In this document: positions 1 through 64,000 of the stretch, in pieces
Position numbering within the stretch: the first letter of the stretch is position 1
How the letters are laid out: the number at the start of each line of letters is the position of its first letter
Virus record (IMG/VR): IMGVR_UViG_3300032295_003763
Span: 32,001 to 96,000 of that record
Length of the DNA stretch: 64,000 nt
From: a virus
Lineage: Duplodnaviria; Caudoviricetes
Reading direction: 5' to 3' (one strand)
Position numbers and translations under genes: made by a program
The notes under the pieces: model-generated
Told to the model about the DNA's origin: nothing
Database searches by the model: none
What the model saw: the letters and a program-made list of their open reading frames with translations, nothing else

Positions 1-831
1 AATGAATCACTAAATGTATCCATACCCTGCTTGGATGGTTTTGTTCGTCTAGTTGATGTTATGGGCGATGACTCTTCTATTGTACAAGCAGCAAGGGTAT
101 CATATGGAGAAGGAACGAAAAAAATTCACGAGGATAGAGGTTTAATAAGATATCTCATACGTCATCAACATTGGACTCCCGTTGAGATGGTAGAATTTAA
201 GTTTCATGTAAAAATACCTGTATTTGTCGCAAGACAGTGGATTAGACATAGAACTGCAAATGTGAATGAGATAAGTGCAAGATACTCAGAAATGAGGGAT
301 GAAATGTATCTACCACCTTTGGAGCACATTAGTGCCCAGTCTAAAGATAATAAACAAGGTAGAGATACAAATCCATTTCCTATTGAGGATGCTGAAGAAA
401 TTCAATCAATTATTTCTAAATCAAATGAAGCACAATATGAAGTATATCAAAAACTTCTTGAGAAGGGTGTTGCAAGAGAATTAGCGAGAACTGTTTTACC
501 AGTTGGTCATTATACAGAATGGTACTGGAAGATTGATCTCCGTAATCTAATGAATTTTTTGGCTTTACGATTAGATCCTCATGCACAGTGGGAAATTAGA
601 GTATATGCCGAAGCTATGGCTTCTTTAGTAAAGAAAGTTGTACCTGTTGCATGGGAAGCATTTGAAGATTATATTTTGAATAGTGCTCATTTTTCTAAAT
701 ATGAAGTTGATATCGTAAAAGAAGTTATACAAAATTCTGCTTTAAATATTGAAGAAATTGCGAAAGAAAAAGGTCTCAAAGGTAGAGAGTTAAATGAGTT
801 TTTATCAAAAATCAATTTCAGTCATGAGTAA
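1..831 (+). CDS. thyX: Flavin-dependent thymidylate synthase ThyX (5' end runs off the window)
   Basis: ThyX signature RHRTANVNEISARY, plus QAARVSY, ARELAR, and NFLALRLDPHAQWEIR. The frame is open from base 1 (NESLNVSIPCLDG). Confidence 0.95.
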   Translation, partial: NESLNVSIPCLDGFVRLVDVMGDDSSIVQAARVSYGEGTKKIHEDRGLIRYLIRHQHWTPVEMVEFKFHVKIPVFVARQWIRHRTANVNEISARYSEMRDEMYLPPLEHISAQSKDNKQGRDTNPFPIEDAEEIQSIISKSNEAQYEVYQKLLEKGVARELARTVLPVGHYTEWYWKIDLRNLMNFLALRLDPHAQWEIRVYAEAMASLVKKVVPVAWEAFEDYILNSAHFSKYEVDIVKEVIQNSALNIEEIAKEKGLKGRELNEFLSKINFSHE

Positions 832-1321
832 TACATTTTTTCAAAAAGTGGTTAGACTCTTTAAAAAGACAGACCAACCAAACATAAGTAGTCCCAGTAT
901 TTCTAAAAATGAATTTTGGACTGATGAAGAATTAAATGAGTTTAAAGAAAAACTTTTAATTGAAAAAGATATTACAATGTCAGAGATTGAATCTTTAAAA
1001 GATAGAATTATTGACATTGATGAATATACTTCCAGTGGAAAGATTGAAAATTTTAATTCTGAATATAATACATTCGAAACTGAAAGGATAACTTCTGAGA
1101 TCGAATTAAATAGATTGCAAAACTATTTAAATGAAATAAATAAAGCACTTATGAGGATTAAAGAAGGAAAATATGGTATTTGCTCTAAATGTAATTGTAA
1201 AATTAATAAAGAAAGACTGATAGCCGTACCAACTACAACATTAAGTGCTAGTTGGAAGATTCAAGGTAAATGTCCTGAAAATGGTTTAGATGTTTTAAAA
1301 TCAAGAACTAAAAATGCCTAG
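824..1321 (+). CDS. dksA: DksA/TraR-family transcription factor with a degenerate zinc finger
   Basis: Coiled coil followed by ALMRIKEGKYGICSKCNCKINKERLIAVPTTTLS. Likely start is ATG 824, overlapping the thyX end. Confidence 0.8.
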   Translation: MSNTFFQKVVRLFKKTDQPNISSPSISKNEFWTDEELNEFKEKLLIEKDITMSEIESLKDRIIDIDEYTSSGKIENFNSEYNTFETERITSEIELNRLQNYLNEINKALMRIKEGKYGICSKCNCKINKERLIAVPTTTLSASWKIQGKCPENGLDVLKSRTKNA

Positions 1322-1559
1322 GTATAGGATAATATCCGAATCAACTAGTAAAAAAACTCAGTTAGAAGAAATTCATTTAAATGATTATGAAGAAAGAAAA
1401 TATAGATTATCACATGGTCTTTATGAATTTTTAGATTTAGATATAATGCCAACTGAAACCAACCTTTTGGTCGGAAAAGTGGGTTTAGCATTCATTAAAA
1501 GTTGGAAACTAAGAAGACGCAGAAAAGAAGTGTATTCTATGGCAACAAATAAGGTATAG
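1314..1559 (+). CDS. Hypothetical protein (81 aa)
   Basis: ORF overlaps the upstream stop and fills the gap; no motif recognised. Confidence 0.55.
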   Translation: MPRYRIISESTSKKTQLEEIHLNDYEERKYRLSHGLYEFLDLDIMPTETNLLVGKVGLAFIKSWKLRRRRKEVYSMATNKV

Positions 1560-1586
1560 TGAATATATACAAAAAAATTCAATATA

Positions 1587-1994
1587 TTGAGTAATAAACT
1601 TGAAACCTTAATAAAGAAGCTAATTAGTAAACCTTCGAGAACTCAGGTGTGGGAAGAAGAACACAATGATTCTATTGATTGTTATTCTCATGGTTTGATG
1701 ATAGTTAATTCAAGTTTAAATTTTTATAGTTCCATAAAAACTTGGACATTTGATAAAACTAATTATAAGAGAGATCGTCACTTTAAAGATAACTTCTTAA
1801 CGTTGTTTATCAATGTTTATTATTTTCAAAACAAAGAAGATTACAAACTCCAAGACGCTAGTTTTACAGAATTACGGTTAAAAAGAACTGGTAAAAAACT
1901 TCAAGATTTTTCCGTAGAAATTAATAAAATTGAGAAATTTCTAAGAATAAATCGAGGGCATAGTCTTATTAAAGAAAATCGGAACAATTCGTAA
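1587..1994 (+). CDS. Hypothetical protein (TTG start)
   Basis: 135-aa ORF preceded by an AATATATA late-motif variant at 1562-1569. Confidence 0.6.
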   Translation: MSNKLETLIKKLISKPSRTQVWEEEHNDSIDCYSHGLMIVNSSLNFYSSIKTWTFDKTNYKRDRHFKDNFLTLFINVYYFQNKEDYKLQDASFTELRLKRTGKKLQDFSVEINKIEKFLRINRGHSLIKENRNNS

Positions 1995-2096
1995 ATTTAC
2001 CTTTTATTATTAAATATATTTTTTTATATTTGAAAAAAAATAGAGATATATAAGTTTAGGCTTAAAATGAGAAAAAGAAAAATTAAACGAGAAAAA

Positions 2097-3764
2097 ATGT
2101 TATCCTTTGAACAATTTCAGAGTATATTCGAATCGAGAAATCCCGAAAGCGTTTATACAAAAAACAAAGACTTGATGTCTAAAGATGGAAAACCACTTGA
2201 ACTTCAAGACGTAGAGAAAATATTTCAAGCTGATCCGTCAATACAGAAATCTTATGTAAACTGGTTAATTCAATTATATAGAAAAACTGATAAAAATTTG
2301 TTTTTTGAAGATTTATATAAGGCTACTAATTATCTTCAAATATATGATGACGCTAAGAAAAAGAACAAGATCGAAGATGAAAGAGCAAAAAATATTTCTA
2401 ATATCAAAACTCTTCCAGAACTCTTTAATATCATTGAGCCTTTCAAAGAAGATGAAACTAAACTTTTATCTAAAAAACAATTACGCGGAGACTCACCAGT
2501 TGAAGGTCAATATGAATTGATTTATTCTGATGACGAATGGGATGTAGTTATACCTAGAACGCACCCAGCTTCTTGTTATTGGGGTAGCGGTACACAATGG
2601 TGTACAGCAGTAGATGAAAATCCAAGTTATTTCAATGGATATACTAAAGATGGTCCCCTTTATATCTTTAGACATAAATCTGATAAAAAACTACGCTATC
2701 AATTACACTTTGAAAGTTCTCAGTTTAAAGATGTAAAGGATGATGAATATCCACCAATTTCAGTATTTGAAAAATACCCAGTATTAAAAAATGCATTGGT
2801 TGAGTATTGGAGTGAAAATCCAAAAGTATTGGAGAATAGCACCAAGAATCCTTTAAGTATGGTTTTAGATAGAGATTCAAAAGAATGGTCAGTATTTATA
2901 CCTATGATTATTGATTCTGGATATAATTTGAATAGCGAAGATACTAATGGTAATACAGTTCTTATTAATTTGTGTAAGAAACTTAAAGTTGAACTAATTG
3001 ATTTCGTTTGTTCAAAAGGTGCTGATCCTAAAAAGGCTAATGCAAAAGGTTTAACAGCACTTATGGCAGCAGTTGCAGCAACAGCTTCAAATATAAGCGG
3101 TAGACCATCTGTAAGTGATTTAGATACCTTAACATTGAAAGTTGCAGAAATCTTGTTTAAGTATGGTGCTGATGCAAGTGGTATAAATCCTAATGGTGCC
3201 CAAAGCACAGTATTTGAAGCAATCCTTCAGAACAAAATTCAAACTGCTTTGTTCTTGGTAGATAAAGACGGTTACGATGTTAATGCTCCTGATAATAAAG
3301 GAGATGCTGGCAGAAACTTAGCATTGTATTTACCAGGTTTGAATGTTACACCTACAGGTGCTAACTATTCTCTTAATTTTGATCAAGCTAAATTCTTTAT
3401 AGAAACTTTAATTAAAAAGGGATTAGATATTAATAAGATTAGCGAAAGTAATTTCTCTAATTCTCCACTTCATTTACTTTCACATTTTGCTGGTCTTCGT
3501 GCAAATGATAAAGCTGCTGTTGAAGTACTTTGTTTCATTGCTAAAATTCTCTTAGAGAATGGAGCAAATCCATGGTTAGAGGATAAGTCTAAAGGAATGA
3601 AAGTTAAATTAAGCGGAATGGAAGAACTTCCAAAATCTAATCTTTTAGCTATTGAAAAGCCAATTGGAAGACCAAAGAGTCCTGAAATGGTAGCATTATT
3701 AACAGAATATATGAAAAAGGCTAACCCAAGGAAGAAAATTCCTGCGGTTGATGTTTTAAGTTAA
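2097..3764 (+). CDS. WCTA-motif (possibly PcfJ-like) domain fused to ankyrin repeats; putative capsid-targeting leader
   Basis: ASCYWGSGTQWCTA motif; ankyrin-like repeats (GNTVLINLC, GLTALMAAV, NSPLHLL, LLENGANP). Leader MLSFEQFQSIFE if the start is ATG 2097 (the ORF track starts at 2067). Paralog of 6935-8173. Confidence 0.75.
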   Translation: MLSFEQFQSIFESRNPESVYTKNKDLMSKDGKPLELQDVEKIFQADPSIQKSYVNWLIQLYRKTDKNLFFEDLYKATNYLQIYDDAKKKNKIEDERAKNISNIKTLPELFNIIEPFKEDETKLLSKKQLRGDSPVEGQYELIYSDDEWDVVIPRTHPASCYWGSGTQWCTAVDENPSYFNGYTKDGPLYIFRHKSDKKLRYQLHFESSQFKDVKDDEYPPISVFEKYPVLKNALVEYWSENPKVLENSTKNPLSMVLDRDSKEWSVFIPMIIDSGYNLNSEDTNGNTVLINLCKKLKVELIDFVCSKGADPKKANAKGLTALMAAVAATASNISGRPSVSDLDTLTLKVAEILFKYGADASGINPNGAQSTVFEAILQNKIQTALFLVDKDGYDVNAPDNKGDAGRNLALYLPGLNVTPTGANYSLNFDQAKFFIETLIKKGLDINKISESNFSNSPLHLLSHFAGLRANDKAAVEVLCFIAKILLENGANPWLEDKSKGMKVKLSGMEELPKSNLLAIEKPIGRPKSPEMVALLTEYMKKANPRKKIPAVDVLS

Positions 3765-3793
3765 TTTGTTTATTTATATTTTGTGAGTTTGAT

Positions 3794-4384
3794 ATGTCTT
3801 TTTCCATGGATCAATTAATTTATACTTTAAATTATATTGATAAAACAGATTGGCCAGATGGCCCTTGGAAACTCGAACCTGATAAAATGTTGTGGATAGA
3901 TGATTCCACAGGTTATGAATGCTTAATAAAGAGAATTCGAAACATCAGTCATTTATGCGGTTATGTGGGTGTTACTAAAGAACACCCACTATACGGCACC
4001 TCCCTTTTACAGTTCAGAAGAGATGAAACGCTTGAAAAGTTTTTTGATGTCCATGGTAAAATTACAATGTCTTACCCTGGAAAGCTTTTCTCAGAAGAAC
4101 CTGGTCCAGATAATAAGTTAGGTAGGGCATTTATTGAAAATAGAGTTCATCCACAGGAAATCTGGTGGATCGGTATGGACTTTGTTCAGAATGAAGATAT
4201 TATACCAATAATATCTGATGATCCAAATGATAATAATGGTGAAAGAATCTACAGAGACATCGGATATGTAACAAAGGAAGTTACCAAACTAGCTTATCTT
4301 TTGAAAAAGTTTCATGAAGAATTCGATAGTGGTGAAATTAAATTTGAAAAATTAAATCATCCAATACCTAGTTGGGCATTATAA
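3794..4384 (+). CDS. Conserved phage hypothetical protein
   Basis: HLCGYVGV..HPLYG / DVHG.IT / WWIGMDF motifs typical of a widespread phage family of unknown function. Confidence 0.65.
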   Translation: MSFSMDQLIYTLNYIDKTDWPDGPWKLEPDKMLWIDDSTGYECLIKRIRNISHLCGYVGVTKEHPLYGTSLLQFRRDETLEKFFDVHGKITMSYPGKLFSEEPGPDNKLGRAFIENRVHPQEIWWIGMDFVQNEDIIPIISDDPNDNNGERIYRDIGYVTKEVTKLAYLLKKFHEEFDSGEIKFEKLNHPIPSWAL

Positions 4385-4397
4385 TTTAAGCAAATTT

Positions 4398-4937
4398 ATG
4401 ACAAAGGAACAATTTATCAAATATCTAAATGGTTCTTCTCAAGAAACTTTAGATACCTTAGCTTTTAAATCTACTATGAAGCTAGAATATCTTCAGTTTC
4501 TTAAGCTTTTAATTTCAAAACGATTTATAAACAACCCTAAAAATCGAGTAGGACAAAGTTTATTGCATACGTCAGTTATTCATAATAACGTAGAAGCATT
4601 ACGTTTCTTAATAGATTCTGGTCTTAATATTAATGAAACTGATGATGACTATAGAACGCCATTGCATCTATCAGTAATATATCCAGTTAATTCAGAAATA
4701 ATTTCTCTTTTAATTTCCAATGAAGCTGATATAAATGCTAAGACTGAAAGATTAGAAACACCTTTGTTTTTAGCATGTCAATCTAATAATACAGATGCAG
4801 CAAGGATACTATTAGAAACAAATAAATGCGATATTTCTTTTCCTAATGATTTAGGGCAAGAAGCGATGTTTTTAGCTTATAAAAATGATAATAAAGAGAT
4901 ACTAAGACTACTTAAAAAATTCAAAGAGGCAGTTTAA
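4398..4937 (+). CDS. Ankyrin-repeat protein
   Basis: GQSLLHTSV, RTPLHLSV, ETPLFLAC repeats with about 33-aa spacing. Confidence 0.9.
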   Translation: MTKEQFIKYLNGSSQETLDTLAFKSTMKLEYLQFLKLLISKRFINNPKNRVGQSLLHTSVIHNNVEALRFLIDSGLNINETDDDYRTPLHLSVIYPVNSEIISLLISNEADINAKTERLETPLFLACQSNNTDAARILLETNKCDISFPNDLGQEAMFLAYKNDNKEILRLLKKFKEAV

Positions 4938-5701
4938 TGTTTTCAGTTGTTATTCCAACACTCTGGCGTTCTCCATATTTATTAGATTTACTTAATTATT
5001 TAGATTCAATACATGAGATAGGTGAAATAATAATTATAGATAATGATCGAAATAAATCACAAAATTTAGATCAATTCTCAAAAGTAATACACATTAAAAA
5101 TCCTCAAAATAATTTTGTAAGTCCAAGTTGGAATCAAGGCGTAAAGTTAGCCTCATTCGATAAGATATGTCTCTTAAATGACGATGTTATTATACATAAA
5201 GATGTATTCTTATTGATGGATAATTTCATAAGCGAATCGGTAGGTTTAGTTGGTCTCTCTTCAGATGTCTATGAAAACTGTAAAGAATTTTTTAATAGTC
5301 TGGAAAAGCCTAGTAATTTAAAAATTTATCCAACTACTCAAAGAAACTTTGGATATGGGTGTTGTATGTTTATACACAAAAACAACTATAAGCATATACC
5401 AGATGAAATGAAAATTCAATACGGTGACGATTATATCTTTTACTCATTAGAGAAGATAAACTATGTTTTAGATGGGTTTACAATAGTAGGTAAAATCAGT
5501 GCGTCTCTATTAGATGAAAATTTACAAATCATAGATAAGGATTATGTAAATTCTATTTGTAAAAATGACCATAATGTATTCTGGAATGAAATGGAAAAAG
5601 GTGCCCTAACAAGAACACCTTTACACTCATACGACTCTGATAAACTTCAAGAATTATCTAATTATAAATGGAAATCTTCTAGTAACTATTATTTTGATTA
5701 A
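4937..5701 (+). CDS. Glycosyltransferase family 2
   Basis: FSVVIPT, EIIIIDND, SWNQG, LLNDD (DxD-like), YGDD. Confidence 0.85.
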   Translation: MFSVVIPTLWRSPYLLDLLNYLDSIHEIGEIIIIDNDRNKSQNLDQFSKVIHIKNPQNNFVSPSWNQGVKLASFDKICLLNDDVIIHKDVFLLMDNFISESVGLVGLSSDVYENCKEFFNSLEKPSNLKIYPTTQRNFGYGCCMFIHKNNYKHIPDEMKIQYGDDYIFYSLEKINYVLDGFTIVGKISASLLDENLQIIDKDYVNSICKNDHNVFWNEMEKGALTRTPLHSYDSDKLQELSNYKWKSSSNYYFD

Positions 5702-6288
5702 TCTTCAGATTTACCATACATTTCTTCAAAACTTTTAATGTGCTTACTCGTTCTGTGCATTTTTTTACCCTTTGTATCACCAGGTAATTCTTTATATGCT
5801 TCTGGATCATCATCAGGCATCTCTGCTTGTTTCTTCATCATTTCTTTCTTCTTCTCAATCGTAGATTTAGATAAACCTTTGAAATATTTATGTTCGCTTT
5901 CAGCTTCATTCGTTTTCTTTTTAATAAATTTCAATCCATCAGTATGTCCATTTCTAATGATGTCTTTAGCAACATCAGAATCTGATCCTCCTTTTGGATT
6001 TGATTTAGGACTACCCCACGTTGTCGATTTACCTGTCAAAAAACTTGCTAAACGAGCATAACCCCATTGTTGCTGACCAGCACCAGGTCTGTGTCCAGAT
6101 TTCCAAGCAGCCATTCCTCTTCTCATTATTATCCTCAAATAAGAAATTGGAACACCAGTAGTTTCTGATTTTTTCTTTAATGCCTTTTCAATAGCGGGAG
6201 AATCTATTGGAGAACGGTCCCCTTTAGCTTTATTTTCATTTAATTCATAGTCATTAATGAATTCTTCAAATAGTTTTATATTACTCAT
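5698..6288 (-). CDS. DUF5824-like protein with capsid-targeting-like leader
   Basis: RRGMAAWKSGHRPGAGQQQWGYARLASF motif; leader MSNIKLFEEFINDYELNE. Confidence 0.7.
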   Translation of the reverse strand: MSNIKLFEEFINDYELNENKAKGDRSPIDSPAIEKALKKKSETTGVPISYLRIIMRRGMAAWKSGHRPGAGQQQWGYARLASFLTGKSTTWGSPKSNPKGGSDSDVAKDIIRNGHTDGLKFIKKKTNEAESEHKYFKGLSKSTIEKKKEMMKKQAEMPDDDPEAYKELPGDTKGKKMHRTSKHIKSFEEMYGKSED

Positions 6289-6337
6289 TCTATCTATTAT
6301 GTTACTAGTCTAATATATATTCAAAATCTTAGGATTA

Positions 6338-6898
6338 TTATACCTTTAAAATGGCTTGCAGTTCTTTAGTTCCTGCGAACTCGTAGGGAGTTTCACCATG
6401 ATTATTTTGAATATCTCTATTGGCACCTGCATCTATAAGCATCAGGGCGATTTCTGGGCGATAATATTCAACAGCATAGTGTAATGCAGTATTACCAATT
6501 TCATCCTGTATATTCAAATCCGCCTTTGCATCAATCAACATTTGAACTATTTCTATGTAGTTCCATTTTGTAGCAAAAATCAAAGCAGTCCTACCTTTTT
6601 CATTTTGTACATTAACATCTACACCTGCATCTATAAGCATTTTTGCAATAATCTGCCTAATTTCTGTTCTATGGTCACTTGCAACCCAATGTAATATCGT
6701 ATTACCTTGATTAAAACCTTCTTCATCTTGCCAATCCAGCTTCGCACCTAATATAATTAAGTCCTGTATAAGATTGATATTTGGTTTATAAGATTGAACT
6801 TCACGTTTAATCATCTCAGCCTTCTTATTCGGTGGGATAATCATTAGTTCATAGGGGTCATGAGAATCAAAATCTTCAAAGAGTCGTAGATATTTCAT
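6338..6898 (-). CDS. Ankyrin-repeat protein with capsid-targeting-like leader
   Basis: GNTILHW, GRTALIFA, GNTALHYA, GETPYEFA; leader MKYLRLFEDF. N-terminus is paralogous to 35507-36187. Confidence 0.9.
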   Translation of the reverse strand: MKYLRLFEDFDSHDPYELMIIPPNKKAEMIKREVQSYKPNINLIQDLIILGAKLDWQDEEGFNQGNTILHWVASDHRTEIRQIIAKMLIDAGVDVNVQNEKGRTALIFATKWNYIEIVQMLIDAKADLNIQDEIGNTALHYAVEYYRPEIALMLIDAGANRDIQNNHGETPYEFAGTKELQAILKV

Positions 6899-6934
6899 GG
6901 ACTACATATATTTTGGAAGTATATATCTATACTA

Positions 6935-8173
6935 CTATTTAATATCATCCATTACTATACTTTTCATTTCTTTTGCTAAATCTAATGGTGTTTTACCATA
7001 ATTGTCTTTTTCATTAGCATCTAACCCCAAATTTATAAGTACCCTAGCCATATCAACTTTACCTAACATAAATGCAGAATGTAATGGGGTTCTACCCAAA
7101 AAATCTTTTACATGTATATTCATACCATTCTTTATCAAAAGCTCTAATACATTTATTTTACCAGTAGATGCTACCATATGAGCCAAATTTACAAAACCAT
7201 CTTGAACATTTGTCATAGCACCATATTTCAATAACATCTTAATTAACTTAATAGATTCTTTTTCATCAGTAATATACACAGCTTTACAAATAGGAATACC
7301 CGAAACACAATCATTATCAATACCATCTACGTCTGCCCCATATGCTAAATATATTCTAGATAGTGATGATTTACCTTTTTCTAAAGCATTTAAAAATGCC
7401 TTTTGATAAAAAGATAACTCAGGCCTTTTAATGAATTCATATTCATTGCGTTCTATGTAATCTACAAACGCATCTAACACATCTGGATATTTAGCAAACA
7501 TTCCTTCTGGATCTATAGGTCTATCTTCTAAATCCATATATTGAGAGGTCTCTATATGAAATTGAATATTATTCTTAATCTCTCCATTTTTATAGTATAT
7601 GATTACAACAGGACCTTTTTCTGCATATCCCCAATATGTTCTATCATATCCTGAATGAGCAGTACACCAACGACTCCCAGAACCCCAAAAACACGCAGCA
7701 CGATGTGTTTTGGGAACAACAACAGAATATCTATCATTGTCTAATAGTACGTCAAACTCTCCATCAACTGCTGTATCTCCCTTTAATTGCTTTTTAGATA
7801 GTGTTTCTTCTTTATTATCTTTATATTCTTTGATCTTATCCCAAAGATCATTCAAATTCTTGTAGTTAAGAATGTTACGCTCATCTAAACTTAATTTATT
7901 CTGAACCTTTTCAAATAATTCAAGAGATTCTGTTATTTTGTACAAATCTTCTATAAAAATTTCATACGGTGTATGTTTAAATAGATCTGTCATCCAACGC
8001 AAATACTTGCCTCTATTTGTTGGATCCGCATGGAACATTAAAAGAAGCGAGTCGGCATCCAATTCAATATTATTGATGTCTTTGATGTTTTGCTGTAAGA
8101 TTCTTATAAATCTTTCTTTAACTTTATCATTTACATCAAATGATTTTATTTTACGTATTTGCTTATTTTCCAT
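6935..8173 (-). CDS. WCTA-motif domain fused to ankyrin repeats
   Basis: AACFWGSGSRWCTA; GRTPLHSA and GKTPLDLA repeats. The N-terminal half aligns by eye with 2097-3764 (ADP..KY..W, EDLYK, LSKKQL.GD..V.G). Confidence 0.8.
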   Translation of the reverse strand: MENKQIRKIKSFDVNDKVKERFIRILQQNIKDINNIELDADSLLLMFHADPTNRGKYLRWMTDLFKHTPYEIFIEDLYKITESLELFEKVQNKLSLDERNILNYKNLNDLWDKIKEYKDNKEETLSKKQLKGDTAVDGEFDVLLDNDRYSVVVPKTHRAACFWGSGSRWCTAHSGYDRTYWGYAEKGPVVIIYYKNGEIKNNIQFHIETSQYMDLEDRPIDPEGMFAKYPDVLDAFVDYIERNEYEFIKRPELSFYQKAFLNALEKGKSSLSRIYLAYGADVDGIDNDCVSGIPICKAVYITDEKESIKLIKMLLKYGAMTNVQDGFVNLAHMVASTGKINVLELLIKNGMNIHVKDFLGRTPLHSAFMLGKVDMARVLINLGLDANEKDNYGKTPLDLAKEMKSIVMDDIK

Positions 8174-8175
8174 TA

Positions 8176-8730
8176 TTATTTGAAAAGTTTATCTTGTTCT
8201 ATTATAGATTTAATTCTATTGATACTATCTTCCAGCACATCATTTTCTACTACAATATCAAATAAGTTAGATGCTTCCATTTCCATTTCATATCGTTCTA
8301 ATCTTTTATTAGCATCTTTTACTGATTCCGTAGATCTTTTCATTATTCTTTTCATCAATTCTTCTTTGCTAGGTGGTTTTAAAAAAATCAGGACTTTTTT
8401 ATTTTTTAATAACCTTTGTATTCTTTTTGCACCAAGCACATCTATGATTAAAAATGAAACCTCAGAATCGGAATTAAATTCGGATTTCAAGGTACCATAT
8501 AATTCACCATGTACATCTTGCCATTCTATGAATTCATTATTCTCAATTTTATCCAAAAATTCTTTTCTTGAAACATAATAATAACTAATACCATGCACCT
8601 CTCCTTCTCTTTTTCTTCGAGTGGTGCATGTTATTATTTTCTTTGAATTTGGTATTATTGATAATAAAGAGCGAACTATGGTATCTTTACCACAGCCACT
8701 TGGGGAAGATATAATAATTGTTTTGTTCAT
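8176..8730 (-). CDS. gmk: Guanylate kinase
   Basis: SSPSGCGKDT P-loop, TTRRKREGEVHG.SYYYVS, FIEW..VHGELYGT, IFLKPPS. Confidence 0.93.
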   Translation of the reverse strand: MNKTIIISSPSGCGKDTIVRSLLSIIPNSKKIITCTTRRKREGEVHGISYYYVSRKEFLDKIENNEFIEWQDVHGELYGTLKSEFNSDSEVSFLIIDVLGAKRIQRLLKNKKVLIFLKPPSKEELMKRIMKRSTESVKDANKRLERYEMEMEASNLFDIVVENDVLEDSINRIKSIIEQDKLFK

Positions 8731-8791
8731 TATTATTATATGCTTAGTTGTAGATTAGTTTATATTTCTGTTAACTTCAAATATAAGAAAT

Positions 8792-9457
8792 TTACAGAGA
8801 ATTTAACATACTAATAAGCTCAGGTTGTGGATGGCAATCAGTTTTATCCTTTCTATAGTTAACATGTGTCCATAAACCACCTGCGCCATTTAGAGCAGCC
8901 TTTGATACATTAAATGTATCTATGCTCCAAGGAGTCTCGCGTTTTAATGATATTCCAAATTCTTGAGAAATCCATCCTAATACATGACGCAATGATTCTA
9001 GTTGTTTTTCAGTATATTTATGGAAATATCTATATCCCCTCCAATTTACACCTAAATCATAAACATCAGTATCTGCCATTGGTTTTTTTACATAATTATA
9101 GAATTTACCATCTTTACCTAAAGTAATTGGACCATAATTACATATTTCTATACCTATACTTTTCTTATCTAATCGACCATTAGTTCCCTTAACGCCTAAA
9201 TGCCATGCCCAATATTTAGGTTCAAATGCCATTACAACCACGCCATCGTGAGTTGTATCTATTTTAGTAGTGCTTCTACCACCTATTGTAAATGCAGTTG
9301 CTACCCTACCTCTAGTATCATTACCCCAAGAGTTTACAGTCCAGACTGGATTATGACCTCCAGCCGTATGATGAATCACTATAGAATCCTTTTTGGATTC
9401 CTTCTTAACGTACTCACTTTCTGCTAAAAAATGTTGTTGTATCACAGTCCAAGACAT
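8792..9457 (-). CDS. N-acetylmuramoyl-L-alanine amidase (Amidase_2), probable endolysin
   Basis: IVIHHTAG, AWHLG, SIGIEICN, LWTH...KTDCHP Zn-amidase motifs; late motif upstream. Confidence 0.88.
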   Translation of the reverse strand: MSWTVIQQHFLAESEYVKKESKKDSIVIHHTAGGHNPVWTVNSWGNDTRGRVATAFTIGGRSTTKIDTTHDGVVVMAFEPKYWAWHLGVKGTNGRLDKKSIGIEICNYGPITLGKDGKFYNYVKKPMADTDVYDLGVNWRGYRYFHKYTEKQLESLRHVLGWISQEFGISLKRETPWSIDTFNVSKAALNGAGGLWTHVNYRKDKTDCHPQPELISMLNSL

Positions 9458-9487
9458 AATTTTAAATTAGGTTTCTAATTGTATTTC

Positions 9488-9524
9488 TATATATCCTTTC
9501 ACAATATTTTTTAATAGATATATA
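9488..9524. promoter_or_regulatory. Divergent pair of GATATATA late-promoter motifs
   Basis: 9488-9495 (-) before the amidase; 9517-9524 (+) before the 1895-aa structural gene. Confidence 0.7.
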
Positions 9525-9551
9525 CTAAAACACATAAAGGATAATATACTT

Positions 9552-12500
9552 ATGCCAAGCGTTTCTTTAAATAATTTAAGATTTTTTGATAAATCAGGTT
9601 CTGATATTAGCCCTATCATTTCAAATGATATTTGGACAGCTTCATTAAGAATACCTGATACTTCTGTTGGATTACATGAAGTTGCACATGTATTTATAGG
9701 TGAAGATGTAATAAACTCTTCAAATATAGTTACTAGAAGTGCTACAACTGTATTAAACTCCCCATTGGTCACTTTCACAAGCGGTACTACGAAAAATGTG
9801 AAAGCTGGTATGTGGATTCAAGGAAATAATATACCAACAGGTAGTTCTGTACAATCTGTAAAAAATCAAACACAAATATTTATAGATTCTGAACTAGGTG
9901 CAAGTGCTACAGGAAGCACTACATTAGAAATGCATCCCAAAAGATATGATTTGACATTTCCTAGAACTAATAATTCATCCAAGATCAGAGCAAGACTTGA
10001 ACAAGAATCTGAAATTTTTTATTTATTTGATGTTGCTTATGAAGAAACTTTACCTGTAATTAATAAAGTCAATTCATTTACTTTTAATCTAGATGATGGG
10101 AGTTCTGATACAGAATTGTTTAATCATAGAGAATTAAGTTCATCTGATATTAGAAAAGAACTTATTCAAATTAATATTGCATCCACTTCAAAAGTTGAAG
10201 GTGCTTATACAAGTACTCTCATTATAGAAGAAATAGATACAAATGAAAATGTTACAACATTAGCTCAAATTTCTCTAATTTTTGAATCAATAGGAGAAGA
10301 TGAAAGATTTAAGAGTATGTTGGAAAACTTCGGTAAATCAATAGATTCTAAAGAATATATCGCATTTAGAAATACTGATATAAAAGAAGATAAAGTTAAT
10401 TATAAAGAACTCAATACTAAGCGTAAAGAAATGCTACTTGCTGGTGGAGATATTTGGCCTTACTTGGGTTCTTATAAAGGTTTAATTAATGCTCTAAAGT
10501 ATTTTGGATATGGTGATTTGCGTTTAAAAGAATATTGGCTTAATGTAGACCAAAATTCTAAGAATGAAGGTAAGATGATCACTATGAATGTTCCTTTATC
10601 TTTAGATTATACTGACAAAGAATTTGAAGATTATAAACGTTTCATAAATGGAATAGTACCAAATCAGCCATCTAAGGTATTTAGAAAAACTGCAAAGTTT
10701 GGTTTATTTTATGATTTAAATAGAGATACAGGGGATTTTGATGAAGATGGTTTACCTATTACCGAAGATGTTTTCGAATTTACAAATGAAGAAATTCTTG
10801 TAAAACTTTTCAGTCTTAAAAATATATTAAAAGAAAAGTTTTTACCACTTAATGCGAGAATCGTTGATATCACTGGAGAAGGTGTATATTACGATAATAT
10901 AGGAATTAATACATGGAATATACCTACACCTACAATTCATGTAGATGTTGAAAAGGATTTAGAATTTGAGGCTTCACCTATTAGAGGATATTTAGAAGAT
11001 TTAACAAGCCAATTTACAAATAATTGTGATTTAACCATATCAACAAAACTATCTGAAAAAGCAGATATGGATGTTTTGGATTATGCGTATTGTATGATTG
11101 AAACAGAACTTGATGCAGATGGTAATCCAATAGTTGAAAAACATCCAAGATATGCTAGAAAAATTGGTTTTCAAACCACAATAACCAACCTTACAGATGA
11201 CTATGTTTGGGATGAATTAACTATGTCATGGGAAGAGGCTGGAGAAAGAACTTGGGATAATCTTCGTTATCAAGATTATCAAACTATGCGTTGGATTGTT
11301 AGGTCAGTAGAACGCAATGTAATAGTATATGATAAAGGAGGAGCTATCGGTGAACTCGATATTATTACTGTAACTTTACCATATCTCGGTTTTTATGATG
11401 TAACTTTAGAATTAGTTGATCACTTTAATTTCCCACATAGACAAACTAAGAGAAATTATATCGAAGTAAGACCTAAGGAAGCTGATATCTCTGCAATATT
11501 TAGGTCTCACGAGGTTTACGAAACTTGGGAAGAAATAGAAGACACAGAATCCGACCTAGCATTAGCGGATATGCATGGAACCTGGATGGATATTACAATA
11601 AATGAAGATACTACATGGACAGAAGTTGGAGATTTAACATGGGAAGCTGTAGATTTTAATAGATATTCAAATCAAGATAACCTATTCGATTATTTCGATG
11701 GTTCTTTAGTAAATAATTCTAACGAAAAGGTTGGACAAGTTTCAGGTATTGATCCAGATAAACAAATAGTAAAGGTTAAAGGATTTAATAACTCTCTTTT
11801 ACGCAATGCTAGACAACAAAATGCTTATTTTTTCAAAGACAGAAACAATTCAGATGTGCTTTTGTTAGATATTGTTGCAAATGCAGCTGGATCAGCATTT
11901 TCTGTTAAAACTTTTGATAATTATGATATCTTTTTCGTTTCAGCTAATGAGGGTTTCATTGCTGGTAAAAATGGAAAGTTGATGAGTACAAATAATGGTG
12001 GTTTAACTTGGGAAGCTGAAGATAGTGATACAGTAAATAATTTAAACTCTATTTATTTTACAAGTCCTAAAAACGGATGGATTGTAGGTAATTATGGTAC
12101 TGTTGTTAACTATAGGATTGACAACGATGGTATAAAGACTATAACCCCAAGATTTATAGCAGCATTAAAAAATTTGAATGGCGTTCATTTTATTGATGAA
12201 TCAACAGGCTATATCGCTGGAGATTCTACTATACTTAAAACTACCGACGGTGGAAACATTTGGAATACTGTTGCACCAAATTCATTTAACGAAATTGTAA
12301 ATGATATTTATTTCCCATCTTCAATTTTAGGTGTAATCGTTACTCAAAATGGAAAAATTTATAGAACTATAGATGGTGGAGAGAATTGGATAAATGTAGC
12401 GAGTTATAACGGTGCAATAACTAGTGTACATTTTTATGATAATCTTTACGGTTGGGCTGCATTTAGTGATGGGACTAACCATAAAGTTTTAAGAACTGTT

Positions 12501-15239
12501 AATGGTGGTCTTACTTGGACTGAAAATATAATACCTGTACCTTCAGATTCTATAAGATTTATCAGCAGGCAAGTAGGATATGCTTCAGGATTATTCACAT
12601 CGCCATCATCGTTTGGGGTTGTTTTGAGAACTCAAGATGGAGGGAGCACATGGCAAATACTCTATTCAAGTTCAGTAGAAATAGTCAATAAAGTATTCCC
12701 TATTAATTTTCAAACTATTTATGCCTGTGGTTTAAATGGTTCAATCATTAAAACAGTTAATGGTGGCGTAGGTCCTCTCCAATGGACAAGTCAAACAGCA
12801 AATCAGAAAGATTATTTCCCATTAGGTGATGAAAATAATGTATGGATAACTCAAGCTTATAATGGTACTATTTTTCAACATGAACAAGCTATTTTAGTTA
12901 TTAAACATACACCTAGTACAATTAATTGGTTGAATGAAAATACAATAATCACAACTTGGCCAGTAGGTTCTATTCAATCTGCAATCGATGCACGTTATAT
13001 ATTTTTCAATACAAATAATGGAAGAAAACAATTTACAATTAAATCCTCTAAATTATCAATAACAAATGAAGTCGAATTTACTTTAGATCAATATGTTTAT
13101 AATAATAATGAATATACTTCTGGTTTTGTAGTTCAACATTATTCATCTGTTGTTATTGATAATAAGCCTAAGTCTGAATCTGGAGGATTAAGAATACGAT
13201 GGTCTAACACTTGGACTGGAAGTATAGTTGATTTTCTTCAAAATATGATGATAATGCTAAGATTAGAGTCAAAGGATTTATATTGTAATGTTCTAGATAT
13301 GGAATTTATTGGCGATGAAGCAATATTAACTATGGATTATAGTTGTAATGTCATTAAAAAATTAGATCCTAATTACAACGTAGCATTAAAAGAATATGAT
13401 ATAGAACAAGCTAATACAAAAATGGGTACACTCAACCTTTCATGGGAGACTTTCTGTAAAGATGTAACATGGAATGATATGAGATCTAAAACTTGGAATG
13501 ATTTTGAATTTAATGGTTATTCTTATTGTTCTTTTGTTATTACAAAAGTTTCTCGCGGTGGAGTCATTAAAATAGACGATAAACACTTTTTCCAATTTCC
13601 TACAGAAGAAGTAAAAGAGCTAGAAGGTCAAATCACTCAAGGTAGTGGTTTTGTAACAGTTGGTACATATGAATTTACAGCCGAAACTGAAGCTGATAGT
13701 GTATATGTGTATGTAGATGATATTAAAGATTTAGTAGTCGGTATGCTTGTTACTGGTGGAGGTATTCAATCTGATACATTTATAGAAGCAATAGAAGATG
13801 AAACTCCTTATCACGCAAAACGTTTTAAAATGACAAAAAATGCAACCGCAACTGGAACAGCAAGCGTAATATGTTCTATCGTAAATGTTCTAACTATGGA
13901 ATTGGGCATGCAGGTGCATGGAGAGGGTATTGAGCCTGGATCTGTTATCACATATCTAGATGGTATCACCCCATATTATTACAATACATTCATCATGTCA
14001 TTACCAGCAACTCAAACTGGTTCAACTAAAATTAAGTTTTCAGCACCAAATCTAACATTGTTAGAAGCTGTGGATTATCTTAATAAAAGTGATGTAGAAG
14101 GTATCAAAGATTTTTATTATTCAGTCCCCCTCCTTGATGATGGTGTAACTTATGCTGATTTCATATTAGCACAAGCTAAAACCCCAGGAGTTTCTGGATT
14201 ACATTATTTTGAATTTTTATATGGCGTGGAATCCGATTGGGAAGATGATCCATCACACTCACATTCATATCCACTTGGTATAATGAAACAATGGACAAAA
14301 TCTGAAGCCGATGGTGGTGAACCTCTAGGTATAAATAATCCCCCACTATGGAATTATTTGTATTCTACATATTATGAATTTGGAGAATGGTTCCCAGTCC
14401 CAGAACTGCTTGGTGAATATTCTGAAGCTTTAGAATCTACCCGTGCTCTTTATACACAAGCATTAGATGGATCATTTAATTGGCAAGACACAAAAATTAA
14501 GAGATGGAAATCTAAAATAACACCAGGTACAACTGTATTCTTCAATTCATTTCCTTCCAGAATCGCTGGCATAAATAATCATGAATGGAAAATTTATGAC
14601 AATAGAAATCAACTTATGGCAAGTGTTAAAAATGAATTTCTTATTTGGACATTTTGTGAACCAGGTAACTATTCTATAGAATTACAAGTATCTGATATAG
14701 AAGATAATACTTATTTAGTAAGAAGAAATGGATTCGTAGAAGTGGAAAGTCCTGAAGTTATAAATCATTATTTACCTGGATTAGGTTGGTCACCACCAGA
14801 AATACCACCAAGTGCTCCAGTTCCTCCAGCTGTAACTCCACCTTTAGTGGTTGAACCTGAGCCTGCACCACCAGTGTACAGAAATACAAATACTGATACA
14901 CCACTAAAGTATGAATTTACTTTCAGTTATGTACCAGTACTTGCAACAGGTATCTATGGAAATACATTCGGGGTCGTGTGGCCAAGTCTTGAGATAAAAG
15001 CAGCTGCACTTACAGTAAAAGAATTTTATGTTGAATATAAGGATAATGGTGTAATAAAAACTAAAAAGTTTGATATTGAAAGAATAACCGTACCAGAAAA
15101 TTATCCGTTATTTACAATTTTTGAAGCCACTACTGAAAGTGTTCAAGAATATTACAACTTAAAAGAGTTTGGAACATTCTATGATGTTATCTTAACTGAA
15201 AGAACATATATTATCCCTAAATCAAATTTCAATCAATAA
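9552..15239 (+). CDS. Large multidomain baseplate-wedge/tail structural protein (Asp-box/YCF48-like propeller, PKD-like domains)
   Basis: GSYKGLINALKYFGY wedge-like motif; repeated T.[DN]GG..W Asp-boxes (about 11900-12800); three GM.[VI].G..I repeats; Trp-periodic TW.[DE] repeats; PKD-like FCEPGNYSIELQVSD; Pro-rich linker. Confidence 0.65.
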   Translation: MPSVSLNNLRFFDKSGSDISPIISNDIWTASLRIPDTSVGLHEVAHVFIGEDVINSSNIVTRSATTVLNSPLVTFTSGTTKNVKAGMWIQGNNIPTGSSVQSVKNQTQIFIDSELGASATGSTTLEMHPKRYDLTFPRTNNSSKIRARLEQESEIFYLFDVAYEETLPVINKVNSFTFNLDDGSSDTELFNHRELSSSDIRKELIQINIASTSKVEGAYTSTLIIEEIDTNENVTTLAQISLIFESIGEDERFKSMLENFGKSIDSKEYIAFRNTDIKEDKVNYKELNTKRKEMLLAGGDIWPYLGSYKGLINALKYFGYGDLRLKEYWLNVDQNSKNEGKMITMNVPLSLDYTDKEFEDYKRFINGIVPNQPSKVFRKTAKFGLFYDLNRDTGDFDEDGLPITEDVFEFTNEEILVKLFSLKNILKEKFLPLNARIVDITGEGVYYDNIGINTWNIPTPTIHVDVEKDLEFEASPIRGYLEDLTSQFTNNCDLTISTKLSEKADMDVLDYAYCMIETELDADGNPIVEKHPRYARKIGFQTTITNLTDDYVWDELTMSWEEAGERTWDNLRYQDYQTMRWIVRSVERNVIVYDKGGAIGELDIITVTLPYLGFYDVTLELVDHFNFPHRQTKRNYIEVRPKEADISAIFRSHEVYETWEEIEDTESDLALADMHGTWMDITINEDTTWTEVGDLTWEAVDFNRYSNQDNLFDYFDGSLVNNSNEKVGQVSGIDPDKQIVKVKGFNNSLLRNARQQNAYFFKDRNNSDVLLLDIVANAAGSAFSVKTFDNYDIFFVSANEGFIAGKNGKLMSTNNGGLTWEAEDSDTVNNLNSIYFTSPKNGWIVGNYGTVVNYRIDNDGIKTITPRFIAALKNLNGVHFIDESTGYIAGDSTILKTTDGGNIWNTVAPNSFNEIVNDIYFPSSILGVIVTQNGKIYRTIDGGENWINVASYNGAITSVHFYDNLYGWAAFSDGTNHKVLRTVNGGLTWTENIIPVPSDSIRFISRQVGYASGLFTSPSSFGVVLRTQDGGSTWQILYSSSVEIVNKVFPINFQTIYACGLNGSIIKTVNGGVGPLQWTSQTANQKDYFPLGDENNVWITQAYNGTIFQHEQAILVIKHTPSTINWLNENTIITTWPVGSIQSAIDARYIFFNTNNGRKQFTIKSSKLSITNEVEFTLDQYVYNNNEYTSGFVVQHYSSVVIDNKPKSESGGLRIRWSNTWTGSIVDFLQNMMIMLRLESKDLYCNVLDMEFIGDEAILTMDYSCNVIKKLDPNYNVALKEYDIEQANTKMGTLNLSWETFCKDVTWNDMRSKTWNDFEFNGYSYCSFVITKVSRGGVIKIDDKHFFQFPTEEVKELEGQITQGSGFVTVGTYEFTAETEADSVYVYVDDIKDLVVGMLVTGGGIQSDTFIEAIEDETPYHAKRFKMTKNATATGTASVICSIVNVLTMELGMQVHGEGIEPGSVITYLDGITPYYYNTFIMSLPATQTGSTKIKFSAPNLTLLEAVDYLNKSDVEGIKDFYYSVPLLDDGVTYADFILAQAKTPGVSGLHYFEFLYGVESDWEDDPSHSHSYPLGIMKQWTKSEADGGEPLGINNPPLWNYLYSTYYEFGEWFPVPELLGEYSEALESTRALYTQALDGSFNWQDTKIKRWKSKITPGTTVFFNSFPSRIAGINNHEWKIYDNRNQLMASVKNEFLIWTFCEPGNYSIELQVSDIEDNTYLVRRNGFVEVESPEVINHYLPGLGWSPPEIPPSAPVPPAVTPPLVVEPEPAPPVYRNTNTDTPLKYEFTFSYVPVLATGIYGNTFGVVWPSLEIKAAALTVKEFYVEYKDNGVIKTKKFDIERITVPENYPLFTIFEATTESVQEYYNLKEFGTFYDVILTERTYIIPKSNFNQ

Positions 15240-15805
15240 CCAAATAGATTGTGAAATGTCCAAGTATGTAAACTTGGAAATATAAACCAAAGTATAAGCC
15301 ACAATGTTAATCCTATGAAAGATATTGTGGCTAATTCTTTTCCAGTTGTATCTCTACCCATTATTCTGTTGTATATTCCCAGAGGTGTCCACCAAACCCA
15401 TGGCATATTTCCATAGCTATACAAATCATCTTGTTTTTTGAGTAAGTAATAAAATAAAACATCACACAATCCAATCCACCAAAGAATAATATAGCCAATA
15501 GTTACCCATATTAAACCACCTGAGACTGATGTTGCCAAAGCTGCTACAATATATTGATATGTCGTCTGATCAATCCTATATCGAACTATATTCATACGTT
15601 CTTCAGAATGTACTACACTTTCCCAGCCAATTGAATCAAACGCTGTAAATGACATAAGTGCATATGCAAGAATAAGAGGGGGATAAATTGGAGTAAAACT
15701 CGCATAAATTAAACCAAAAAGAGAAATCACAAGAGTTAAAAACGCATAATCTTTTGTGGCTAATTTTATAAAAAGCTCCATATCATTTGAGAAATCTTTA
15801 AACAT
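15233..15805 (-). CDS. Integral membrane protein
   Basis: About 4-5 hydrophobic segments. Confidence 0.65.
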   Translation of the reverse strand: MFKDFSNDMELFIKLATKDYAFLTLVISLFGLIYASFTPIYPPLILAYALMSFTAFDSIGWESVVHSEERMNIVRYRIDQTTYQYIVAALATSVSGGLIWVTIGYIILWWIGLCDVLFYYLLKKQDDLYSYGNMPWVWWTPLGIYNRIMGRDTTGKELATISFIGLTLWLILWFIFPSLHTWTFHNLFGY

Positions 15806-15835
15806 AAACTTTCCTTTTTAAAGTATATAGCTTAA

Positions 15836-16312
15836 TTAAAAAATTCTCTTTTTTAAAAATGTAGATATAATTAGGATATAAATTTTAAATAATGAATCCT
15901 TGTATGCAACCCCTATAAACGTTTTCCCAAATTTATCTTTAATAAGCCAACGTTTGCTATGTTCTAAAAGTATTTTTAAAGAATGCATATTACCATTTGC
16001 TGATGCAATATGCAGTGGAGTCATTCCTTTAGCATCTGCCCTATCTACTTCACACCCAAGATATATTAAACATTTTATTACATCGGGGTTATTTGAATAA
16101 GATGCATGATGTAAAAGATTAGAGCCATCGTCATCACAATGCACTAAATCTACCCCATTAATAGCTAAATTGTGAAGCTTCTCTACTAAATCCCCTTCTA
16201 GCATATTAAATAATAGAGTTCGTTGCTTTGCATCGTTTAAAGATTTCCAAAGATTCAAAAATTCGCCCACATTCGCTTTTGAATGTGGTATTTTACTGTT
16301 TCCGTCTGTCAT
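15836..16312 (-). CDS. Ankyrin-repeat protein
   Basis: GSNLLHHAS, GMTPLHIAS, FGKTFI; hydrophobic C-terminal tail. Confidence 0.85.
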   Translation of the reverse strand: MTDGNSKIPHSKANVGEFLNLWKSLNDAKQRTLLFNMLEGDLVEKLHNLAINGVDLVHCDDDGSNLLHHASYSNNPDVIKCLIYLGCEVDRADAKGMTPLHIASANGNMHSLKILLEHSKRWLIKDKFGKTFIGVAYKDSLFKIYILIISTFLKKRIF

Positions 16313-16316
16313 ATTA

Positions 16317-16628
16317 TCAGTTGGACCCTCTTGACTTCTTCAATCCATATTTTTTACGAACGTCTGGATTTTCTAATGAATATAGTATTATATCATACTC
16401 ACTAATCCTAAATGTCCCCCCCTTTACGCCAGACAATTTATACGAAATATCTCCATTCACTAAATTTCTTATTCGGGTTACAGTTCCAAAAGCAATTGAA
16501 TCTGTTTCCATCCCCCTACCTTTTGGAAAAACTTTTGCGAAAGTACCTACAAAAGGTATGTTGTTATCAGGTAAATTTCCTTGTACACCAATATAATCCG
16601 TACAGGATTCTGCGTTAGATTTGGGCAT
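16317..16628 (-). CDS. Hypothetical protein
   Basis: 103-aa ORF with AATATATA variant upstream (16655-16662). Confidence 0.6.
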   Translation of the reverse strand: MPKSNAESCTDYIGVQGNLPDNNIPFVGTFAKVFPKGRGMETDSIAFGTVTRIRNLVNGDISYKLSGVKGGTFRISEYDIILYSLENPDVRKKYGLKKSRGSN

Positions 16629-16770
16629 AAAGAGATTTCATTTTTAATATCTCTTATATATTTATTATCGTAAGTCTTTTTTTTATTATTTTGATAATAA
16701 ACTTCAAACATTTTCTCTATCATATTGTATAATATATTAGTAGTTTTCTAGTAAATTTAATAGACTTAAT

Positions 16771-18612
16771 ATGGATAAAATAGCCATAGTTGGGACAGGT
16801 TATGTTGGATTAGTAACTGGCTTGTGTTTAGCCGACAAGAATAATTCAGTCATTTGTGTGGATATAGACGAAGAAAAGATAAAAAGGCTAAAATGTGGGG
16901 AAAGTCCTATTTATGAGCCAGACTTAGAAATGCTTCTACAAAAATATATCTTAAATGGTAAAATAAGTTTCAGCACTGATTTAGAACTAGCTGTAAGAAA
17001 AAGCTGGTGTATATTTCTTTGTTTACCTACACCTTCAGATGAAGATGGATCAGCGGATTTGAAATATGTATTAAGAGCTTCCGAGGATATAGCAAATATA
17101 ATTGCACAACAAGGTGACAGGGAATTTCTTATTGTAAACAAATCGACAGTTCCCGTTGGAACCTCAGAAAAAATAAAAAATATATTTAAGTCTAAGGGTC
17201 TTTCAAAAGTTGTAGTTGCTTCAAACCCTGAATTTTTAAGAGAGGGATATGCGATTTACGATTTTATGAATCCAGACAGAATTGTCATAGGGACAGAAAA
17301 TGAATGGGCTAAAAAAGAATTTCTAGAATTATATTTACCATTTACTCATACAGATAAGAATATTTTGTTTATGGATGAAAAAAGCGCAGAGCTTACAAAA
17401 TATGCTTCTAATTCTTTCCTAGCTGTAAAAATATCATATATGAATGATTTAGCAAAGTTATGTGAAAGTATAGGTGCTGACATAGATTCAATTCGTTTAG
17501 GTATGGGACTCGATGAAAGGATAGGGGAAAAATTTTTATTTGCTGGTTTAGGCTACGGTGGTTCTTGTTTTATGCCAAATGAAACCATAAGTATCGTAAT
17601 CGATGGTGCATACAAGAAAATATCATTTGAAAATTTATGGAAAGAATTTGAAACTGAGGAAATCCAAAGAACCGAAAACTTCGAATTAATTAATCTAGAA
17701 AGTAAAGATTTTTATACATTAGGATTTGATTTCTTCAATTACGTTTCTGAAAACCAAAAGATTTATTATCTAACAAGAAGAAGTTACAATCAAAAGGTCC
17801 TTTCATATGAAACTAAAAATGGACACAAACAGATGCTAACATTAGATCACCCAGTGATTTTTAATGCAGAAAACAATATACCTACATTATGTTTAGCTAA
17901 AGATGTCAAAGTCGGTTTCGTGATCTACTCATTCAATGAAAATTCTATGCCCTCTAATTTCAATTTAGATGAGATTATAAAAGTAGAACATATAGATACA
18001 CCTACCGATATCGTTTATAGTATAGAAACTCAGAATGAAACAGTTATTACTGGAAACGGTATAGTTTCACATAATTGTTTTCCAAAAGATGTTAGAGCTA
18101 TTCTAAAAACTGGTTCAGATAATAACATAGATTTAAGTATAATTAAATCAGCTATGGAAATCAATCAGGAGCAACGGAATATTTTTATACATAACATAGA
18201 TCAAAAATTAAAAGAACTATCACTGGAAAGTCCAGAAATAGCAATTTGGGGCATTTCCTTTAAACCTAATACCGATGATATACGAGAAGCCCCTTCAATT
18301 GAGGTGATCGAACATTTATTAGATAAAGGTCTTAAAGTAAGGGCCTATGATCCGCAAGCTAAAGACATCCCATTCAATAAAAATAAAAACTTCCGTAGAA
18401 GCTCAAGTGTCCTTGAGTCTACGGAAGATGCTGATCTTTTAATTATATGTACAGAGTGGGAAGAATTTAAGAATATTGATTTGCAACAACTTAAATCTTC
18501 TATGCGAGGTTCTACCATAATCGATGGTAGAAATATTTGGGATTTAGAGCATATGCAAAACTCTGGACTTAATTATATTTCTATCGGAAGAAAAGAAATT
18601 AAGAAATCTTAA
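16771..18612 (+). CDS. ugd: UDP-glucose 6-dehydrogenase, intein-containing
   Basis: GTGYVG Rossmann motif, KSTVPVGT, SNPEFLREG, GYGGS|CFPKD, FKPNTDDIREAPS, IIDGRN. Confidence 0.95.
   Translation: MDKIAIVGTGYVGLVTGLCLADKNNSVICVDIDEEKIKRLKCGESPIYEPDLEMLLQKYILNGKISFSTDLELAVRKSWCIFLCLPTPSDEDGSADLKYVLRASEDIANIIAQQGDREFLIVNKSTVPVGTSEKIKNIFKSKGLSKVVVASNPEFLREGYAIYDFMNPDRIVIGTENEWAKKEFLELYLPFTHTDKNILFMDEKSAELTKYASNSFLAVKISYMNDLAKLCESIGADIDSIRLGMGLDERIGEKFLFAGLGYGGSCFMPNETISIVIDGAYKKISFENLWKEFETEEIQRTENFELINLESKDFYTLGFDFFNYVSENQKIYYLTRRSYNQKVLSYETKNGHKQMLTLDHPVIFNAENNIPTLCLAKDVKVGFVIYSFNENSMPSNFNLDEIIKVEHIDTPTDIVYSIETQNETVITGNGIVSHNCFPKDVRAILKTGSDNNIDLSIIKSAMEINQEQRNIFIHNIDQKLKELSLESPEIAIWGISFKPNTDDIREAPSIEVIEHLLDKGLKVRAYDPQAKDIPFNKNKNFRRSSSVLESTEDADLLIICTEWEEFKNIDLQQLKSSMRGSTIIDGRNIWDLEHMQNSGLNYISIGRKEIKKS
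17566..18075 (+). mobile_element. Mini-intein (170 aa, residues C266-N435) in UDP-glucose dehydrogenase
   Basis: Starts CFMPNE, has block B LTLDHPV, ends VYSIET...GIVSHN followed by C(+1). Removing it restores GGSCFPKD. Too short for a homing endonuclease. Confidence 0.93.
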
Positions 18613-20413
18613 AGGCTTCAAAATAATTCAATACTACGATAGGAACATGTTTTCTAAAATCTGACCATAAATCATTAATAATGTAACTATACAATTTTTT
18701 ATAGTCTGGATCTTTATCAAGAGTAATCAAAGAAAAGTCAGAGCCATGTAAATCAGCTGATTCTAATTGCTTTTCAAAATAATCTTTATCTTTATTCTGA
18801 ACGATCATATGCTCAGGTTCATAGCCTTTAGACAATAAGACTGCTACTATTTCAGAAATATCGCTGCTTCTAACATTCACTACATCTTCAATAAGAGTAT
18901 TATATTCTCTTTCAATTGAATTAAGCATACGTATTTGAACTTCTTCTTGTGTAAGATTATAGTTCGTTCTAATATTTACTAGAACTACCTTATTGCTATG
19001 TTCTGATTGCATATCTTCTATTCTCTTCAAATGTTCATTTGTGAAAAGTTCAAAGCTATCAACTATAACGCATACTTTCTTTAGTTCCCTATTATATTTT
19101 TGACCATCTTCTGACAAAAGCTTGAATTGATCAAAAAGTTTTTTTGATATCTTTTGGTTCTTAGATTCTATGGTATCTTCCGATTCTTTCACGTCATGAA
19201 TTTTACCATAGCGTTTCATTTCATCGAAAGTCAAAATACCTAATTCATTATCATCAGCTTCATTAACTGGAGATGAGCATAAATCTGATATTTCTTGTAC
19301 AATTGTATTAAAGCGAGTTAATACATATTCTGTGAAGAAATGATTTGTGCCTTTTTTTCTTTTTCTAAAAGCAGCTAATATTACTTTAAATACATTTTCC
19401 CAACTTTCTTCAGATGTAATAAGTTTAGATGTCTGTTTATTTGGAATATATTCTAAACCAACCTTAAATGCTTCTTTCTGCATAAATTTAGGAAGTTCGA
19501 AATCAACATCCTTATACTTACTACCATATTTTTTAATAAAATCATTGAAGATACTACAAATTAAAGAAAGATACCTTTCTTCTGGACTTTCTCCTTCGAT
19601 GTTATAGTTTGAAATATCCTCACCCTGCAAAAATTCAACAATATCTAAAAGAGTAAGCCAATAAATATCAGAAGGTAAAGATGACTTTTTTGTATTATTT
19701 TCTATTTTTCTTGAATAGAAAACAGGATCCAAAATTTTAGCAGTATAATTTTCAGAATCATTATCAAATCTAAAAACTACACCTTCAATTAAACCTCTAT
19801 CGCTATCTCTTAAGAAAGATGAACTTTTGTCTGGATTTAAAATTGAAAGAAGATGTCTAATAAATGAATTTGTTTCAAACTTTTCTTTTAATTTATCATT
19901 AGGAGTTCTTATAAACTCAACTATTTTATTCTTTTGGGGTTCAGATAAAAGTCCCTGAAAAATTAAAGGAGGAGTTTCAATTTCAAGAAAATCTGCCCAC
20001 TCTTCAAGTAAATTTTTATTGTCTAAAACTTTTTTTGCATTTTTGCTATTATCTATGATGTTAATCAACACCAATCCATTTTTTGGCATTTTATCATAAG
20101 ATATATAAACAGGATTCTTATCGATGAAATACTCACAACAAAATCTCCAATTAGTAGGAATAATTTTTATCTTTTCCAAAGGGAGATTTTGAAAATGCTT
20201 TATAGCATTATTATAGTATTGAGATAAAGTAATATCGATTTTAGAAATAGGAGTATTTTGATCCTGTTTGTAAAAACTAAAATTACCTTCTTCATCGATT
20301 TCGAAACTAAATTGAGAAGCATCGAGTTTCTCATATACAGTTACTGGTAAAGTAAAAAGACGATTTATAAATTCGTCACCTTTATTATTTATTAATTCTT
20401 GAAAGGTTACCAT
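18599..20413 (-). CDS. Rnl2-like RNA ligase/nucleotidyltransferase fused to a degenerate cytidylyltransferase-like domain
   Basis: Motif I YEKLDASQFSF, motif III CEY, motif IV IEGVVFR, motif V AKI. C-terminal VCVIVDSFELFTNEH resembles a decayed G.F.P.T.GH motif. Confidence 0.6.
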   Translation of the reverse strand: MVTFQELINNKGDEFINRLFTLPVTVYEKLDASQFSFEIDEEGNFSFYKQDQNTPISKIDITLSQYYNNAIKHFQNLPLEKIKIIPTNWRFCCEYFIDKNPVYISYDKMPKNGLVLINIIDNSKNAKKVLDNKNLLEEWADFLEIETPPLIFQGLLSEPQKNKIVEFIRTPNDKLKEKFETNSFIRHLLSILNPDKSSSFLRDSDRGLIEGVVFRFDNDSENYTAKILDPVFYSRKIENNTKKSSLPSDIYWLTLLDIVEFLQGEDISNYNIEGESPEERYLSLICSIFNDFIKKYGSKYKDVDFELPKFMQKEAFKVGLEYIPNKQTSKLITSEESWENVFKVILAAFRKRKKGTNHFFTEYVLTRFNTIVQEISDLCSSPVNEADDNELGILTFDEMKRYGKIHDVKESEDTIESKNQKISKKLFDQFKLLSEDGQKYNRELKKVCVIVDSFELFTNEHLKRIEDMQSEHSNKVVLVNIRTNYNLTQEEVQIRMLNSIEREYNTLIEDVVNVRSSDISEIVAVLLSKGYEPEHMIVQNKDKDYFEKQLESADLHGSDFSLITLDKDPDYKKLYSYIINDLWSDFRKHVPIVVLNYFEAFKIS

Positions 20414-20414
20414 A

Positions 20415-20984
20415 ATGGGAACTACCTTAAATTTTGTTGAATTTTTTGAAATAATTCTCTCAGAAGAGAATCAAGACTTTGAACATAAAGTATATATCTT
20501 AAAACAATTATCTTCTAAAATCCGCAAGGAGTTTTTTAATAATAACTTCATGCCTTTTTTAAAAGATCTTATGTCAATTTTAGGTGTAATTGATAAAGCT
20601 ATTTCTACAAAAAGTATAGAATTACCTGGAAAACCTAAAAGAGTATTAGATATTGACGATTCTCTTTCAATAGATATATTAGAAGCATCCAGAGTAATAT
20701 TTAAAGATCTATTAGTAGAGGGCACAAAACGCTGGAACATTCTACTAGATTCAATTGAATTTACACCCAATTCTAACAACGGGACATTAAAGATCAACAT
20801 GCCTAGTTCTAATGTAGGTTTATTTTTCAATATAACAACATTAGACAATAGAAGAATAATACTTTTCAAAGACATAGGTTTAGATTCGAATAATGAATGG
20901 GAATGGGAAATTAATTGGGAATATGATATTCCTAAAGAAACCATTAAACATGCATTAAAAGAAAAGATAACAAATTTATTTTAA
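20415..20984 (+). CDS. Hypothetical protein with capsid-targeting-like leader
   Basis: 189-aa ORF; leader TLNFVEFFEIILSE. Confidence 0.65.
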   Translation: MGTTLNFVEFFEIILSEENQDFEHKVYILKQLSSKIRKEFFNNNFMPFLKDLMSILGVIDKAISTKSIELPGKPKRVLDIDDSLSIDILEASRVIFKDLLVEGTKRWNILLDSIEFTPNSNNGTLKINMPSSNVGLFFNITTLDNRRIILFKDIGLDSNNEWEWEINWEYDIPKETIKHALKEKITNLF

Positions 20985-22504
20985 ATAGTTACATCATAAA
21001 TTTTGTAAGGAAATCCTTGAGTTTCATAAATCTCAAGTCTTTTTTCCATATGCCTAATTAAGAAGTTCTTATCCCCGTTATATGAAAAGTCGTCAACTAT
21101 ATCAATAATATTTGTTTTTTCTTTAGTAGAGTGCAGTCTCATACCTCTACCTATAGATTGTCTGATTATCTTATCAGATTTGAATGATTCTGCAAAAACA
21201 ATATTATGGATATTCTTAACACTAATACCTGTTGAAAATGTACCAAAGGAAGCAATCAGAACCTTATTCTCCCCATGTTCTAACGATTGCTTATAGTATT
21301 CTCTTTTTTCAATATCAGTTTCACCATCTACATAAAACACATCCTTATCTTTTGATATTTCAATAATTCTTTCTTGTATCTTTTTACCATAATCAGCTTT
21401 TACATTATGGAACAATACCAAAGTATTCTTTGTAGTTTTATTTACAAGATCACAGATATATTTTAATCTTATATCTGATTCTATCACAAGTTTTCTCTCA
21501 ATATCTAAAATCTTTGCACCGTCTATACTATTCCTTCTTTTTCTAATCTGTTGAAGTTTATCTCTCGTATCTTCGTCCAAATAGTTTAGTTTAATTACTT
21601 TTACTTGAACTGGAGTAGCATATTTGTTTTGAAATAGAAACTCGGCTGATACTTTATTTATCAAAGGTCCTAAAAATGCCTGTAGCGTAAGCCTTTCTGC
21701 AAAATCATCCTTCTCCAAAGTACCTGAGAGACCAAATCTATATACAACATTTCTACATTTAGCCAAAGTCTCCTTTACAGACTTTGCTTGCGTAAAATGC
21801 GCTTCGTCCACACATACTACATCAAAACTTTCAAAAAACTGATTTCCCTGTTTGACTAAAGATTGAAATGTACCAATAACGACATGGGTATCTGATTTCA
21901 ATTCTTTATCAGTTTGACCTGAAATCATTTGTATATTCAAAGACGCATCATTATTTGAATAGTCTTGAAAATCTTCATATGTCTGAATGATAAGAGAAAT
22001 ATTCGGTACAATTATAAGCATCTTATTTAAAAGACCCTTATGCCTTAAAAATGCCAGCACCATATACATTATCAATGTTTTACCCGCACTAGTTGCGATC
22101 TCAGATATTGATAATTTATATTTTAATATAAGCCAAACTGAATTAATCTGATAATCTCTAGGTTCAATCTTATTACCACTTTTATCAAAAAAAGAAGTCG
22201 CATTAATCCAAGAAAGATATTCTTCCTTAGTATAAGGCGACTTAAATAAATCGAAATTTTCGAAATTTACAGCAAATCCATGCTCTTTACAAACTTCTGT
22301 CAATTCATGCCATAGACCAACTGGTATTCTACCAGCACTATCGATATACGTAATATATCCATCCCAAAGTTTTCTTTTAACTTGAGGATTAAATCTCCAG
22401 TTTTTTACTCTTTTTCTAAAAGACATTTGAAGCTGCTTAAACTCTATATCTGTGCATTCTATGACTTGTAGAAAGTTTTTATTTTCAGAAAGTTTAACAA
22501 GCAT
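20981..22504 (-). CDS. uvsW: UvsW-like SF2 DNA helicase
   Basis: WDG.I, PRDYQ, ATSAGKT, VDEAH, GLSGT, FSTGISVKN, QSIGRGMR. Confidence 0.93.
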   Translation of the reverse strand: MLVKLSENKNFLQVIECTDIEFKQLQMSFRKRVKNWRFNPQVKRKLWDGYITYIDSAGRIPVGLWHELTEVCKEHGFAVNFENFDLFKSPYTKEEYLSWINATSFFDKSGNKIEPRDYQINSVWLILKYKLSISEIATSAGKTLIMYMVLAFLRHKGLLNKMLIIVPNISLIIQTYEDFQDYSNNDASLNIQMISGQTDKELKSDTHVVIGTFQSLVKQGNQFFESFDVVCVDEAHFTQAKSVKETLAKCRNVVYRFGLSGTLEKDDFAERLTLQAFLGPLINKVSAEFLFQNKYATPVQVKVIKLNYLDEDTRDKLQQIRKRRNSIDGAKILDIERKLVIESDIRLKYICDLVNKTTKNTLVLFHNVKADYGKKIQERIIEISKDKDVFYVDGETDIEKREYYKQSLEHGENKVLIASFGTFSTGISVKNIHNIVFAESFKSDKIIRQSIGRGMRLHSTKEKTNIIDIVDDFSYNGDKNFLIRHMEKRLEIYETQGFPYKIYDVTI

Positions 22505-22524
22505 TCAATTACTCAAAAAGAAGA

Positions 22525-22722
22525 TTACTGTAATTTAGACTCTTTTTCTTCAGAAGGTTCGATAGGAGCGTTTGATGATGCTGCCTTTACGAATTGTTCA
22601 TAAGACATCAAATGTGATTTAGGTGTCTTAATGGAATAACCCATGTTTTTACCGATTTCAGAAGCAACTACGTTAGCGTCTGTAGTTTGAAGTTCAATCG
22701 GGTGTTCTGACTCATGTTTCAT
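22525..22722 (-). CDS. Small late protein (65 aa)
   Basis: Two GATATATA motifs upstream; internal HLMSYEQFV leader-like motif. Confidence 0.6.
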   Translation of the reverse strand: MKHESEHPIELQTTDANVVASEIGKNMGYSIKTPKSHLMSYEQFVKAASSNAPIEPSEEKESKLQ

Positions 22723-22758
22723 AATGAAATGTATTATTTTTGAATATATTCTAGATAT

Positions 22759-22785
22759 TATATATCATTCTAAATACTATATATC
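22759..22785 (-). promoter_or_regulatory. Tandem GATATATA late-promoter motifs
   Basis: Two copies (22759-22766 and 22778-22785) upstream of ATG 22722. Confidence 0.65.
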
Positions 22786-22803
22786 TATTTTAATTTACGT
22801 TTT

Positions 22804-23274
22804 TTACTTACCACTTAAAAATTGTTCAATTTGTAATTTATTTCTTACACCATAAAGCATAGAATCTAAATTCTTAACAGTTTCTTTATAATAGTCTATA
22901 TGATGTTCTATGAGGCTTATCTTCTTTTGGAGATCTGCCAGATCACCTTCAACCATGATTGTTTTTTCTCCCTGACCTAATTTTATGTCAGAATCTATGG
23001 TATATTTAATAAATAATTCTTTTTTCTTAGATTTATACACAGAATTATAAAGAGCTAGATATTGATAAAGTTTTGAGATTCTCTCAATAATGATTTGCCT
23101 TGAGGAATATAAATCTACTTGTAATCCCGCCACTTGATCGAGTTTATTCACTCGATTTGCCATATCAATTACCTTATCCTTCCATTTAAGGCGTTCTTCT
23201 TCAAATTCCTCAGAGATACTTCGTTTCGAAGTATTATCGGAATCTATCTCAAATATTGAATCGTTATCTTCCAT
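22804..23274 (-). CDS. uvsY: UvsY-like recombination mediator
   Basis: Helical protein ending ...GVRNKLQIEQFLSGK, similar to the UvsY C-terminus; adjacent to UvsW. Confidence 0.7.
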   Translation of the reverse strand: MEDNDSIFEIDSDNTSKRSISEEFEEERLKWKDKVIDMANRVNKLDQVAGLQVDLYSSRQIIIERISKLYQYLALYNSVYKSKKKELFIKYTIDSDIKLGQGEKTIMVEGDLADLQKKISLIEHHIDYYKETVKNLDSMLYGVRNKLQIEQFLSGK

Positions 23275-23485
23275 TAATATTCTTTCTCTTTAAATTTATT
23301 TCTTTTAATGGTAATTCTTTGACCTTACCATCTTCAAAGTTTACTGACCAATTATCCTGAATTGAAAATGGTTTTCCATCTTTGTATTTCCAAATCATAT
23401 CTATAGGATAATAAATTTTTTCTTCTGGTACATCTAGATAAAATGAATCTAAACCTTTCTCTTCTTTTCTGTCTTCCCAATCCAT
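23264..23485 (-). CDS. Hypothetical protein (73 aa)
   Basis: Overlaps both neighbours in the replication operon. Confidence 0.5.
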   Translation of the reverse strand: MDWEDRKEEKGLDSFYLDVPEEKIYYPIDMIWKYKDGKPFSIQDNWSVNFEDGKVKELPLKEINLKRKNINGR

Positions 23486-24567
23486 AAAGCATTTAAATAA
23501 TTATTTGTAAAGTATTTATTATAATCAAATTTTTTATTACTCTTTTTAGCGTATATAACAATATCCGAAAAATCAACTTTTGGCTTATCTAAAAATTGTT
23601 CCATACCTATGTTTTCAGTAAAAAATTTAGACCACATGAAAACAGTTAAACCTTCTTTCAAATAACTAACAGATTTTTCAATACCAGGCTTATCATAATC
23701 AAACATAAATCTCATAGATTTAGTAAGAAAAGGTGGTTTTCTTTGCAAAGAACAGAGTGCTATAGAATTAGGCATTAGAAAAGAATCCATAGGTCCTTCA
23801 AAAACTGTTATAGGTAAAGATAAGTCCACAGACAAACAACCAAAGGTTGTTGAGAGTGGATCCAATCTTTTCATAAGAGTTTCATCATAATTAATCTTCA
23901 ATAATTTATACATTGCCGACATTTCATATGTCAAATATTTAGGACCACTATTGTCAAATGTTCTAATTTGAAAACCAATAATCTTTTGTTCTTGGTGATC
24001 CATATTTAAAATATACAGAAGATTTCTCTTTGGGCTCCAAGCAAAATTCTTAAAATCTCTTTGCTCCCTACCTAAAAGATATCGCATGCCTGCATTAGTT
24101 TCTTCTATCGGAACTAAATTTAATTTAGACATAAATAAATCTTTAGGTATAGCAGAATTTAATATATCGTCACCAAATATATCAGAAATTCTCTCTGAAG
24201 AATTTGATGAAAATCCTATATCTCCACTTTCCTGTTTAGATTTTTCTACAAAAGAAACTACAGATCCATTCTTAACATCAACATCTAGTTTCTTAAGAAA
24301 CCACATGAGAGTTTGATGTTCACCACAATTAAAACAATGATAATGAAAATCAGTTAGATAAATATTACCCCTTTTCTTCGTATGATCTGCGCTCGAATCA
24401 CCGCAAAATGGACATGCGAAATTCCATCTATCATCATAAAAATCGATTTTAGTTTTAGGACCACTCGAAAAACGTTCTTTTAAAGAATCAAGTACAAACG
24501 TCTTAATATCATCTGAATTTAATTCTTGATTTTTAAGTTCATATTTGAAATTGGTAATTTGGTTCAT
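23449..24567 (-). CDS. gp61: T4 gp61-like DNA primase
   Basis: Zn finger NFACPFCGDS...YHCFNCG; TOPRIM VFEGPMDS and FDYDKPG. Confidence 0.92.
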   Translation of the reverse strand: MNQITNFKYELKNQELNSDDIKTFVLDSLKERFSSGPKTKIDFYDDRWNFACPFCGDSSADHTKKRGNIYLTDFHYHCFNCGEHQTLMWFLKKLDVDVKNGSVVSFVEKSKQESGDIGFSSNSSERISDIFGDDILNSAIPKDLFMSKLNLVPIEETNAGMRYLLGREQRDFKNFAWSPKRNLLYILNMDHQEQKIIGFQIRTFDNSGPKYLTYEMSAMYKLLKINYDETLMKRLDPLSTTFGCLSVDLSLPITVFEGPMDSFLMPNSIALCSLQRKPPFLTKSMRFMFDYDKPGIEKSVSYLKEGLTVFMWSKFFTENIGMEQFLDKPKVDFSDIVIYAKKSNKKFDYNKYFTNNYLNALWIGKTEKKRKV

Positions 24568-24583
24568 TGCTTTAATAAAAAAT

Positions 24584-24610
24584 AAGGGGCATAATCAAAT
24601 TATGCCCCTT
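24584..24610 (-). terminator. Intrinsic terminator after gp32
   Basis: 12-bp stem aaggggcataat/attatgcccctt followed by a U-tract on the minus strand. Confidence 0.8.
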
Positions 24611-24626
24611 TGTGGAGTAAACTCAA

Positions 24627-25589
24627 TTAGTCGTCACTGAGACCTTTGTAAAAATCATCATCATCATCGTCAAAATTAATATCATCGTCATCTAATGAAG
24701 TAGATGATACCAAGTCATCTTCAATATTCAATGAAGATGCTGATGTTTTTTGAGCAGATGCTTTAGGAGCAGATGGCTTATTTTCAATAACCACTTCTCT
24801 TGTCTTAGAAGACAAAGCAGACTCGATTAAAGCTCCGTTAGGTACGGTGTTTCTAATAAATTCATTCACAAAATCTTGGGTTTGGTCATCCCATTTTTTG
24901 TACATGTAAGAATCGAGACTTGGAGAATTTTCCTTCAACCAGTTCAACAATTCATCAGGTTCTATACTTTCTTTATCGATATGCTTACCATCGATCTTCA
25001 ATGGCCAAGGCTCATCCAAGAAATATGAATCATCATAATTAGTATATCCACCTTTCTTTGTAACAATCAAAGAGAAAGGACGACCCATAAATGGATCAAA
25101 TGGTTTTCTAGGCTTACCTAATAGAGGTGGTTCCAATTCATTTTGGATTTTATCAAAAATCTTTTGACCGAACTTGAACACCATGATTTTACCTTCAAGC
25201 TCTGGCTTGTTTTCATCTTTAACGATATAAACAAGAGAGTAACAAGTCTTTTTACGCTTAAACTTTTCAGCCAATTCTTTTTCTCTTACTGAATTAGACT
25301 TATAAAGTTTGAAGAACATATCTCGTAATACAGACTTTTCATTTTCAGTTGAAGGACAATCTACAGTACGTTTTTTACCAGAAATTGGATCTTCAAGAAA
25401 ATATGTCCATTTATTAATGATAGACTTTTTAGCGTCTTTCCAAAGAGGGATGAAACGGACAATAGAACTATAGCTTCCATTTCTACCATTTTCAGGTGAG
25501 GGCTTGTACAGATTGGAATCTGATACAACGATGTTGGTTTCTTTGATATCAGCACTGGTAACATCAAAGATGTCGAAATTTGTTCCCAT
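24627..25589 (-). CDS. gp32: T4 gp32-like single-stranded DNA-binding protein
   Basis: IVRFIP, DCPST, YIVKD..PELEGKIMVFKFGQKIFDKI, NYDDS.F, acidic tail DDDDDDFY. Confidence 0.93.
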   Translation of the reverse strand: MGTNFDIFDVTSADIKETNIVVSDSNLYKPSPENGRNGSYSSIVRFIPLWKDAKKSIINKWTYFLEDPISGKKRTVDCPSTENEKSVLRDMFFKLYKSNSVREKELAEKFKRKKTCYSLVYIVKDENKPELEGKIMVFKFGQKIFDKIQNELEPPLLGKPRKPFDPFMGRPFSLIVTKKGGYTNYDDSYFLDEPWPLKIDGKHIDKESIEPDELLNWLKENSPSLDSYMYKKWDDQTQDFVNEFIRNTVPNGALIESALSSKTREVVIENKPSAPKASAQKTSASSLNIEDDLVSSTSLDDDDINFDDDDDDFYKGLSDD

Positions 25590-25764
25590 ACAGGACTCCT
25601 TTAATTAATTTTAAAAACTTGCAAAACTTGACCTTACGGCACTAACTGCAAAAACTTTACTTATACTTACTATATCGAATGTTTTTTTAAACTATTCGTT
25701 TAATAACATGCAATATACGGATATATATATTAGATTCCAAATAAAGTTGAAAATAATTTTTATT

Positions 25765-27102
25765 ATGACTCCAGAACTACAACACGAAGCTCTAAATGCC
25801 TGTAGAATAGGCTTTGAATTTGAGTTTTTTACAAATTATGAACGTCAAGAAGCAGCTAGACTGCTTTCTAAAGAATTAGAGCCAAAGGTTGTTTTAGGTC
25901 GCGGTAAGGCTATTGATAAAAAAACTAATATGGGTTCTAGCACCAAACCTACATCTAACCTTTTCAGACTTATACCTGATTTCTCAGGAGGCGGTCAAAT
26001 GAAAGAACTGGTAACAGGACCACTACCTTATCATGAAGCTAGACTCATTTTAAAAAGAGTGCTAAAATGGATTTCTGAAAATGGATGGACTACAGAAAAA
26101 TGTGGTCTCCATATTAATATATCATTTGACGAATTTTATGTGAAGTTAGCATGTAAACTATCACATTTAGATAAACTCAAATTTATTCTTTCTTATGATG
26201 AAAATAAAATTTTCAAGGCATTCCCAAATAGAGAGAATAATATCTATGCTAGAGGAATTAAACAAATATTCCCAGTAAATAGATTTATGAATCTTGAAAA
26301 CGTCAAAGGCGTATCAAAAGATATGTATTTAATTCCAAATACCAAATATTACTCTGTAAATTTTGATAAAATCAAAAATAACTATTTGGAATTTCGATCA
26401 ATTGGTGGTGCTGGATATGAAAAAAAATCCGATGAAATTCTGGACATTATGCAATATAATGCTTTAACGCTTTTTGAATGTTTACATAATCCTTCTTACA
26501 CAGAAGAGAATCTGTTCACACTAAATAAAATATTATCAGAGCACAAAAACTCTATAGGTGCATTTTCAAATTTAGAAGTGTTTATGCTGAAATTCCCAAA
26601 GATTAAAATATTTGTTGATTTAAAGGGTGATGTTGAAATAATCAAGCAGTATTTCGCCTTGATAAAAGATAAACTATTTGATTTGATTTTATTCGGTGGA
26701 ATTGATAATGCTTTAATAAACTATGATACAGATATTGCTAGAATTCAAGTTAAAGGTGCTGTATTTAAAGATTCCTTTTTAATTAAAGATGTCGACTTAG
26801 TAAACTGTAATGCATCTGGTATTTTAGAACATTGTAAATTATGGAATTGTAATATTTCAAAAGCACACTTGGAAAATTGTGATTTGATTATTTCAAACAC
26901 AATCAAAGATTCGAAAATAACTAGATGTGAAATGGGAGTTAAATCGTTTATAGATAATTGTTATATTGAAAATGGTTCAAAAACTATAAATGGTAAAATA
27001 AATAATTCTATAATTAGATCTGGGCAAATAGCAGATACTGCAAAAATGGATGATAAGACTGAAGTGATAAAACTTACACGAAAAGTAAAGAAATATACAT
27101 GA
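25765..27102 (+). CDS. Putative COOH-NH2 amidoligase (Amidoligase_2-like) with C-terminal beta-helix
   Basis: IGFEFEF, D.S, ELVTGP, CGLHINIS, KYYSVN, LEFRS; C-terminal [NS]C.I pentapeptide-like repeats. Start placed at ATG 25765, downstream of GATATATA 25720-25727. Confidence 0.78.
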   Translation: MTPELQHEALNACRIGFEFEFFTNYERQEAARLLSKELEPKVVLGRGKAIDKKTNMGSSTKPTSNLFRLIPDFSGGGQMKELVTGPLPYHEARLILKRVLKWISENGWTTEKCGLHINISFDEFYVKLACKLSHLDKLKFILSYDENKIFKAFPNRENNIYARGIKQIFPVNRFMNLENVKGVSKDMYLIPNTKYYSVNFDKIKNNYLEFRSIGGAGYEKKSDEILDIMQYNALTLFECLHNPSYTEENLFTLNKILSEHKNSIGAFSNLEVFMLKFPKIKIFVDLKGDVEIIKQYFALIKDKLFDLILFGGIDNALINYDTDIARIQVKGAVFKDSFLIKDVDLVNCNASGILEHCKLWNCNISKAHLENCDLIISNTIKDSKITRCEMGVKSFIDNCYIENGSKTINGKINNSIIRSGQIADTAKMDDKTEVIKLTRKVKKYT

Positions 27103-28520
27103 TAACGAATCTTATTGAATTTCAATTTTGTAAAATACTAGAATCTTTAGTACAGTTAGATGCGCAATTTATTGAAATGCTACATCAAATAGATCATCCG
27201 ATTTCTCAAGAAATAATCGGTATGATTGATGACAGAAATTTTATAGATACTGAAAGTGACTTAAAAGATATATCTACTATTTATTTAAGCCAAAGTCCCG
27301 ATGAGATAAACTATAAGAGAAGCAATAGAGACCTCAACTCTTCTGACAAGATGAAGATAGGTAAGTTTGTTAAAAAGATAAATAATAAATACAATTCAAC
27401 AGATATAGAGAAATTTGTTACTATCTATAAGTCAATTTATCTTGAAAAAGAAGCTGATCCTGTTATTTTAACAGGAGATGACTTGAGAAAGTCTTTCTTA
27501 ATTAAAAATGTTGCAGCAGAGGTTGGGGATTATGCTACTAATTGTATGCGCTTTGAATCAACTCAGGAATACTTAGATATTTATGTTCATAATCCAGATA
27601 AAGTATCAAGTGTTGTTTTAAAAAATGAGGATAATAAAATCCTTAGTAGAGCTTTATTATGGAATACAGACGACGGTAGCATAGTAATGGATAGAGTTTA
27701 TGCTGTAGATCCAGGGTGGAAAAGAGTTTTACACAATTGGGCTAATTCTCAGGGATATTATTATAGAGCCAAAGATGACACTAAACCATTTAATAGCGAT
27801 ATATTCATACACAAAGGTAGAGAAGTCACAAAGAACTTTACAATCACATTAAAAAATTTCAAATTCAAATCATATCCTTATTTAGATACATTCTTTTATC
27901 TTGATACGGATGGAAAACTCCAGAATTTTGCACCAGAGAATAAAAACTATTTTGAATTAAGAAATAGTGATGGTTTATTATCATCACTTATTGAATTCGA
28001 ATGGTGGATGAATCGGAAAGCCGAAACAAAAGAAGAGGTTAAAGAGTTTTTAGAAAAGGTCTTAATAGTTGATTATAAAATACTTGATGATATGAGCATT
28101 GATGTTTTTCAAAAGGTTAGCATAATATGGGAAAACATGAAACTTATACCAGTTAATTTTAATAGTATTAAAGGTAGCGTTATTTTATCAGGTAATAAAT
28201 TACAATCTCTAGAAGGTTTGCCTAATGAAATTTTTGGTGATTTAGACTTATCTAGTAATCAGCTCAGAACTTTGAAAGGATGCCCAGAAGTTGTACATGG
28301 TACTTTCGATGTCAGCGATAATTTCTTAAAATCATTTGAGTATGGACCTAAAATAGTAGATGAAGATTATTTAGCGGAAAAGAATGAAATTATAAATGTC
28401 GAACATTTACCTCAAGTAATCCAAGGGGATTTAGATCTTAAAAATCAAAAGTCAAATAAGAAGTTCAAAAAAAGTGATTTTACACCCATAACTAAAATAA
28501 AAGGTGATGTAATAATATAA
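27099..28520 (+). CDS. NCMR/RALLW/MDRVY-domain protein with C-terminal leucine-rich repeats
   Basis: NCMR...RALLW...MDRVY...YPYLDTF phage domain; LRRs GNKLQSLEGLP, SNQLRTLKGCP, DNFLKSFEYGP; ATGA overlap with the amidoligase. Confidence 0.7.
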   Translation: MITNLIEFQFCKILESLVQLDAQFIEMLHQIDHPISQEIIGMIDDRNFIDTESDLKDISTIYLSQSPDEINYKRSNRDLNSSDKMKIGKFVKKINNKYNSTDIEKFVTIYKSIYLEKEADPVILTGDDLRKSFLIKNVAAEVGDYATNCMRFESTQEYLDIYVHNPDKVSSVVLKNEDNKILSRALLWNTDDGSIVMDRVYAVDPGWKRVLHNWANSQGYYYRAKDDTKPFNSDIFIHKGREVTKNFTITLKNFKFKSYPYLDTFFYLDTDGKLQNFAPENKNYFELRNSDGLLSSLIEFEWWMNRKAETKEEVKEFLEKVLIVDYKILDDMSIDVFQKVSIIWENMKLIPVNFNSIKGSVILSGNKLQSLEGLPNEIFGDLDLSSNQLRTLKGCPEVVHGTFDVSDNFLKSFEYGPKIVDEDYLAEKNEIINVEHLPQVIQGDLDLKNQKSNKKFKKSDFTPITKIKGDVII

Positions 28521-28543
28521 AAGCCCCGATTGGGGCTTTTTTT
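28519..28543. terminator. Bidirectional intrinsic terminator
   Basis: aaaagcccc-gatt-ggggctttt between convergent genes. Confidence 0.85.
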
Positions 28544-28973
28544 AATTCAATGGTAAGTATCTTTTAGATTTTAACTTATAAACTTTACCGTCATATTCAT
28601 AAATCAGAATAAATGGTTTCTTTCCACCTTCAGGTAATAAAGAAACTTCTATAGTTAGGATTTCTTTCAATGGGAAATTATATGGTGAATAATTCTTTTG
28701 AAGATAATTCATAAGGTGATTACCTAAATTCTCATCAATCCATTGTCTGTGTAAATCAAAAGAATATCCAGTATTGTCATTATTTGTGTAATAAACATCC
28801 CCGACCAAATAACCTTCGCTTTCATCTTGATTATAAATCATTTCAACGCCATCTTCATCAATAAATTTGATGGTTTTAACTGCACAATTTTTTGAGGTAG
28901 GAATATCCCATTGATCTACACTATCTGTTTCTTTTGGGGTAAACTCTTCAAATAATAAAAAGTACTTTTTCAT
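28542..28973 (-). CDS. Hypothetical protein with capsid-targeting-like leader
   Basis: MKKYFLLFEEF leader. Confidence 0.7.
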   Translation of the reverse strand: MKKYFLLFEEFTPKETDSVDQWDIPTSKNCAVKTIKFIDEDGVEMIYNQDESEGYLVGDVYYTNNDNTGYSFDLHRQWIDENLGNHLMNYLQKNYSPYNFPLKEILTIEVSLLPEGGKKPFILIYEYDGKVYKLKSKRYLPLN

Positions 28974-29063
28974 AATTATATGTTATATTTTTGAATAGCA
29001 AAATCGTATTTTATATCATTCGAAAGAATTTTCGGATAAATATAATTTTTACTACAAAATCTG

Positions 29064-29077
29064 GATATATATATATC
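29064..29077. promoter_or_regulatory. Palindromic double late-promoter motif GATATATATATATC
   Basis: Reads GATATATA on both strands, between divergent genes 28973(-) and 29099(+). Confidence 0.6.
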
Positions 29078-29098
29078 TAAACAATTAAACTTTTTACT

Positions 29099-29788
29099 AT
29101 GAGAAATTTTAAAGAATTTTTGACACTATTAAGCGAGTCCTCAATCATTGAGCAGGATTCCTTAAAAGAGCAATACCAAATAGAGGAAATTCTTTTGGAA
29201 AATGGATGTAATATATGTCTATTTAGTTCAGCAGGGATGGAACCAGATAATCGTGGATTAGTTAATCCCGACATAAGAAGGCTTAAAGGCACTTTAGGGG
29301 CTGTACAAACGCTGAATAACACAAAAGCAGGTCATATTATCAATCAAGCAGCAAAGATGTTCTCAGAGCATATGGTTGATAAAAATTTCGATGTTGTTGG
29401 AACAATCAAGACCATGAAAACTAACTTAGCAGGTGATCTAGTCGATAAAATAGATTTCTCAGATGGTCGAAAGCCTATGGTATTGAAAAACCTTATCTAT
29501 TTGACAAAAACTAGAGACGATGTTAAAACAACTAGCGAAAACATCGATAAGAAGGTTTCTAGAATGTTTAAGTTCGGAGATTTTGATATTGAAAAGATCG
29601 GTAAGGACGATAAGGCGAATGTAAAAGGTTTCTTGGGTGTAAATCCATCACTTGAGCATAAAATTATGGGTAAAAACATCGCAATCATCGATGACTATGC
29701 TGAAACTGGCACAACATTGAGAGAAGCATGTGATGCGTTGCTCAAATGCGGTGCTAAATCAGTTTCTGGATATGCTATATTGAAATAA
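29099..29788 (+). CDS. Type I phosphoribosyltransferase-fold protein with capsid-targeting-like leader
   Basis: PRPP loop KNIAIIDDYAETGTTLREA...GAKSV; leader MRNFKEFLTLLSE. Confidence 0.82.
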   Translation: MRNFKEFLTLLSESSIIEQDSLKEQYQIEEILLENGCNICLFSSAGMEPDNRGLVNPDIRRLKGTLGAVQTLNNTKAGHIINQAAKMFSEHMVDKNFDVVGTIKTMKTNLAGDLVDKIDFSDGRKPMVLKNLIYLTKTRDDVKTTSENIDKKVSRMFKFGDFDIEKIGKDDKANVKGFLGVNPSLEHKIMGKNIAIIDDYAETGTTLREACDALLKCGAKSVSGYAILK

Positions 29789-29812
29789 TGTTTAAATATA
29801 CCTAACTCATAA

Positions 29813-29846
29813 AAAAAGGAATTATTCTTGTGAATAATTCCTTTTT
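29813..29846. terminator. Bidirectional intrinsic terminator
   Basis: 15-bp stem aaaaaggaattattc/gaataattccttttt between convergent genes. Confidence 0.85.
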
Positions 29847-29849
29847 CTT

Positions 29850-30437
29850 TTAGTTCCATCTTTCATTCAATTCTTTTTCTTTCTGTTCTAGTAATTCATT
29901 GTATCGACTTAAAGAAATTTTCATATTGCTTTCATTGTCATCTTCAATATCTTTAAATTTCTGTTCGAATACTAATGAACGAGTGAAATTATATCCGATA
30001 CCGCCAGTAAAGAATGAAACAGTTTCTTCTTCTAAGTCTACAATATAGAGGTGGTTGGTCAAACTGAAATCAGATTCATCCTGAGGATCTATGCTTTCAG
30101 AAATATCAGGTAATTCAGAAAAAGAACCTGAAAATAGCATATCTACTAATGAAAGTTCAGAAGATTCATGTCTACGTGATAATTGAATCCAAGTATCGCC
30201 TTCTAAAACATTAGGAAGAGCTTTTCTATCTTCTTCATTAATTATTGAGTTTTCTGAAACTATTTTGATTTTGTCAAAATATTCATTAAAATGATTATTA
30301 AATGTCGAATCTTTCAATTTTGAGATAAATCCAAACAACTGCATTGAAAAATCATAGGGACTTAAATTTTGATGGAAAAATAGTCCACCAGTTTTATTTC
30401 CTTTTTTGATCATTAAGATACCGCTGTGCATTAACAT
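29850..30437 (-). CDS. Hypothetical protein, probably early
   Basis: 195-aa ORF preceded by a Bacteroidota-type promoter rather than the late motif. Confidence 0.65.
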   Translation of the reverse strand: MLMHSGILMIKKGNKTGGLFFHQNLSPYDFSMQLFGFISKLKDSTFNNHFNEYFDKIKIVSENSIINEEDRKALPNVLEGDTWIQLSRRHESSELSLVDMLFSGSFSELPDISESIDPQDESDFSLTNHLYIVDLEEETVSFFTGGIGYNFTRSLVFEQKFKDIEDDNESNMKISLSRYNELLEQKEKELNERWN

Positions 30438-30484
30438 ATTAGCTTCCTTTAATTAATTATTTTTATTATCGTTATCTCTTAATA

Positions 30485-30516
30485 CAAACATAATAAAAAA
30501 ATTTGAAATAAACAAA
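30485..30516 (-). promoter_or_regulatory. Bacteroidota-type sigma70 promoter (-33 TTTG / -7 TAnnTTTG)
   Basis: TTTG-N20-TATGTTTG on the minus strand upstream of ATG 30437. Confidence 0.6.
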
Positions 30517-30559
30517 TATTAATAAAAATATATACAATAAATCAAATAACAACTTACAA

Positions 30560-31144
30560 ATGAAGTATATCAAACGATTAGATGAAATGGAAGAAATCTT
30601 GAATAAAGATAAAACTATCATTTCCAGAATAGCATTTTATGATTTTGATGGAACTATTATAGATTCCCCTATGCCAGAACTTGGGAAATTATTATGGGCT
30701 AAAGAGAAAGGTATGAAATACCCCCATGTAGGTTGGTGGTCTAAACCAGAAAGTTTAGACTTGAATATTTTCGATATTAAAACTATAAAGAATGTTGAAA
30801 TAAGATTACAACGAGATATAGATGATAAAAATTGTTGGGTAGTATTATTGACTAATAGGTTATTAAAGTTACAACCTGACGTTTTAAACGTTCTTAATTA
30901 TTTAAATATAAAGGTAGATGAATTTCAGATGAAAGATCAGCTACATTATACTAAAAACATAAGAATAAAAAATGTTATACAAGACTTTCCACAATTGACA
31001 CAAATAGATATTTTAGACGATGACCAAAAGAATATCGATGATTTTATTGAACTTAGAGATGAATTACAACAAGAGGGTATAGCCGTTTCTATATACAAAG
31101 TAACGGCTCAAGATAAAGAAAACCCAATAAGACGAATAGACTAA
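30560..31144 (+). CDS. HAD-superfamily phosphatase (Swiss Army Knife RNA-repair-like HAD)
   Basis: FYDFDGT..DSP, GWWS, LLT.R, ILDD; leader MKYIKRLDE. Confidence 0.75.
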   Translation: MKYIKRLDEMEEILNKDKTIISRIAFYDFDGTIIDSPMPELGKLLWAKEKGMKYPHVGWWSKPESLDLNIFDIKTIKNVEIRLQRDIDDKNCWVVLLTNRLLKLQPDVLNVLNYLNIKVDEFQMKDQLHYTKNIRIKNVIQDFPQLTQIDILDDDQKNIDDFIELRDELQQEGIAVSIYKVTAQDKENPIRRID

Positions 31145-31145
31145 A

Positions 31146-31802
31146 TTATTCATTAGGCGAACACCACAATAAACCTCTACTTCTGTTTACATAAAAGAAG
31201 TCTGGAGATCCTCCATAATGTAGCATAGTTTCAGACATATGCGAATGGTTTGGGTAATAAAGCATTGAGTTCCAAATTAATTCTTTGTTTATGTATTTCA
31301 TATATTCCCCTATAGCATATGATATGTGCTTATGTTTTTCTACTGTACCCATATCAAAAAAATCATGAACCGCCATATATCCATCTTCAGCGATGTATGG
31401 GGTATAATCTACAAAATCTCTTAAATGCTGTTCTCCATTTGCATCCCAGTCTATAAAAACTAAAGCACAATTCTTCAAAACATATTTTGTTAAGTTTATA
31501 TGTGCTTCATAAGATTTTTTCTCAATATGTGCTATTCTACCAGATTGTAAATGTTCTGCACAATTCTCATAAAATTTATCTTTGGCTAACTTATTATCAT
31601 TATCTACCATCTCATAGGGGTCAATAGCAATAATGCGTTTATTTGTATTTTCTGCAAGATATTTGGTAGTTTCTCCCTTTAAAACTCCAACCTCAATAAT
31701 AAATTCACCTTTAGAAGAGTTAGCTAGTTCAACTAGTTTTTTCTTTTCTACAGGCCATAAAGAAGCGTTAAAATAAGCGTGCATTTCTTCTGAAACTTGC
31801 AT
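31146..31802 (-). CDS. Class I SAM-dependent methyltransferase (Methyltransf_24-like)
   Basis: IIEVGVLKGET, IAIDPY, LVFID, G.MAVHD. Confidence 0.8.
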   Translation of the reverse strand: MQVSEEMHAYFNASLWPVEKKKLVELANSSKGEFIIEVGVLKGETTKYLAENTNKRIIAIDPYEMVDNDNKLAKDKFYENCAEHLQSGRIAHIEKKSYEAHINLTKYVLKNCALVFIDWDANGEQHLRDFVDYTPYIAEDGYMAVHDFFDMGTVEKHKHISYAIGEYMKYINKELIWNSMLYYPNHSHMSETMLHYGGSPDFFYVNRSRGLLWCSPNE

Positions 31803-31850
31803 AAAAATTTCTTTTTAGTAATATAGGTTATTTAAAAATTATGTTCATAA

Positions 31851-31878
31851 AAAAAGCCTATCCGAAGATAGGCTTTTT
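31851..31878 (-). terminator. Intrinsic terminator with cUUCGg tetraloop
   Basis: Minus strand gcctatc-TTCG-gataggc followed by a U-tract; cUUCGg loops are characteristic of T4 terminators. Confidence 0.88.
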
Positions 31879-31880
31879 GT

Positions 31881-33452
31881 TTAGAATCTGTTTCTGTATT
31901 CTAGTAGAATATTGAACTTTTCAAAGTTTATCACTCTCGACATATTTTGTGAATATTTTTTCAAGAGTTCTTTTTCTTCATCGGTAAGAGAATCAAAACC
32001 AAGTTCAGAAATTTTGTCTAAAAGTTGATCCAATGTAGGCTTAGATTCCTTTTCTTTTGCCATTTTTTGAATCTTACTTATTTCATCTTCCATTTCTGTT
32101 TCAGGCGATTCCTCATATCTAGGCTCTTCCATTTCTGGCTCTTCTGAAGTAGCACCCATCGCATTTGCATAAATTGTAGCTACTTCTTCGATTGGCCACA
32201 TATCTCTATCTATTTCTTCATTAAATATTCTTTTGAACAAATCCATAAATACAGCATCAGGTGTTATTTGTTGATCATATAGATCACGTAAAACATTATA
32301 CATCATGGTTTCATCATGTTCCGTAATAACACCTTTCTTAATCAAATGATTCTCGACATCAATAAAGAACTCTCTGAATATATTTACGATCATAGGTCCA
32401 TAAACAAATCCCTGTTGTTCCTTAAACCAATTCTCAGTCTTTGCTTTAATTCTTTCTAGCTTCTCTTTTTCATACTTCATACCAAAATGAGAGATTACTT
32501 CAAATACTCCTTTAATCATCTCTTGAATTGCTAAGATTAAGCAAAAAGCTTTAACTTCAATAACAGGCTTACCGTCTTTATAGATAACATGCATTCTCGC
32601 TGGAACGATAGCTCCACCACCGCCCATTTGACCACCTTGTTGATCTTGCATTTTTTGCATATATTCCATCATTTGCTTGAACATTTCAATATCCATATAC
32701 TTATGAGACTCTAAACTAGTTCTCATAAATTTAAAATACTTTTCAAGTAAATCTGAATTTATTTGATCAACGAGGTCTTGCATATCCTCATCAAACATAC
32801 GACCTTGACTAGTTAAAGCAAATCCTTGTGTAAGTGCATTTATAATTTCTCTTTTGCTAATTGCTAGTTTAATGTCTTCGTCAGTTTCTTCTTTTCCCTT
32901 TTCTGCTTTAGGTACATCTCCACCCAAATTACTTTCAGGATCTCTTACAAACTCTACATCAAATTCTAAATCAGAGAATTGAGGTCCCTTTTTCATCAAT
33001 GCGGAACCATCAATAATCTTCTTAACAATTTCTCTAGCTATATTTTCAAGTTCTTCATCAGAAAACGTTTCTTGTTCAATTCGACCTATTTCCATCATTG
33101 TTTGCATGGCTTCCATACCCATACGTTGAAATTGCATTTGGTCAGGTCTAGGTAAACTCTTTTTAAACTTGCCAAAAGATGGAAGGTCTTCCAAACCTTC
33201 TTTAATAGAATATTTAGAATCTGATTTATATAAAGAATTAAAACGTTCAATACATTTCTTTAACTCTTCCTTCCAGTTTTTAGGAACTGGATTAATACTT
33301 GGTTGAGGTGGATTAAATGGTGAAGGTCTCTCTGGAGTTCTTTCTGGAGTCTCTACAGGTGCTTCTTTTGGGGCTGGTTTAGTTTCAGGTTCAGCTGCTG
33401 GCATATTATATGCATACTCATTTAATCCAAGTAGATATTTCATTTTTTTCAT
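31881..33452 (-). CDS. Conserved jumbo-phage hypothetical protein (Pro/Glu-rich N-terminus, DUF6576-like C-terminus)
   Basis: Leader MKYLLGLNE; PETKPAP repeats; KREIINALTQG; LDQLLDKISELGFDSLTDEEKELL. Confidence 0.7.
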   Translation of the reverse strand: MKKMKYLLGLNEYAYNMPAAEPETKPAPKEAPVETPERTPERPSPFNPPQPSINPVPKNWKEELKKCIERFNSLYKSDSKYSIKEGLEDLPSFGKFKKSLPRPDQMQFQRMGMEAMQTMMEIGRIEQETFSDEELENIAREIVKKIIDGSALMKKGPQFSDLEFDVEFVRDPESNLGGDVPKAEKGKEETDEDIKLAISKREIINALTQGFALTSQGRMFDEDMQDLVDQINSDLLEKYFKFMRTSLESHKYMDIEMFKQMMEYMQKMQDQQGGQMGGGGAIVPARMHVIYKDGKPVIEVKAFCLILAIQEMIKGVFEVISHFGMKYEKEKLERIKAKTENWFKEQQGFVYGPMIVNIFREFFIDVENHLIKKGVITEHDETMMYNVLRDLYDQQITPDAVFMDLFKRIFNEEIDRDMWPIEEVATIYANAMGATSEEPEMEEPRYEESPETEMEDEISKIQKMAKEKESKPTLDQLLDKISELGFDSLTDEEKELLKKYSQNMSRVINFEKFNILLEYRNRF

Positions 33453-33496
33453 AATAAATAAATGTTTTTTGTGATATACTATATATCCGTTTAATC

Positions 33497-34060
33497 CTAT
33501 TGTTTTACAAAAATAGGATTTTTTGTTTTAATGAAGAAATTTACGAGATAGTCGAAATATTGTTGTCCACCATACTCTACTAAAACAGGTGGACCCATCT
33601 TTTCAACATTTTCTAATCCATCTACTGTTAAAGTGTTCCATACCCAATATGGTTGTGGATTATCAGGTGTCCCTCTTTTACCTAACTCTAGATTTCCTCT
33701 TATTATCGAAGCGAATTTTTGGAAACCTTCTTGAGTTATAGGGGAATAGAATGTATAACTTTTTAAATTATTCCAGGGTGTAGTTACAACAAAGAATTGA
33801 CAATTTAAATTTACACCAACTACATTTATAATCAAATCCCTGATTTTTTCAATATTAAATCCACCTTCAATACTATGAAATTTTTTAATTTCATCTAAAA
33901 AAATCTTACCTACATCAAGAGTAGGCATTTGCATATTTGATTGTTTAGCATTTAAATGTTGTTCGGTCATTTTGACCTTATTGCGATCTCCCCAACCTCC
34001 AAATAGATTCAACAATTCAGGTTCATTAGAAACAAACGACCATTCTTTATTCTTGCTCAT
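33497..34060 (-). CDS. Hypothetical protein
   Basis: 187-aa ORF overlapping the upstream gene. Confidence 0.65.
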   Translation of the reverse strand: MSKNKEWSFVSNEPELLNLFGGWGDRNKVKMTEQHLNAKQSNMQMPTLDVGKIFLDEIKKFHSIEGGFNIEKIRDLIINVVGVNLNCQFFVVTTPWNNLKSYTFYSPITQEGFQKFASIIRGNLELGKRGTPDNPQPYWVWNTLTVDGLENVEKMGPPVLVEYGGQQYFDYLVNFFIKTKNPIFVKQ

Positions 34061-34790
34061 AATCTTTCTTTAAATCAATAATATTTAAATCAAAATCTGT
34101 AGAATCTTTTTTATAACCAGACATAGACTCATCGTACATATCGCTTGTCCATTGATGGTTAAAAAACAATTCATCTGGAGTATTAAAACCATACATTTCA
34201 AGTATAGATTTTTGCTGTTCCAGTACTTCCTTGCCTCTCCAATTATGTCCGATGACTATAAGACCTGCTTCTTTACCTTTTACTGGATTAGATTCTTTTA
34301 AAGAGGACTGCATGTTTTCAATCCATGTTAATCTTTCTAATAACTTCTGATAAGTTGCATTCATCGATCCCCATCTAATTGAACCGAAAAATACAACAAC
34401 ATCTGCTTCATGAATAGCTTTAGAAATTCTCCACAATTCATCATCTGGGTTATTTAAGGATGCCCAACATCTCATAAAACCATCTGGGTTCTTCTCTTTA
34501 TCATCTAAAATTGCTTTTTGTTCACCACAATGATTACCATCTCTATGAGAAACATTCCCCTCACATGGATAAATTTTTAATTTAAATGCGTCAAATATTC
34601 TCGGCTTTGGGTCAATCATAGAAGCCATAACTTCAGCTAATTCTGATGATTTAGGAATTTCTTTATCCCATCTGTTAGATGTTGTTATAAATACACATTC
34701 CTTCCCTTGTAAATACTCAATTGTATTGAGCAAAGGTTTGAATTCACCAGAAGATGCTTCAAATAAACTAAATGGAGTTATATTCTTCAT
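34047..34790 (-). CDS. Flavodoxin-fold NAD(P)H-dependent FMN reductase / iron-sulfur flavoprotein-like protein
   Basis: ITTSNR...KSSELA, IYPCEG..C..CW, ADVVVFFGSIRWG, KLLERL, GKEAGLIV. Confidence 0.78.
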   Translation of the reverse strand: MKNITPFSLFEASSGEFKPLLNTIEYLQGKECVFITTSNRWDKEIPKSSELAEVMASMIDPKPRIFDAFKLKIYPCEGNVSHRDGNHCGEQKAILDDKEKNPDGFMRCWASLNNPDDELWRISKAIHEADVVVFFGSIRWGSMNATYQKLLERLTWIENMQSSLKESNPVKGKEAGLIVIGHNWRGKEVLEQQKSILEMYGFNTPDELFFNHQWTSDMYDESMSGYKKDSTDFDLNIIDLKKDYEQE

Positions 34791-34842
34791 TTTAAACTTT
34801 TTATGATTTAAAGTATATATCTAATAAATAAAAGTTCATACT

Positions 34843-35049
34843 ATGAATTACGCTAGAAAAGTAAGAGAATTAGAAAAGATTTACTTTAATGAAAGTAAAG
34901 AGAATGAAAGTAATAAGTTCGAGTTAATAGAAACTCACAAAAAATATGAAGAACTTAAAACTCTATGTAAGGATCTTTTGAATAATTATGACAACAAAGA
35001 AAATATAGAAGATTCAGTAATTAAGATAAAATATCACCTTATGGGTTAA
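34843..35049 (+). CDS. Small hypothetical protein
   Basis: 68-aa ORF containing FNE|S. Confidence 0.55.
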   Translation: MNYARKVRELEKIYFNESKENESNKFELIETHKKYEELKTLCKDLLNNYDNKENIEDSVIKIKYHLMG

Positions 35050-35495
35050 TCTTTCTTCAAACGATTATAAAGATCTTTTTTTATAGCGGATAAATGTTTG
35101 CAGAATTTAGGTATCCTCTGGGGATTCATTTTTTTTAATGGCTCTCCATTTGAAGATATGATTTCAGAAGCATCCTTTGTCCAAAGTAACCATTCATTTT
35201 CATATCTAAAATCATTACAATCACAATGAGCAATAACATGTTGATCTAAGTTATCTAAAGTTATAACTTTATCACTTAAAGGCTTCACCCATTGCTTATG
35301 CTTATTACCACTCGATACAGTGGTTGTCTGATATACATACTTGTTCTTTTTAGTTCTGGTCACAAATTTAACAATAATGTCTTTAGCCCTTTCTTTATAT
35401 CTCTTTGGAGTTCTTTTATAAATATAATTAAATCTTAATTCGTTAAGACTGGTATCTAATTTATTATGTAAAAAATCTATGAATGATGTCAGCAT
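35046..35495 (-). CDS. SWIM zinc-finger protein with capsid-targeting-like leader
   Basis: HCDCNDF...FCKHL; leader MLTSFIDFL...LNE. Confidence 0.75.
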   Translation of the reverse strand: MLTSFIDFLHNKLDTSLNELRFNYIYKRTPKRYKERAKDIIVKFVTRTKKNKYVYQTTTVSSGNKHKQWVKPLSDKVITLDNLDQHVIAHCDCNDFRYENEWLLWTKDASEIISSNGEPLKKMNPQRIPKFCKHLSAIKKDLYNRLKKD

Positions 35496-35506
35496 GATTT
35501 TAAGAA

Positions 35507-36187
35507 TTAATTATTTATTTCTGAAAGATGCTCTTGGAACAAATTATAAATAGTAGGTGTCCACAAATCCTTGGATAAATCTATTGGGCTTAAATTAGCA
35601 GCATTCTTTATAGTTGGGTCTGCTCCAAAATCTAATAACAATTGAACTGTATCATCCGATTCTCTTTCTAATGCATAATGTAAGGGTGTATTACCCTCAT
35701 CGTCTTGTGCATTTGGATTTATACCTTGGGCTAAAAATAATTCAGTAAGAGGCAGGTTAGCATATTCAGCCGCTAAGTGTAATGGAGTAGCAGCATTAAA
35801 TTTGCTTTTGATGCTCTTTACATTCGCACCATACTCAATAAGTGTTTTTGCAACATCTACCCCCTTATAGTTTTCTGCTACACTAAATATAGGGGTAAAA
35901 CCCGATTCATCTTCTATATTTGGATCCATACCATAATCTAAAAGCATCTTAACTAGATCCGCTTTAGTTTCATATCGGCATGCTATATGTAAAACAGTTT
36001 CACCAAAAGCATCATCAATATACTCCAAGTTTGCCCCAAGTTCTATAATATTTTTTACATAATCAATATTCGCATCTTTGGTTTCTCTTTTCTTAATCTC
36101 ATCAATAATTAATTTAGTCTTATTATTGGGAGACATAATCATATATTCATATGGATCAAATTCTTCAAAGAGTTTAATATACTTCAT
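35507..36187 (-). CDS. Ankyrin-repeat protein with capsid-targeting-like leader
   Basis: GETVLHIAC, GFTPIF, ATPLHLAA, GNTPLHYA; leader MKYIKLFEEF. Confidence 0.92.
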   Translation of the reverse strand: MKYIKLFEEFDPYEYMIMSPNNKTKLIIDEIKKRETKDANIDYVKNIIELGANLEYIDDAFGETVLHIACRYETKADLVKMLLDYGMDPNIEDESGFTPIFSVAENYKGVDVAKTLIEYGANVKSIKSKFNAATPLHLAAEYANLPLTELFLAQGINPNAQDDEGNTPLHYALERESDDTVQLLLDFGADPTIKNAANLSPIDLSKDLWTPTIYNLFQEHLSEINN

Positions 36188-36196
36188 AGTAAATCT

Positions 36197-37483
36197 TTAG
36201 ATTATAATAGGTTCTTTAGGCTCACCCTTTTCATCTGATTCAACATCGGGCCATACTTTACCTGACTTAGCAGTTGGCTTAGATTCTTCTTTCTTTTTTT
36301 CTTCCTCTTTTGCGGTAACATAAGGTAAATAAGAATCACTAAGATTTTCTAAAGCCCATCTGGTCTGCTTTCCTATTCTACCATCTACAGTCAATTTTCT
36401 TCCATCTTCGTTCATGGAATTTTCTTGAAAACGAATGACAGCAGAATGTGTAAGTTCACCAAATTTTCCAGTTATACCACCTTTAAATATACCCATTGCT
36501 TGAAGTATCTTTTGAACAACTTTTATTATTGCACCTTCTTGGATACCATTATATCCAATCCATGTTTTATTAGGGGAATATGATTCTAGCTCTTTAGCAA
36601 ACTTAGATGCTAATTTAGAACTGATCTTCTCCTCTTCTATCAAAATACAATTATCAATAAGTAATTCTAAACAATGAACTAAAACTGTTGCTCTCCATGA
36701 TATATCTGCACCTGGAAGCAAATCATAATACCGCATGTGATAATATGTGTCCTGTATAGATTCTGCTAATTTCTTAAAAGGCTTTTCTATAACACTCTCG
36801 AACTCAGTCAAGTAATCAATTTCTGTACTCTCTCCGAATATTGAATGGAATGTGCTTATGTCATATTTTTTAACAAAGTCAGATAATCCTAAAAATGTTT
36901 GAGAAGGCTGATAATTACCCATAAGATTAGTTAAAAATACACCAATCATATAAATAGGATTTCTATATTTTCTCGTTTTAATTAAAATTTCTTTCTGAAC
37001 AACATCGATTGGACTACTTGCATCAGTAAAGTCAGCATCAGATCTTTCGATTTTTACTTTCTTCAAATTTTTAATCTGGTCTGGGAGAATAGTGCTTAAA
37101 TAAGATTTATAATTATTTATATCTTGCTTAATGACCTTAGCTGCCTTTTTAACTTTATCTTTATTTTCCTTTAGATATAACAAGTCTTGATATACTTCTA
37201 CATCCGTCTGACTAGTAGATTTCTCAAGTAATGTCATCATACCGCTTGTACATGACTTATAACCAACATCAACCATATTCCATAGTGATGATGTTGGAAG
37301 GAGAGCTTCTTGGAATGTTTCATTACCATTAAATATTTCAATAGTTGATTGTGCTGAAAGAGCAGTAATTTGATAAAGGTCTGACATTCTGAACTCTTTC
37401 AATGTCAAACCATAATAACCATCATAAATGCCAGCTATTTCATTTAATTTAGCTTCTTTGAATTTACTATATCGTGTAATCAC
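36197..37483 (-). CDS. Putative internal virion protein with C-terminal PG_binding_1 domain
   Basis: IKVVQKILQAMG...GKFGELTHSAVIRFQ...LTVDGRIGKQT; leader ..KFKEAKLNE; GTG start. Confidence 0.8.
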   Translation of the reverse strand: MITRYSKFKEAKLNEIAGIYDGYYGLTLKEFRMSDLYQITALSAQSTIEIFNGNETFQEALLPTSSLWNMVDVGYKSCTSGMMTLLEKSTSQTDVEVYQDLLYLKENKDKVKKAAKVIKQDINNYKSYLSTILPDQIKNLKKVKIERSDADFTDASSPIDVVQKEILIKTRKYRNPIYMIGVFLTNLMGNYQPSQTFLGLSDFVKKYDISTFHSIFGESTEIDYLTEFESVIEKPFKKLAESIQDTYYHMRYYDLLPGADISWRATVLVHCLELLIDNCILIEEEKISSKLASKFAKELESYSPNKTWIGYNGIQEGAIIKVVQKILQAMGIFKGGITGKFGELTHSAVIRFQENSMNEDGRKLTVDGRIGKQTRWALENLSDSYLPYVTAKEEEKKKEESKPTAKSGKVWPDVESDEKGEPKEPIII

Positions 37484-37523
37484 AGCTTTAAATTATATTT
37501 GCTTGTATATATCAAAAAAATAA

Positions 37524-37550
37524 CCCTCTTTTGAAAATATCAGAAGAGGG
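37524..37550 (-). terminator. Intrinsic terminator immediately followed by a late motif
   Basis: Hairpin ccctcttctga/tcaaaagaggg with U-tract; GATATATA at 37506-37513. Confidence 0.7.
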
Positions 37551-37571
37551 CTGGAAAATTATAAAATTTAT

Positions 37572-38504
37572 TTAATAACCAAAGTTTTTCAGATTATCTG
37601 GATTGAAAGATGTGGTAGATGCATCAACACTAACTCTCCTAGTCTTAGTAATTGTGCCTTTAGGTTTAGAAACCACTGATACCTCAGTATCGGCTTTCTT
37701 ATCATCGGATTTTACATCTTCAATTATATTTTCTGATATTACTTCAGCCAATCCTTCTACATAGTATTTATATGCAAGTAAAGAAATATCTCTGATGATA
37801 TAATTCCCTATGTTATTTTTATCAAATGAAGAAATAGAACTTTTTGAAATTTTAAAACCAGGTGTATCGGAATAACCTGTCAATATTTCTGGCGATATTC
37901 CTAATTTAGGATCAAAATCCCTCGAAGTCAATGCGGATTTGAGGTCTTGAATGAATTTAGTTTTATTACTAATTTTTTCAAAAACATCTCTTTGTGAACT
38001 GTTTAATTTATCAAATATTCCTTTAGATTTTAATAAATCTACTAATTTATTTTCAGAAAGTAATTTAACAACATTTGAAGGATTTTTCAAATTTTCACTA
38101 GCAGATGCCATCACATAACTTTCACTACCTATATTTGGAATAGATATTGAATCTAATATATTTTTATCAGTTCTATATTCATTCTCCAATTCCTTTAAAA
38201 CACTAGCAGGGAAATCAGTATAATTTGGATTAGTATATTTTTCAATCTTTTTCCACATTGGATTAAATACATCTTTAGCCTTAAAATTCGTAGTTCCATT
38301 TTCTGGCGTAATAATCGTATTTAAGTCCGTATTAGCTGTACCTAAGATTCTTTTAACCAATTTATTATACATTTCAGAATGCACATATTCCATCAAGGTT
38401 TTATCTGTATAAACAGATTCATTTACATTATCAATATTATATTCTGAATTTGAATTATTTTCAGAAATAAATTGACTATAATTTAATATTTTTGACATAT
38501 TCAT
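37572..38504 (-). CDS. Putative internal virion protein
   Basis: Leader SKILNYSQFISE...VNE|S; no PG-binding domain seen. Confidence 0.7.
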   Translation of the reverse strand: MNMSKILNYSQFISENNSNSEYNIDNVNESVYTDKTLMEYVHSEMYNKLVKRILGTANTDLNTIITPENGTTNFKAKDVFNPMWKKIEKYTNPNYTDFPASVLKELENEYRTDKNILDSISIPNIGSESYVMASASENLKNPSNVVKLLSENKLVDLLKSKGIFDKLNSSQRDVFEKISNKTKFIQDLKSALTSRDFDPKLGISPEILTGYSDTPGFKISKSSISSFDKNNIGNYIIRDISLLAYKYYVEGLAEVISENIIEDVKSDDKKADTEVSVVSKPKGTITKTRRVSVDASTTSFNPDNLKNFGY

Positions 38505-38508
38505 CTAT

Positions 38509-40029
38509 TTATTTTACAGAAGACACATTATTAGGATTTGTATCCATAAAGCTTGTACTACCTACATTAGACAATGGACCCTGTGCATATTTTTGTTTTA
38601 GTGCTTGCACATAACCATTAATAAGAGCTTTAGTCTCTCTTCCAATTTTACCATCTTGTAATTTAGCACCAGCTTTCATTTGGAAATCCTTTACCCCACG
38701 CTCTGTTATAGTATCAAATACTTCAGAATTCAATTTACTCTTTTCAACATTACCAGAATAAATCAATAAGTTGTTAATCAATTTAACAACCTCTGGGTTC
38801 ATTTTTCTTGATCCAACTTTATAAACAAGTCTATCGGTTGTAAAAAATCCAAGATTTTCTAATTTTTCTACAATCTCTGCTTGTGCCATAGCTTTATTTC
38901 TAAGAATATTAAACTTCTTTTCACCCGCTTCCTTTTTAATTGTTTCTTCTTTCTTTACTACTAAACTTTCAACTTCTAAATTCAAGTTTATAAGTTTCAA
39001 AGAAACTAAAGAAACCACACACATATACATTACCTGCATAGATGGAGTAAAGATATTCTTTGTATCTTCATCTGGGCTTTGCAAAAACACTCTCTTTAAA
39101 AGAATTGAACTAACTTCATTTAACAATTCACCCATAGGTTCAAATACACCAGAATCTATTGAAGGTATAAATTGTTTCATAGCCATAATTGCATCAGGCC
39201 CAACTACTCCGCTAGTAAGATTTATTGAAGTATAATTCTTTCCAAATTTAGTTGAAAGCTGTTGACCATAAGGATACATGTTTATAACCATTTCATAAAA
39301 GCCTGCTAAACGGTCATATAAATCTACAGATTTAATAAGTTCATTAGGTTCTAACAAAGATCCAACTAAAAGTTTAGGATTAGATTGTATTGTATCTGAT
39401 TCAATCTCTTCTAGTTCCATACCGTCTACAACTGTATACAATCCTTTCAGACCAACAGTTGATGCTGACTGTTCTAAACTAGTCAAAGTTTGTTTAATTA
39501 TACTAGATATATCTAAATTATACAATGAAATAAAACTTTGCTTCAACGCTTCTGATTTAAAATCTATTGTAGTAGATTTCATAAAATTCTTTACAGCTTC
39601 ATCAATTTTAGGTATAACTGATGATATTCCACTAGGACTTGTAATTTCTGAAATCTTTTTCTGTCTTTCACCATAACTAGTTTTAGTAGCATCAATTACA
39701 GCCTGAAAACCAGCTGATAAGTCCTTTTCTATGAAGAGGATTCTAGTATCCATATAACTGATTTGAGATCTAATTAATTCAAATGCACTCGTATTAGATG
39801 CCTTATCTTTCCCCATAACTGGAGCCAATGATGGCATATTAGATTTAATAAATGTATGGATCGCATCAGATTTTTCTAAATCCAAACCTTCAAATAGTTT
39901 GTCGATCGTCAATTCAGACAATCTAAATTTAGCATCTTGATCAAATAGACCGAACCAGTCAGATGAAATAAAATTACTTTCATTCAATCTGAATTGATCA
40001 TGGTTATTATAAAAGTTTTTAAAAAGCAT
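38509..40029 (-). CDS. Putative internal virion protein with hydrophobic helix and C-terminal PG_binding_1 domain
   Basis: FDTITERGVKDFQ...QDGKIGRET; hydrophobic PSMQVMYMCVVSLVSL; leader ...FRLNE|S. Confidence 0.78.
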   Translation of the reverse strand: MLFKNFYNNHDQFRLNESNFISSDWFGLFDQDAKFRLSELTIDKLFEGLDLEKSDAIHTFIKSNMPSLAPVMGKDKASNTSAFELIRSQISYMDTRILFIEKDLSAGFQAVIDATKTSYGERQKKISEITSPSGISSVIPKIDEAVKNFMKSTTIDFKSEALKQSFISLYNLDISSIIKQTLTSLEQSASTVGLKGLYTVVDGMELEEIESDTIQSNPKLLVGSLLEPNELIKSVDLYDRLAGFYEMVINMYPYGQQLSTKFGKNYTSINLTSGVVGPDAIMAMKQFIPSIDSGVFEPMGELLNEVSSILLKRVFLQSPDEDTKNIFTPSMQVMYMCVVSLVSLKLINLNLEVESLVVKKEETIKKEAGEKKFNILRNKAMAQAEIVEKLENLGFFTTDRLVYKVGSRKMNPEVVKLINNLLIYSGNVEKSKLNSEVFDTITERGVKDFQMKAGAKLQDGKIGRETKALINGYVQALKQKYAQGPLSNVGSTSFMDTNPNNVSSVK

Positions 40030-40064
40030 TGTTTTATAATTATTTTGTTCTTCTATATATCTGT

Positions 40065-40127
40065 ATAATAAAACTAGATATGCTCAATAAAGCAAAAAAC
40101 TTCATTGAGCATATTTTAGTTTATTAT
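40065..40127 (-). terminator. Long imperfect hairpin (probable terminator) followed by a late motif
   Basis: aaactagatatgctcaat...attgagcatattttagttt inverted repeat; GATATATA at 40054-40061. Confidence 0.6.
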
Positions 40128-40288
40128 TATTCTTCTAACAACTTATAAACTTCTGTGAAATCAAAGTTATTACCATCTTTTAGAATAGTAAAACTCATTT
40201 CTTTTTTATCTTCTTCGAAAAGAATAGAGTTACTTTCGTTTATTGTGTCATTTGAAAGAAAATCATTGAATTTTAATATTTTCATCAT
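40127..40288 (-). CDS. Small 53-aa protein missing from the ORF track, with capsid-targeting-like leader
   Basis: Hand translation MMKILKFNDFLSNDTINESNSILFEEDKKEMSFTILKDGNNFDFTEVYKLLEE*; fills the gap in the operon. Confidence 0.75.
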   Translation of the reverse strand: MMKILKFNDFLSNDTINESNSILFEEDKKEMSFTILKDGNNFDFTEVYKLLEE

Positions 40289-40300
40289 GTTTTATTATTT

Positions 40301-41719
40301 TTAAGCTTTATTATCACTTGTAGTATCTACACCCTTAACTGCCACTTTATCTTCTTCTGATTTACCTTCCATTCTAGTTTTTAAATCTTCTACAAAAGTA
40401 GATATTGATAATTTTGTATTTTTACCTATTCTTCCATCAGATTTTAAACCTTGTCCGTTAATCTTAATTTTCGATTGGAAAGTTTTTACAGCTTCACCTA
40501 ATATATCCGCATCGAAAGTACCTCTATTGATATAACTTGATGATTTAGGTAAAAGACCCATTTCGCTGAAAAGTTTTTTCAAAGAAACGATCATATCCTG
40601 CTCAATCTTAGAAAATTTCTTTTTTTCATAAAAAATCTTTTCACTTTCAAAGAATCCAAGCTTTTCGAGTTCACCATACGAATCTAAAATACCTTTAGCT
40701 TTAGCTTGTACTTTTTCGGATAAAATAGATTTTTTCTCTTCTTTCTTCTCTTCACCCTTAACTGATTCTACTTCTGTTGAAGCAATAGCCTTTAATACCA
40801 TAACTGTAGTTAAAGAAATGAATAGTGCTTGCAAAGAAGGAATAGTGATATTCTTCTTATATTCAGCACCCAATAAACCATATTGTTCTTCTACAATTTC
40901 TTTACAGATAGAATTCAAAAATTCTTTAAAATCATCTATCTTTGAAGGAATAATCTTATTCTTTAAATCAGCTGAAATAGAAATAGAACCTACAATTGAT
41001 TCTAAATAATCATAAGGATTATTATTATATGATATAAATTTCAATCCATCGATATTCATTGATTTTAATACCATTTCTAATAACATAGAAACTCTTACAA
41101 TAGGATTCTTACCCATAATATTCTTTTCTATAGTAGAATCAATATCAGTTTCTTTTAACCACAGGAAAGAATCTAAAGCAAATGAATCAGGTTCAATCTC
41201 TTTCAAACCCATATCATCTACCTTTTGATACACGGAATCCTTTAATCCAGTTTGATTTCCTTGAATATTTGCCGTTAAAGCTTTAAAAAAGATTTCTAAA
41301 ATTGTATCTTGACCCTTTAAAGATCTAACATTAGAAACAAGTTTTTTAATATCTTGTTTATTTTCTTTTAAAAATTCAGAAACTTTTTCTACAATATCCT
41401 TTTCAGCTTTCTTTACTGCTTCTTTAACATAATTCAATTGTTCTTCAACAATTCTGTCAGCAGTTGTATCTTCAGCTGTACTTTCATTAAAGAGATCTTT
41501 AGCTACTGGTAAATTTCCAGATAGCTTTGTATAAGTTTCAGAATCAGTGTCGATTTCCAAGCCTCTTAAAAGATGGTAAATACTAAGTTCTTTTAAGTAT
41601 GGTTTAGCACTTGTTCTAAAAAGTCCGCCTGAAAAACTTTCGTTAATGAAAACAGTTTTGGATTTCAAAGCTTGTTTCAATTCATCTACTCGTTTTTGGT
41701 AAAAATTTTCGTCAATCAT
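40301..41719 (-). CDS. Putative internal virion protein with hydrophobic helix and C-terminal PG_binding_1 domain
   Basis: GTFDADILGEAVKTFQ...LKSDGRIGKNT; hydrophobic PSLQALFISLTTVMVLKAIA; VFINE|S. Confidence 0.78.
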   Translation of the reverse strand: MIDENFYQKRVDELKQALKSKTVFINESFSGGLFRTSAKPYLKELSIYHLLRGLEIDTDSETYTKLSGNLPVAKDLFNESTAEDTTADRIVEEQLNYVKEAVKKAEKDIVEKVSEFLKENKQDIKKLVSNVRSLKGQDTILEIFFKALTANIQGNQTGLKDSVYQKVDDMGLKEIEPDSFALDSFLWLKETDIDSTIEKNIMGKNPIVRVSMLLEMVLKSMNIDGLKFISYNNNPYDYLESIVGSISISADLKNKIIPSKIDDFKEFLNSICKEIVEEQYGLLGAEYKKNITIPSLQALFISLTTVMVLKAIASTEVESVKGEEKKEEKKSILSEKVQAKAKGILDSYGELEKLGFFESEKIFYEKKKFSKIEQDMIVSLKKLFSEMGLLPKSSSYINRGTFDADILGEAVKTFQSKIKINGQGLKSDGRIGKNTKLSISTFVEDLKTRMEGKSEEDKVAVKGVDTTSDNKA

Positions 41720-41734
41720 ATAATTTAGGTTTTT

Positions 41735-43828
41735 TTATCTATTTGCTAATGCCGCTTGCATTTGTTGTATATATCCCTGTGTCTGCTGTCTTTTTTGATA
41801 TTCTTCCTTAGAAATTGTACCCTCTAAGGAACTTTTAACTACTCCCGACAAATATTCTATCTGTTTAGCAATATAGTTAAGTGTTGGAAGATCAGCTTTA
41901 CCATTTATTTCTATTTCTGTACTTGTAGGTTTTGCATTCGTTTGGATAGAAGCTACAATTTTAGCCATCTCTTCATCATATTTACCATCAGCTTCGCCTG
42001 AATATATTCCAAGTTTTTTAAGACCCATTTGCAACATTTTAACATCCTCACCTTCATCACCGATCTGTATATACTTTCTTTCTTGACCTGTGCTATCCTT
42101 TCTGTTTGTAATACCAACAGGTTTATCGAGATTTTTACTATCTGCTGTTAAAGGTATTTTACCTTGATAGAACTCTTTTTCAAACACATGGAAAGCTGAT
42201 GAATAAGCAGATACTAGTCCCATTGTGACTAATCCTAGAGATGGGAGTTCATCATGATTCTCCCATTCCCGTTCTAAGCTATTCACAAAACTCATTGATG
42301 CGGTAGAATTTGCTTTAATATAATATGGAAAAGCTTCGCTATCTATTTGTTGTATACATTTTTGATAATCAGAATCTGACATGATTTTAGAATTATTCAA
42401 ACTAGTACACCATGCTTTAATTTTATCGGTAATATCTTGTGACTCTAATGATTTTTTAAAGCTTTCTCCAATTTCATCGAATGTAAAGAATGGTTCTAAT
42501 TTTTGATTTGCTAAATCCTTTTCAAAAACGGAAACTAATTCTCTCACTGGTTCTTTCGTAGTATCACTATCTGATTTTTCAAACCATTTTGCAATCCAAT
42601 ATATTCCATAAGCCATTCCTCCAAATTTTAATATACCCCAAGCAGCCGCTGGTATTTTAAAAATAAATCCACCTAAAGTAAATACATTAACTATAGCCTT
42701 AATGCTATCAGTTAAACCCTTTCTTAAATTTGTAAAGAATTTCCACAGACCTTTACCACCCCTGCCATCTGTTGTTTTGGTTTTTTTATTTTTTAAATTT
42801 TCACGGAATTTATCCCAAAATCCTTTCGCCTTTTCTCCCTCATTAGAATTAGCTGTAGGCATGCTTGGATCAGCTTTAGGTGTTGCATCTACATTTGGCG
42901 GTGAATCTACATCTGGAGTTTTTGTAGATGGCTTACCTTGTGTGTGAGTTGGATCAACATTACCAAGATTTATATTATCCGCATCTTGTTTAATTTTAGT
43001 TGTCGTATCCTTCAAAGCATCCTGTGCATCTTTAGGTGCTTTGCCTATATTCTCTGCAACATCATCAGCTGCGTTGGCGATTTTTTTTGCAGCATCATCA
43101 ACAGAACTAGATGGGGTATAATGCATACTATAAGTAAACGCTTTACCTGTTGATTGTGCAGCCCTCGCTGCATCATCAGAAGCTTTAGCAGCACCACCAA
43201 GTCCCTCACCACCTTTAAATAATTTACCTATTGCTTTTGTAAATGCTTCAAATCTCGATTCATTTACATATTCATACGATTCAGATGTATTTTGCCCTTT
43301 AGGTTCGATGACCGCTGTATTTAATGATTGAACTAATTGATTTACTGGTTCTTTAGATAGATACCAATTCACTAAAGAATTTCTAATTATAGTTCCTAAA
43401 GTAATTGGATTACTATTAAGAATTTTAGAAGTTTCTTCATCTATACCTTCTGAATTAAATTTTAAATCAGAATTAGCAGATGAATTTAAAATATTAGCAA
43501 TATTAGCAACATAATATTTAGCAGCAACTTCCAACATTAATGAATCTTTCTTAAGAGGTTCTGCAAAATCTAATTGTTCAGCTCTATCCTCATCCATTAT
43601 ACCCATAAGTTGAGCATAAATATTTGCTGGTATATTACCAATAGGAGTATTATAAAGTTTCTTAATATTCTCATCTATTTCTATACCCTCAGACCCAGGA
43701 ATACTTAAAAGAGGTTTTCCATATTCGGTAGCAAATTCAGAAGCAGGCTTAACTATCTTCTCATCGATCCATGATGGTAGACCTTCTTCATTTAACTTGT
43801 TTTCATATTCATTAAATCTCTTAATCAT
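41735..43828 (-). CDS. Putative internal virion protein with Gly/Ala-rich region, transmembrane hairpin and PG_binding_1 domain
   Basis: IQIGDEGEDVKMLQMGLKKLG...ADGKYD; hydrophobic AIVNVFTLGGFIFKIPAAAWGILKFGGMAYGIYWIA; leader MIKRFNEYENKLNE. Confidence 0.8.
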   Translation of the reverse strand: MIKRFNEYENKLNEEGLPSWIDEKIVKPASEFATEYGKPLLSIPGSEGIEIDENIKKLYNTPIGNIPANIYAQLMGIMDEDRAEQLDFAEPLKKDSLMLEVAAKYYVANIANILNSSANSDLKFNSEGIDEETSKILNSNPITLGTIIRNSLVNWYLSKEPVNQLVQSLNTAVIEPKGQNTSESYEYVNESRFEAFTKAIGKLFKGGEGLGGAAKASDDAARAAQSTGKAFTYSMHYTPSSSVDDAAKKIANAADDVAENIGKAPKDAQDALKDTTTKIKQDADNINLGNVDPTHTQGKPSTKTPDVDSPPNVDATPKADPSMPTANSNEGEKAKGFWDKFRENLKNKKTKTTDGRGGKGLWKFFTNLRKGLTDSIKAIVNVFTLGGFIFKIPAAAWGILKFGGMAYGIYWIAKWFEKSDSDTTKEPVRELVSVFEKDLANQKLEPFFTFDEIGESFKKSLESQDITDKIKAWCTSLNNSKIMSDSDYQKCIQQIDSEAFPYYIKANSTASMSFVNSLEREWENHDELPSLGLVTMGLVSAYSSAFHVFEKEFYQGKIPLTADSKNLDKPVGITNRKDSTGQERKYIQIGDEGEDVKMLQMGLKKLGIYSGEADGKYDEEMAKIVASIQTNAKPTSTEIEINGKADLPTLNYIAKQIEYLSGVVKSSLEGTISKEEYQKRQQTQGYIQQMQAALANR

Positions 43829-43837
43829 TAGATTTTC

Positions 43838-45058
43838 TTAATTTTGAGTCGCTACATCTTCTTCAGAGAAATCACTAATCAAATCATATATGACTTCCCC
43901 CAATATCCAAAATGCATAAATATTTAAAAGAAACATCACAATAGGTCCTGAACCTGGGATTATAATGTTAGATATAGATGCTATAATTGTATCTATAAGA
44001 ATATACTTTCCAAAATCTGATAAAGCATTTATTAAAATAGCAAATGTAGGCCCTAACATTTCAAATTTAAAAGGTCCATTTATCCCAAAATGTTCAGTTA
44101 AGAATTTTGAAGAATATTCAAGTGCTTCATTTCCATTTGCTTTAATATATTCTGAAAATTCCTTTATCCAACTAAATGGTGGCAAATTGTCTAATTTTTG
44201 TATACACCATTTATAAAAATCATCAATCATCTGTATAGATTCATCTAATCTTCTCATATCTTTAAAATTAGGAATCTTAATACTAATTAGATTTAATTTA
44301 GAATGATTATTTACATCTATTGCATTTTCTTTTATTGCATCTGGTATAAATGTTAATAAGTGTTCTTTAATGTTATTTTGAATTGAATTAACATTATCTG
44401 ATTCATTAACAACTTTATTAATAGACATAGTAACCTTTGAAGCAAAAACATCACCCTCGATAATTTTCCCGATGGATTCGACAAACATATTGCTCAATTG
44501 ACCTGTTTCTTTTGTTAATGATTCCCAAATAAATGCATTTTTATCAAACACATCTTCATTTAAAGATTCTTTAATTGAGTTAATCTGTTGATTTATGGAT
44601 ATAGTCATTTGTCTCTTTAGTGATCTATTCCCCGCAAACCATTTATTAGTTTCTATTTTTACACTGTCCCATGCAGTTTGTATACCTTCCATGATTTTAT
44701 CAACCACAGAGCTTATAGCTGACATTAAATTAGTCCCTAATTCAACTACCCAGTTAATAGCACCCTTCACAGCTTTCTTTGAAGGTTCTATAATATTTTT
44801 TTGAATAAAGTTTATAGCATCAGAATACAAATCTTCTTTCAATAATCCCCATTGATCGATTGATAATTGTCTTTCTGATATAAATTCCAAAACAAGCTTT
44901 TGCTCTCTTTCTAAATAAATATCTTCATTTCCCAATATACTTTCAGCTATCGGGATATATGAATTATTTTTAAAACCAAAATTATGCAATCTTTGGGATT
45001 GAAGATATTGGTCAAAATTTAATATAGTTTCTCTTTTAGGTATTTGCATAGACATCAA
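43838..45058 (-). CDS. Putative internal virion protein with C-terminal hydrophobic helices
   Basis: ILNFDQYL leader; amphipathic WVVELGTNLMSAISSVVDKIMEGIQTAW; C-terminal hydrophobic hairpin IIASISNIIIPGSGPIVMFLLNIYAFWIL. Confidence 0.7.
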   Translation of the reverse strand: MMSMQIPKRETILNFDQYLQSQRLHNFGFKNNSYIPIAESILGNEDIYLEREQKLVLEFISERQLSIDQWGLLKEDLYSDAINFIQKNIIEPSKKAVKGAINWVVELGTNLMSAISSVVDKIMEGIQTAWDSVKIETNKWFAGNRSLKRQMTISINQQINSIKESLNEDVFDKNAFIWESLTKETGQLSNMFVESIGKIIEGDVFASKVTMSINKVVNESDNVNSIQNNIKEHLLTFIPDAIKENAIDVNNHSKLNLISIKIPNFKDMRRLDESIQMIDDFYKWCIQKLDNLPPFSWIKEFSEYIKANGNEALEYSSKFLTEHFGINGPFKFEMLGPTFAILINALSDFGKYILIDTIIASISNIIIPGSGPIVMFLLNIYAFWILGEVIYDLISDFSEEDVATQN

Positions 45059-45119
45059 TAATTTATAGTTCTATATATCTTTTTTCAAACATGTGCTTTC
45101 AAGTTATTACCAACGATAT

Positions 45120-46097
45120 TTATCCCTGCCAACGAGATCTACTACTACCAACAGTATCTCTTACATCAACATGAACGAAGTTTGGATAAATCCCTAAACC
45201 ACCTTGATGGAACGAATCAACATAATTATAAAGTTCACTAGGTGTAACACCTGATATCGTTATATCTGCTGCGTTACCAAACATATGTTGAGATCTTGTA
45301 GCTACGCCTTTACTTTTACTTCTACTACGCAATCCAGCATTATATGATGGGGTTCTATATCCTGAATTTATGTTAATATCTTTTCCAAAATGTTCTCTTA
45401 TCTTCTCAAGTAATTCTATCAAATAAGGATTTATTAAAATTACATCAGATCCGTCTTTACAAGCAAATTCAGATACTTTGAAATTAGGAGAAAGGTTTTT
45501 ATCACCATCTTTACTGTTGCTATATTGTATAGATTTAGAAATGTATTGTTCAAATTCACTCGAAGGGTAATCAACACCTCTATTTACACCCTCACCCTTT
45601 GTAACCGAAGAAGCTGGTATTTGTATCTTCAAGTCTGGTGTTGGGGTGACAACAGCAGGTATTTTAGGTTCTTTAAGAACACCTTTTGTATCTTCTTCAC
45701 CTTCTTTAGATTCAAATTCCAATAAAAATTTTATGAATGACAATGGAATTTGATTTTCAATCTGTATAGGTAAATTAAAATCTTTAGATATAGTTTTAGC
45801 TGCATCTAAAGTTACTTGATCTAAAAGTCCATCTGCACTATGATTCTTGAGGTATCCTAATCCAATCAAAATAGATTGTAGAACTGAAATGTCTTGACTT
45901 CTATCATTTACATTTAAGACCTTTAAACCATCTATAAGCTCTTGTGAGAAATATTCTCTAGTTATCTCTTTAATTAGGTCACTCTTCTCTTTTTTATCAG
46001 ATTTACTTGTAATTAAACCAATAGCTTCTTGTGCATTTTGAATTTGTACTTCGTTTAAAACAAATTCACCAAAGCTGTATATTTTCTTTCTATTCAT
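45120..46097 (-). CDS. PG-binding domain + M15A-type (Peptidase_M15_3) Zn peptidase
   Basis: VLQSILIGLGYL..ADG; SPNF.VSEFACKDG, INSGYR, SQHMFGNAADI, FVHVDVR; leader IYSFGEFVLNE. Confidence 0.9.
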   Translation of the reverse strand: MNRKKIYSFGEFVLNEVQIQNAQEAIGLITSKSDKKEKSDLIKEITREYFSQELIDGLKVLNVNDRSQDISVLQSILIGLGYLKNHSADGLLDQVTLDAAKTISKDFNLPIQIENQIPLSFIKFLLEFESKEGEEDTKGVLKEPKIPAVVTPTPDLKIQIPASSVTKGEGVNRGVDYPSSEFEQYISKSIQYSNSKDGDKNLSPNFKVSEFACKDGSDVILINPYLIELLEKIREHFGKDININSGYRTPSYNAGLRSRSKSKGVATRSQHMFGNAADITISGVTPSELYNYVDSFHQGGLGIYPNFVHVDVRDTVGSSRSRWQG

Positions 46098-46102
46098 AAG
46101 TA

Positions 46103-47059
46103 TTAAGCTATCATATTTTGAGAATCTACTCTCGACAATTCAAAGTGCATACCGTCCTTTCTTCTATTAAAATGACCACCCCAAAAGAACCCAAGTTTTA
46201 GTGCCGCTGGGACTAATTCCCTAACACTACCCTTTTCACCAACAGCTGGGGGCATCTTACCTAAAGGATTACTACGTGTGTTAATGTCAAATGCTATACC
46301 GAAAGCATGAGGACTTAAAGTACTTTGAGTTCCCCTAATTACTCTAGGGACAAAGCATCCTGCCCAGTTTTCTATTTTGCTCAAAAGTCCAAGATTTTCC
46401 CATTCTTGCCAAAGTGCAAGTATTGGTTTTGCAGCAAGTCTATGGCAACGAATTTTAGTGAGTTTAGGAGGATTTTGTATTTTAGACAATTGCGGTAAAT
46501 CTATTGTAATAATATTTTCTTTTACAAAATTATTTTGAACAGTAATATAATCACCTGATGCCTTTACCCATACAATTTTTCCGAATAAATTTTCCTTTTC
46601 AACTAAATTTAATGAATGTATATCAGTTGGTTTTGGTGGCCAGTTGTATTTACCATCTTTATACTTAGGATCATCGTATGAATCCTTTTTTTTATCAGTA
46701 GAAAATTCAAGCTCACTTGATTGATATGTTGTAAATAAATCTATAACTTCTTTAGATATAGGTTTATTCACATCTACTGATACATTAGACTTAGAAGCAA
46801 ATTTTTTAATAGCTTCCATAGTCGTTTGATCCAGTTGCCCACTCATTTGTGATGCTGACAAATACCCTAACCCTAATAATAAAACTTGAATTATTTTTAC
46901 ATCCTGTGTAGTTTCATTAAAATTAATATCAGAACTACCCTTTTGTAAGTTTGAAGATATAAATCCCTTACTAACCTGTTGAACAATTTCAGATTTTTCC
47001 TTTGAGCTTTTGGAATTCTTTAAAGAATCTATAATATCCCTAGGTGTCTCTAATTTCAT
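46103..47059 (-). CDS. PG-binding domain + M15C-type (Peptidase_M15_4) Zn peptidase
   Basis: IIQVLLLGLGYL...TMEAIKKF; R.IRG, LSPHAFGIAFDIN, FFWGG.F..KDGMHFE. Confidence 0.9.
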   Translation of the reverse strand: MKLETPRDIIDSLKNSKSSKEKSEIVQQVSKGFISSNLQKGSSDINFNETTQDVKIIQVLLLGLGYLSASQMSGQLDQTTMEAIKKFASKSNVSVDVNKPISKEVIDLFTTYQSSELEFSTDKKKDSYDDPKYKDGKYNWPPKPTDIHSLNLVEKENLFGKIVWVKASGDYITVQNNFVKENIITIDLPQLSKIQNPPKLTKIRCHRLAAKPILALWQEWENLGLLSKIENWAGCFVPRVIRGTQSTLSPHAFGIAFDINTRSNPLGKMPPAVGEKGSVRELVPAALKLGFFWGGHFNRRKDGMHFELSRVDSQNMIA

Positions 47060-48849
47060 TTTTTAGATCCTATTATTTTATTATAAACGAAAGGAAATAT
47101 CGTTGGATCTTCATTTATTAAGTAGTCTGAAAATATTTCAGATGCTTTATCTAAATCACTAGAAATATAATAAGAACCTGGTTTATCTTTAAATTCAACA
47201 AACACTGTTTCTAATAATTTTACCTTTTTATCATCAGGAAATTTAGCAAAATTATAAACGATCGTTTTTATTGTGGTAATAACATCATCCTCATTAGTCG
47301 AAGATGTTAATATTTCGGAAATTTGAGGTATATTTTTACCTGATATTTTATTCTTTAACTTGTCTAAAACTGTTTTTGAGAAATTAGCAGTTTGTATAGT
47401 ATTTTGAATCTGTGTAGGCTCAGATTTTTCTTCAGTAGTTTTATTAGTTTCTTCTTGATTTTTAATATCTGATTCAATGTTTGTTATATCATCACTAGAT
47501 ACATCACTCGAATCTTTAAAAAACTTTATCAATTCTTGTATAATCGTTTCATCAGTCCATATAAGATTAGATAATTTAGTCGCTAATGTTTCTAAACTCA
47601 AATCTGATTTTATTACTTTTTGATCATCTTTACTTTGAAACATCGTATCCGAAATATTGGATGATTTCAAATAGTCAATCTTATTTACAAGTATGTCTTT
47701 TATGAAGTTATTAAGTACCTTTTTCCCACTTTCTTCATCCATGGATTCAAAGATATTTAAAACCATTTTTTGCTTTATATTAGAAGAATCTTTTTTGGCT
47801 CTTTTTATAACTCCATTTAAAAATGCTTCTGTTGTAAAGTTACCTATATTTTCCACAAGATCACTACTTAAAGTCTCTTCGGTTTTCTTGATTTCTTCTG
47901 GTGTTTCTTTTGGAATATCCTTTACTTCTGGAGTTATTGGCTCAGTTGCTGATACCTTTTGATCTTCTTCCTTTTTAACTTCTTCTTCAGCCTCAACTGA
48001 AGCATTAGCAATATCTTCGATTTGATCTTCACTCTTACTCTTCAATTCTGCGTTCCAAGAATCCCATTGTGCTTTTCTGTCAACTGAAGGTTTTCCAAAA
48101 ATAGCAACAGGACCTTCGATTGATTCTAATTTAAAATTGATTATTTCAGCATTTTCAAATTTATTATTCTTGAATAATTTAAGTAGTGACTCATAAGGAA
48201 TTTGAACAGCATTCGCTAAAGTAGTCAAGAATATAAAACCAGGTGTACTATTTTGTTGGTCATAATCATATCCTGGATACTTCACTAGAAAATGTGTAAC
48301 CTGAAAAATAGCATTGTCATAATTTATCTCTTCAGAATCTACATCTCCGCCTTTAATCCAAGACATAAAATCTGAAAAAAATGATTCAGAAACATAACTA
48401 TCATATACTCTCCTATTACCATATCTATCATAATAGTATTTAGATGAAGATCTTCTTCTTTTAGGATACTTTTCATATCCAACTAAATAATCATGTAAAC
48501 TATCGATATTAGGACTATATGACTTTGTGAATTTTGGATCCTTAGATTTAGTTGTAGGCATTAATACTACAAGATCACCTTTCCATGTATTCGAATTAAC
48601 GCGAAACGTCTTCATTGTTTCATAGTTGATAGAATTAATAAAATTCTTTAGATACTTTTCAGTAACTACAATAGACTCTGCCATTTTTTTAAGAGGGCAT
48701 AAACCAGGTAGCATGTGTTTAGAATCGAATCCAAATTGAGGATTCATATCAAGAAAGTTTTGAATTCTAGATACTACGTTATCTATTTCTTTTTTCTTTC
48801 TGTTTTTTAAAAAATCAAAAAATGATTCGCTAACATTCGAATATCTCAT
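47056..48849 (-). CDS. Putative internal virion protein with internal repeats
   Basis: Two N-terminal units that each start VSE|SFF; two C-terminal repeats (..SL/DL..[LA]...[LF]S..[IL]..[DE]..I); acidic linkers. Confidence 0.7.
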   Translation of the reverse strand: MRYSNVSESFFDFLKNRKKKEIDNVVSRIQNFLDMNPQFGFDSKHMLPGLCPLKKMAESIVVTEKYLKNFINSINYETMKTFRVNSNTWKGDLVVLMPTTKSKDPKFTKSYSPNIDSLHDYLVGYEKYPKRRRSSSKYYYDRYGNRRVYDSYVSESFFSDFMSWIKGGDVDSEEINYDNAIFQVTHFLVKYPGYDYDQQNSTPGFIFLTTLANAVQIPYESLLKLFKNNKFENAEIINFKLESIEGPVAIFGKPSVDRKAQWDSWNAELKSKSEDQIEDIANASVEAEEEVKKEEDQKVSATEPITPEVKDIPKETPEEIKKTEETLSSDLVENIGNFTTEAFLNGVIKRAKKDSSNIKQKMVLNIFESMDEESGKKVLNNFIKDILVNKIDYLKSSNISDTMFQSKDDQKVIKSDLSLETLATKLSNLIWTDETIIQELIKFFKDSSDVSSDDITNIESDIKNQEETNKTTEEKSEPTQIQNTIQTANFSKTVLDKLKNKISGKNIPQISEILTSSTNEDDVITTIKTIVYNFAKFPDDKKVKLLETVFVEFKDKPGSYYISSDLDKASEIFSDYLINEDPTIFPFVYNKIIGSKK

Positions 48850-48858
48850 AGTTTTAAA

Positions 48859-49323
48859 TTATATTTCTTCGTGGCTCAATACTGCAAATTTTGATTCACC
48901 AACTTCTTCAATTGGCATATTCTCTTCAGAACTAATGAATCTGATAGTTGCATCTTGTAATAAATATTTCCCAGCAGGAAATGAATTGTTGAGATTGTTT
49001 TTTGTTGTATATTTAATCAAAAGCTCAATCTCTTTAGCATTAGATTTACCAGCCAAATTAGCAATCACAAGATTAATTTGAGCATATTCAATCGAAGGTC
49101 CGAATATACCTAAACCTGCTCCAGTAACTGGATTTGAAATGAAAGTCTGACTATCACCATAATCTCTATGTAAAGAAAGAATCTCAATCTTTACTTTATA
49201 TGGTTTTAATACAACACTATTAATGTGTTTTTTGATAGATTCTAAATCTTCCTTTAAAGGTTCACCCGCTACTGATTTAGCCTCATTGACCTTTTGTTCC
49301 TTGTATTCCTTAAAAATTCTCAT
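48859..49323 (-). CDS. Putative internal virion protein
   Basis: Leader MRIFKEYKEQKVNE; GATATATA at 49351-49358. Confidence 0.7.
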   Translation of the reverse strand: MRIFKEYKEQKVNEAKSVAGEPLKEDLESIKKHINSVVLKPYKVKIEILSLHRDYGDSQTFISNPVTGAGLGIFGPSIEYAQINLVIANLAGKSNAKEIELLIKYTTKNNLNNSFPAGKYLLQDATIRFISSEENMPIEEVGESKFAVLSHEEI

Positions 49324-49363
49324 AGAAGTTTTACAATTTTTTTATAGTTCTATATATCAAACT

Positions 49364-49388
49364 AAAACCCTATAAAATATAGGGTTTT
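49364..49388 (-). terminator. Intrinsic terminator after the portal gene
   Basis: 11-bp stem aaaaccctata/tatagggtttt. Confidence 0.75.
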
Positions 49389-49393
49389 GAATT

Positions 49394-51022
49394 TTATACT
49401 GCAGGTTCTTCTGTTGCCGCACCCGTATCTACAGGTTCATCTCCTGGTTGATCTCCTGCCTTCTTTTCCTTTTCCTTAATCATCGATCTGTTTTCTTGCA
49501 ATTCTTCACGAGTTAAGTTCAAGAATGCTTCCATTGCAAAATCCAAATCGAAATAAGAATCGTCTTTTGTTCTAGGAATATTGAGCAATTCATTGATTGC
49601 AGATATACGCTTTTGCATAACTTCAACCTTTCTTTGAACTTCAAAACTATTATCACGATTAAACTTTATACCTATACTTGATCTAAACAGGTGATCCCCT
49701 TCAAATTCAGGATATTTCATAATTAATTGTAAAACCAAAGGCTTTAACATAACTTCTTGGAATCCAGAACGAAGTCTATTGATAAAGTTACCAAATCTTA
49801 CCTCATCTCTTTGAATACCATCTGCACCCAAACTCATTGATGCTCCACCATCTGCAAATCGACTTAATGGTATTTTAGATGCTCTTCTAAGTTTTAATTC
49901 AAAATATTTTAAGAAATCAGGGTTTGATAAATCAACACCTTGACCACCAATAACCTCAACATTTGGAGAGTTTCCATCTTTCGAAGGGAACATAAAGTGC
50001 TTGAAGAATGGGATAGAAGGTCTACCATTGATTGATAAAGTACCATCCGCATCGTTGAAAAATATTTCTTCTTTATAATTATTTAGAATTTCAGATAGCT
50101 CTTGCTTTGCCTTTTGTGGAGAATTACTACCGATAGGGATGGTCATCTTCAAACGAAACTGAGCATACATGATATGCCACATAACCTTTGAGTTCTCAAT
50201 CAATCTCAAAAGATTTAAAGGACGTACAAGACGCTCAACGTAACTTACACGATCCATTTGTAAGTTTTGAGCATAAGCTATATAAATAACTGAAGAATCA
50301 TAAATAATCCTTGAGGATTCATTTCCAATCTTTTGAATCCAAACTATGTATTCTTCCCCATCTTCACCAACAATAGTTGATAATTCTAAAGTAGCTGGAT
50401 CTAATTTATTCAAAGCGATAACATCTTCGCCATCTTCATCCGTTACAATTTCGAATGCTAAGAATCCATCTATCAAATATTGTCTAAATAAATTCCAAGC
50501 TTTAGTATTATTGTTAAATCCGAATTTCACATAAAGCTTACGGAATTCTTCATGTATAACATCAAGAATTTCTTCTTTTTTATCTTCACTAAGAAATGAT
50601 TCTAAGCCCTTTGTATCTGGATAGCAGAACCAGTTTTTATCATCATATACAATTGCTTCATCAGCAATCGTATCCAATATCTCTACAACTTCATCATTTA
50701 GTGAAAATGAACGCAAGAAATCTCTCTTACCTACATAATTTGAATCATAAATCGCAAGTGCCTTTAAACCTCCGATATCTTGCATAGCCATAGCAGCAAG
50801 TAATCTCTGATCCCATTGAGAAGAACCATAACCACCATAAACTGAATGTCCAAGTGCACCTGAGCCACCTGCGTTGGTTTCAGTTTCACCAGCACCTTGC
50901 CTTCTTTGAATGATCAAATCATCATAATACATACCGAAAGAAGATAACTTTCTTACATTGTCAGCTGGACCTGATGTAAAGTTATATGTTCTCATTCCAT
51001 CTTTAGAAACAAAACCTGCCAT
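49394..51022 (-). CDS. gp20: T4 gp20-like portal protein
   Basis: ILDTIADEAIVYD, FRQYLIDG, SYVERL.RP.N.LRLIE, LKYF..KL.RASKIP.SRF, IQRDEVRF..FINRLR..F. Confidence 0.93.
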   Translation of the reverse strand: MAGFVSKDGMRTYNFTSGPADNVRKLSSFGMYYDDLIIQRRQGAGETETNAGGSGALGHSVYGGYGSSQWDQRLLAAMAMQDIGGLKALAIYDSNYVGKRDFLRSFSLNDEVVEILDTIADEAIVYDDKNWFCYPDTKGLESFLSEDKKEEILDVIHEEFRKLYVKFGFNNNTKAWNLFRQYLIDGFLAFEIVTDEDGEDVIALNKLDPATLELSTIVGEDGEEYIVWIQKIGNESSRIIYDSSVIYIAYAQNLQMDRVSYVERLVRPLNLLRLIENSKVMWHIMYAQFRLKMTIPIGSNSPQKAKQELSEILNNYKEEIFFNDADGTLSINGRPSIPFFKHFMFPSKDGNSPNVEVIGGQGVDLSNPDFLKYFELKLRRASKIPLSRFADGGASMSLGADGIQRDEVRFGNFINRLRSGFQEVMLKPLVLQLIMKYPEFEGDHLFRSSIGIKFNRDNSFEVQRKVEVMQKRISAINELLNIPRTKDDSYFDLDFAMEAFLNLTREELQENRSMIKEKEKKAGDQPGDEPVDTGAATEEPAV

Positions 51023-51040
51023 AATATTCTCTTATTATTA

Positions 51041-51652
51041 TCAATTTGATTGAATTTCGGAAACACTTTTTCCAACTATACCGAATGGTATTAAGAGGGG
51101 TATCCATTTCCAATCTTCATAATCTATCGGTATAACGGATCCACTTCTTAGTTTTGACCAAATGAAAGCATCTGATTTTTTACTTACATTTAATCCCATA
51201 CTACTTATATATCCTTTTAAAAAATCGGTCATTCCTTCTACAGAAAATTGTGATAAATCACCCTTTTCTATCCTTTTAGTATTCTCTTCGATATATCTTC
51301 CAAAAAAACTTATAGCACCATCAATAAATATAGCTCTTTGAGTCGAATTAAAATAATTCATATTAATTCCAAATAGCATATTATCAACATTTTTATACTG
51401 AACAGTTTCAGTATGGAATACTATTGGGAATACATCAAAGTAACCTCTTTTAGGTAAATTTTTATTGTCATTTATTGCCATATAAATCTTACCAGAAGGT
51501 ATCATACTCGGTATCATGTAAATCTTATCCTTTATAGGATGTTTCTGCATTAAATACTTCTGCCTGAACCATTCTTGAAGTTCTTCTCCTAGTACTTTAC
51601 TAGCTTCAGATAAACCGCCCTTTAATGTTTCTACTGCTTCTGCTTTAATCAT
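51041..51652 (-). CDS. gp2: T4 gp2-like DNA end protector
   Basis: GKIY, YFDVFPIV, FGINMNY, DW..IP.L; ATGA overlap with gp4 (start at 51652). Confidence 0.7.
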   Translation of the reverse strand: MIKAEAVETLKGGLSEASKVLGEELQEWFRQKYLMQKHPIKDKIYMIPSMIPSGKIYMAINDNKNLPKRGYFDVFPIVFHTETVQYKNVDNMLFGINMNYFNSTQRAIFIDGAISFFGRYIEENTKRIEKGDLSQFSVEGMTDFLKGYISSMGLNVSKKSDAFIWSKLRSGSVIPIDYEDWKWIPLLIPFGIVGKSVSEIQSN

Positions 51653-52140
51653 TTGAATGGCCAGTTTTCTTCTGTTAATACAACATATTTCATGTCTCTG
51701 TCCATAGCCCATTTTATAGCAGCTATCTGTTTTGCTTTATTGACAGTATACATTTTCGTTAATTCAGCATGTCGCATTAGTTTCTTATCAGTTATTCGAC
51801 CTTCTAAAACAGGTTCTCTCGATATTTGTGCACTTGGTTTTATTTCAACAATATATCTATGCCTTTTATTATCATTATCAATAACTTCAATGAAAAAATC
51901 TACATTATAAATATGTTCTTTGTGATCTATTGGACTGATGTATTTAATCTTCACTGGTTCAGAACCCCATCTAATAATTTGAGGAGTTAAATCGCACAAT
52001 ATCATAAATTTACGTTCCCAGGAAGAACGAAATATAACTACCCTCGGATCACCTGCATATTTTTCAGGATTATTAACTTTGTAATAACCTTGAACAAATG
52101 GCCCACTGGAGTTAGGTTTTAATTTTTTTATGTCTTTCAT
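51649..52140 (-). CDS. gp4: T4 gp4-like head completion nuclease (TnsA-like PD-(D/E)XK fold)
   Basis: QGYY..NPEKY.GD, FRSSWERKFM..CD, WGSEP..I.Y.SP.D, YNVDF, VEIKP, NKAK..AA, LTE. Confidence 0.9.
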   Translation of the reverse strand: MKDIKKLKPNSSGPFVQGYYKVNNPEKYAGDPRVVIFRSSWERKFMILCDLTPQIIRWGSEPVKIKYISPIDHKEHIYNVDFFIEVIDNDNKRHRYIVEIKPSAQISREPVLEGRITDKKLMRHAELTKMYTVNKAKQIAAIKWAMDRDMKYVVLTEENWPFK

Positions 52141-52201
52141 GAACTAAATTATCTATTTATGATATATATTCATATTTTATGTTACATTGCAATTAAACGA
52201 T

Positions 52202-52576
52202 ATGTCTGATAAAAAATTCCTAAAACAAGCTAATAATGTATTAAAAGAAATACAAAAAGAGCTGATTAGCCCCGAAGAAGAAGAAGTCTTTAAGAAAGTA
52301 GCAGAAAGACTTAATGTTTCATATGAGACTGAAAAGGCAAACGAAGATAAGGAAAATAAAGAAATAAAACCAATTAAAAGGAATATTCTTTTAGATCCTG
52401 ATACTTTGGTATTTGCAAATCAAGCCTTATTACTAAGAGCTATACTTTCAAATGATATGGCTAGAAAAGAAAATCTTTCAGAATTTGTTAAGAATCTCAT
52501 CAAAGAAGAGTGGAAAAGGCTTTTCGTTACATATGAAAATATGAGTAATGAGATAGAAAAAGAAAAAAACAAATAA
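52202..52576 (+). CDS. Hypothetical protein, possibly ribbon-helix-helix-like C-terminus
   Basis: ATG 52202 downstream of GATATATA 52161-52168; KRNILLD...NLSEFVKNLIKEEW. Confidence 0.55.
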   Translation: MSDKKFLKQANNVLKEIQKELISPEEEEVFKKVAERLNVSYETEKANEDKENKEIKPIKRNILLDPDTLVFANQALLLRAILSNDMARKENLSEFVKNLIKEEWKRLFVTYENMSNEIEKEKNK

Positions 52577-52626
52577 TTGAAGTAAATAAAACTGATATAT
52601 AAAGTAAGCTTAAAATATAATATATT

Positions 52627-52818
52627 ATGAAAACTTTTACACAAACAACAAATCAAATCAGAAAAAAACTATTTGAAATGGATAATGAAGCAGCTAGAGA
52701 AACATCTGCTAGAAATTATCTCCAAAAGTTATATGAATTCGATATCAAGTCTATTACTGAATTGAATGAAGATGAATTAAAAGATTTTATCAAAAGTTTA
52801 AGAGTTATAGAGGGCTAA
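52627..52818 (+). CDS. Small protein with T4 IP-like leader
   Basis: MKTFTQ...KLFE; GATATATA at 52594-52601. Confidence 0.65.
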   Translation: MKTFTQTTNQIRKKLFEMDNEAARETSARNYLQKLYEFDIKSITELNEDELKDFIKSLRVIEG

Positions 52819-52819
52819 T

Positions 52820-53146
52820 ATGCTAAAAATACTTAGGTCTTTATTTAATAAGCCAAAGCCTAAGAAAATAATAGAAGTAATTGAGCCTGAAGAATCTCTG
52901 AAAAGAGAAACTCATTATTTTAATAGCTCAACTGAGAATGTATATTGTTCTATTATTGGTTATGAGAAATCTTCAGAAGGTCTAGGATTCCAAAGCATTA
53001 AAATAGCCTGGAGAAACCCAAGAAGAATAAAAGTTGGAGATTTATTAATAATACATTCAAAAGATTTACAAAAAACTTTACGATTGACAAAAGTTTTAAA
53101 TGAAAATGGGGATGTCAAATTAGGAATCGCAAGTATGCTTAAATAA
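52820..53146 (+). CDS. Hypothetical protein
   Basis: 108-aa ORF ending at a terminator. Confidence 0.6.
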   Translation: MLKILRSLFNKPKPKKIIEVIEPEESLKRETHYFNSSTENVYCSIIGYEKSSEGLGFQSIKIAWRNPRRIKVGDLLIIHSKDLQKTLRLTKVLNENGDVKLGIASMLK

Positions 53147-53172
53147 AAAGCCCATCTAAGATGGGCTTTTTT
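53145..53172. terminator. Bidirectional intrinsic terminator
   Basis: aaaaagcccatc-taa-gatgggcttttt between convergent genes. Confidence 0.87.
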
Positions 53173-53193
53173 CATATAATATTTTTCCTAGGT

Positions 53194-53940
53194 TTAAGCT
53201 ATAGTCGCACCTAAGACATTTGTAATAATCCATGTTGTCCCAGTCCAACGGAATTGAGCAGATTGATAATCAAATGGAGAATCACTGAATTGTATAGTTT
53301 CAGTCGACAATTGAGTCATATTTACATTATCAATAAATACTCCTGTAACTGTACCTGCCTTAACAATAATCTCAAGCGTTTGACCAGTTGTATTACCAAC
53401 TGGCAATTCTACTGAAATAATATCTTTAGTGGTACCATTCCAAGTTGTAAAATCCAAAAGAATTGAATGCACACCTGTAACTGCTAAAGTTGCTTGTGTA
53501 CCATTTACGGTAGCATAAGATGCTGGATCAGCAGCCTCAATAAATGAATTTCCAAAGTCTTTATGAACAATCTCACCATCTAGCACCAACTTACCACTAA
53601 TATCAAGTTTATTAGAAGCATTGGTTAACATTACATCTCCACCAGTTACGGTGATTCCTGTCGATGCTGTAATAGAAGTAGAAGTCAAACCGCTAGTTCC
53701 ATTTACAGAAAGATTACCACCAAATACTCCAGATGCTTCACAAGTGAGGAGCGTTGTAGCAATTGGATTAGATCCCCTTTCAACATAAGTAGATGTTACA
53801 TTAAGGGCACCTGTAGAAGAATTTAAATAACTATCTAAAGCATCGATTGATGTCTTTACTGCTGTAAAGTTATTATTTATAATTATTCTTGAAGCCGAAA
53901 ACGAGTTCGTAGCTAAAATTGTTTGTAATGTGATAGCCAT
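53194..53940 (-). CDS. Virion structural protein (tail/baseplate fibre-like)
   Basis: N-terminal TNSFSASRIIINNNF, Thr/Gly/Ser-rich beta structure, terminal FRWTGTTWII; late motif upstream. Confidence 0.65.
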   Translation of the reverse strand: MAITLQTILATNSFSASRIIINNNFTAVKTSIDALDSYLNSSTGALNVTSTYVERGSNPIATTLLTCEASGVFGGNLSVNGTSGLTSTSITASTGITVTGGDVMLTNASNKLDISGKLVLDGEIVHKDFGNSFIEAADPASYATVNGTQATLAVTGVHSILLDFTTWNGTTKDIISVELPVGNTTGQTLEIIVKAGTVTGVFIDNVNMTQLSTETIQFSDSPFDYQSAQFRWTGTTWIITNVLGATIA

Positions 53941-53997
53941 ATTTTTATTGGATTTTTATATTTATACTATATATCTATTCTGAAAATAAATTATTTT

Positions 53998-54657
53998 TTA
54001 TTGTTGAGTAATGAAATAGCTATATCCTGAGTTTAGGTCTATATTTGAGCATTCTTCATAAAACCACTCGATACTCATACTCGAAGAATTAATTGCTGCC
54101 CAACTTCTTTTTTCAACTAAAATACATTCATATGTATTATTTGTGATTATTTGAATAGGTAAAAACTTGTATTGAACATAAGGATCACTCTCATTATAGA
54201 TGAAAATCTCTTCGTTCAGTTTTATATTCATAGTTTCAGTAAATGTAAAATTATATGTAGATTCTTCATCAGTTCTAGTAATACTTACCTTACTATGCGG
54301 TTTTTTATCATCAGATGCCCTTTTATGAGAATCTTGATTTGTAGCAGTATCTTCAAGTAAACACTTTAAAAGAACAAGGTAAATAATAGCATCGTGGATC
54401 CTTTCTTCAATTGGTTCAGATGTAGTAGAAGGCATATTTGGATTTTTACCAATAGCATTCATAATAGACATCGCCTGTTTTCCGAAATATACACCCCATT
54501 TTTGGAATGGAGTGAGACCTAATGCCTCTGCGTCCTGACTTTTGAAATTTGAAAGAGCGTCCGAATCTGATGCGTAATCTTTAGCCTTACCGATTTGTAA
54601 GTTATAGCATGAATCAAAAAGTTCTTTAAATACCTCTGTCTTTCTTTCATGTGTCAT
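53998..54657 (-). CDS. DUF1599/Nmad1-like (MazG-fold) nucleotide-modification-associated protein
   Basis: KAKDYA..DALSNF, G..F.KQ, SEPIEERIHDAIIYL; start placed at ATG 54657. Confidence 0.65.
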   Translation of the reverse strand: MTHERKTEVFKELFDSCYNLQIGKAKDYASDSDALSNFKSQDAEALGLTPFQKWGVYFGKQAMSIMNAIGKNPNMPSTTSEPIEERIHDAIIYLVLLKCLLEDTATNQDSHKRASDDKKPHSKVSITRTDEESTYNFTFTETMNIKLNEEIFIYNESDPYVQYKFLPIQIITNNTYECILVEKRSWAAINSSSMSIEWFYEECSNIDLNSGYSYFITQQ

Positions 54658-54695
54658 GTCTGTAATCTCGAAAAGTAAATAATTAAATGATAGTC

Positions 54696-54998
54696 TTAAT
54701 TGAAATCTCGCCATTTTTTAGAGATGGCAAAGTTATTATGTTTTTTTATGTTTTTAACTGAATCTATAATATAATTAACCAAAATTTCCATCATACCAAT
54801 AAGAGCAGCTCTTTTAGGTTCATCTAAAAATGTAGCACTTATTGATTTTGTAAATACATTATTTCTATAATCAAATCCTGTATCCTTAATTTCATTTTTT
54901 CTGGACAACGCATAATCTTTAAAGGATGGTCTTAAATCACCATCAGTAGTTTTAATATACTTTTCCCAGAATTCGCCATTACTAATTTCGTCTTTCAT
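54696..54998 (-). CDS. Hypothetical protein
   Basis: 100-aa ORF, co-oriented with neighbours. Confidence 0.6.
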   Translation of the reverse strand: MKDEISNGEFWEKYIKTTDGDLRPSFKDYALSRKNEIKDTGFDYRNNVFTKSISATFLDEPKRAALIGMMEILVNYIIDSVKNIKKHNNFAISKKWRDFN

Positions 54999-55020
54999 GA
55001 ATACATGATTTAATTTAAAC

Positions 55021-55401
55021 TTATATATCAGAATCTACATCTTGATCATTTGATGTATCTTCAGATTCAGCAGATTCATCCGTAATTTCTATTTCAATAG
55101 GAGGTATAGTTCCTATCACATTTTTACAAATAAATTCGTATAATTCTTGAGGTATTGTACCTTCAGCTAATGCCTTAGGTTGACCATTTTCATCAATATT
55201 GTCCGAACCTAAAAGTTTTTCAAGTTCTTCTCGATAATTTTCAGAGATTTGGAATAAAATAGTCCTCATAGCAGTTTGCTTGAGCATGAATTCAATTTGC
55301 TCTGGTAATATACCATCTTCAATATTAATTGATGCTAGTTGCTCATCATCTAATTGCATAATAACATTTGAAGGTAAATCTTTAGGTATTTCGTTTTCCA
55401 T
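55021..55401 (-). CDS. Acidic hypothetical protein
   Basis: 126-aa ORF. Confidence 0.6.
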   Translation of the reverse strand: MENEIPKDLPSNVIMQLDDEQLASINIEDGILPEQIEFMLKQTAMRTILFQISENYREELEKLLGSDNIDENGQPKALAEGTIPQELYEFICKNVIGTIPPIEIEITDESAESEDTSNDQDVDSDI

Positions 55402-55412
55402 ACTAATTATAA

Positions 55413-56273
55413 TTAAGTTTGTAAAAATCGTATATAGAAGAATTCTGGTTTTTTTCCAACCTTTTGTATAGAGTATTCTTTCGATAAAAGAAAATTAATA
55501 GTTTCTTCCTTTGTGTCTTCAACTATATCTAATATAAGGTTTTTATAGATCATAACAATACCTGGTGTTAAATCATCTATAGTCTGCGAAGACGCTATAA
55601 GGCATAATGGATCTATAGATTCTAAATATTCAGGTATTTCTTGATATGGTATTAACTTGTGATTTATCTTTAGATTAGATTCATTTTTATACTCTTTTAG
55701 TTTTTCAGATAAAAATTTAGATAGTATAACATGTTTCAAACCTATATTATTAAGTTCTTTTAACACTATATCGGAATATTCAAGTTTTCTTATTATAGAA
55801 TCAGATGTAGTATCTTTAGAAATTGTAAAGGCTCCTATTGATTCTTTAAATTGTCCATAAATACTAGTCGTAGTTCTACCTAATTCGGACATCATAAATA
55901 ATATCATCTTGTCAATAGATTCAATAACCTTATCTTCAAGAATAACCTTTACCTTATGTATAACATCTTCAATATTATTATCCTTTATCAAATCTTTCTT
56001 AATAGAAAGCGACTCACTGAGTATCTTATCTACTTTTATTACCGTATAGAGTTCTTCCTTTTTAAAATTAATATGGTTCTTAAATTTATAAGGAATTATA
56101 TCTTTAGTATGAATCCTCGCAGTATCTAAATTTTCTAAATCATATTGAGCAATGTTTTTGAAATTGCTTATTAACGACTTAAATCTATAAGATTTTTCCA
56201 AAGAGTCATTTTCGGAAAATAATTTATTATACACAGATTTGATAATATCTATCATTCCGCTAGTGGATCCCAT
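55413..56273 (-). CDS. Possible divergent gp23/gp24 (major capsid fold) paralog
   Basis: DLIKDNNIEDVIHKVKVILEDKVIESIDKMIL, HVILS, PGIVMIY resemble gp23 P-domain segments; recognised by eye only. Confidence 0.4.
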   Translation of the reverse strand: MGSTSGMIDIIKSVYNKLFSENDSLEKSYRFKSLISNFKNIAQYDLENLDTARIHTKDIIPYKFKNHINFKKEELYTVIKVDKILSESLSIKKDLIKDNNIEDVIHKVKVILEDKVIESIDKMILFMMSELGRTTTSIYGQFKESIGAFTISKDTTSDSIIRKLEYSDIVLKELNNIGLKHVILSKFLSEKLKEYKNESNLKINHKLIPYQEIPEYLESIDPLCLIASSQTIDDLTPGIVMIYKNLILDIVEDTKEETINFLLSKEYSIQKVGKKPEFFYIRFLQT

Positions 56274-57490
56274 GTATAATTAACAAAATTCTCAACATCT
56301 GGTTTAGGAGTCCAAAGTGATGCTGACCAACCTAATTCATCAGACCAAACATCATCGTGAACACCCAATTCTACAAATCTATCGTGGATTTGTCTATCGT
56401 AGCGTTCTCTGATAAATCTAACTAATCTTTGAATTTCTTGTCTTCTATAGTTTTGAGTATTATCTCCTCCAGCATTCATCCACTGGATATATCCTAACTG
56501 TGCGATTCTTACAAATTTAGTCTTTAAGAATGTTCTTATGATTATCTCATAATCATCACAAACACCCAATAAAGCACTGTGGCCATTGATATCTCTATAG
56601 ATGTCGGTTCTCCATGCTCTGATGTGATTAGGAACGCCTACGATGTGTCTAATAGTCCTTGGATTGATATTACAACTAATGTGGGTCAAATATGATCTAT
56701 CTCTATACCAATCTACTTTGTATTTACCATATCCCATCGCAAAACCATCACCATACACTACACATTTACCATCTTCTTCATATACTTCTGTGCAATCGGT
56801 ATAATAGAAACCTGCGTCTGGGAATTGTAAATAAGCTTTACTAATCCAGCTCAAAGCATTTTCAGTCAATTCATCATCATGGTCTAGCTCAAGAACAATT
56901 TGTCCTTGACAAAGGTTTGCAGCGTAGTATTTTGTTTCTCCTACTCTACCACTATTTCTACGGCCTCTGAAAATTTTGATACGATGATCAGACTTGGATA
57001 ATTCAACTAGCATGTTCCAGGTTTCGTTATTATCATCAGAATCATCGAAAATAACCCACTCCCAGTTGTTATAACTGCTATTTTTAAGAGAATTGTATGG
57101 ACGCATTAATTTATCACCTGTTCTATACACAGGTGTAAAAATGCTAATAAGGGGGACTTTATCAACTCTATCTACCGCAGCATTTATAAATACCCTATAT
57201 GCCGATTCACCTATATCTACAGGGTTTGCATCCTCTGGGTATGATATCCACTTCCTTCGGTCTTCAAAAGGCAAATTTAACAGATTGACCCATTGGTCAT
57301 CATTACCAATAGATATTATTACTTGAGGTCTAATTTCTGATAAAATTTCATAAATATTATCATCTGTGGTATATCTGCGAATATCAAATTCAAGTGGCTC
57401 CCAAGCACCTACATCTCTTGTTTGTATCGGAAGCGTATCGCCATTTTTTTGAAAAAGGGCTAAAACAGGTAATCCTCTTTTCGAATCCAT
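56252..57490 (-). CDS. Glycosyltransferase family 2 with N-terminal extension
   Basis: LISIFTPVY, WEWVIFDDS, ELDHDDEL, YYTD, CDDYEIIIR. Confidence 0.9.
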   Translation of the reverse strand: MDSKRGLPVLALFQKNGDTLPIQTRDVGAWEPLEFDIRRYTTDDNIYEILSEIRPQVIISIGNDDQWVNLLNLPFEDRRKWISYPEDANPVDIGESAYRVFINAAVDRVDKVPLISIFTPVYRTGDKLMRPYNSLKNSSYNNWEWVIFDDSDDNNETWNMLVELSKSDHRIKIFRGRRNSGRVGETKYYAANLCQGQIVLELDHDDELTENALSWISKAYLQFPDAGFYYTDCTEVYEEDGKCVVYGDGFAMGYGKYKVDWYRDRSYLTHISCNINPRTIRHIVGVPNHIRAWRTDIYRDINGHSALLGVCDDYEIIIRTFLKTKFVRIAQLGYIQWMNAGGDNTQNYRRQEIQRLVRFIRERYDRQIHDRFVELGVHDDVWSDELGWSASLWTPKPDVENFVNYTWDPLAE

Positions 57491-57547
57491 AATATAAGAA
57501 TAGATATAAAAAACAATTTATTATTATACAATATACTAAAATTTTGT

Positions 57548-59035
57548 TTAGAAAATATCCTCAGACTGAGGAACACCCCATTCTCTTCTAGTTAATTTAT
57601 ATTTTGCTGTGATTCTACCTATAGTTACATCATAAACTATTTTAAATCCCTCAACTACAAAAAAACCACTTAAGAATCTATCAACCGTTGGATATAAACT
57701 CAATAAAGGTAGATTTGTGTTTTGCTTATTAGCATCTATCTCATCTTTACTCATATAAACTGAAGAGTCTTGAAAATTGTCGGTAATAAAAATTATTATA
57801 GGTATTCTTTCCATTTTTATAACAGCAGGATTCCATCCCCATAAATCTATATCAATATACATCTTTTCTAACTCTTTATTATTGGTAAAATTCTGATGAA
57901 ATGCTAAAGCGTATTTTTGATGTACATTTCCATTCGGTAAAGAATATTGTATACCATTCCAAATATTTTTAAGATGTTCCTTTTCTATTGTTTCATCCTT
58001 TAATCCACGTAATCGTATTTTAGTATCTTCTGTACCTGGAGTAGAAAGGGGATTAAATTCTATCATATTTTCTTCAGATATAGTCTTTAATGTATGGTCA
58101 TAAAAATACATTTTTTTACCATATCCTTGAGAATAAGAGATAGCAGAAGAATTATTTACTAGTTCATAATTTGTTATCTTAAAATTAGAATTCGTACCGT
58201 ATTCTAGATTTGAAAGGATTAAGTCTTGTTTTTTATTCGGTTGATCAGCATCATCTATCGTTAAATTGGGATCTGCGACATCAAAAACATTTCTTTGAAA
58301 GATTGCAAGTGCCTCATCAAATTTTTTAGTTTGATCAAATTGTTTCTCTACTTCAATAAAATTTACATTATAATAAACATCTATGAATGAACGATAAAAT
58401 GTGTTTTCATTTCTCCAAGAGTGATCCGTTATATGTAATATGAAATCTTTATAAGATTTCCAATCACATATCCATACCATTTCATCGTCCGTAGGATCTT
58501 CTATATTCGTTGCAAATCCTAATTGTAACTCACTAGCAACTTTTTTTATTACATCAATTGATGTACCCTTAAAGGCTTTATTCTGTTCAACCCATATTTT
58601 TTTTATATTTAAAATACCTGTAATATAAAATATTGTAGACGGTTCCAAATCATTTAAATATGTTGTCTCAACGTGTGTAATCAAATAATCATTTCTTATA
58701 GGCTTATAAACATCATTATAACTCCTCAAATAAACTGATGCTATATCACCATCCTTTGGTAGTTTTTGTGCTATAAACTCATTATTTGAAACTATAAGTT
58801 TCATATGTAGAATAGGTAAAAAATTAGAGCAATCAATTTCAAATGATGTAAGTTCTACTCTTTTAATTCTATACTCATTGATCAAAATATATGGGAAATC
58901 AAATCCCATAACCTTACTACTTTTATATCCCGTGGCAAATGTAAGAGATAGTGCATCATCCTGTTCGGTATCCATATCTGCTAACACTATAGTAGCATTA
59001 GATACTGTTCTTATTTTGGTTTTTTCAAAAGCCAT
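57548..59035 (-). CDS. Baseplate hub-like (gp27/late control D-like) protein
   Basis: Position next to gp53-like gene; TSIDVIKKVA..L, FLSGFFVV.G..I.Y...YKLTRREW resemble hub proteins. Confidence 0.55.
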   Translation of the reverse strand: MAFEKTKIRTVSNATIVLADMDTEQDDALSLTFATGYKSSKVMGFDFPYILINEYRIKRVELTSFEIDCSNFLPILHMKLIVSNNEFIAQKLPKDGDIASVYLRSYNDVYKPIRNDYLITHVETTYLNDLEPSTIFYITGILNIKKIWVEQNKAFKGTSIDVIKKVASELQLGFATNIEDPTDDEMVWICDWKSYKDFILHITDHSWRNENTFYRSFIDVYYNVNFIEVEKQFDQTKKFDEALAIFQRNVFDVADPNLTIDDADQPNKKQDLILSNLEYGTNSNFKITNYELVNNSSAISYSQGYGKKMYFYDHTLKTISEENMIEFNPLSTPGTEDTKIRLRGLKDETIEKEHLKNIWNGIQYSLPNGNVHQKYALAFHQNFTNNKELEKMYIDIDLWGWNPAVIKMERIPIIIFITDNFQDSSVYMSKDEIDANKQNTNLPLLSLYPTVDRFLSGFFVVEGFKIVYDVTIGRITAKYKLTRREWGVPQSEDIF

Positions 59036-59655
59036 TATTGAGGACTATTCAGTTTATTTTTTAAAACTTGACTAATTAATTCAGCTTTACTTATAGGCTC
59101 CGTAGAACATTCTGAAGCATTTCGTCCTACTCCAGGTGCAAATCTTACTTTATTGTTAATAACCTCAACCTCGCCATCCCCAAATTCATTAAAGTTAGGG
59201 GGTAAGTTGTTAGGTGAAGGTGCTGGTGTATCTGCTCCAAGTTCTCGAAGCTTTTTAAATCTATTCGTTAGTTTTTGAATATTTTTATCTGGTGTAGCAG
59301 CTTTATCAGGATTTACATAATTATTACGAATATCTTCATCAGTATCAATTAACTTATCAGCAGGATTTATATTAAGAGAATTACCAGAACTTCTTAATAA
59401 GATAATATCGTCAGTATTCAAAGTAAATGGGTTTGAAATATAATTTGTTTTGAGCATTTCTGTAAAGTCCATAGAATTATCAATACCCATCATTAATAAA
59501 TCTGGACGCATAATCATAGAATTATCCACATAATATCTTTTATCAAAAGTTTCATTCCCAAATGAACTTAACGATTTTGATGTTAAATCAATCTTAGTTT
59601 CATCATTTTCAGTAATTTCTAATTTATTTTCTAATGCATCTAATTTTATACTCAT
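59035..59655 (-). CDS. gp53: T4 gp53-like baseplate wedge protein (LysM-like)
   Basis: MRPDLL...LKTNYISNPFTLNTDDIILL. Confidence 0.7.
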   Translation of the reverse strand: MSIKLDALENKLEITENDETKIDLTSKSLSSFGNETFDKRYYVDNSMIMRPDLLMMGIDNSMDFTEMLKTNYISNPFTLNTDDIILLRSSGNSLNINPADKLIDTDEDIRNNYVNPDKAATPDKNIQKLTNRFKKLRELGADTPAPSPNNLPPNFNEFGDGEVEVINNKVRFAPGVGRNASECSTEPISKAELISQVLKNKLNSPQ

Positions 59656-59673
59656 ATCTATATTAATATTTTA

Positions 59674-61596
59674 TTATTTAAATACTGATCCTATTGGTTG
59701 AAATATCTGAGCTTGTATTTTATTTTTCTTATTATCAACTTTTGTTAAATCTGATATTTGTCTACCAGAATTATCTACACTCGTCCTATTAAATGCACCA
59801 AGAGTATCCGTATCTTTATTTTGATACTCACTAAAACTATTAAATGTGCTATACGATTGATCCACATTTACGGTTCCTTCTTTATATGGATAATAAATTC
59901 TACCGCCGCCCCCATTAAATATGGATTGAATATCACTCGCATCTCTAGCTCTGCCGTGTTCTAGTGTACAAGAATACTTGAATTCAGTTGGAAAATCATC
60001 TATAGACAATTCATCGTTAAATTCCATATCAGTTGTTGTACACCATAGATTACCCATCATCATAATTGGGGCAAATGGATTCCCAACCTGTAAATGCCAT
60101 TCTCCAGTAGGAGCACCAGTTAATTCCGCTTTAGTTTGTTCTAATACTGTTCTCTGAAGTGCTTTCATTTTATCATTATTAGCAAAAAGATATTGTGCCG
60201 CTATTTCTGTCAAAGAACCAGTATTTTCTGGTTTTGCTAATGCACTTAACCCTTCATTAATAAATGTTGTAAAAAATTGTTGAACTCTATCCGATACTGC
60301 TTTTGCTCCACCACCAATTTGCTTACTTAGTTCGTCTTTTAATTTAGATGGATTATTTAATTCTGACAACAAAGAAAATACAAGTTCCGTTCTAACTAGT
60401 GGAAAGTTAGCACGATCTATAAGAAACCTATTCTCTCCACCCCAAAATAATGCATGGTTATAAGTTAATGCTAACATATTTGATAATATATCAAGCATAG
60501 CTGCCTTTTGATTAACATTTTCAATGGTCTTTGATGAATAATCAAAAGTTACTTTAAGATTATTCTGAGTAAATACTAGTCCTCTATCTCTAATTTTAGC
60601 ACCCGTTATAACATTAACAGGGCCATAAACTAAATCTTGAAGTGGTCCTTGCTTCCAAGGATCATAAGCAGATGTCCAATTACGTAAGGCACCTATATCT
60701 GAACCAGTTCCTGATAAAATAGAAAGTAACTTGATACCAGTTTCTTCCGCACTTCCACTTTTTGCTCCAGATGAATTAAGAAAACTTTCAGCCTCATCTA
60801 ATTTAATAACTTCATTATTTTGCCCAGCACCCTTTACATCCTTTGTATTAATTTTAATATTCATTTTAGTAAAATTACTCAACTTATTATTTGAAGCATC
60901 TAGATATGTTAGGGCTTGAGCAATTGGTTTTCTTAATGGCGATTCGGGTCCCTCGGATTTTATAGCAACTCTAAGTTCATCATATACAGGAGCCATAAAT
61001 CTACGAAGTGTAATCAATCTGTTATTATTAAATGGATGATAATGTTTCATATACAGAAAATCACCATAAGAATATCTTCTTTCAGGTTGATTTGCTCCAG
61101 GTCCACCTTCAGAATAATGGCTAATTATAAGACTTGTAGATGGGTTCTTATATTGTGCGTAATCAGCCATTCCAAAATAATCAATGGATCCTTCTTCAGC
61201 ATTTAAATCAGTTATAGGGTTTGAATTTTCATTAGTACCATCCATTATAGAATGGTATCTTACTAAATAATAAGGATTAATTAAACTTGGAAATCCTTGT
61301 AATGCTCTGGCGGATGATCCTTGCGGATTGTCTTGATTTACTGAAGTACCAACAGGTTTAAGCGTTTTAGCCTCTGGATTCGAAGTAATTCTAGTCAAAT
61401 CTAAGTTCGTATCACCAGCTTGACCACCACCCCCTGAACCTGTAAACCCTGCAGTTGCGTTTGAAGCTGAACCTGGATTACTTTGTTGTCTCGCACTATT
61501 TGCAGCATTCAGTGCGTCTTTAGCTTTATCCGTAGCACTACCAGACCCTGTATTACCTGTTAATGAATTATATAAATCAGTTACAAAACCAAACAT
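59674..61596 (-). CDS. Tail-tube/baseplate junction protein (gp48/gp54-like)
   Basis: F.YS.K, WHLQVGNPFAPIMMMGNL.C....EF..EL..DDFPTE......L.H; located in the baseplate cluster. Confidence 0.55.
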   Translation of the reverse strand: MFGFVTDLYNSLTGNTGSGSATDKAKDALNAANSARQQSNPGSASNATAGFTGSGGGGQAGDTNLDLTRITSNPEAKTLKPVGTSVNQDNPQGSSARALQGFPSLINPYYLVRYHSIMDGTNENSNPITDLNAEEGSIDYFGMADYAQYKNPSTSLIISHYSEGGPGANQPERRYSYGDFLYMKHYHPFNNNRLITLRRFMAPVYDELRVAIKSEGPESPLRKPIAQALTYLDASNNKLSNFTKMNIKINTKDVKGAGQNNEVIKLDEAESFLNSSGAKSGSAEETGIKLLSILSGTGSDIGALRNWTSAYDPWKQGPLQDLVYGPVNVITGAKIRDRGLVFTQNNLKVTFDYSSKTIENVNQKAAMLDILSNMLALTYNHALFWGGENRFLIDRANFPLVRTELVFSLLSELNNPSKLKDELSKQIGGGAKAVSDRVQQFFTTFINEGLSALAKPENTGSLTEIAAQYLFANNDKMKALQRTVLEQTKAELTGAPTGEWHLQVGNPFAPIMMMGNLWCTTTDMEFNDELSIDDFPTEFKYSCTLEHGRARDASDIQSIFNGGGGRIYYPYKEGTVNVDQSYSTFNSFSEYQNKDTDTLGAFNRTSVDNSGRQISDLTKVDNKKNKIQAQIFQPIGSVFK

Positions 61597-61610
61597 TCCA
61601 ATTAGTTATT

Positions 61611-61979
61611 TTATATCATAAGAAGACCTACAACAAGATCTGCTTTAATATTATTTTTCTTCAAAATTTCACTCACGGACTTTTTTATGTCTGAAGTATA
61701 TTTTGGAACGATATACACTATATCCTTCTCTGTTTCATATATTTTCTCAAGTAATAACCTCTCTAGTTCTCTTGATAAAATAAAATATCCAGCATCAGAT
61801 AAATTACCATTTAAATCATATCCTAAATCTTGAGCAACACTGAATACATCTAGATATTCGACATTCAAACCTCTAAAACGTTTTTTTATAACTTTCAAAG
61901 TACCTTCTTCGATAGTTACAACGACATTTATATTATTATTGTCGAATTCTTTATCTAGCATCTTATTCTCCCTTTTCAA
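61611..61979 (-). CDS. Hypothetical protein
   Basis: ORF in a co-oriented operon. Confidence 0.55.
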   Translation of the reverse strand: MKRENKMLDKEFDNNNINVVVTIEEGTLKVIKKRFRGLNVEYLDVFSVAQDLGYDLNGNLSDAGYFILSRELERLLLEKIYETEKDIVYIVPKYTSDIKKSVSEILKKNNIKADLVVGLLMI

Positions 61980-62463
61980 CTTTTGTATGTATATTTAAAA
62001 GGAGTTTAAGTCCTGATGCAGCCGCTATAGAATCACCCAAAGTTAATAAAATACCAATCGGTAAAATCACAACGTCATTACTAGAAAGTAGAGAAGAACT
62101 GTCACCCATAGATTCAATATCTAAACCCCATACACATTCTGAAGAATCCAATATTTCATGACTTCTCCAGAATCCTAGATGTATAAAATTGTCTTCTTTT
62201 ACTTTCCATCCATTTGACTTACAGAAATCAATTGCTTCATGTAATTGATTTAGGTTTTCTGTGGTATATTTAAATAAACCCTCGGATTCTTTTGGAAGTA
62301 TTACACCTTCTATAATACCATTCTTTATTATAAATGGTAAAATTCTGCCATAGTTTTTCTTAAGCCTAATTGTTTTAAAATTAGATTCATTATGGATAGA
62401 AAATTCTTCACATGAATAAACTACTTCGCTAATTGGGTTATCTGTATATTCTGTTTTTTTCAT
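61963..62463 (-). CDS. Hypothetical protein (possible degenerate Nudix fold)
   Basis: ILPF...FIHLG..S...DS pattern, but no Nudix box. Confidence 0.5.
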   Translation of the reverse strand: MKKTEYTDNPISEVVYSCEEFSIHNESNFKTIRLKKNYGRILPFIIKNGIIEGVILPKESEGLFKYTTENLNQLHEAIDFCKSNGWKVKEDNFIHLGFWRSHEILDSSECVWGLDIESMGDSSSLLSSNDVVILPIGILLTLGDSIAAASGLKLLLNIHTKVEKGE

Positions 62464-62472
62464 TAAAAAAGA

Positions 62473-63378
62473 TTATTGTGATTTTTCAAGTATAATTGTT
62501 TCAGGTTCTTTATATATCTGTTTATTTTCAAACTCCTGATTTATTACACTATTTTCTTCACTTTTATAATAAAGCATAAGTTTCTCTTTGATTGACTCTT
62601 TAACTTGATCGATTGTCAAATTATTCATAATATGTTCAATAACATAATCGATAGCATTATCATAAGATTCATCAATGATATTAAAAAATTCCTTTTTAAC
62701 TAGATCTATATTAATATCAATTGTAATAGGAGTAGGATTTTTCTTTCTAGATGCCAACAATTCTCTTAATGGGCTATTAGGAAGACTTGAGCTAGAAGTT
62801 ACTGCCTGAACAGGCTTAGGTTCAGGTTTAGAAGCTTTAGGTTGATATACAGGTTCTGTAGGAATTTCTACTTCTTCAACAAATTCATCACTGATACCTA
62901 TATCTGCAATGAACTGACTTTCAAGATCTTCTAATAAAATATTATAACCATCACTCATAGTTAATTGGATTTCGCCATTATTCATATCACATCCAACTAC
63001 TTCTACAATAGTACCGAAATTTTTACTAGTAATATACTTAAAAGTTTTACCAACAACCTCTCTTTTTACTGTTTCCAAAATATCTTGTGGGTTTGTAGGT
63101 ACTGCTGGTTTATTATTATTTTTAGCCGCCTGTAGTTTCTTTCTCTTCTCCGCTTCTCTCTGTCTCTTTCTTTGCTCAATAATATGTCTATTTTCTTCAG
63201 TAAGCAAATCAAAAGGGGGCACTGACTCAACTTTTGTTAAAGGGTTACCATCTTGACCTATGATTACTGCTCGATCTACGCCTTGTGACTCATAATGACC
63301 AGTTCCACCAACTGGCATCATCCTTGCACTTATATCGGGCATACCGCCCATATTACTATTTGAGGGTGTAAAGCTCAT
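62473..63378 (-). CDS. Hypothetical protein
   Basis: 301-aa ORF. Confidence 0.7.
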   Translation of the reverse strand: MSFTPSNSNMGGMPDISARMMPVGGTGHYESQGVDRAVIIGQDGNPLTKVESVPPFDLLTEENRHIIEQRKRQREAEKRKKLQAAKNNNKPAVPTNPQDILETVKREVVGKTFKYITSKNFGTIVEVVGCDMNNGEIQLTMSDGYNILLEDLESQFIADIGISDEFVEEVEIPTEPVYQPKASKPEPKPVQAVTSSSSLPNSPLRELLASRKKNPTPITIDINIDLVKKEFFNIIDESYDNAIDYVIEHIMNNLTIDQVKESIKEKLMLYYKSEENSVINQEFENKQIYKEPETIILEKSQ

Positions 63379-63396
63379 AAAAATCCTTATTATTTA

Positions 63397-63747
63397 TTAT
63401 GAAATTATTCTTTCGCCAAATTTCTGTTTGTATTCTGCTTTCCAGTCATCTGCATATCCCAATTCTTTGTAGTTCTTGTAATGATATGCGAATCTTTCCA
63501 ATGTTTTTAAAAAGTGATCTCGAATATTATCTTTATGTATTTTTTCTAGAATATCAGCTTGAATCCTAAACACATGATCAATACCTACGATTTTCCAAAC
63601 TAGATATTCTATGTTTGTTTGGAGATTATAAGAGTATTCAATATCTACAGGATACCAACCATCAGGTTCCAACCCATGCATAACCTTTTTGGTTAAAGGA
63701 TTTACATTGTTCAAATCGTATAATGTAACTATTCTTGACATATTCAA
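63397..63747 (-). CDS. Hypothetical late protein
   Basis: GATATATA at 63771-63778 upstream. Confidence 0.65.
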   Translation of the reverse strand: MNMSRIVTLYDLNNVNPLTKKVMHGLEPDGWYPVDIEYSYNLQTNIEYLVWKIVGIDHVFRIQADILEKIHKDNIRDHFLKTLERFAYHYKNYKELGYADDWKAEYKQKFGERIIS

Positions 63748-63801
63748 TCTATAAATAATACAACTTATCTTATATATCTAAGATTAAATTTTGTTGAAAA
63801 T

Positions 63802-63832
63802 TTTGTTATTATGATAATAAATATTAATTTTG
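63802..63832 (+). promoter_or_regulatory. Bacteroidota-type sigma70 promoter
   Basis: TTTG-N19-TAATTTTG upstream of the helicase ATG at 63857. Confidence 0.6.
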
Positions 63833-63856
63833 CTAAAATTATCATTGGGTCATATT

Positions 63857-64000
63857 ATGTCTTTTAAACCAAGTGTTTATCAAGAAGCAATTTTTAATCA
63901 TATAAAAAATTCAAGTCAAAATGCTGTTATTGAAGCTGTCGCTGGTTCTGGTAAAACAACAACTTTAATAGAATCTCTGAAAATTGCAAATACTGATAAT
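63857..64000 (+). CDS. UvrD/Rep-like SF1 helicase, N-terminus (truncated by the window edge)
   Basis: Hand translation MSFKPSVYQEAIF...VIEAVAGSGKTTTL (Q motif + Walker A). Confidence 0.85.
   Translation, partial: MSFKPSVYQEAIFNHIKNSSQNAVIEAVAGSGKTTTLIESLKIANTDN

Follow-up and report, generated by a model that had tools for sequence, protein, structure and literature searches.

A T4-like leader on about one in six proteins

We asked why so many proteins of one phage, most of them otherwise unrelated, begin with a similar short segment and whether this segment could direct them into the head, as the capsid-targeting sequence (CTS) of T4 does. The phage is uncultured and huge and, judged by its sequence, is a member of the T4 superfamily. 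All coordinates are positions in the window (the 64,000-nt stretch in which the leaders were first noticed), and the whole contig that we analyzed comprises 200 kb and 218 ORFs. We defined a clear leader, or tag, as an aromatic pair ([FYW]-x-x-[FYW]) in residues 1–15, usually followed by [LIV]-x-E and mostly by L-N-E. Such leaders occur on ∼34 of the 218 ORFs, roughly a sixth of the proteins, and in approximately one-third of them (∼10/34) the pair is not closely followed by a canonical cleavage site. The leader is acidic, with too little hydrophobicity for a signal peptide, and ordinary signal peptides are present on other proteins of the same genome. Codons vary from tag to tag among the tagged genes, which indicates that conservation is at the protein level.

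The sequence-only reading had quoted 23 N-termini from the window and counted more than 20 leaders among them. All 23 were recovered at their quoted starts, and the shared leader is real, but grading by eye and by regular expression brought the count nearer to 18, with ∼5 weak cases. Strong leaders have the pair at i and i+3 in residues 1–15, and most then continue to [LIV]-x-E (below, a slash marks the putative cut). On the plus strand, strong leaders begin an Ank_2 ankyrin-repeat protein (2097–3764; MLSFEQFQSIFE/S; GATATATA upstream; the ATG at 2097 lies inside ORF 2067–3764, for which 2067 is an alternative start), a 189-aa protein (20415–20984; TLNFVEFFEIILSE/E), a 473-aa protein (27099–28520; MITNLIEFQFCKILE/S), and a phosphoribosyltransferase-like protein (29099–29788; MRNFKEFLTLLSE/S), the last in the register of T4 ipI. 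On the minus strand, they begin a DUF5824 protein (5698–6288; MSNIKLFEEFINDYELNE/N), two further ankyrin-repeat proteins (6338–6898, MKYLRLFEDF; 35507–36187, MKYIKLFEEF), a 143-aa protein (28542–28973; MKKYFLLFEEF), a flavodoxin/FMN-reductase-like protein (34047–34790; MKNITPFSLFE/A), a 149-aa protein (35046–35495; MLTSFIDFLHNKLDTSLNE/L), two peptidoglycan-binding-domain proteins (36197–37483, GTG start, MITRYSKFKEAKLNE/I; 38509–40029, MLFKNFYNNHDQFRLNE/S), a 310-aa protein with an exact heptad (37572–38504; KILNYSQFISE/N), a 53-aa protein (40127–40288; MMKILKFNDFLSNDTINE/S), a 697-aa peptidoglycan-binding-domain protein whose leader is conserved in orthologues (41735–43828; MIKRFNEYENKLNE/E), a 406-aa protein (43838–45058; pair ILNFDQY, with a conserved YIPIAE/S ∼20 residues downstream), an M15 peptidase (45120–46097; KKIYSFGEFVLNE/V; the pattern is present in 4/4 distinct orthologue N-termini), and, immediately behind the portal gene, a 154-aa protein (48859–49323; MRIFKEYKEQKVNE/A). 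The leaders starting at 6898, 28973, and 36187 have the pair but no canonical [LIV]-x-E close behind it; for 36187, the nearest ends at residue 30.

The five weak cases are a 472-aa minus-strand paralogue of the 38509–40029 protein (40301–41719), in which the aromatic pair is unclear and only a conserved [LIVFY]NE/SFSGG site at residues 25–27 is seen; a 523-aa protein with L-N-E only (31881–33452, minus strand; MKKMKYLLGLNE/Y); a HAD-like protein in which the pair is absent (30560–31144, plus strand; MKYIKRLDE); and a 604-aa protein (18599–20413, minus strand; MVTFQEL) and a 63-aa protein (52627–52818, plus strand; MKTFTQTT..KLFE/M), both excluded from the tagged count. A further weak candidate, a 597-aa protein (47056–48849, minus strand; MRYSNVSESFFDFLK), has a conserved but atypical aromatic cluster.

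The sequence-only reading had likened the leader to the T4 tag MKTYQEFIAE, and the T4 record agrees, with this sequence on ipII and ipIII and MKTFKEF on ipI. [quoted passage not shown] In T4, the gp21 prohead protease cleaves the CTS off IPI, IPII, and IPIII (for reviews, see PMC9026906 and PMC3012670); residues 4 and 7 serve targeting, residues 8 and 10 serve processing, and the cut falls after L/I-x-E (PMC9026906). The present tags likewise occupy ∼10–20 N-terminal residues of otherwise unrelated proteins, with aromatics three apart and then [LIV]-x-E, and some (MRNFKEF, MKEFKEY, and MRIFKEY) share the T4 register exactly. They differ in that the pair most commonly occupies positions 7 and 10, the Glu is mostly preceded by Asn rather than Ala, and the spacer between pair and cut site reaches ∼15 residues.

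The leader is enriched at N-termini

The strict core [FY]x[EDNQS][FYW] at positions 5–9 was observed 22 times, compared with ∼3.7 expected from the internal rate, and the heptad [FYW]xx[FYW][LIVMF]xE was found at 10 N-termini, compared with 1.1–1.3 in shuffles that preserve N-terminal composition. When a position weight matrix (PWM) learned from half of the genome was applied to the remaining half, it separated N-termini from internal blocks (Fisher p = 1e-4 to 1e-6). An EM motif search distinguished N-termini (log-likelihood 290) from shuffled N-termini (226–239) and internal windows (186–199). Further, [LIV]NE at residues 4–30 was enriched 3-fold (p = 3e-6), whereas [LIV]N[DQK] over the same residues was not.

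The N-terminal and internal rates were 14.2% and 4.5% in the present contig, 14.6% and 3.4% in a relative (G001), and 9.0% and 4.3% in LR756500. In T4, in which the motif is almost absent, they were 4.5% and 3.4%; cellular loci of <36% GC had no N-terminal excess (3.6% versus 4.4% internal), nor did the 45 kb examined of Tenacibaculum phage PTm1 (1.9% versus 4.2%). Because the motif is missing from PTm1 and from AT-rich cellular DNA, and nearly so from T4, AT-rich codon bias, which had been named as a possible refutation, does not explain it.

The untagged proteins are also informative. The capsid protein, sheath, and portal do not have the tag, and since these are abundant late proteins, the tag is not a general expression feature. 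Pfam confirmed ThyX, Gmk, Ugd, the UvsW helicase, and gp32 among the proteins for which the sequence-only reading had claimed no leader; the first four have none, and gp32 matches the tag regular expression, likely as a chance false positive. We searched the ORFs at 53–64 kb, and their supposed baseplate identity was not confirmed.

The protease carries scaffold-like repeats of the tag heptad

As in T4, the tags share a genome with a gp21-type protease, a gp20 portal, and a gp23 capsid protein. The T4-type head module comprises a portal (49394–51022, minus strand; PF07230, E = 7e-67), a capsid protein (PF07068), a protease (PF03420), and a T4-type terminase; the portal and a gp2-like DNA end protector (51041–51712, minus strand; phrog_429) have no leader. 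The gp21-type cleavage apparatus invoked by the earlier reading is encoded as an S77 protease, the catalytic His (LDHP) and Ser (SSRA) of which align to the T4 gp21 structure 5JBL and, like an R-x-N-E site at the junction with a C-terminal extension, are invariant in 18 aligned relatives.

This scaffold-like extension, for which long helices are predicted, contains 12 copies of Y-x-x-[YH]-[LIV]-x-E within 14-residue repeats, and this is the heptad of the T4 tag core YQEFIAE. In 31 relatives, the extension contains 6–10 heptads; shuffles, for comparison with these counts and with the 12 of the present phage, give 0.1–0.2. When the scaffold repeats are turned into a weight matrix, it detects the tags weakly (p = 0.005–0.09): the tags prefer F/F and L-N-E, and the repeats prefer Y/Y and L-A-E. 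We found no aromatic-pair repeats in the T4 scaffold gp22, so a scaffold-repeat copy is not required for a working CTS. In the mature parts of the tagged proteins, [LIV]-x-E is not depleted. ORF300 of PTm1, a fused “prohead core scaffolding protein and protease” as in distant T4-like phages, similarly joins an N-terminal S77 protease to a long C-terminal scaffold-like extension and adjoins the capsid gene; the PTm1 extension differs from the present one in its repeats and contains none of the Y-x-x-Y-[LIV]-x-E heptads.

Tagged proteins are diverse and evolve fast

Tagged folds comprise ankyrin, phosphoribosyltransferase, flavodoxin-like, M15 peptidase, peptidoglycan-binding, DUF5824, and RimK, and the small tagged proteins (53–154 aa) have no recognizable domain. 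The description of the leader proteins as unrelated is mostly correct: with the first 25 residues removed, the only BLAST links are those within an ankyrin family, within a three-member family (two members at 38509 and 40301), and within two pairs, so that some are paralogues.

The proposal that the leader was grafted onto diverse enzymes and repeat proteins agrees with this variety of folds and is directly supported for one family, the flavodoxin-like proteins, in which sequence comparison marks the tag as an add-on. Cellular members (Sulfurovum, Methanoregula, CPR bacteria, and DPANN archaea) all have no tag and start 17–26 residues ahead of a conserved TTSNRW core; in the phage protein, 33 residues precede this core, which equals 22 plus a tag of 11. 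Other family members, on metagenome contigs, bear differing flavors of tag. In the AlphaFold model of the phage protein (34047–34790), residues 1–9 have a pLDDT of <50 and lie outside the fold, which begins near residue 19.

In orthologues from phages with 85–93% portal identity, the aromatic pair and Glu are kept, and the mature parts are only 31–64% identical; this fast evolution resembles that of T-even internal proteins. The 154-aa protein (48859–49323), at 78–88%, is conserved far above the others.

A late-type promoter motif is associated with the tagged genes

The co-occurrence with a late-type promoter motif, GATATATA, which the sequence-only reading had proposed as a check, is real: the motif lies 20–60 nt upstream of 19/34 tagged genes and 35/184 others (odds ratio 5.4, p = 2e-5) and also precedes the tail sheath and fiber genes. 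Approximately half of the tagged genes lack an individual copy of GATATATA, and those at 20415, 27099, 28973, and 29099 are sited among replication and metabolism genes. On the minus strand, the portal gene heads a run of tagged genes (49323 down to 33452); the first member of this run, 48859–49323, and the run directly downstream of the portal occupy the place of the T4 prohead core genes 67 and 68.

A capsid-targeting propeptide is the most probable explanation

Overall, we consider that the shared N-terminus is probably (roughly 70%) a T4-type capsid-targeting propeptide on an unusually large set of cargo. We infer a path of scaffold docking, cleavage, head retention, and injection. Tagged proteins would be made late, alongside head proteins. 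The tag, a short helix-prone segment of 10–20 residues whose two aromatics correspond to the T4 targeting residues, would dock each protein on the scaffolding core during prohead building, the core in this lineage presumably being the long helical extension of the protease with its repeated tag heptad. Cleavage by the protease behind the Glu of [LIV]-x-E, in the scaffold repeats as well as at tag ends, would then free mature proteins inside the head to exit with the DNA at infection. Counting against this reading are the tags with no canonical site near the pair, the tagged genes that lie amid replication and metabolism genes or have no late-type motif, the weak detection of tags by the scaffold-repeat matrix, the gp22 result, the gp32 match, and the undepleted [LIV]-x-E of the mature parts.

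It is also possible, although unlikely, that the tag does direct proteins to the prohead core and cutting but that most tagged proteins are assembly-phase components (core or scaffold accessories degraded and expelled like T4 gp67/gp68, or head-internal structural proteins) and not host-delivered effectors, in which case the injected proteome would be much smaller than the tag count. The position and high conservation of 48859–49323 and the small domainless proteins fit this, as does the cutting of T4 core proteins to fragments that exit the head (PMC9026906). However, many tagged proteins, at 200–700 aa, are folded enzymes (phosphoribosyltransferase, flavodoxin-like, RimK, and M15 peptidase) or ankyrin-repeat proteins with no obvious assembly role, the peptidoglycan-binding and M15 domains suit a role in entry, and the fast evolution is like that of T-even internal proteins.

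Still less probable is an N-terminus unrelated to the capsid, either a short amphipathic helix for membrane or replication-compartment localization or for chaperone or protease recognition, or a nucleotide-level aid to translation initiation in a host that has no Shine-Dalgarno sequences. Genes of Bacteroidota commonly have AT-rich, A-rich 5′ coding ends, and the tagged genes that have no late-type motif or lie amid metabolism genes are compatible with such a use. Against it, the tag matches the experimentally tested T4 CTS at its key positions (PMC9026906), a matching protease is encoded, and the scaffold region is filled with the tag heptad; further, the untagged abundant late proteins, the constant residues on variable codons, the absence of the pattern from AT-rich cellular DNA and PTm1, and the acidic, weakly hydrophobic character of the tag all argue the same way. 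Finally, an eye-picked product of AT-rich gene starts, which are rich in K, N, I, F, Y, L, and E, is very improbable: the 31% GC genome, the 4–5% of internal windows matching the loose pattern, and the weak members of the 23 would suit it, but the heptad excess over shuffles, the cross-validated PWM, the background or near-background rates in AT-rich cellular loci, PTm1, and T4, the specificity for [LIV]NE, and the conservation in orthologues do not.

Relation to known packaged proteomes

Compared with T4, which has three internal proteins plus Alt, half a genome here encodes ∼34 tagged proteins, including recognizable enzymes, ankyrin proteins, and peptidoglycan hydrolases, in a phage whose host is probably a member of the Bacteroidota and whose tags are known from sequence. 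The T-even polymorphic internal-protein locus (Repoila et al. 1994, cited in PMC3012670) encodes a few small anti-restriction-type proteins; both sets are fast-changing, unrelated genes with only the targeting tag in common, read as arms-race cargo, but the present genes differ in that they are scattered across the contig, apart from a long run by the portal, and in that many are large and multidomain. The phiKZ-like giants (201phi2-1, phiKZ, and SPN3US), with processed head, inner-body, and ejection proteins (PMC5694885, PMC9026906), are also large phages that pack many different proteins, and in them a distant homologue of gp21 makes its cut after Glu, with propeptides presumed to direct the proteins to the prohead. 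Their propeptides, in contrast, are mostly far longer (often >100 residues) and have no single consensus, the cut motif is S/A-x-E instead of [LIV]-x-E, and processing is proven by mass spectrometry for 19 proteins in 201phi2-1 and 8 in SPN3US.

For the T-even internal proteins (PMC3012670, PMC9026906), it is already established that diverse proteins can have only a CTS in common. The novelty here lies in the scale, in the types of cargo, in the lineage of the phage, and in the connection with the scaffold repeat: since about one in six of its proteins bears a T4-like head-loading tag, this phage probably packs dozens of different proteins along with its DNA.

A T4-superfamily phage related to uncultured huge phages

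The IMG/VR contig (the whole record, of which the window covers bases 32001-96000; 199,927 bp, 31% GC, with completeness estimated at 52% by CheckV) comes from a phage whose head-gene families place it in the T4 superfamily. It encodes a gp20-type portal (window 49394-51022; PF07230, E 7e-67) with a gp2-like DNA end protector just upstream, a T4-type large terminase, a gp23-type major capsid protein (contig 164687-166429), and, outside the window on the minus strand, a gp21-type S77 protease (contig 166459-168477, L007:12462-14477 among the examined loci; PF03420, E 3e-11); the portal lies more than 100 kb away from the protease and capsid genes. When 15 kb of the contig was compared with GenBank phages by megablast, no nucleotide match was found, and relatives were detectable at the protein level only. 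Judged by the portal protein, its closest records are uncultured "huge phages" of 460-735 kb (LR756500-LR756504 and LR745206), with the Lak phages of Prevotella coming next. In IMG/VR, close relatives share 85-93% of portal residues, and a large further clade stands at ~40% identity.

The N-terminal tag is more frequent than expected by chance

All 23 N-termini that the sequence-only reading had described as a portable leader, shared by more than 20 proteins, were found at their positions in the window. About 18 of them are strong examples, whereas the protein starting at 41719 has the cut site only (which is conserved) and those starting at 20413, 30560, 33452, and 52627 are weak. The tag consists of an aromatic pair at positions i and i+3 ([FYW]-x-x-[FYW]) within the first 15 residues, usually with [LIV]-x-E, most often L-N-E, 0-15 residues behind. 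The pair occurs in ~18 window proteins and, after curation, in ~34 of the 218 ORFs of the contig (~16%), and it is enriched compared with internal and shuffled controls. Two registers recur, with the pair at residues 4 and 7 (MRNFKEF, MKEFKEY, and MRIFKEY) or at residues 7 and 10 (MKYLKLFENWLNE and MKYIKLFEEF). The former is exactly the register of the MKTYQEF-type tags of T4 internal proteins, whose capsid-targeting sequence (CTS), as read from the T4 record, is exemplified by MKTYQEFIAE. The aromatic pair thereby supplies the equivalents of CTS positions 4 and 7, the targeting determinants in T4. We also noted that T4 gp61.1 (NC_000866, 18966-19130, gene 61.1), a hypothetical protein of 54 aa, begins with MKTFKEFIKE, a near-perfect CTS-like sequence.

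The tag is more frequent than chance by several measures. The strict core at positions 5-9 was observed 22 times against 3.7 expected, and the full heptad [FYW]xx[FYW][LIVMF]xE occurs 10 times at N-termini compared with 1.1-1.3 times in shuffles, including shuffles confined to the first 26 residues. When a weight matrix was trained on part of the genome and applied to the remainder, N-termini were separated from internal blocks (Fisher p 1e-4 to 1e-6), and the motif search proposed by the sequence-only reading, performed by EM, gave a log-likelihood of 290 for the N-termini as opposed to 226-239 for shuffled N-termini and 186-199 for internal windows. Between residues 4 and 30, [LIV]NE shows a 3-fold enrichment (p 3e-6), whereas [LIV]N[DQK] shows none. 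[LIV]-x-E, the counterpart of the L/I-x-E site of the T4 protease, lies within 18 residues of the aromatic pair in 31 regex matches, some of which occur by chance. The homologue of gp32 (window 24627-25589), which begins with MGTNFDIFDVTSADIKE and matches the loose tag regex, is probably such a case and illustrates the false-positive rate of the regex. In roughly 10 of the 34 tags retained after curation, no canonical site follows the pair closely. Internal [LIV]-x-E is not depleted in the mature cargo (ratio 1.2), a result that does not speak either way.

AT-rich codon bias, the explanation that the sequence-only reading had itself raised against its motif, is contradicted by the rates at which the loose pattern occurs at N-termini and internally, respectively: 14.2 and 4.5% in this contig, 14.6 and 3.4% in the relative G001, 9.0 and 4.3% in the first 400 kb of LR756500, 4.5 and 3.4% in T4, 3.6 and 4.4% in cellular loci below 36% GC, and 1.9 and 4.2% in 45 kb of Tenacibaculum phage PTm1. 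On these rates and the shuffles, we reject codon bias as the cause of the tag. Further, the same tag residues are written with different codons between tags, indicating selection on the peptide.

Proteins with and without the tag

The tagged proteins of the window comprise, by Pfam, three ankyrin-repeat proteins, one DUF5824 protein, one phosphoribosyltransferase-like protein, one flavodoxin/FMN-reductase-like protein, three proteins with a peptidoglycan-binding domain, one M15 peptidase, and a number of proteins without any recognised domain; outside the window, a RimK-type ATP-grasp protein and a further peptidoglycan-binding protein are among those tagged. The carriers had been called unrelated, and most indeed have no BLAST similarity once the first 25 residues are removed, although the ankyrin family, one three-member family, and two pairs remain joined. 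We therefore reject a single paralogous family as the explanation of the tag. As the sequence-only reading had noted, ThyX, guanylate kinase, UDP-glucose dehydrogenase, and, among the replication proteins, the UvsW helicase are untagged (the regex match of gp32 being taken as chance), as are an amidase, the portal, the capsid protein, and the sheath. It had also listed tagless baseplate proteins, but neither Pfam nor PHROGs confirmed that identity for the ORFs at 53-64 kb.

From 49323 down to ~33452, the minus-strand genes that immediately follow the portal gene are nearly all tagged; in T4, this is the place of the prohead core genes 67 and 68. The portal-adjacent run (window 36197-47059, minus strand) is rich in wall-directed domains, with PG_binding_1 in three tagged proteins plus two M15 peptidases; the untagged protein at 46103-47059 has a weak PG_binding_1 match below the Pfam cut-off. 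To judge from these domain matches, the group looks like a head-borne wall-breaching set. Separately, the UDP-glucose dehydrogenase (window 16771-18612; 613 aa) has a gap of ~200 residues between its central domain, which is matched in two pieces, and its C-terminal domain, and this suggests an inserted element or extra domain.

The tag as an add-on to protein folds

Alignments and structure predictions indicate that the tag is an add-on to the folds of the proteins that carry it. The flavodoxin-like protein (34047-34790) belongs to a family of more than 2,400 detectable members. Cellular homologues (from Sulfurovum and other Campylobacterota, Methanoregula, CPR bacteria, and DPANN archaea) start 17-26 residues ahead of a TTSNRW core and have no tag, whereas the phage protein has 33 residues ahead of the core, namely the 11-residue tag MKNITPFSLFE and 22 others. 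In other family members, from metagenome contigs, the same core is preceded by tags of different wording (MSRFLKLLEE.., MIKFENLLKE.., ..KTFEQF.., and MKSFLEFYNLLE..). AlphaFold, run on the family alignment, gave a mean pLDDT of 87, with residues 1-9 below 50 and the fold beginning near residue 19. Similarly, the first Pfam domain of the RimK-type protein starts at residue 23, just behind METKTILDYSSFLNE|S. The tag is thus portable, being found on different Pfam families that mostly have no similarity beyond it, absent from cellular homologues, and disordered in the AlphaFold model. As a side observation, the flavodoxin-like family (window 34047-34790; L129-L208) has conserved TTSNRW and CEGNVS..GNxCG..RCW motifs with three invariant Cys and is widespread in Sulfurovum, CPR bacteria, DPANN archaea, Methanoregula, and many uncharacterised metagenome contigs, and the latter may be phage.

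In relatives whose portals are 85-93% identical (L016-L018, set against window 40301-48849), overall identity of the tagged orthologues falls to only 31-64%, but the aromatic pair and the Glu are kept, as in the sets KKIYSFGEFVLNE / KKIYNYEEFVLNE / FILKFSDFVLNE / RILTYDKFNLNE and MIKRFNEYENKLNE / MITRFNKYEQKLNE / MITRFNAYERKLNE. The difference from the neighbouring portal implies very fast turnover of the presumed cargo.

We also reject a signal peptide as the explanation. In place of the basic N-region and the 10-15-residue hydrophobic core expected of Sec or lipoprotein signal peptides, the tags abound in Glu, Asp, and Asn and lack any hydrophobic stretch; typical signal peptides are present on other proteins of the same contig, e.g. 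at 13451-17971.

A protease fused to a repeat-containing scaffold-like extension

In an alignment of the 672-residue protease protein with T4 gp21, the prohead protease (PDB 5JBL), the catalytic His (LDHP) and Ser (SSRA) are in place. H77 and S132/S133 are invariant in 18 relatives, as is R-x-N-E at the end of the protease domain. PHROGs assigns the whole protein to head maturation protease. The protease is fused to a scaffold-like extension of ~470 residues, of which residues 255-464 form fourteen 14-residue units. Twelve of the 14 match the heptad Y-x-x-[YH]-[LIV]-x-E (YSNYLAE, YTEYIAE, YADYIAE, etc.), which may be compared with the core of the T4 tag, YQEFIAE. The same design is kept in 31 distinct relatives, with 6-10 heptads per fusion against 0.1-0.2 expected. 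AlphaFold predicts long helices at low confidence for the repeat region; behind it come an acidic linker, also of low confidence, and a C-terminal helical domain that is better defined. A separate homologue of T4 gp22 was not found in a search of the contig (estimated to be 52% complete).

In PTm1, the corresponding protein bears the annotation "prohead core scaffolding protein and protease". Its extension has none of these heptads, and the 45 kb of PTm1 examined show no enrichment of the tag either; this co-absence fits the proposed link between tag and scaffold, as a single case. A weight matrix built from the scaffold repeats retrieves the tags weakly, indicating that the likeness is at the level of pattern rather than residue by residue. 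T4 gp22, gp67, and gp68 have no aromatic heptad; the only match in the T4 proteins checked is at the gp23 cut site, FGSFLTE|A.

In the 40%-identity clade (L025, L054, L057, L066, L082, and L083), the genes follow the order portal, small tagged protein (MKTIKTFEQFISE|A..), protease-scaffold fusion, capsid protein, and tagged 400-460-aa protein. This order corresponds to 20-67/68-21/22-23 in T4, and the tags are T4-like. The tagged protein that follows the portal in this clade (113 aa) showed no similarity to the 154-aa post-portal protein of the present phage.

A candidate late promoter upstream of tagged genes

The motif GATATATA, comparable to TATAAATA of T4, precedes 54 genes at a distance of ~20-60 nt, those for the sheath and fibre among them; examples in the window are the genes starting at 49323, 45058, 40029, 37483, 34790, 33452, and 29099. 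Its co-occurrence with the tag, suggested by the sequence-only reading as a check, holds across the contig: 19 of 34 tagged genes have it compared with 35 of 184 other genes (odds ratio 5.4, p 2e-5), and many tagged genes that do not have their own copy lie further down in runs that start with one. A candidate for a small sigma factor (contig 113524-113868) has a gp55-like N-terminus and matches Sigma70_r2 just under the Pfam cut-off (E 4e-5). The distribution of the motif together with this candidate sigma factor makes a late promoter plausible but unproven.

Interpretation of the tag

We consider it probable (roughly 70%), judging from sequence, that the tags represent a capsid-targeting propeptide system of T4 type whose cargo is unusually large and varied. 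In T4, diverse internal proteins share only a CTS (PMC3012670, PMC9026906). [quoted passage not shown] A part in crossing the wall at entry would suit the peptidoglycan-binding and M15 proteins encoded beside the portal, and one in early host take-over or counter-defence would suit the tagged enzymes and ankyrin proteins. Large processed head proteomes have been proven in phiKZ-like phages (PMC5694885), but the phiKZ type has long propeptides (often >100 residues) cut at S/A-x-E, whereas the present tags have 10-30 residues and [LIV]-x-E and the head genes are of T4 type, so the tags do not fit a phiKZ-type system.

According to the main rival, targeting and cutting do take place, but many of the tagged proteins serve in assembly and are not effectors that enter the host. 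We regard this rival as unlikely. Less likely still is a tag function unrelated to the capsid; against it stands that the same genome encodes a gp21-family (Peptidase S77) protease with its catalytic His and Ser. Chance, which accounts for some loose regex matches, is a very improbable source of the tags given their excess over shuffled and internal controls.

Within the capsid-targeting reading, a more tentative proposal, which we think somewhat less probable than its negation, is that the tag corresponds to a single unit of the 14-residue repeat array which, fused to the protease, would form the scaffold in this lineage. Cargo bearing such a unit would take part in assembly in the guise of a scaffold subunit and be set free by the same cut, and any gene gaining ~12 codons behind a late promoter would become head cargo. 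This could have let huge phages of Bacteroidota build the largest known set of packaged proteins (at least 34 in half a genome, with metabolic-type enzymes and wall hydrolases among them), and it would explain the origin of the T4 CTS. The mode of CTS recognition in T4 is, to our knowledge, still unsolved, and the heptad repeats of the protease-scaffold fusion offer a testable physical rationale for it.

The new elements are the scale (tags on ~16% of ORFs), the types of cargo, the lineage (Mahaphage/Lak-related phages and the broad 40%-identity clade), and the heptad-repeat scaffold; no publication that connects capsid targeting with huge phages of this clade emerged from full-text searches. 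A possible use would be to extend the T4 protein-packaging toolbox to other hosts. If the tags act as in T4, a rule of ~12 residues predicts, from metagenomes, the packaged and probably injected proteome of an uncultured huge-phage clade; the predicted set would be several times that of T4 and above the sets proven by mass spectrometry in phiKZ-like phages, and enzymes delivered with the DNA would represent a new form of host take-over or counter-defence.

Follow-up and report, generated by a model that had tools for sequence, protein, structure and literature searches.

A portal-adjacent cluster of leader-tagged proteins with predicted murein-binding and hydrophobic parts as putative head cargo of an uncultured huge T4-like phage

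In T4, a few small internal proteins are known to carry the capsid-targeting tag. Podophage ejectosomes (T7 gp14/15/16, P22 gp7/16/20, and those of N4 and PhiM1) are stored in the head and exit via the portal and tail; they cut murein, as the T7 gp16 transglycosylase does, and span the periplasm and membrane. T4 gp21 cleaves after L/I-x-E, and an N-terminal capsid-targeting sequence (CTS) of 10-20 residues suffices for packaging (PMC9026906; PMC5694885). After gene 20, the T4 genome encodes gp67 and gp68, core proteins that end up cleaved into fragments (PMC9026906). In phiKZ-like giant phages (phiKZ, 201phi2-1, SPN3US), a gp21-related protease cleaves many paralogous head proteins after x-x-E, and their ejection accompanies that of the DNA (PMC9026906; PMC5694885).

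In this study, we analyzed a 64-kb stretch of DNA (the window; 64,000 nucleotides) from an uncultured huge T4-like phage, which is known from metagenomes only. A minus-strand block at 36197-49323 holds eleven co-oriented genes directly downstream of a T4-type portal gene, an arrangement that an earlier sequence-only reading had reported and that the ORF calls and the Pfam match of the portal protein confirm. Ten ORFs of 154-697 aa and one 53-aa ORF make up the cluster, the large candidate cargo being 35-77 kDa in size. The features are as follows, and genes are referred to by their first coordinate.

49394..51022, minus strand: T4-type portal protein gp20, the context gene that heads the cluster (Pfam Portal_T4, E 7e-67)
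49364-49388, minus strand: terminator-like hairpin after the portal gene
49351-49358, minus strand: GATATATA, predicted late-type promoter past the portal-gene hairpin
48859..49323, minus strand: 154-aa protein; CTS-like leader of 14 residues, ending V-N-E/A
47056..48849, minus strand: acidic 597-aa protein; V-S-E/S at residue 8
46103..47059, minus strand: 318-aa protein without a leader; PG_binding_1-like N-terminal domain and Peptidase_M15_4; pI 9.2
45120..46097, minus strand: 325-aa protein; L-N-E leader, PG_binding_1-like domain, Peptidase_M15_3/MepK-like domain
45072-45079, minus strand: GATATATA, predicted promoter for the unit 43838-41735
43838..45058, minus strand: 406-aa protein; 38-residue leader (I-A-E/S), C-terminal hydrophobic hairpin
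41735..43828, minus strand: 697-aa protein; L-N-E leader, PG_binding_1 at 593-637
41768-41775, minus strand: GATATATA copy upstream of 40301
40301..41719, minus strand: 472-aa paralog of 38509; I-N-E/S leader, hydrophobic helix at residues 291-309
40127..40288, minus strand: 53-aa ORF, the eleventh gene; leader ending I-N-E/S
40078-40114, minus strand: terminator-like hairpin
40054-40061, minus strand: GATATATA, predicted promoter for the unit 38509-37572
38509..40029, minus strand: 506-aa protein; 17-residue leader (L-N-E/S), C-terminal PG_binding_1
37572..38504, minus strand: 310-aa protein; leaders I-S-E and V-N-E/S
37506-37513, minus strand: GATATATA, predicted promoter of 36197
36197..37483, minus strand: 428-aa protein; GTG start, L-N-E leader, PG_binding_1 at 317-377
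35507..36187, minus strand: neighboring 226-aa ankyrin-repeat protein with a leader-like start

A capsid-targeting-like leader or an [ILV]-x-E site is present in ten of the eleven cluster genes, the number claimed earlier, with 46103 as the exception. The strict pattern [ILV][NSA]E[SA] at residues 3-40 is found in 7 of the 11, compared to 10 of 200 other genes (Fisher p 1.6e-6), and [ILV][NS]E at residues 10-19 is enriched 3.7-fold genome-wide. Leader lengths are ~10-20 residues and reach 38; the leader of 38509 is disordered in a confident AF2 model, and the GTG start and leader of 36197 are both kept in three orthologs. The leader is found on unrelated folds (ankyrin, amidase, M15, ATP-grasp), as expected of a targeting tag. 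The ankyrin-repeat neighbor 35507 is probably extra cargo, outside the wall-directed set.

The phage also encodes a gp21-family prohead protease (Peptidase_S77, E 3e-11; contig positions 166459-168477), fused to a scaffold, and a gp23-type capsid protein alongside the portal and protease-scaffold genes, which amounts to a T4-type head module. The protease-scaffold fusion ranks first on the contig for enrichment of [ILV]-x-E-[SAG] (14 versus 2.4 expected, z 7.8) and 43838 ranks second (7 versus 1.3 expected, z 4.9), and the motif is also enriched in the major capsid protein (z 3.0). In ortholog alignments, the hydrophobic residue at P-2 and the Glu are constant while the middle residue is variable. 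In 41735, 45120 and 36197, the Glu is followed by E, V or I, whereas the scaffold favors S, A or G. Sites are not confined to the leaders. Among 57 homologs of 43838, five of eight conserved Glu columns sit in an [ILV]-x-E context, and at least three conserved [ILV]-x-E/S sites (predicted cleavage after residues 163, 218 and 272) lie beyond its leader site at residue 38; we predict several cleavages of this protein, which would be of head-core type. An internal I/V-N-E/S at residue 190 of 41735 is invariant in the ortholog comparison, and in 47056 the V-S-E/S site and the module downstream of it recur at residue 155, so that its layout looks polyprotein-like. These patterns support the notion that the leaders behave as do the capsid-targeting propeptides of T4, with cleavage by a gp21-type protease. 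Given the encoded protease, the motif enrichment in the scaffold, 43838 and the capsid protein, and the conservation of the sites, packaging of the leader-bearing cluster proteins into the head is likely. To this extent the earlier view of the leaders stands, and the virion apparatus that it built upon them would be a further step.

Expression of the cluster is presumably late. GATATATA, a motif under which the earlier reading had placed the cluster genes, occurs 25 times in the 64-kb window versus 8.2 expected, a count reached by none of the shuffles, and five copies lie 24-56 nt upstream of 48859, 43838, 40301, 38509 and 36197. These five are, as judged from position and motif, late-type promoters heading the cluster transcription units. 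Across the whole genome there are 64 copies, and 50 genes have one <=80 nt upstream of the start, among them genes for the sheath, a fibre and further large structural-type proteins. Matches to sigma-70-type promoters were no more frequent than in shuffles.

Conservation of the cluster as a unit, the lack of which had been set as a possible refutation, held: close relatives keep the cluster in synteny over its entire length. Portal identity in these relatives is 85-93%, compared to values down to 28-67% for cluster proteins, a divergence like that of host-interface cargo; 48859 is the best conserved member (78-88%), and a 37572-type gene always accompanies a 38509-type gene (six pairs seen). 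In more distant relatives the cluster is absent while the portal, protease and capsid genes are still adjacent, indicating that it is accessory rather than core and dispensable for the head module. By BLASTP, 48859 has no similarity to the small leader-bearing post-portal protein of these distant relatives. No match was found among GenBank phages by megablast of the whole cluster or tblastn of 38509 and 41735, nor in viral contigs scanned with 38509 peptides. In Tenacibaculum phage PTm1, a cultured relative, the post-portal gene and capsid protein are without such a leader, and its virion proteome is therefore not transferable. The literature searched contained no described equivalent of the cluster, in agreement with the earlier statement that none is known in T4-like myophages. 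On sequence grounds, we regard the cluster as a genuine variant, specific to this lineage, of the internal-protein cargo of T4, its function being putative.

What could such cargo do? The six PG_binding_1-type domains that the sequence-only reading had assigned divide evenly around the Pfam gathering score of PF01471 (23 bits): 36197 (37.2 bits), 41735 (30.4 bits) and 38509 (27.1 bits) lie above it, and 46103 (20.0 bits), 45120 (14.9 bits) and 40301 (13.1 bits, E 0.11) lie below. The latter three are weaker yet consistent with the assignment. 46103 and 45120 share 29% identity across the PG_binding_1-like domain, and 40301, paralogous to 38509 over its full length, has a divergent, PG-binding-like C-terminus; it escaped a small custom PG-binding HMM from which 40301 itself had been left out. 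The domains are well conserved within their families, and in four cluster members they occur without an enzyme domain. In the AF2 model of 38509 (pLDDT 82), an all-alpha N-domain is joined by a 64-residue helix with a hydrophobic first third, and the C-terminal domain (model residues ~394-480) matches CtpB (Z 10.7), SleB (Z 9.9, rmsd 1.8 over 73 residues) and phiKZ gp144 (Z 8.2). The model thereby shows the three-helix fold of solved murein-binding domains, binding itself being predicted. The match of the 41735 domain reaches Z 5-6 only, from a poor AF2 model (pLDDT 48).

The two Zn M15 peptidases claimed earlier are both upheld: 45120 matches PF05951 (66 bits) and PF08291 (59 bits) and 46103 matches PF13539 (58 bits), all above cut-off, and the zinc ligands H-x6-D...H are intact (H271/D278/H309 and H251/D258/H305, respectively), so that both are predicted to be intact M15 zinc peptidases. 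Their catalytic domains most resemble ordinary endolysins, and the leaderless 46103 could be one. The expectation of at least four hydrophobic helices or hairpins was likewise correct, since the best 19-residue Kyte-Doolittle windows of 43838 (1.91), 40301 (1.83), 38509 (1.73) and 41735 (1.62; a glycine-rich hairpin at ~residues 376-415) reach a transmembrane level, the proteome median being 1.0. At 1.6-1.9 these helices are only moderately hydrophobic, and that of 38509, confidently modeled within its long helix, may be buried. None of the eleven proteins has an N-terminal Sec-type hydrophobic stretch, as had been noted before, and this is meaningful since the same phage uses ordinary Sec signals elsewhere: its CAP-domain proteins bear classical signal peptides, and an SLT enzyme is signal-anchored.

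Similarity to known ejection proteins or pore formers was sought and not seen. No ejection protein was matched by sequence in Pfam, PHROG, NCBIfam or the PDB; neither the NCBIfam search nor a sequence comparison of 43838 and 47056 with the PDB was informative. Foldseek comparison, suggested earlier as a check for ejectosome or pore-forming likeness, did not reveal any, and fold searches with the 38509 and 41735 models recognized the PG-binding domain only. The N-domain of 38509, from a family of only 27 representatives, had no fold match (Foldseek against the PDB and BFVD; VIA-align 2 against PDB representatives).

Leader tags combined, in many members, with wall and membrane-type parts suggest that these proteins are probably cargo that is injected and targets the host envelope. 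Our model predicts that the cluster genes are expressed late and that their products enter the prohead via the short N-terminal leaders, where the gp21-type protease would trim them after [ILV]-x-E. As with the internal proteins of T4, the trimmed products would stay in the head until infection, when they would leave through the tail. After ejection, PG_binding_1 domains would grip murein, at least one M15 peptidase (45120) would cut peptide stems, and the hydrophobic helices or hairpins of 43838, 41735, 40301 and 38509 would engage the inner membrane, their joint action stabilizing or widening the entry site for the ~350-kb genome. Beyond the anatomy, motif statistics, protease, domains and synteny observed above, we infer packaging, cleavage, ejection and joint action, including the step from packaged proteins to an envelope-breaching apparatus. 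That the cluster encodes packaged, gp21-trimmed and ejected cargo that acts on the host envelope to aid entry is the reading we prefer, while giving it slightly less than an even chance. Several points count against it: the missing leader of 46103, the deviating residues after the Glu in three members, the moderate hydrophobicity of the helices, the endolysin-like M15 domains, the negative outcome of the searches for likeness to ejection proteins and pore formers, and the absence of the cluster from relatives with the same head module. Moreover, a contractile tail already crosses the wall, so it is not evident why wall tools would have to travel in the head.

One possible alternative is that the proteins are packaged and processed but do not form an entry device, being instead either head-core or scaffold accessories that are cleaved into pieces as the head matures, or injected effectors, which might block superinfection or remodel or tether the envelope after entry; in some members the PG-binding fold may mediate contacts between proteins. 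The scaffold-like density of cleavage sites in 43838, the two cleavage-plus-module repeats of 47056, the precedent of gp67 and gp68 after T4 gene 20 (PMC9026906), the neighboring leader-tagged proteins of other effector types (ankyrin repeats, an ATP-grasp enzyme) and the accessory nature of the cluster in the wider clade would all fit. With six wall-binding domains and two peptidases directed at the wall, the cluster nevertheless points to murein as the target. The PG-binding domains are also well conserved in their families, and we consider this alternative unlikely, if worth keeping in mind.

Another possibility, which we regard as improbable, is an unpackaged late envelope or lysis module comprising two M15 endolysins and murein-tethered inner-membrane proteins, the latter inserting from the cytoplasm via the internal hydrophobic helix with the C-terminal PG-binding domain as tether, and the shared N-terminus having a different function, for instance in translation or in binding a chaperone. 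A PG_binding_1 domain ahead of a catalytic one is a standard arrangement in endolysins, annotated endolysins are matched by the M15 domains, 46103 is basic and bears no leader, late promoters suit lysis genes too, and the modeled layout of 38509 (large N-domain, hydrophobic helix, ~40-residue charged helix, PG-binding domain) would suit a wall-reaching membrane protein. This would leave unexplained, however, why the N-terminal motif coincides with the protease site enriched in the scaffold and capsid protein, and why internal sites are conserved. Moreover, there is no holin-like small membrane gene within the cluster, non-catalytic PG binders bring nothing obvious to lysis, and the genome encodes elsewhere a signal-anchored SLT enzyme and a leaderless PG_binding_1+CHAP protein that can serve as the lysis enzyme. 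Finally, that these are tail or baseplate parts, i.e. virion-associated wall hydrolases and tape-measure-like proteins with hydrophobic segments, cf. T5 pb2, is highly improbable: wall-binding modules do occur in baseplates (e.g. LysM-bearing baseplate proteins of P2 and T4), 43838 weakly matches a tape-measure family (phrog_5493, E 1.1e-3, 139 residues only) and the promoters are of structural type, but the sheath, fibres and candidate tape measures lie elsewhere without a leader, prohead-protease processing is a head feature, and the cluster lies within the head module, adjoining the portal.

Altogether, the tag logic of T4 appears here to extend to the loading of dozens of proteins, those of a 13-kb wall/membrane block among them. 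If confirmed, packaged cargo acting on the host envelope would mean that head-borne envelope tools are not limited to short-tailed phages, and that huge phages enlarge their injected proteome with a simple portable tag. Protease-site statistics also offer a sequence-only route to predicting packaged, processed proteins in uncultured T4-like phages.

Of the described systems, T4 IPI-III and Alt share with this cluster a short N-terminal leader with spaced aromatics and an L/I-x-E end, a gp21-family protease, a T4-type portal and capsid protein, late expression, and a tag borne by unrelated, fast-evolving cargo; no sequence homology to them was seen. T4 cargo consists of small anti-restriction or DNA-associated proteins, whereas the cargo here is of 35-77 kDa with murein-binding domains, M15 peptidases and hydrophobic helices, is encoded in a single block at the portal, and in several cases carries extra internal sites. 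Compared to modular endolysins (phiKZ gp144; M15 types), 45120 and 46103 have the same PG_binding_1-then-catalytic order, yet 45120 adds a conserved, predicted cleavable leader and four cluster members have the binding domain only. The inner-body proteins of phiKZ-like phages are similar in their many head proteins and gp21-related processing, cleavage and ejection being predicted here, but in that lineage the motif is S/A-x-E and most propeptides are >100 residues long, and no murein-binding set is described for it in these two papers (PMC9026906; PMC5694885). Podophage ejectosomes belong to short-tailed phages and form a core stack at the portal without trimming at L/I-x-E; the present phage encodes a contractile-tail sheath, and its cargo is predicted to be trimmed there. 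A more tentative proposal, about which we are rather doubtful, is that the cluster is the T4-type myophage counterpart of these ejectosomes: capsid-borne, CTS-tagged and protease-matured, anchoring on and cutting murein, inserting into the inner membrane, and part of a cargo system of at least 30 tagged proteins.

Directly downstream of a T4-type portal gene lies a head-to-tail row of minus-strand ORFs, ten encoding 154-697 aa and one encoding 53 aa, that runs between 49323 and 36197; each is named here by its lower coordinate. These are the eleven co-oriented genes that the sequence-only reading had placed below gp20 and under GATATATA motifs, and both points hold: five GATATATA copies head the cluster's transcription units, some of which are set apart by terminator-like hairpins. 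The window spans positions 32001-96000 of an IMG/VR viral contig of 199.9 kb (GC ~30%) that is judged to be about half complete; one of the cluster proteins recurs, unchanged, on a 348-kb contig. The main features are as follows ("contig" marks coordinates on the whole contig).

36197-49323, minus strand: eleven-gene cluster
49394-51022: T4-type portal (Pfam E 7e-67)
contig 166459-168477: protease-scaffold fusion with 14 [ILV]-x-E-[SAG] sites, and three V-N-E-S sites overlapping in a run
contig 22450-24972, plus strand, outside the window: second pair of the 38509/37572 type, under GATATATA

The window contains 25 copies of GATATATA where 8.2 are expected, and over the whole contig (64 copies in all) the motif lies no more than 80 nt upstream of the start of 50 genes. 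Among them are the genes for the sheath and for collagen-like fibres, together with further large structural genes, so that GATATATA behaves as a late, structural promoter. A 1895-aa ORF (9552-15239) also has one.

In GenBank, the portal is closest to those of uncultured huge phages (460-735 kb) and of Lak phages, with which it shares 32-39% identity. Upstream of the portal lies a gp2-like DNA end protector, the start of whose gene is overlapped by an ORF with a TnsA-like endonuclease N-terminal domain (51649-52140, Pfam E 2.5e-15), possibly a homing-type nuclease. Elsewhere, the contig encodes a gp23-type capsid protein and, as one fusion of 672 aa, a Peptidase_S77 (gp21-type) protease with a long scaffold-like tail; this fusion is ~85 kb from the portal, whereas the two genes are neighbours in relatives. 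The major capsid protein (contig 164687-166429) and a 1301-aa ORF (contig 152258-156163) have a ~100-residue module in common (39% identity, E 2e-10).

Head packaging of the T4 internal protein IPIII requires no more than its first 10 residues, of which 4 and 7 matter in targeting and 8 and 10 in cleavage, and gp21 cleaves after L/I-x-E (PMC9026906; PMC5694885). Ten of the eleven cluster proteins open with spaced aromatic residues, after which [ILV]-x-E follows at a distance of 8-38 residues from the N-terminus, in line with the earlier count of ten internal-protein-like leaders or sites. Proteome-wide, [ILV][NS]E is enriched 3.7-fold at residues 10-19, and a strict leader site within residues 3-40 is found in 7/11 cluster genes compared with 10/200 others (p 1.6e-6). 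When all 210 proteins were ranked by their excess of [ILV]-x-E-[SAG] over shuffles, the scaffold fusion came first (14 vs 2.4 expected, z 7.8) and cluster protein 43838 second (z 4.9), with the capsid protein at z 3.0, the outcome that a T4-like maturation protease would predict. Homologs of 38509 (28 compared) and of 41735 (20 compared) retain a hydrophobic residue at P-2 and the Glu around a variable middle residue, and 41735 has a further, internal site, invariant, at residue 190. Only 8 Glu columns are conserved across 57 homologs of 43838, five of them in [ILV]-x-E-type context; 36197 keeps its GTG start and leader in three orthologs, and the 38509 leader is disordered in a confident AF2 model (pLDDT 82). 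These three independent tests, of position, substrate and conservation, support a T4-type targeting and cleavage role for the putative leader.

Behind the leaders, the cluster is rich in wall-directed domains. Six PG_binding_1-type domains had been proposed: those of 36197, 38509 and 41735 pass the Pfam threshold, those of 46103 and 45120 fall below it, and that of 40301, a full-length paralog of 38509, is marginal. The two suspected Zn M15 peptidases, 45120 and 46103, both match in Pfam and have intact zinc ligands. Hydrophobic helices, suggested for at least four proteins, correspond to 19-residue windows at Kyte-Doolittle 1.6-1.9 in 43838, 40301, 38509 and 41735, a level reached by 26 of 210 contig proteins. 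A Sec-type N-terminus was found in no cluster protein, as had been noted; in the same phage, six CAP-domain proteins do bear classical signal peptides, and an SLT enzyme has a signal anchor.

The AF2 model of 38509 has an all-alpha N-domain in which fold searches recognised no known fold and whose family has only 27 representatives among 1.84 billion proteins, then a 64-residue helix, hydrophobic in its first third and Lys/Glu-rich beyond, and finally a PG-binding domain matching SleB, CtpB and phiKZ gp144 (Z 8-10.7). In all six pairs seen, among them a second one on this contig, the gene after a 38509-type gene is divergent, bears a leader and encodes ~300-360 aa; some of these partners carry a glycine-rich hydrophobic stretch. 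The 361-aa partner in the second pair has such a stretch and a weak RTX N-terminal domain match (E 0.004). Cleavage of 43838 would yield several pieces, including a 133-residue C-terminal fragment with a hydrophobic hairpin, and 47056 (47056-48849) is internally duplicated, its predicted N-terminal cleavage site and ~60-residue module recurring at residue 155.

Contig-wide, the same leader type opens some 25-30 otherwise unrelated proteins (in the window, 5698-6288, 6338-6898, 8792-9457, 28542-28973, 29099-29788 and 35507-36187), among them ankyrin-repeat proteins, an Amidase_2 enzyme (8792-9457) and an ATP-grasp fusion just beyond the window. A GATATATA promoter of its own precedes many of them, and the whole points to a tagged cargo set of very large size. 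Three paralogs with a leader, at contig 12509-18730, stand in alternation with CAP-domain proteins that have signal peptides.

Lack of conservation as a unit would, by the sequence-only reading, have refuted an ejection cluster; contigs with a portal of 85-93% identity have the full set, 48859 to 36197, in unchanged order, with proteins only 28-67% identical apart from the better conserved 48859 and 36197. Relatives with ~40% portal identity lack the cluster, and in them the portal adjoins a small protein with a leader, the protease-scaffold and the capsid protein. In the huge phage LR756500, too, portal, protease-scaffold and capsid protein are neighbours; the cluster is missing, and nothing near the portal matches a PG-binding domain. 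Given this absence, and the divergence in close relatives, the cluster is, as judged from these comparisons, an insertion into the head module that is specific to this lineage and evolves fast.

By sequence logic, the cluster proteins are probably packaged and processed. That they would act on the envelope at entry is the most economical reading for proteins that have no export signals yet combine hydrophobic helices and wall peptidases with wall-binding domains, six in number. This reading has weak points: a phage with a contractile tail has less evident need of such tools; the Amidase_2 at 8792-9457 bears a leader as well; the leaderless, basic 46103 may be an ordinary endolysin; and a leaderless PG_binding_1+CHAP protein and an SLT are encoded elsewhere. 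One alternative is that the proteins are head-core proteins or other injected effectors. Another is a late envelope or lysis module of non-packaged proteins, against which the leaders on the ten proteins other than 46103 count. Tail-associated parts are a third alternative, against which stands the likeness of the leaders to a T4 capsid targeting sequence.

In the literature searched, no head proteins of T4-type or huge phages are described that both bind murein and carry such a leader tag. The literature found on ejectosomes covers podophages only, and that on processing of head cargo covers T4 and phiKZ-like phages.
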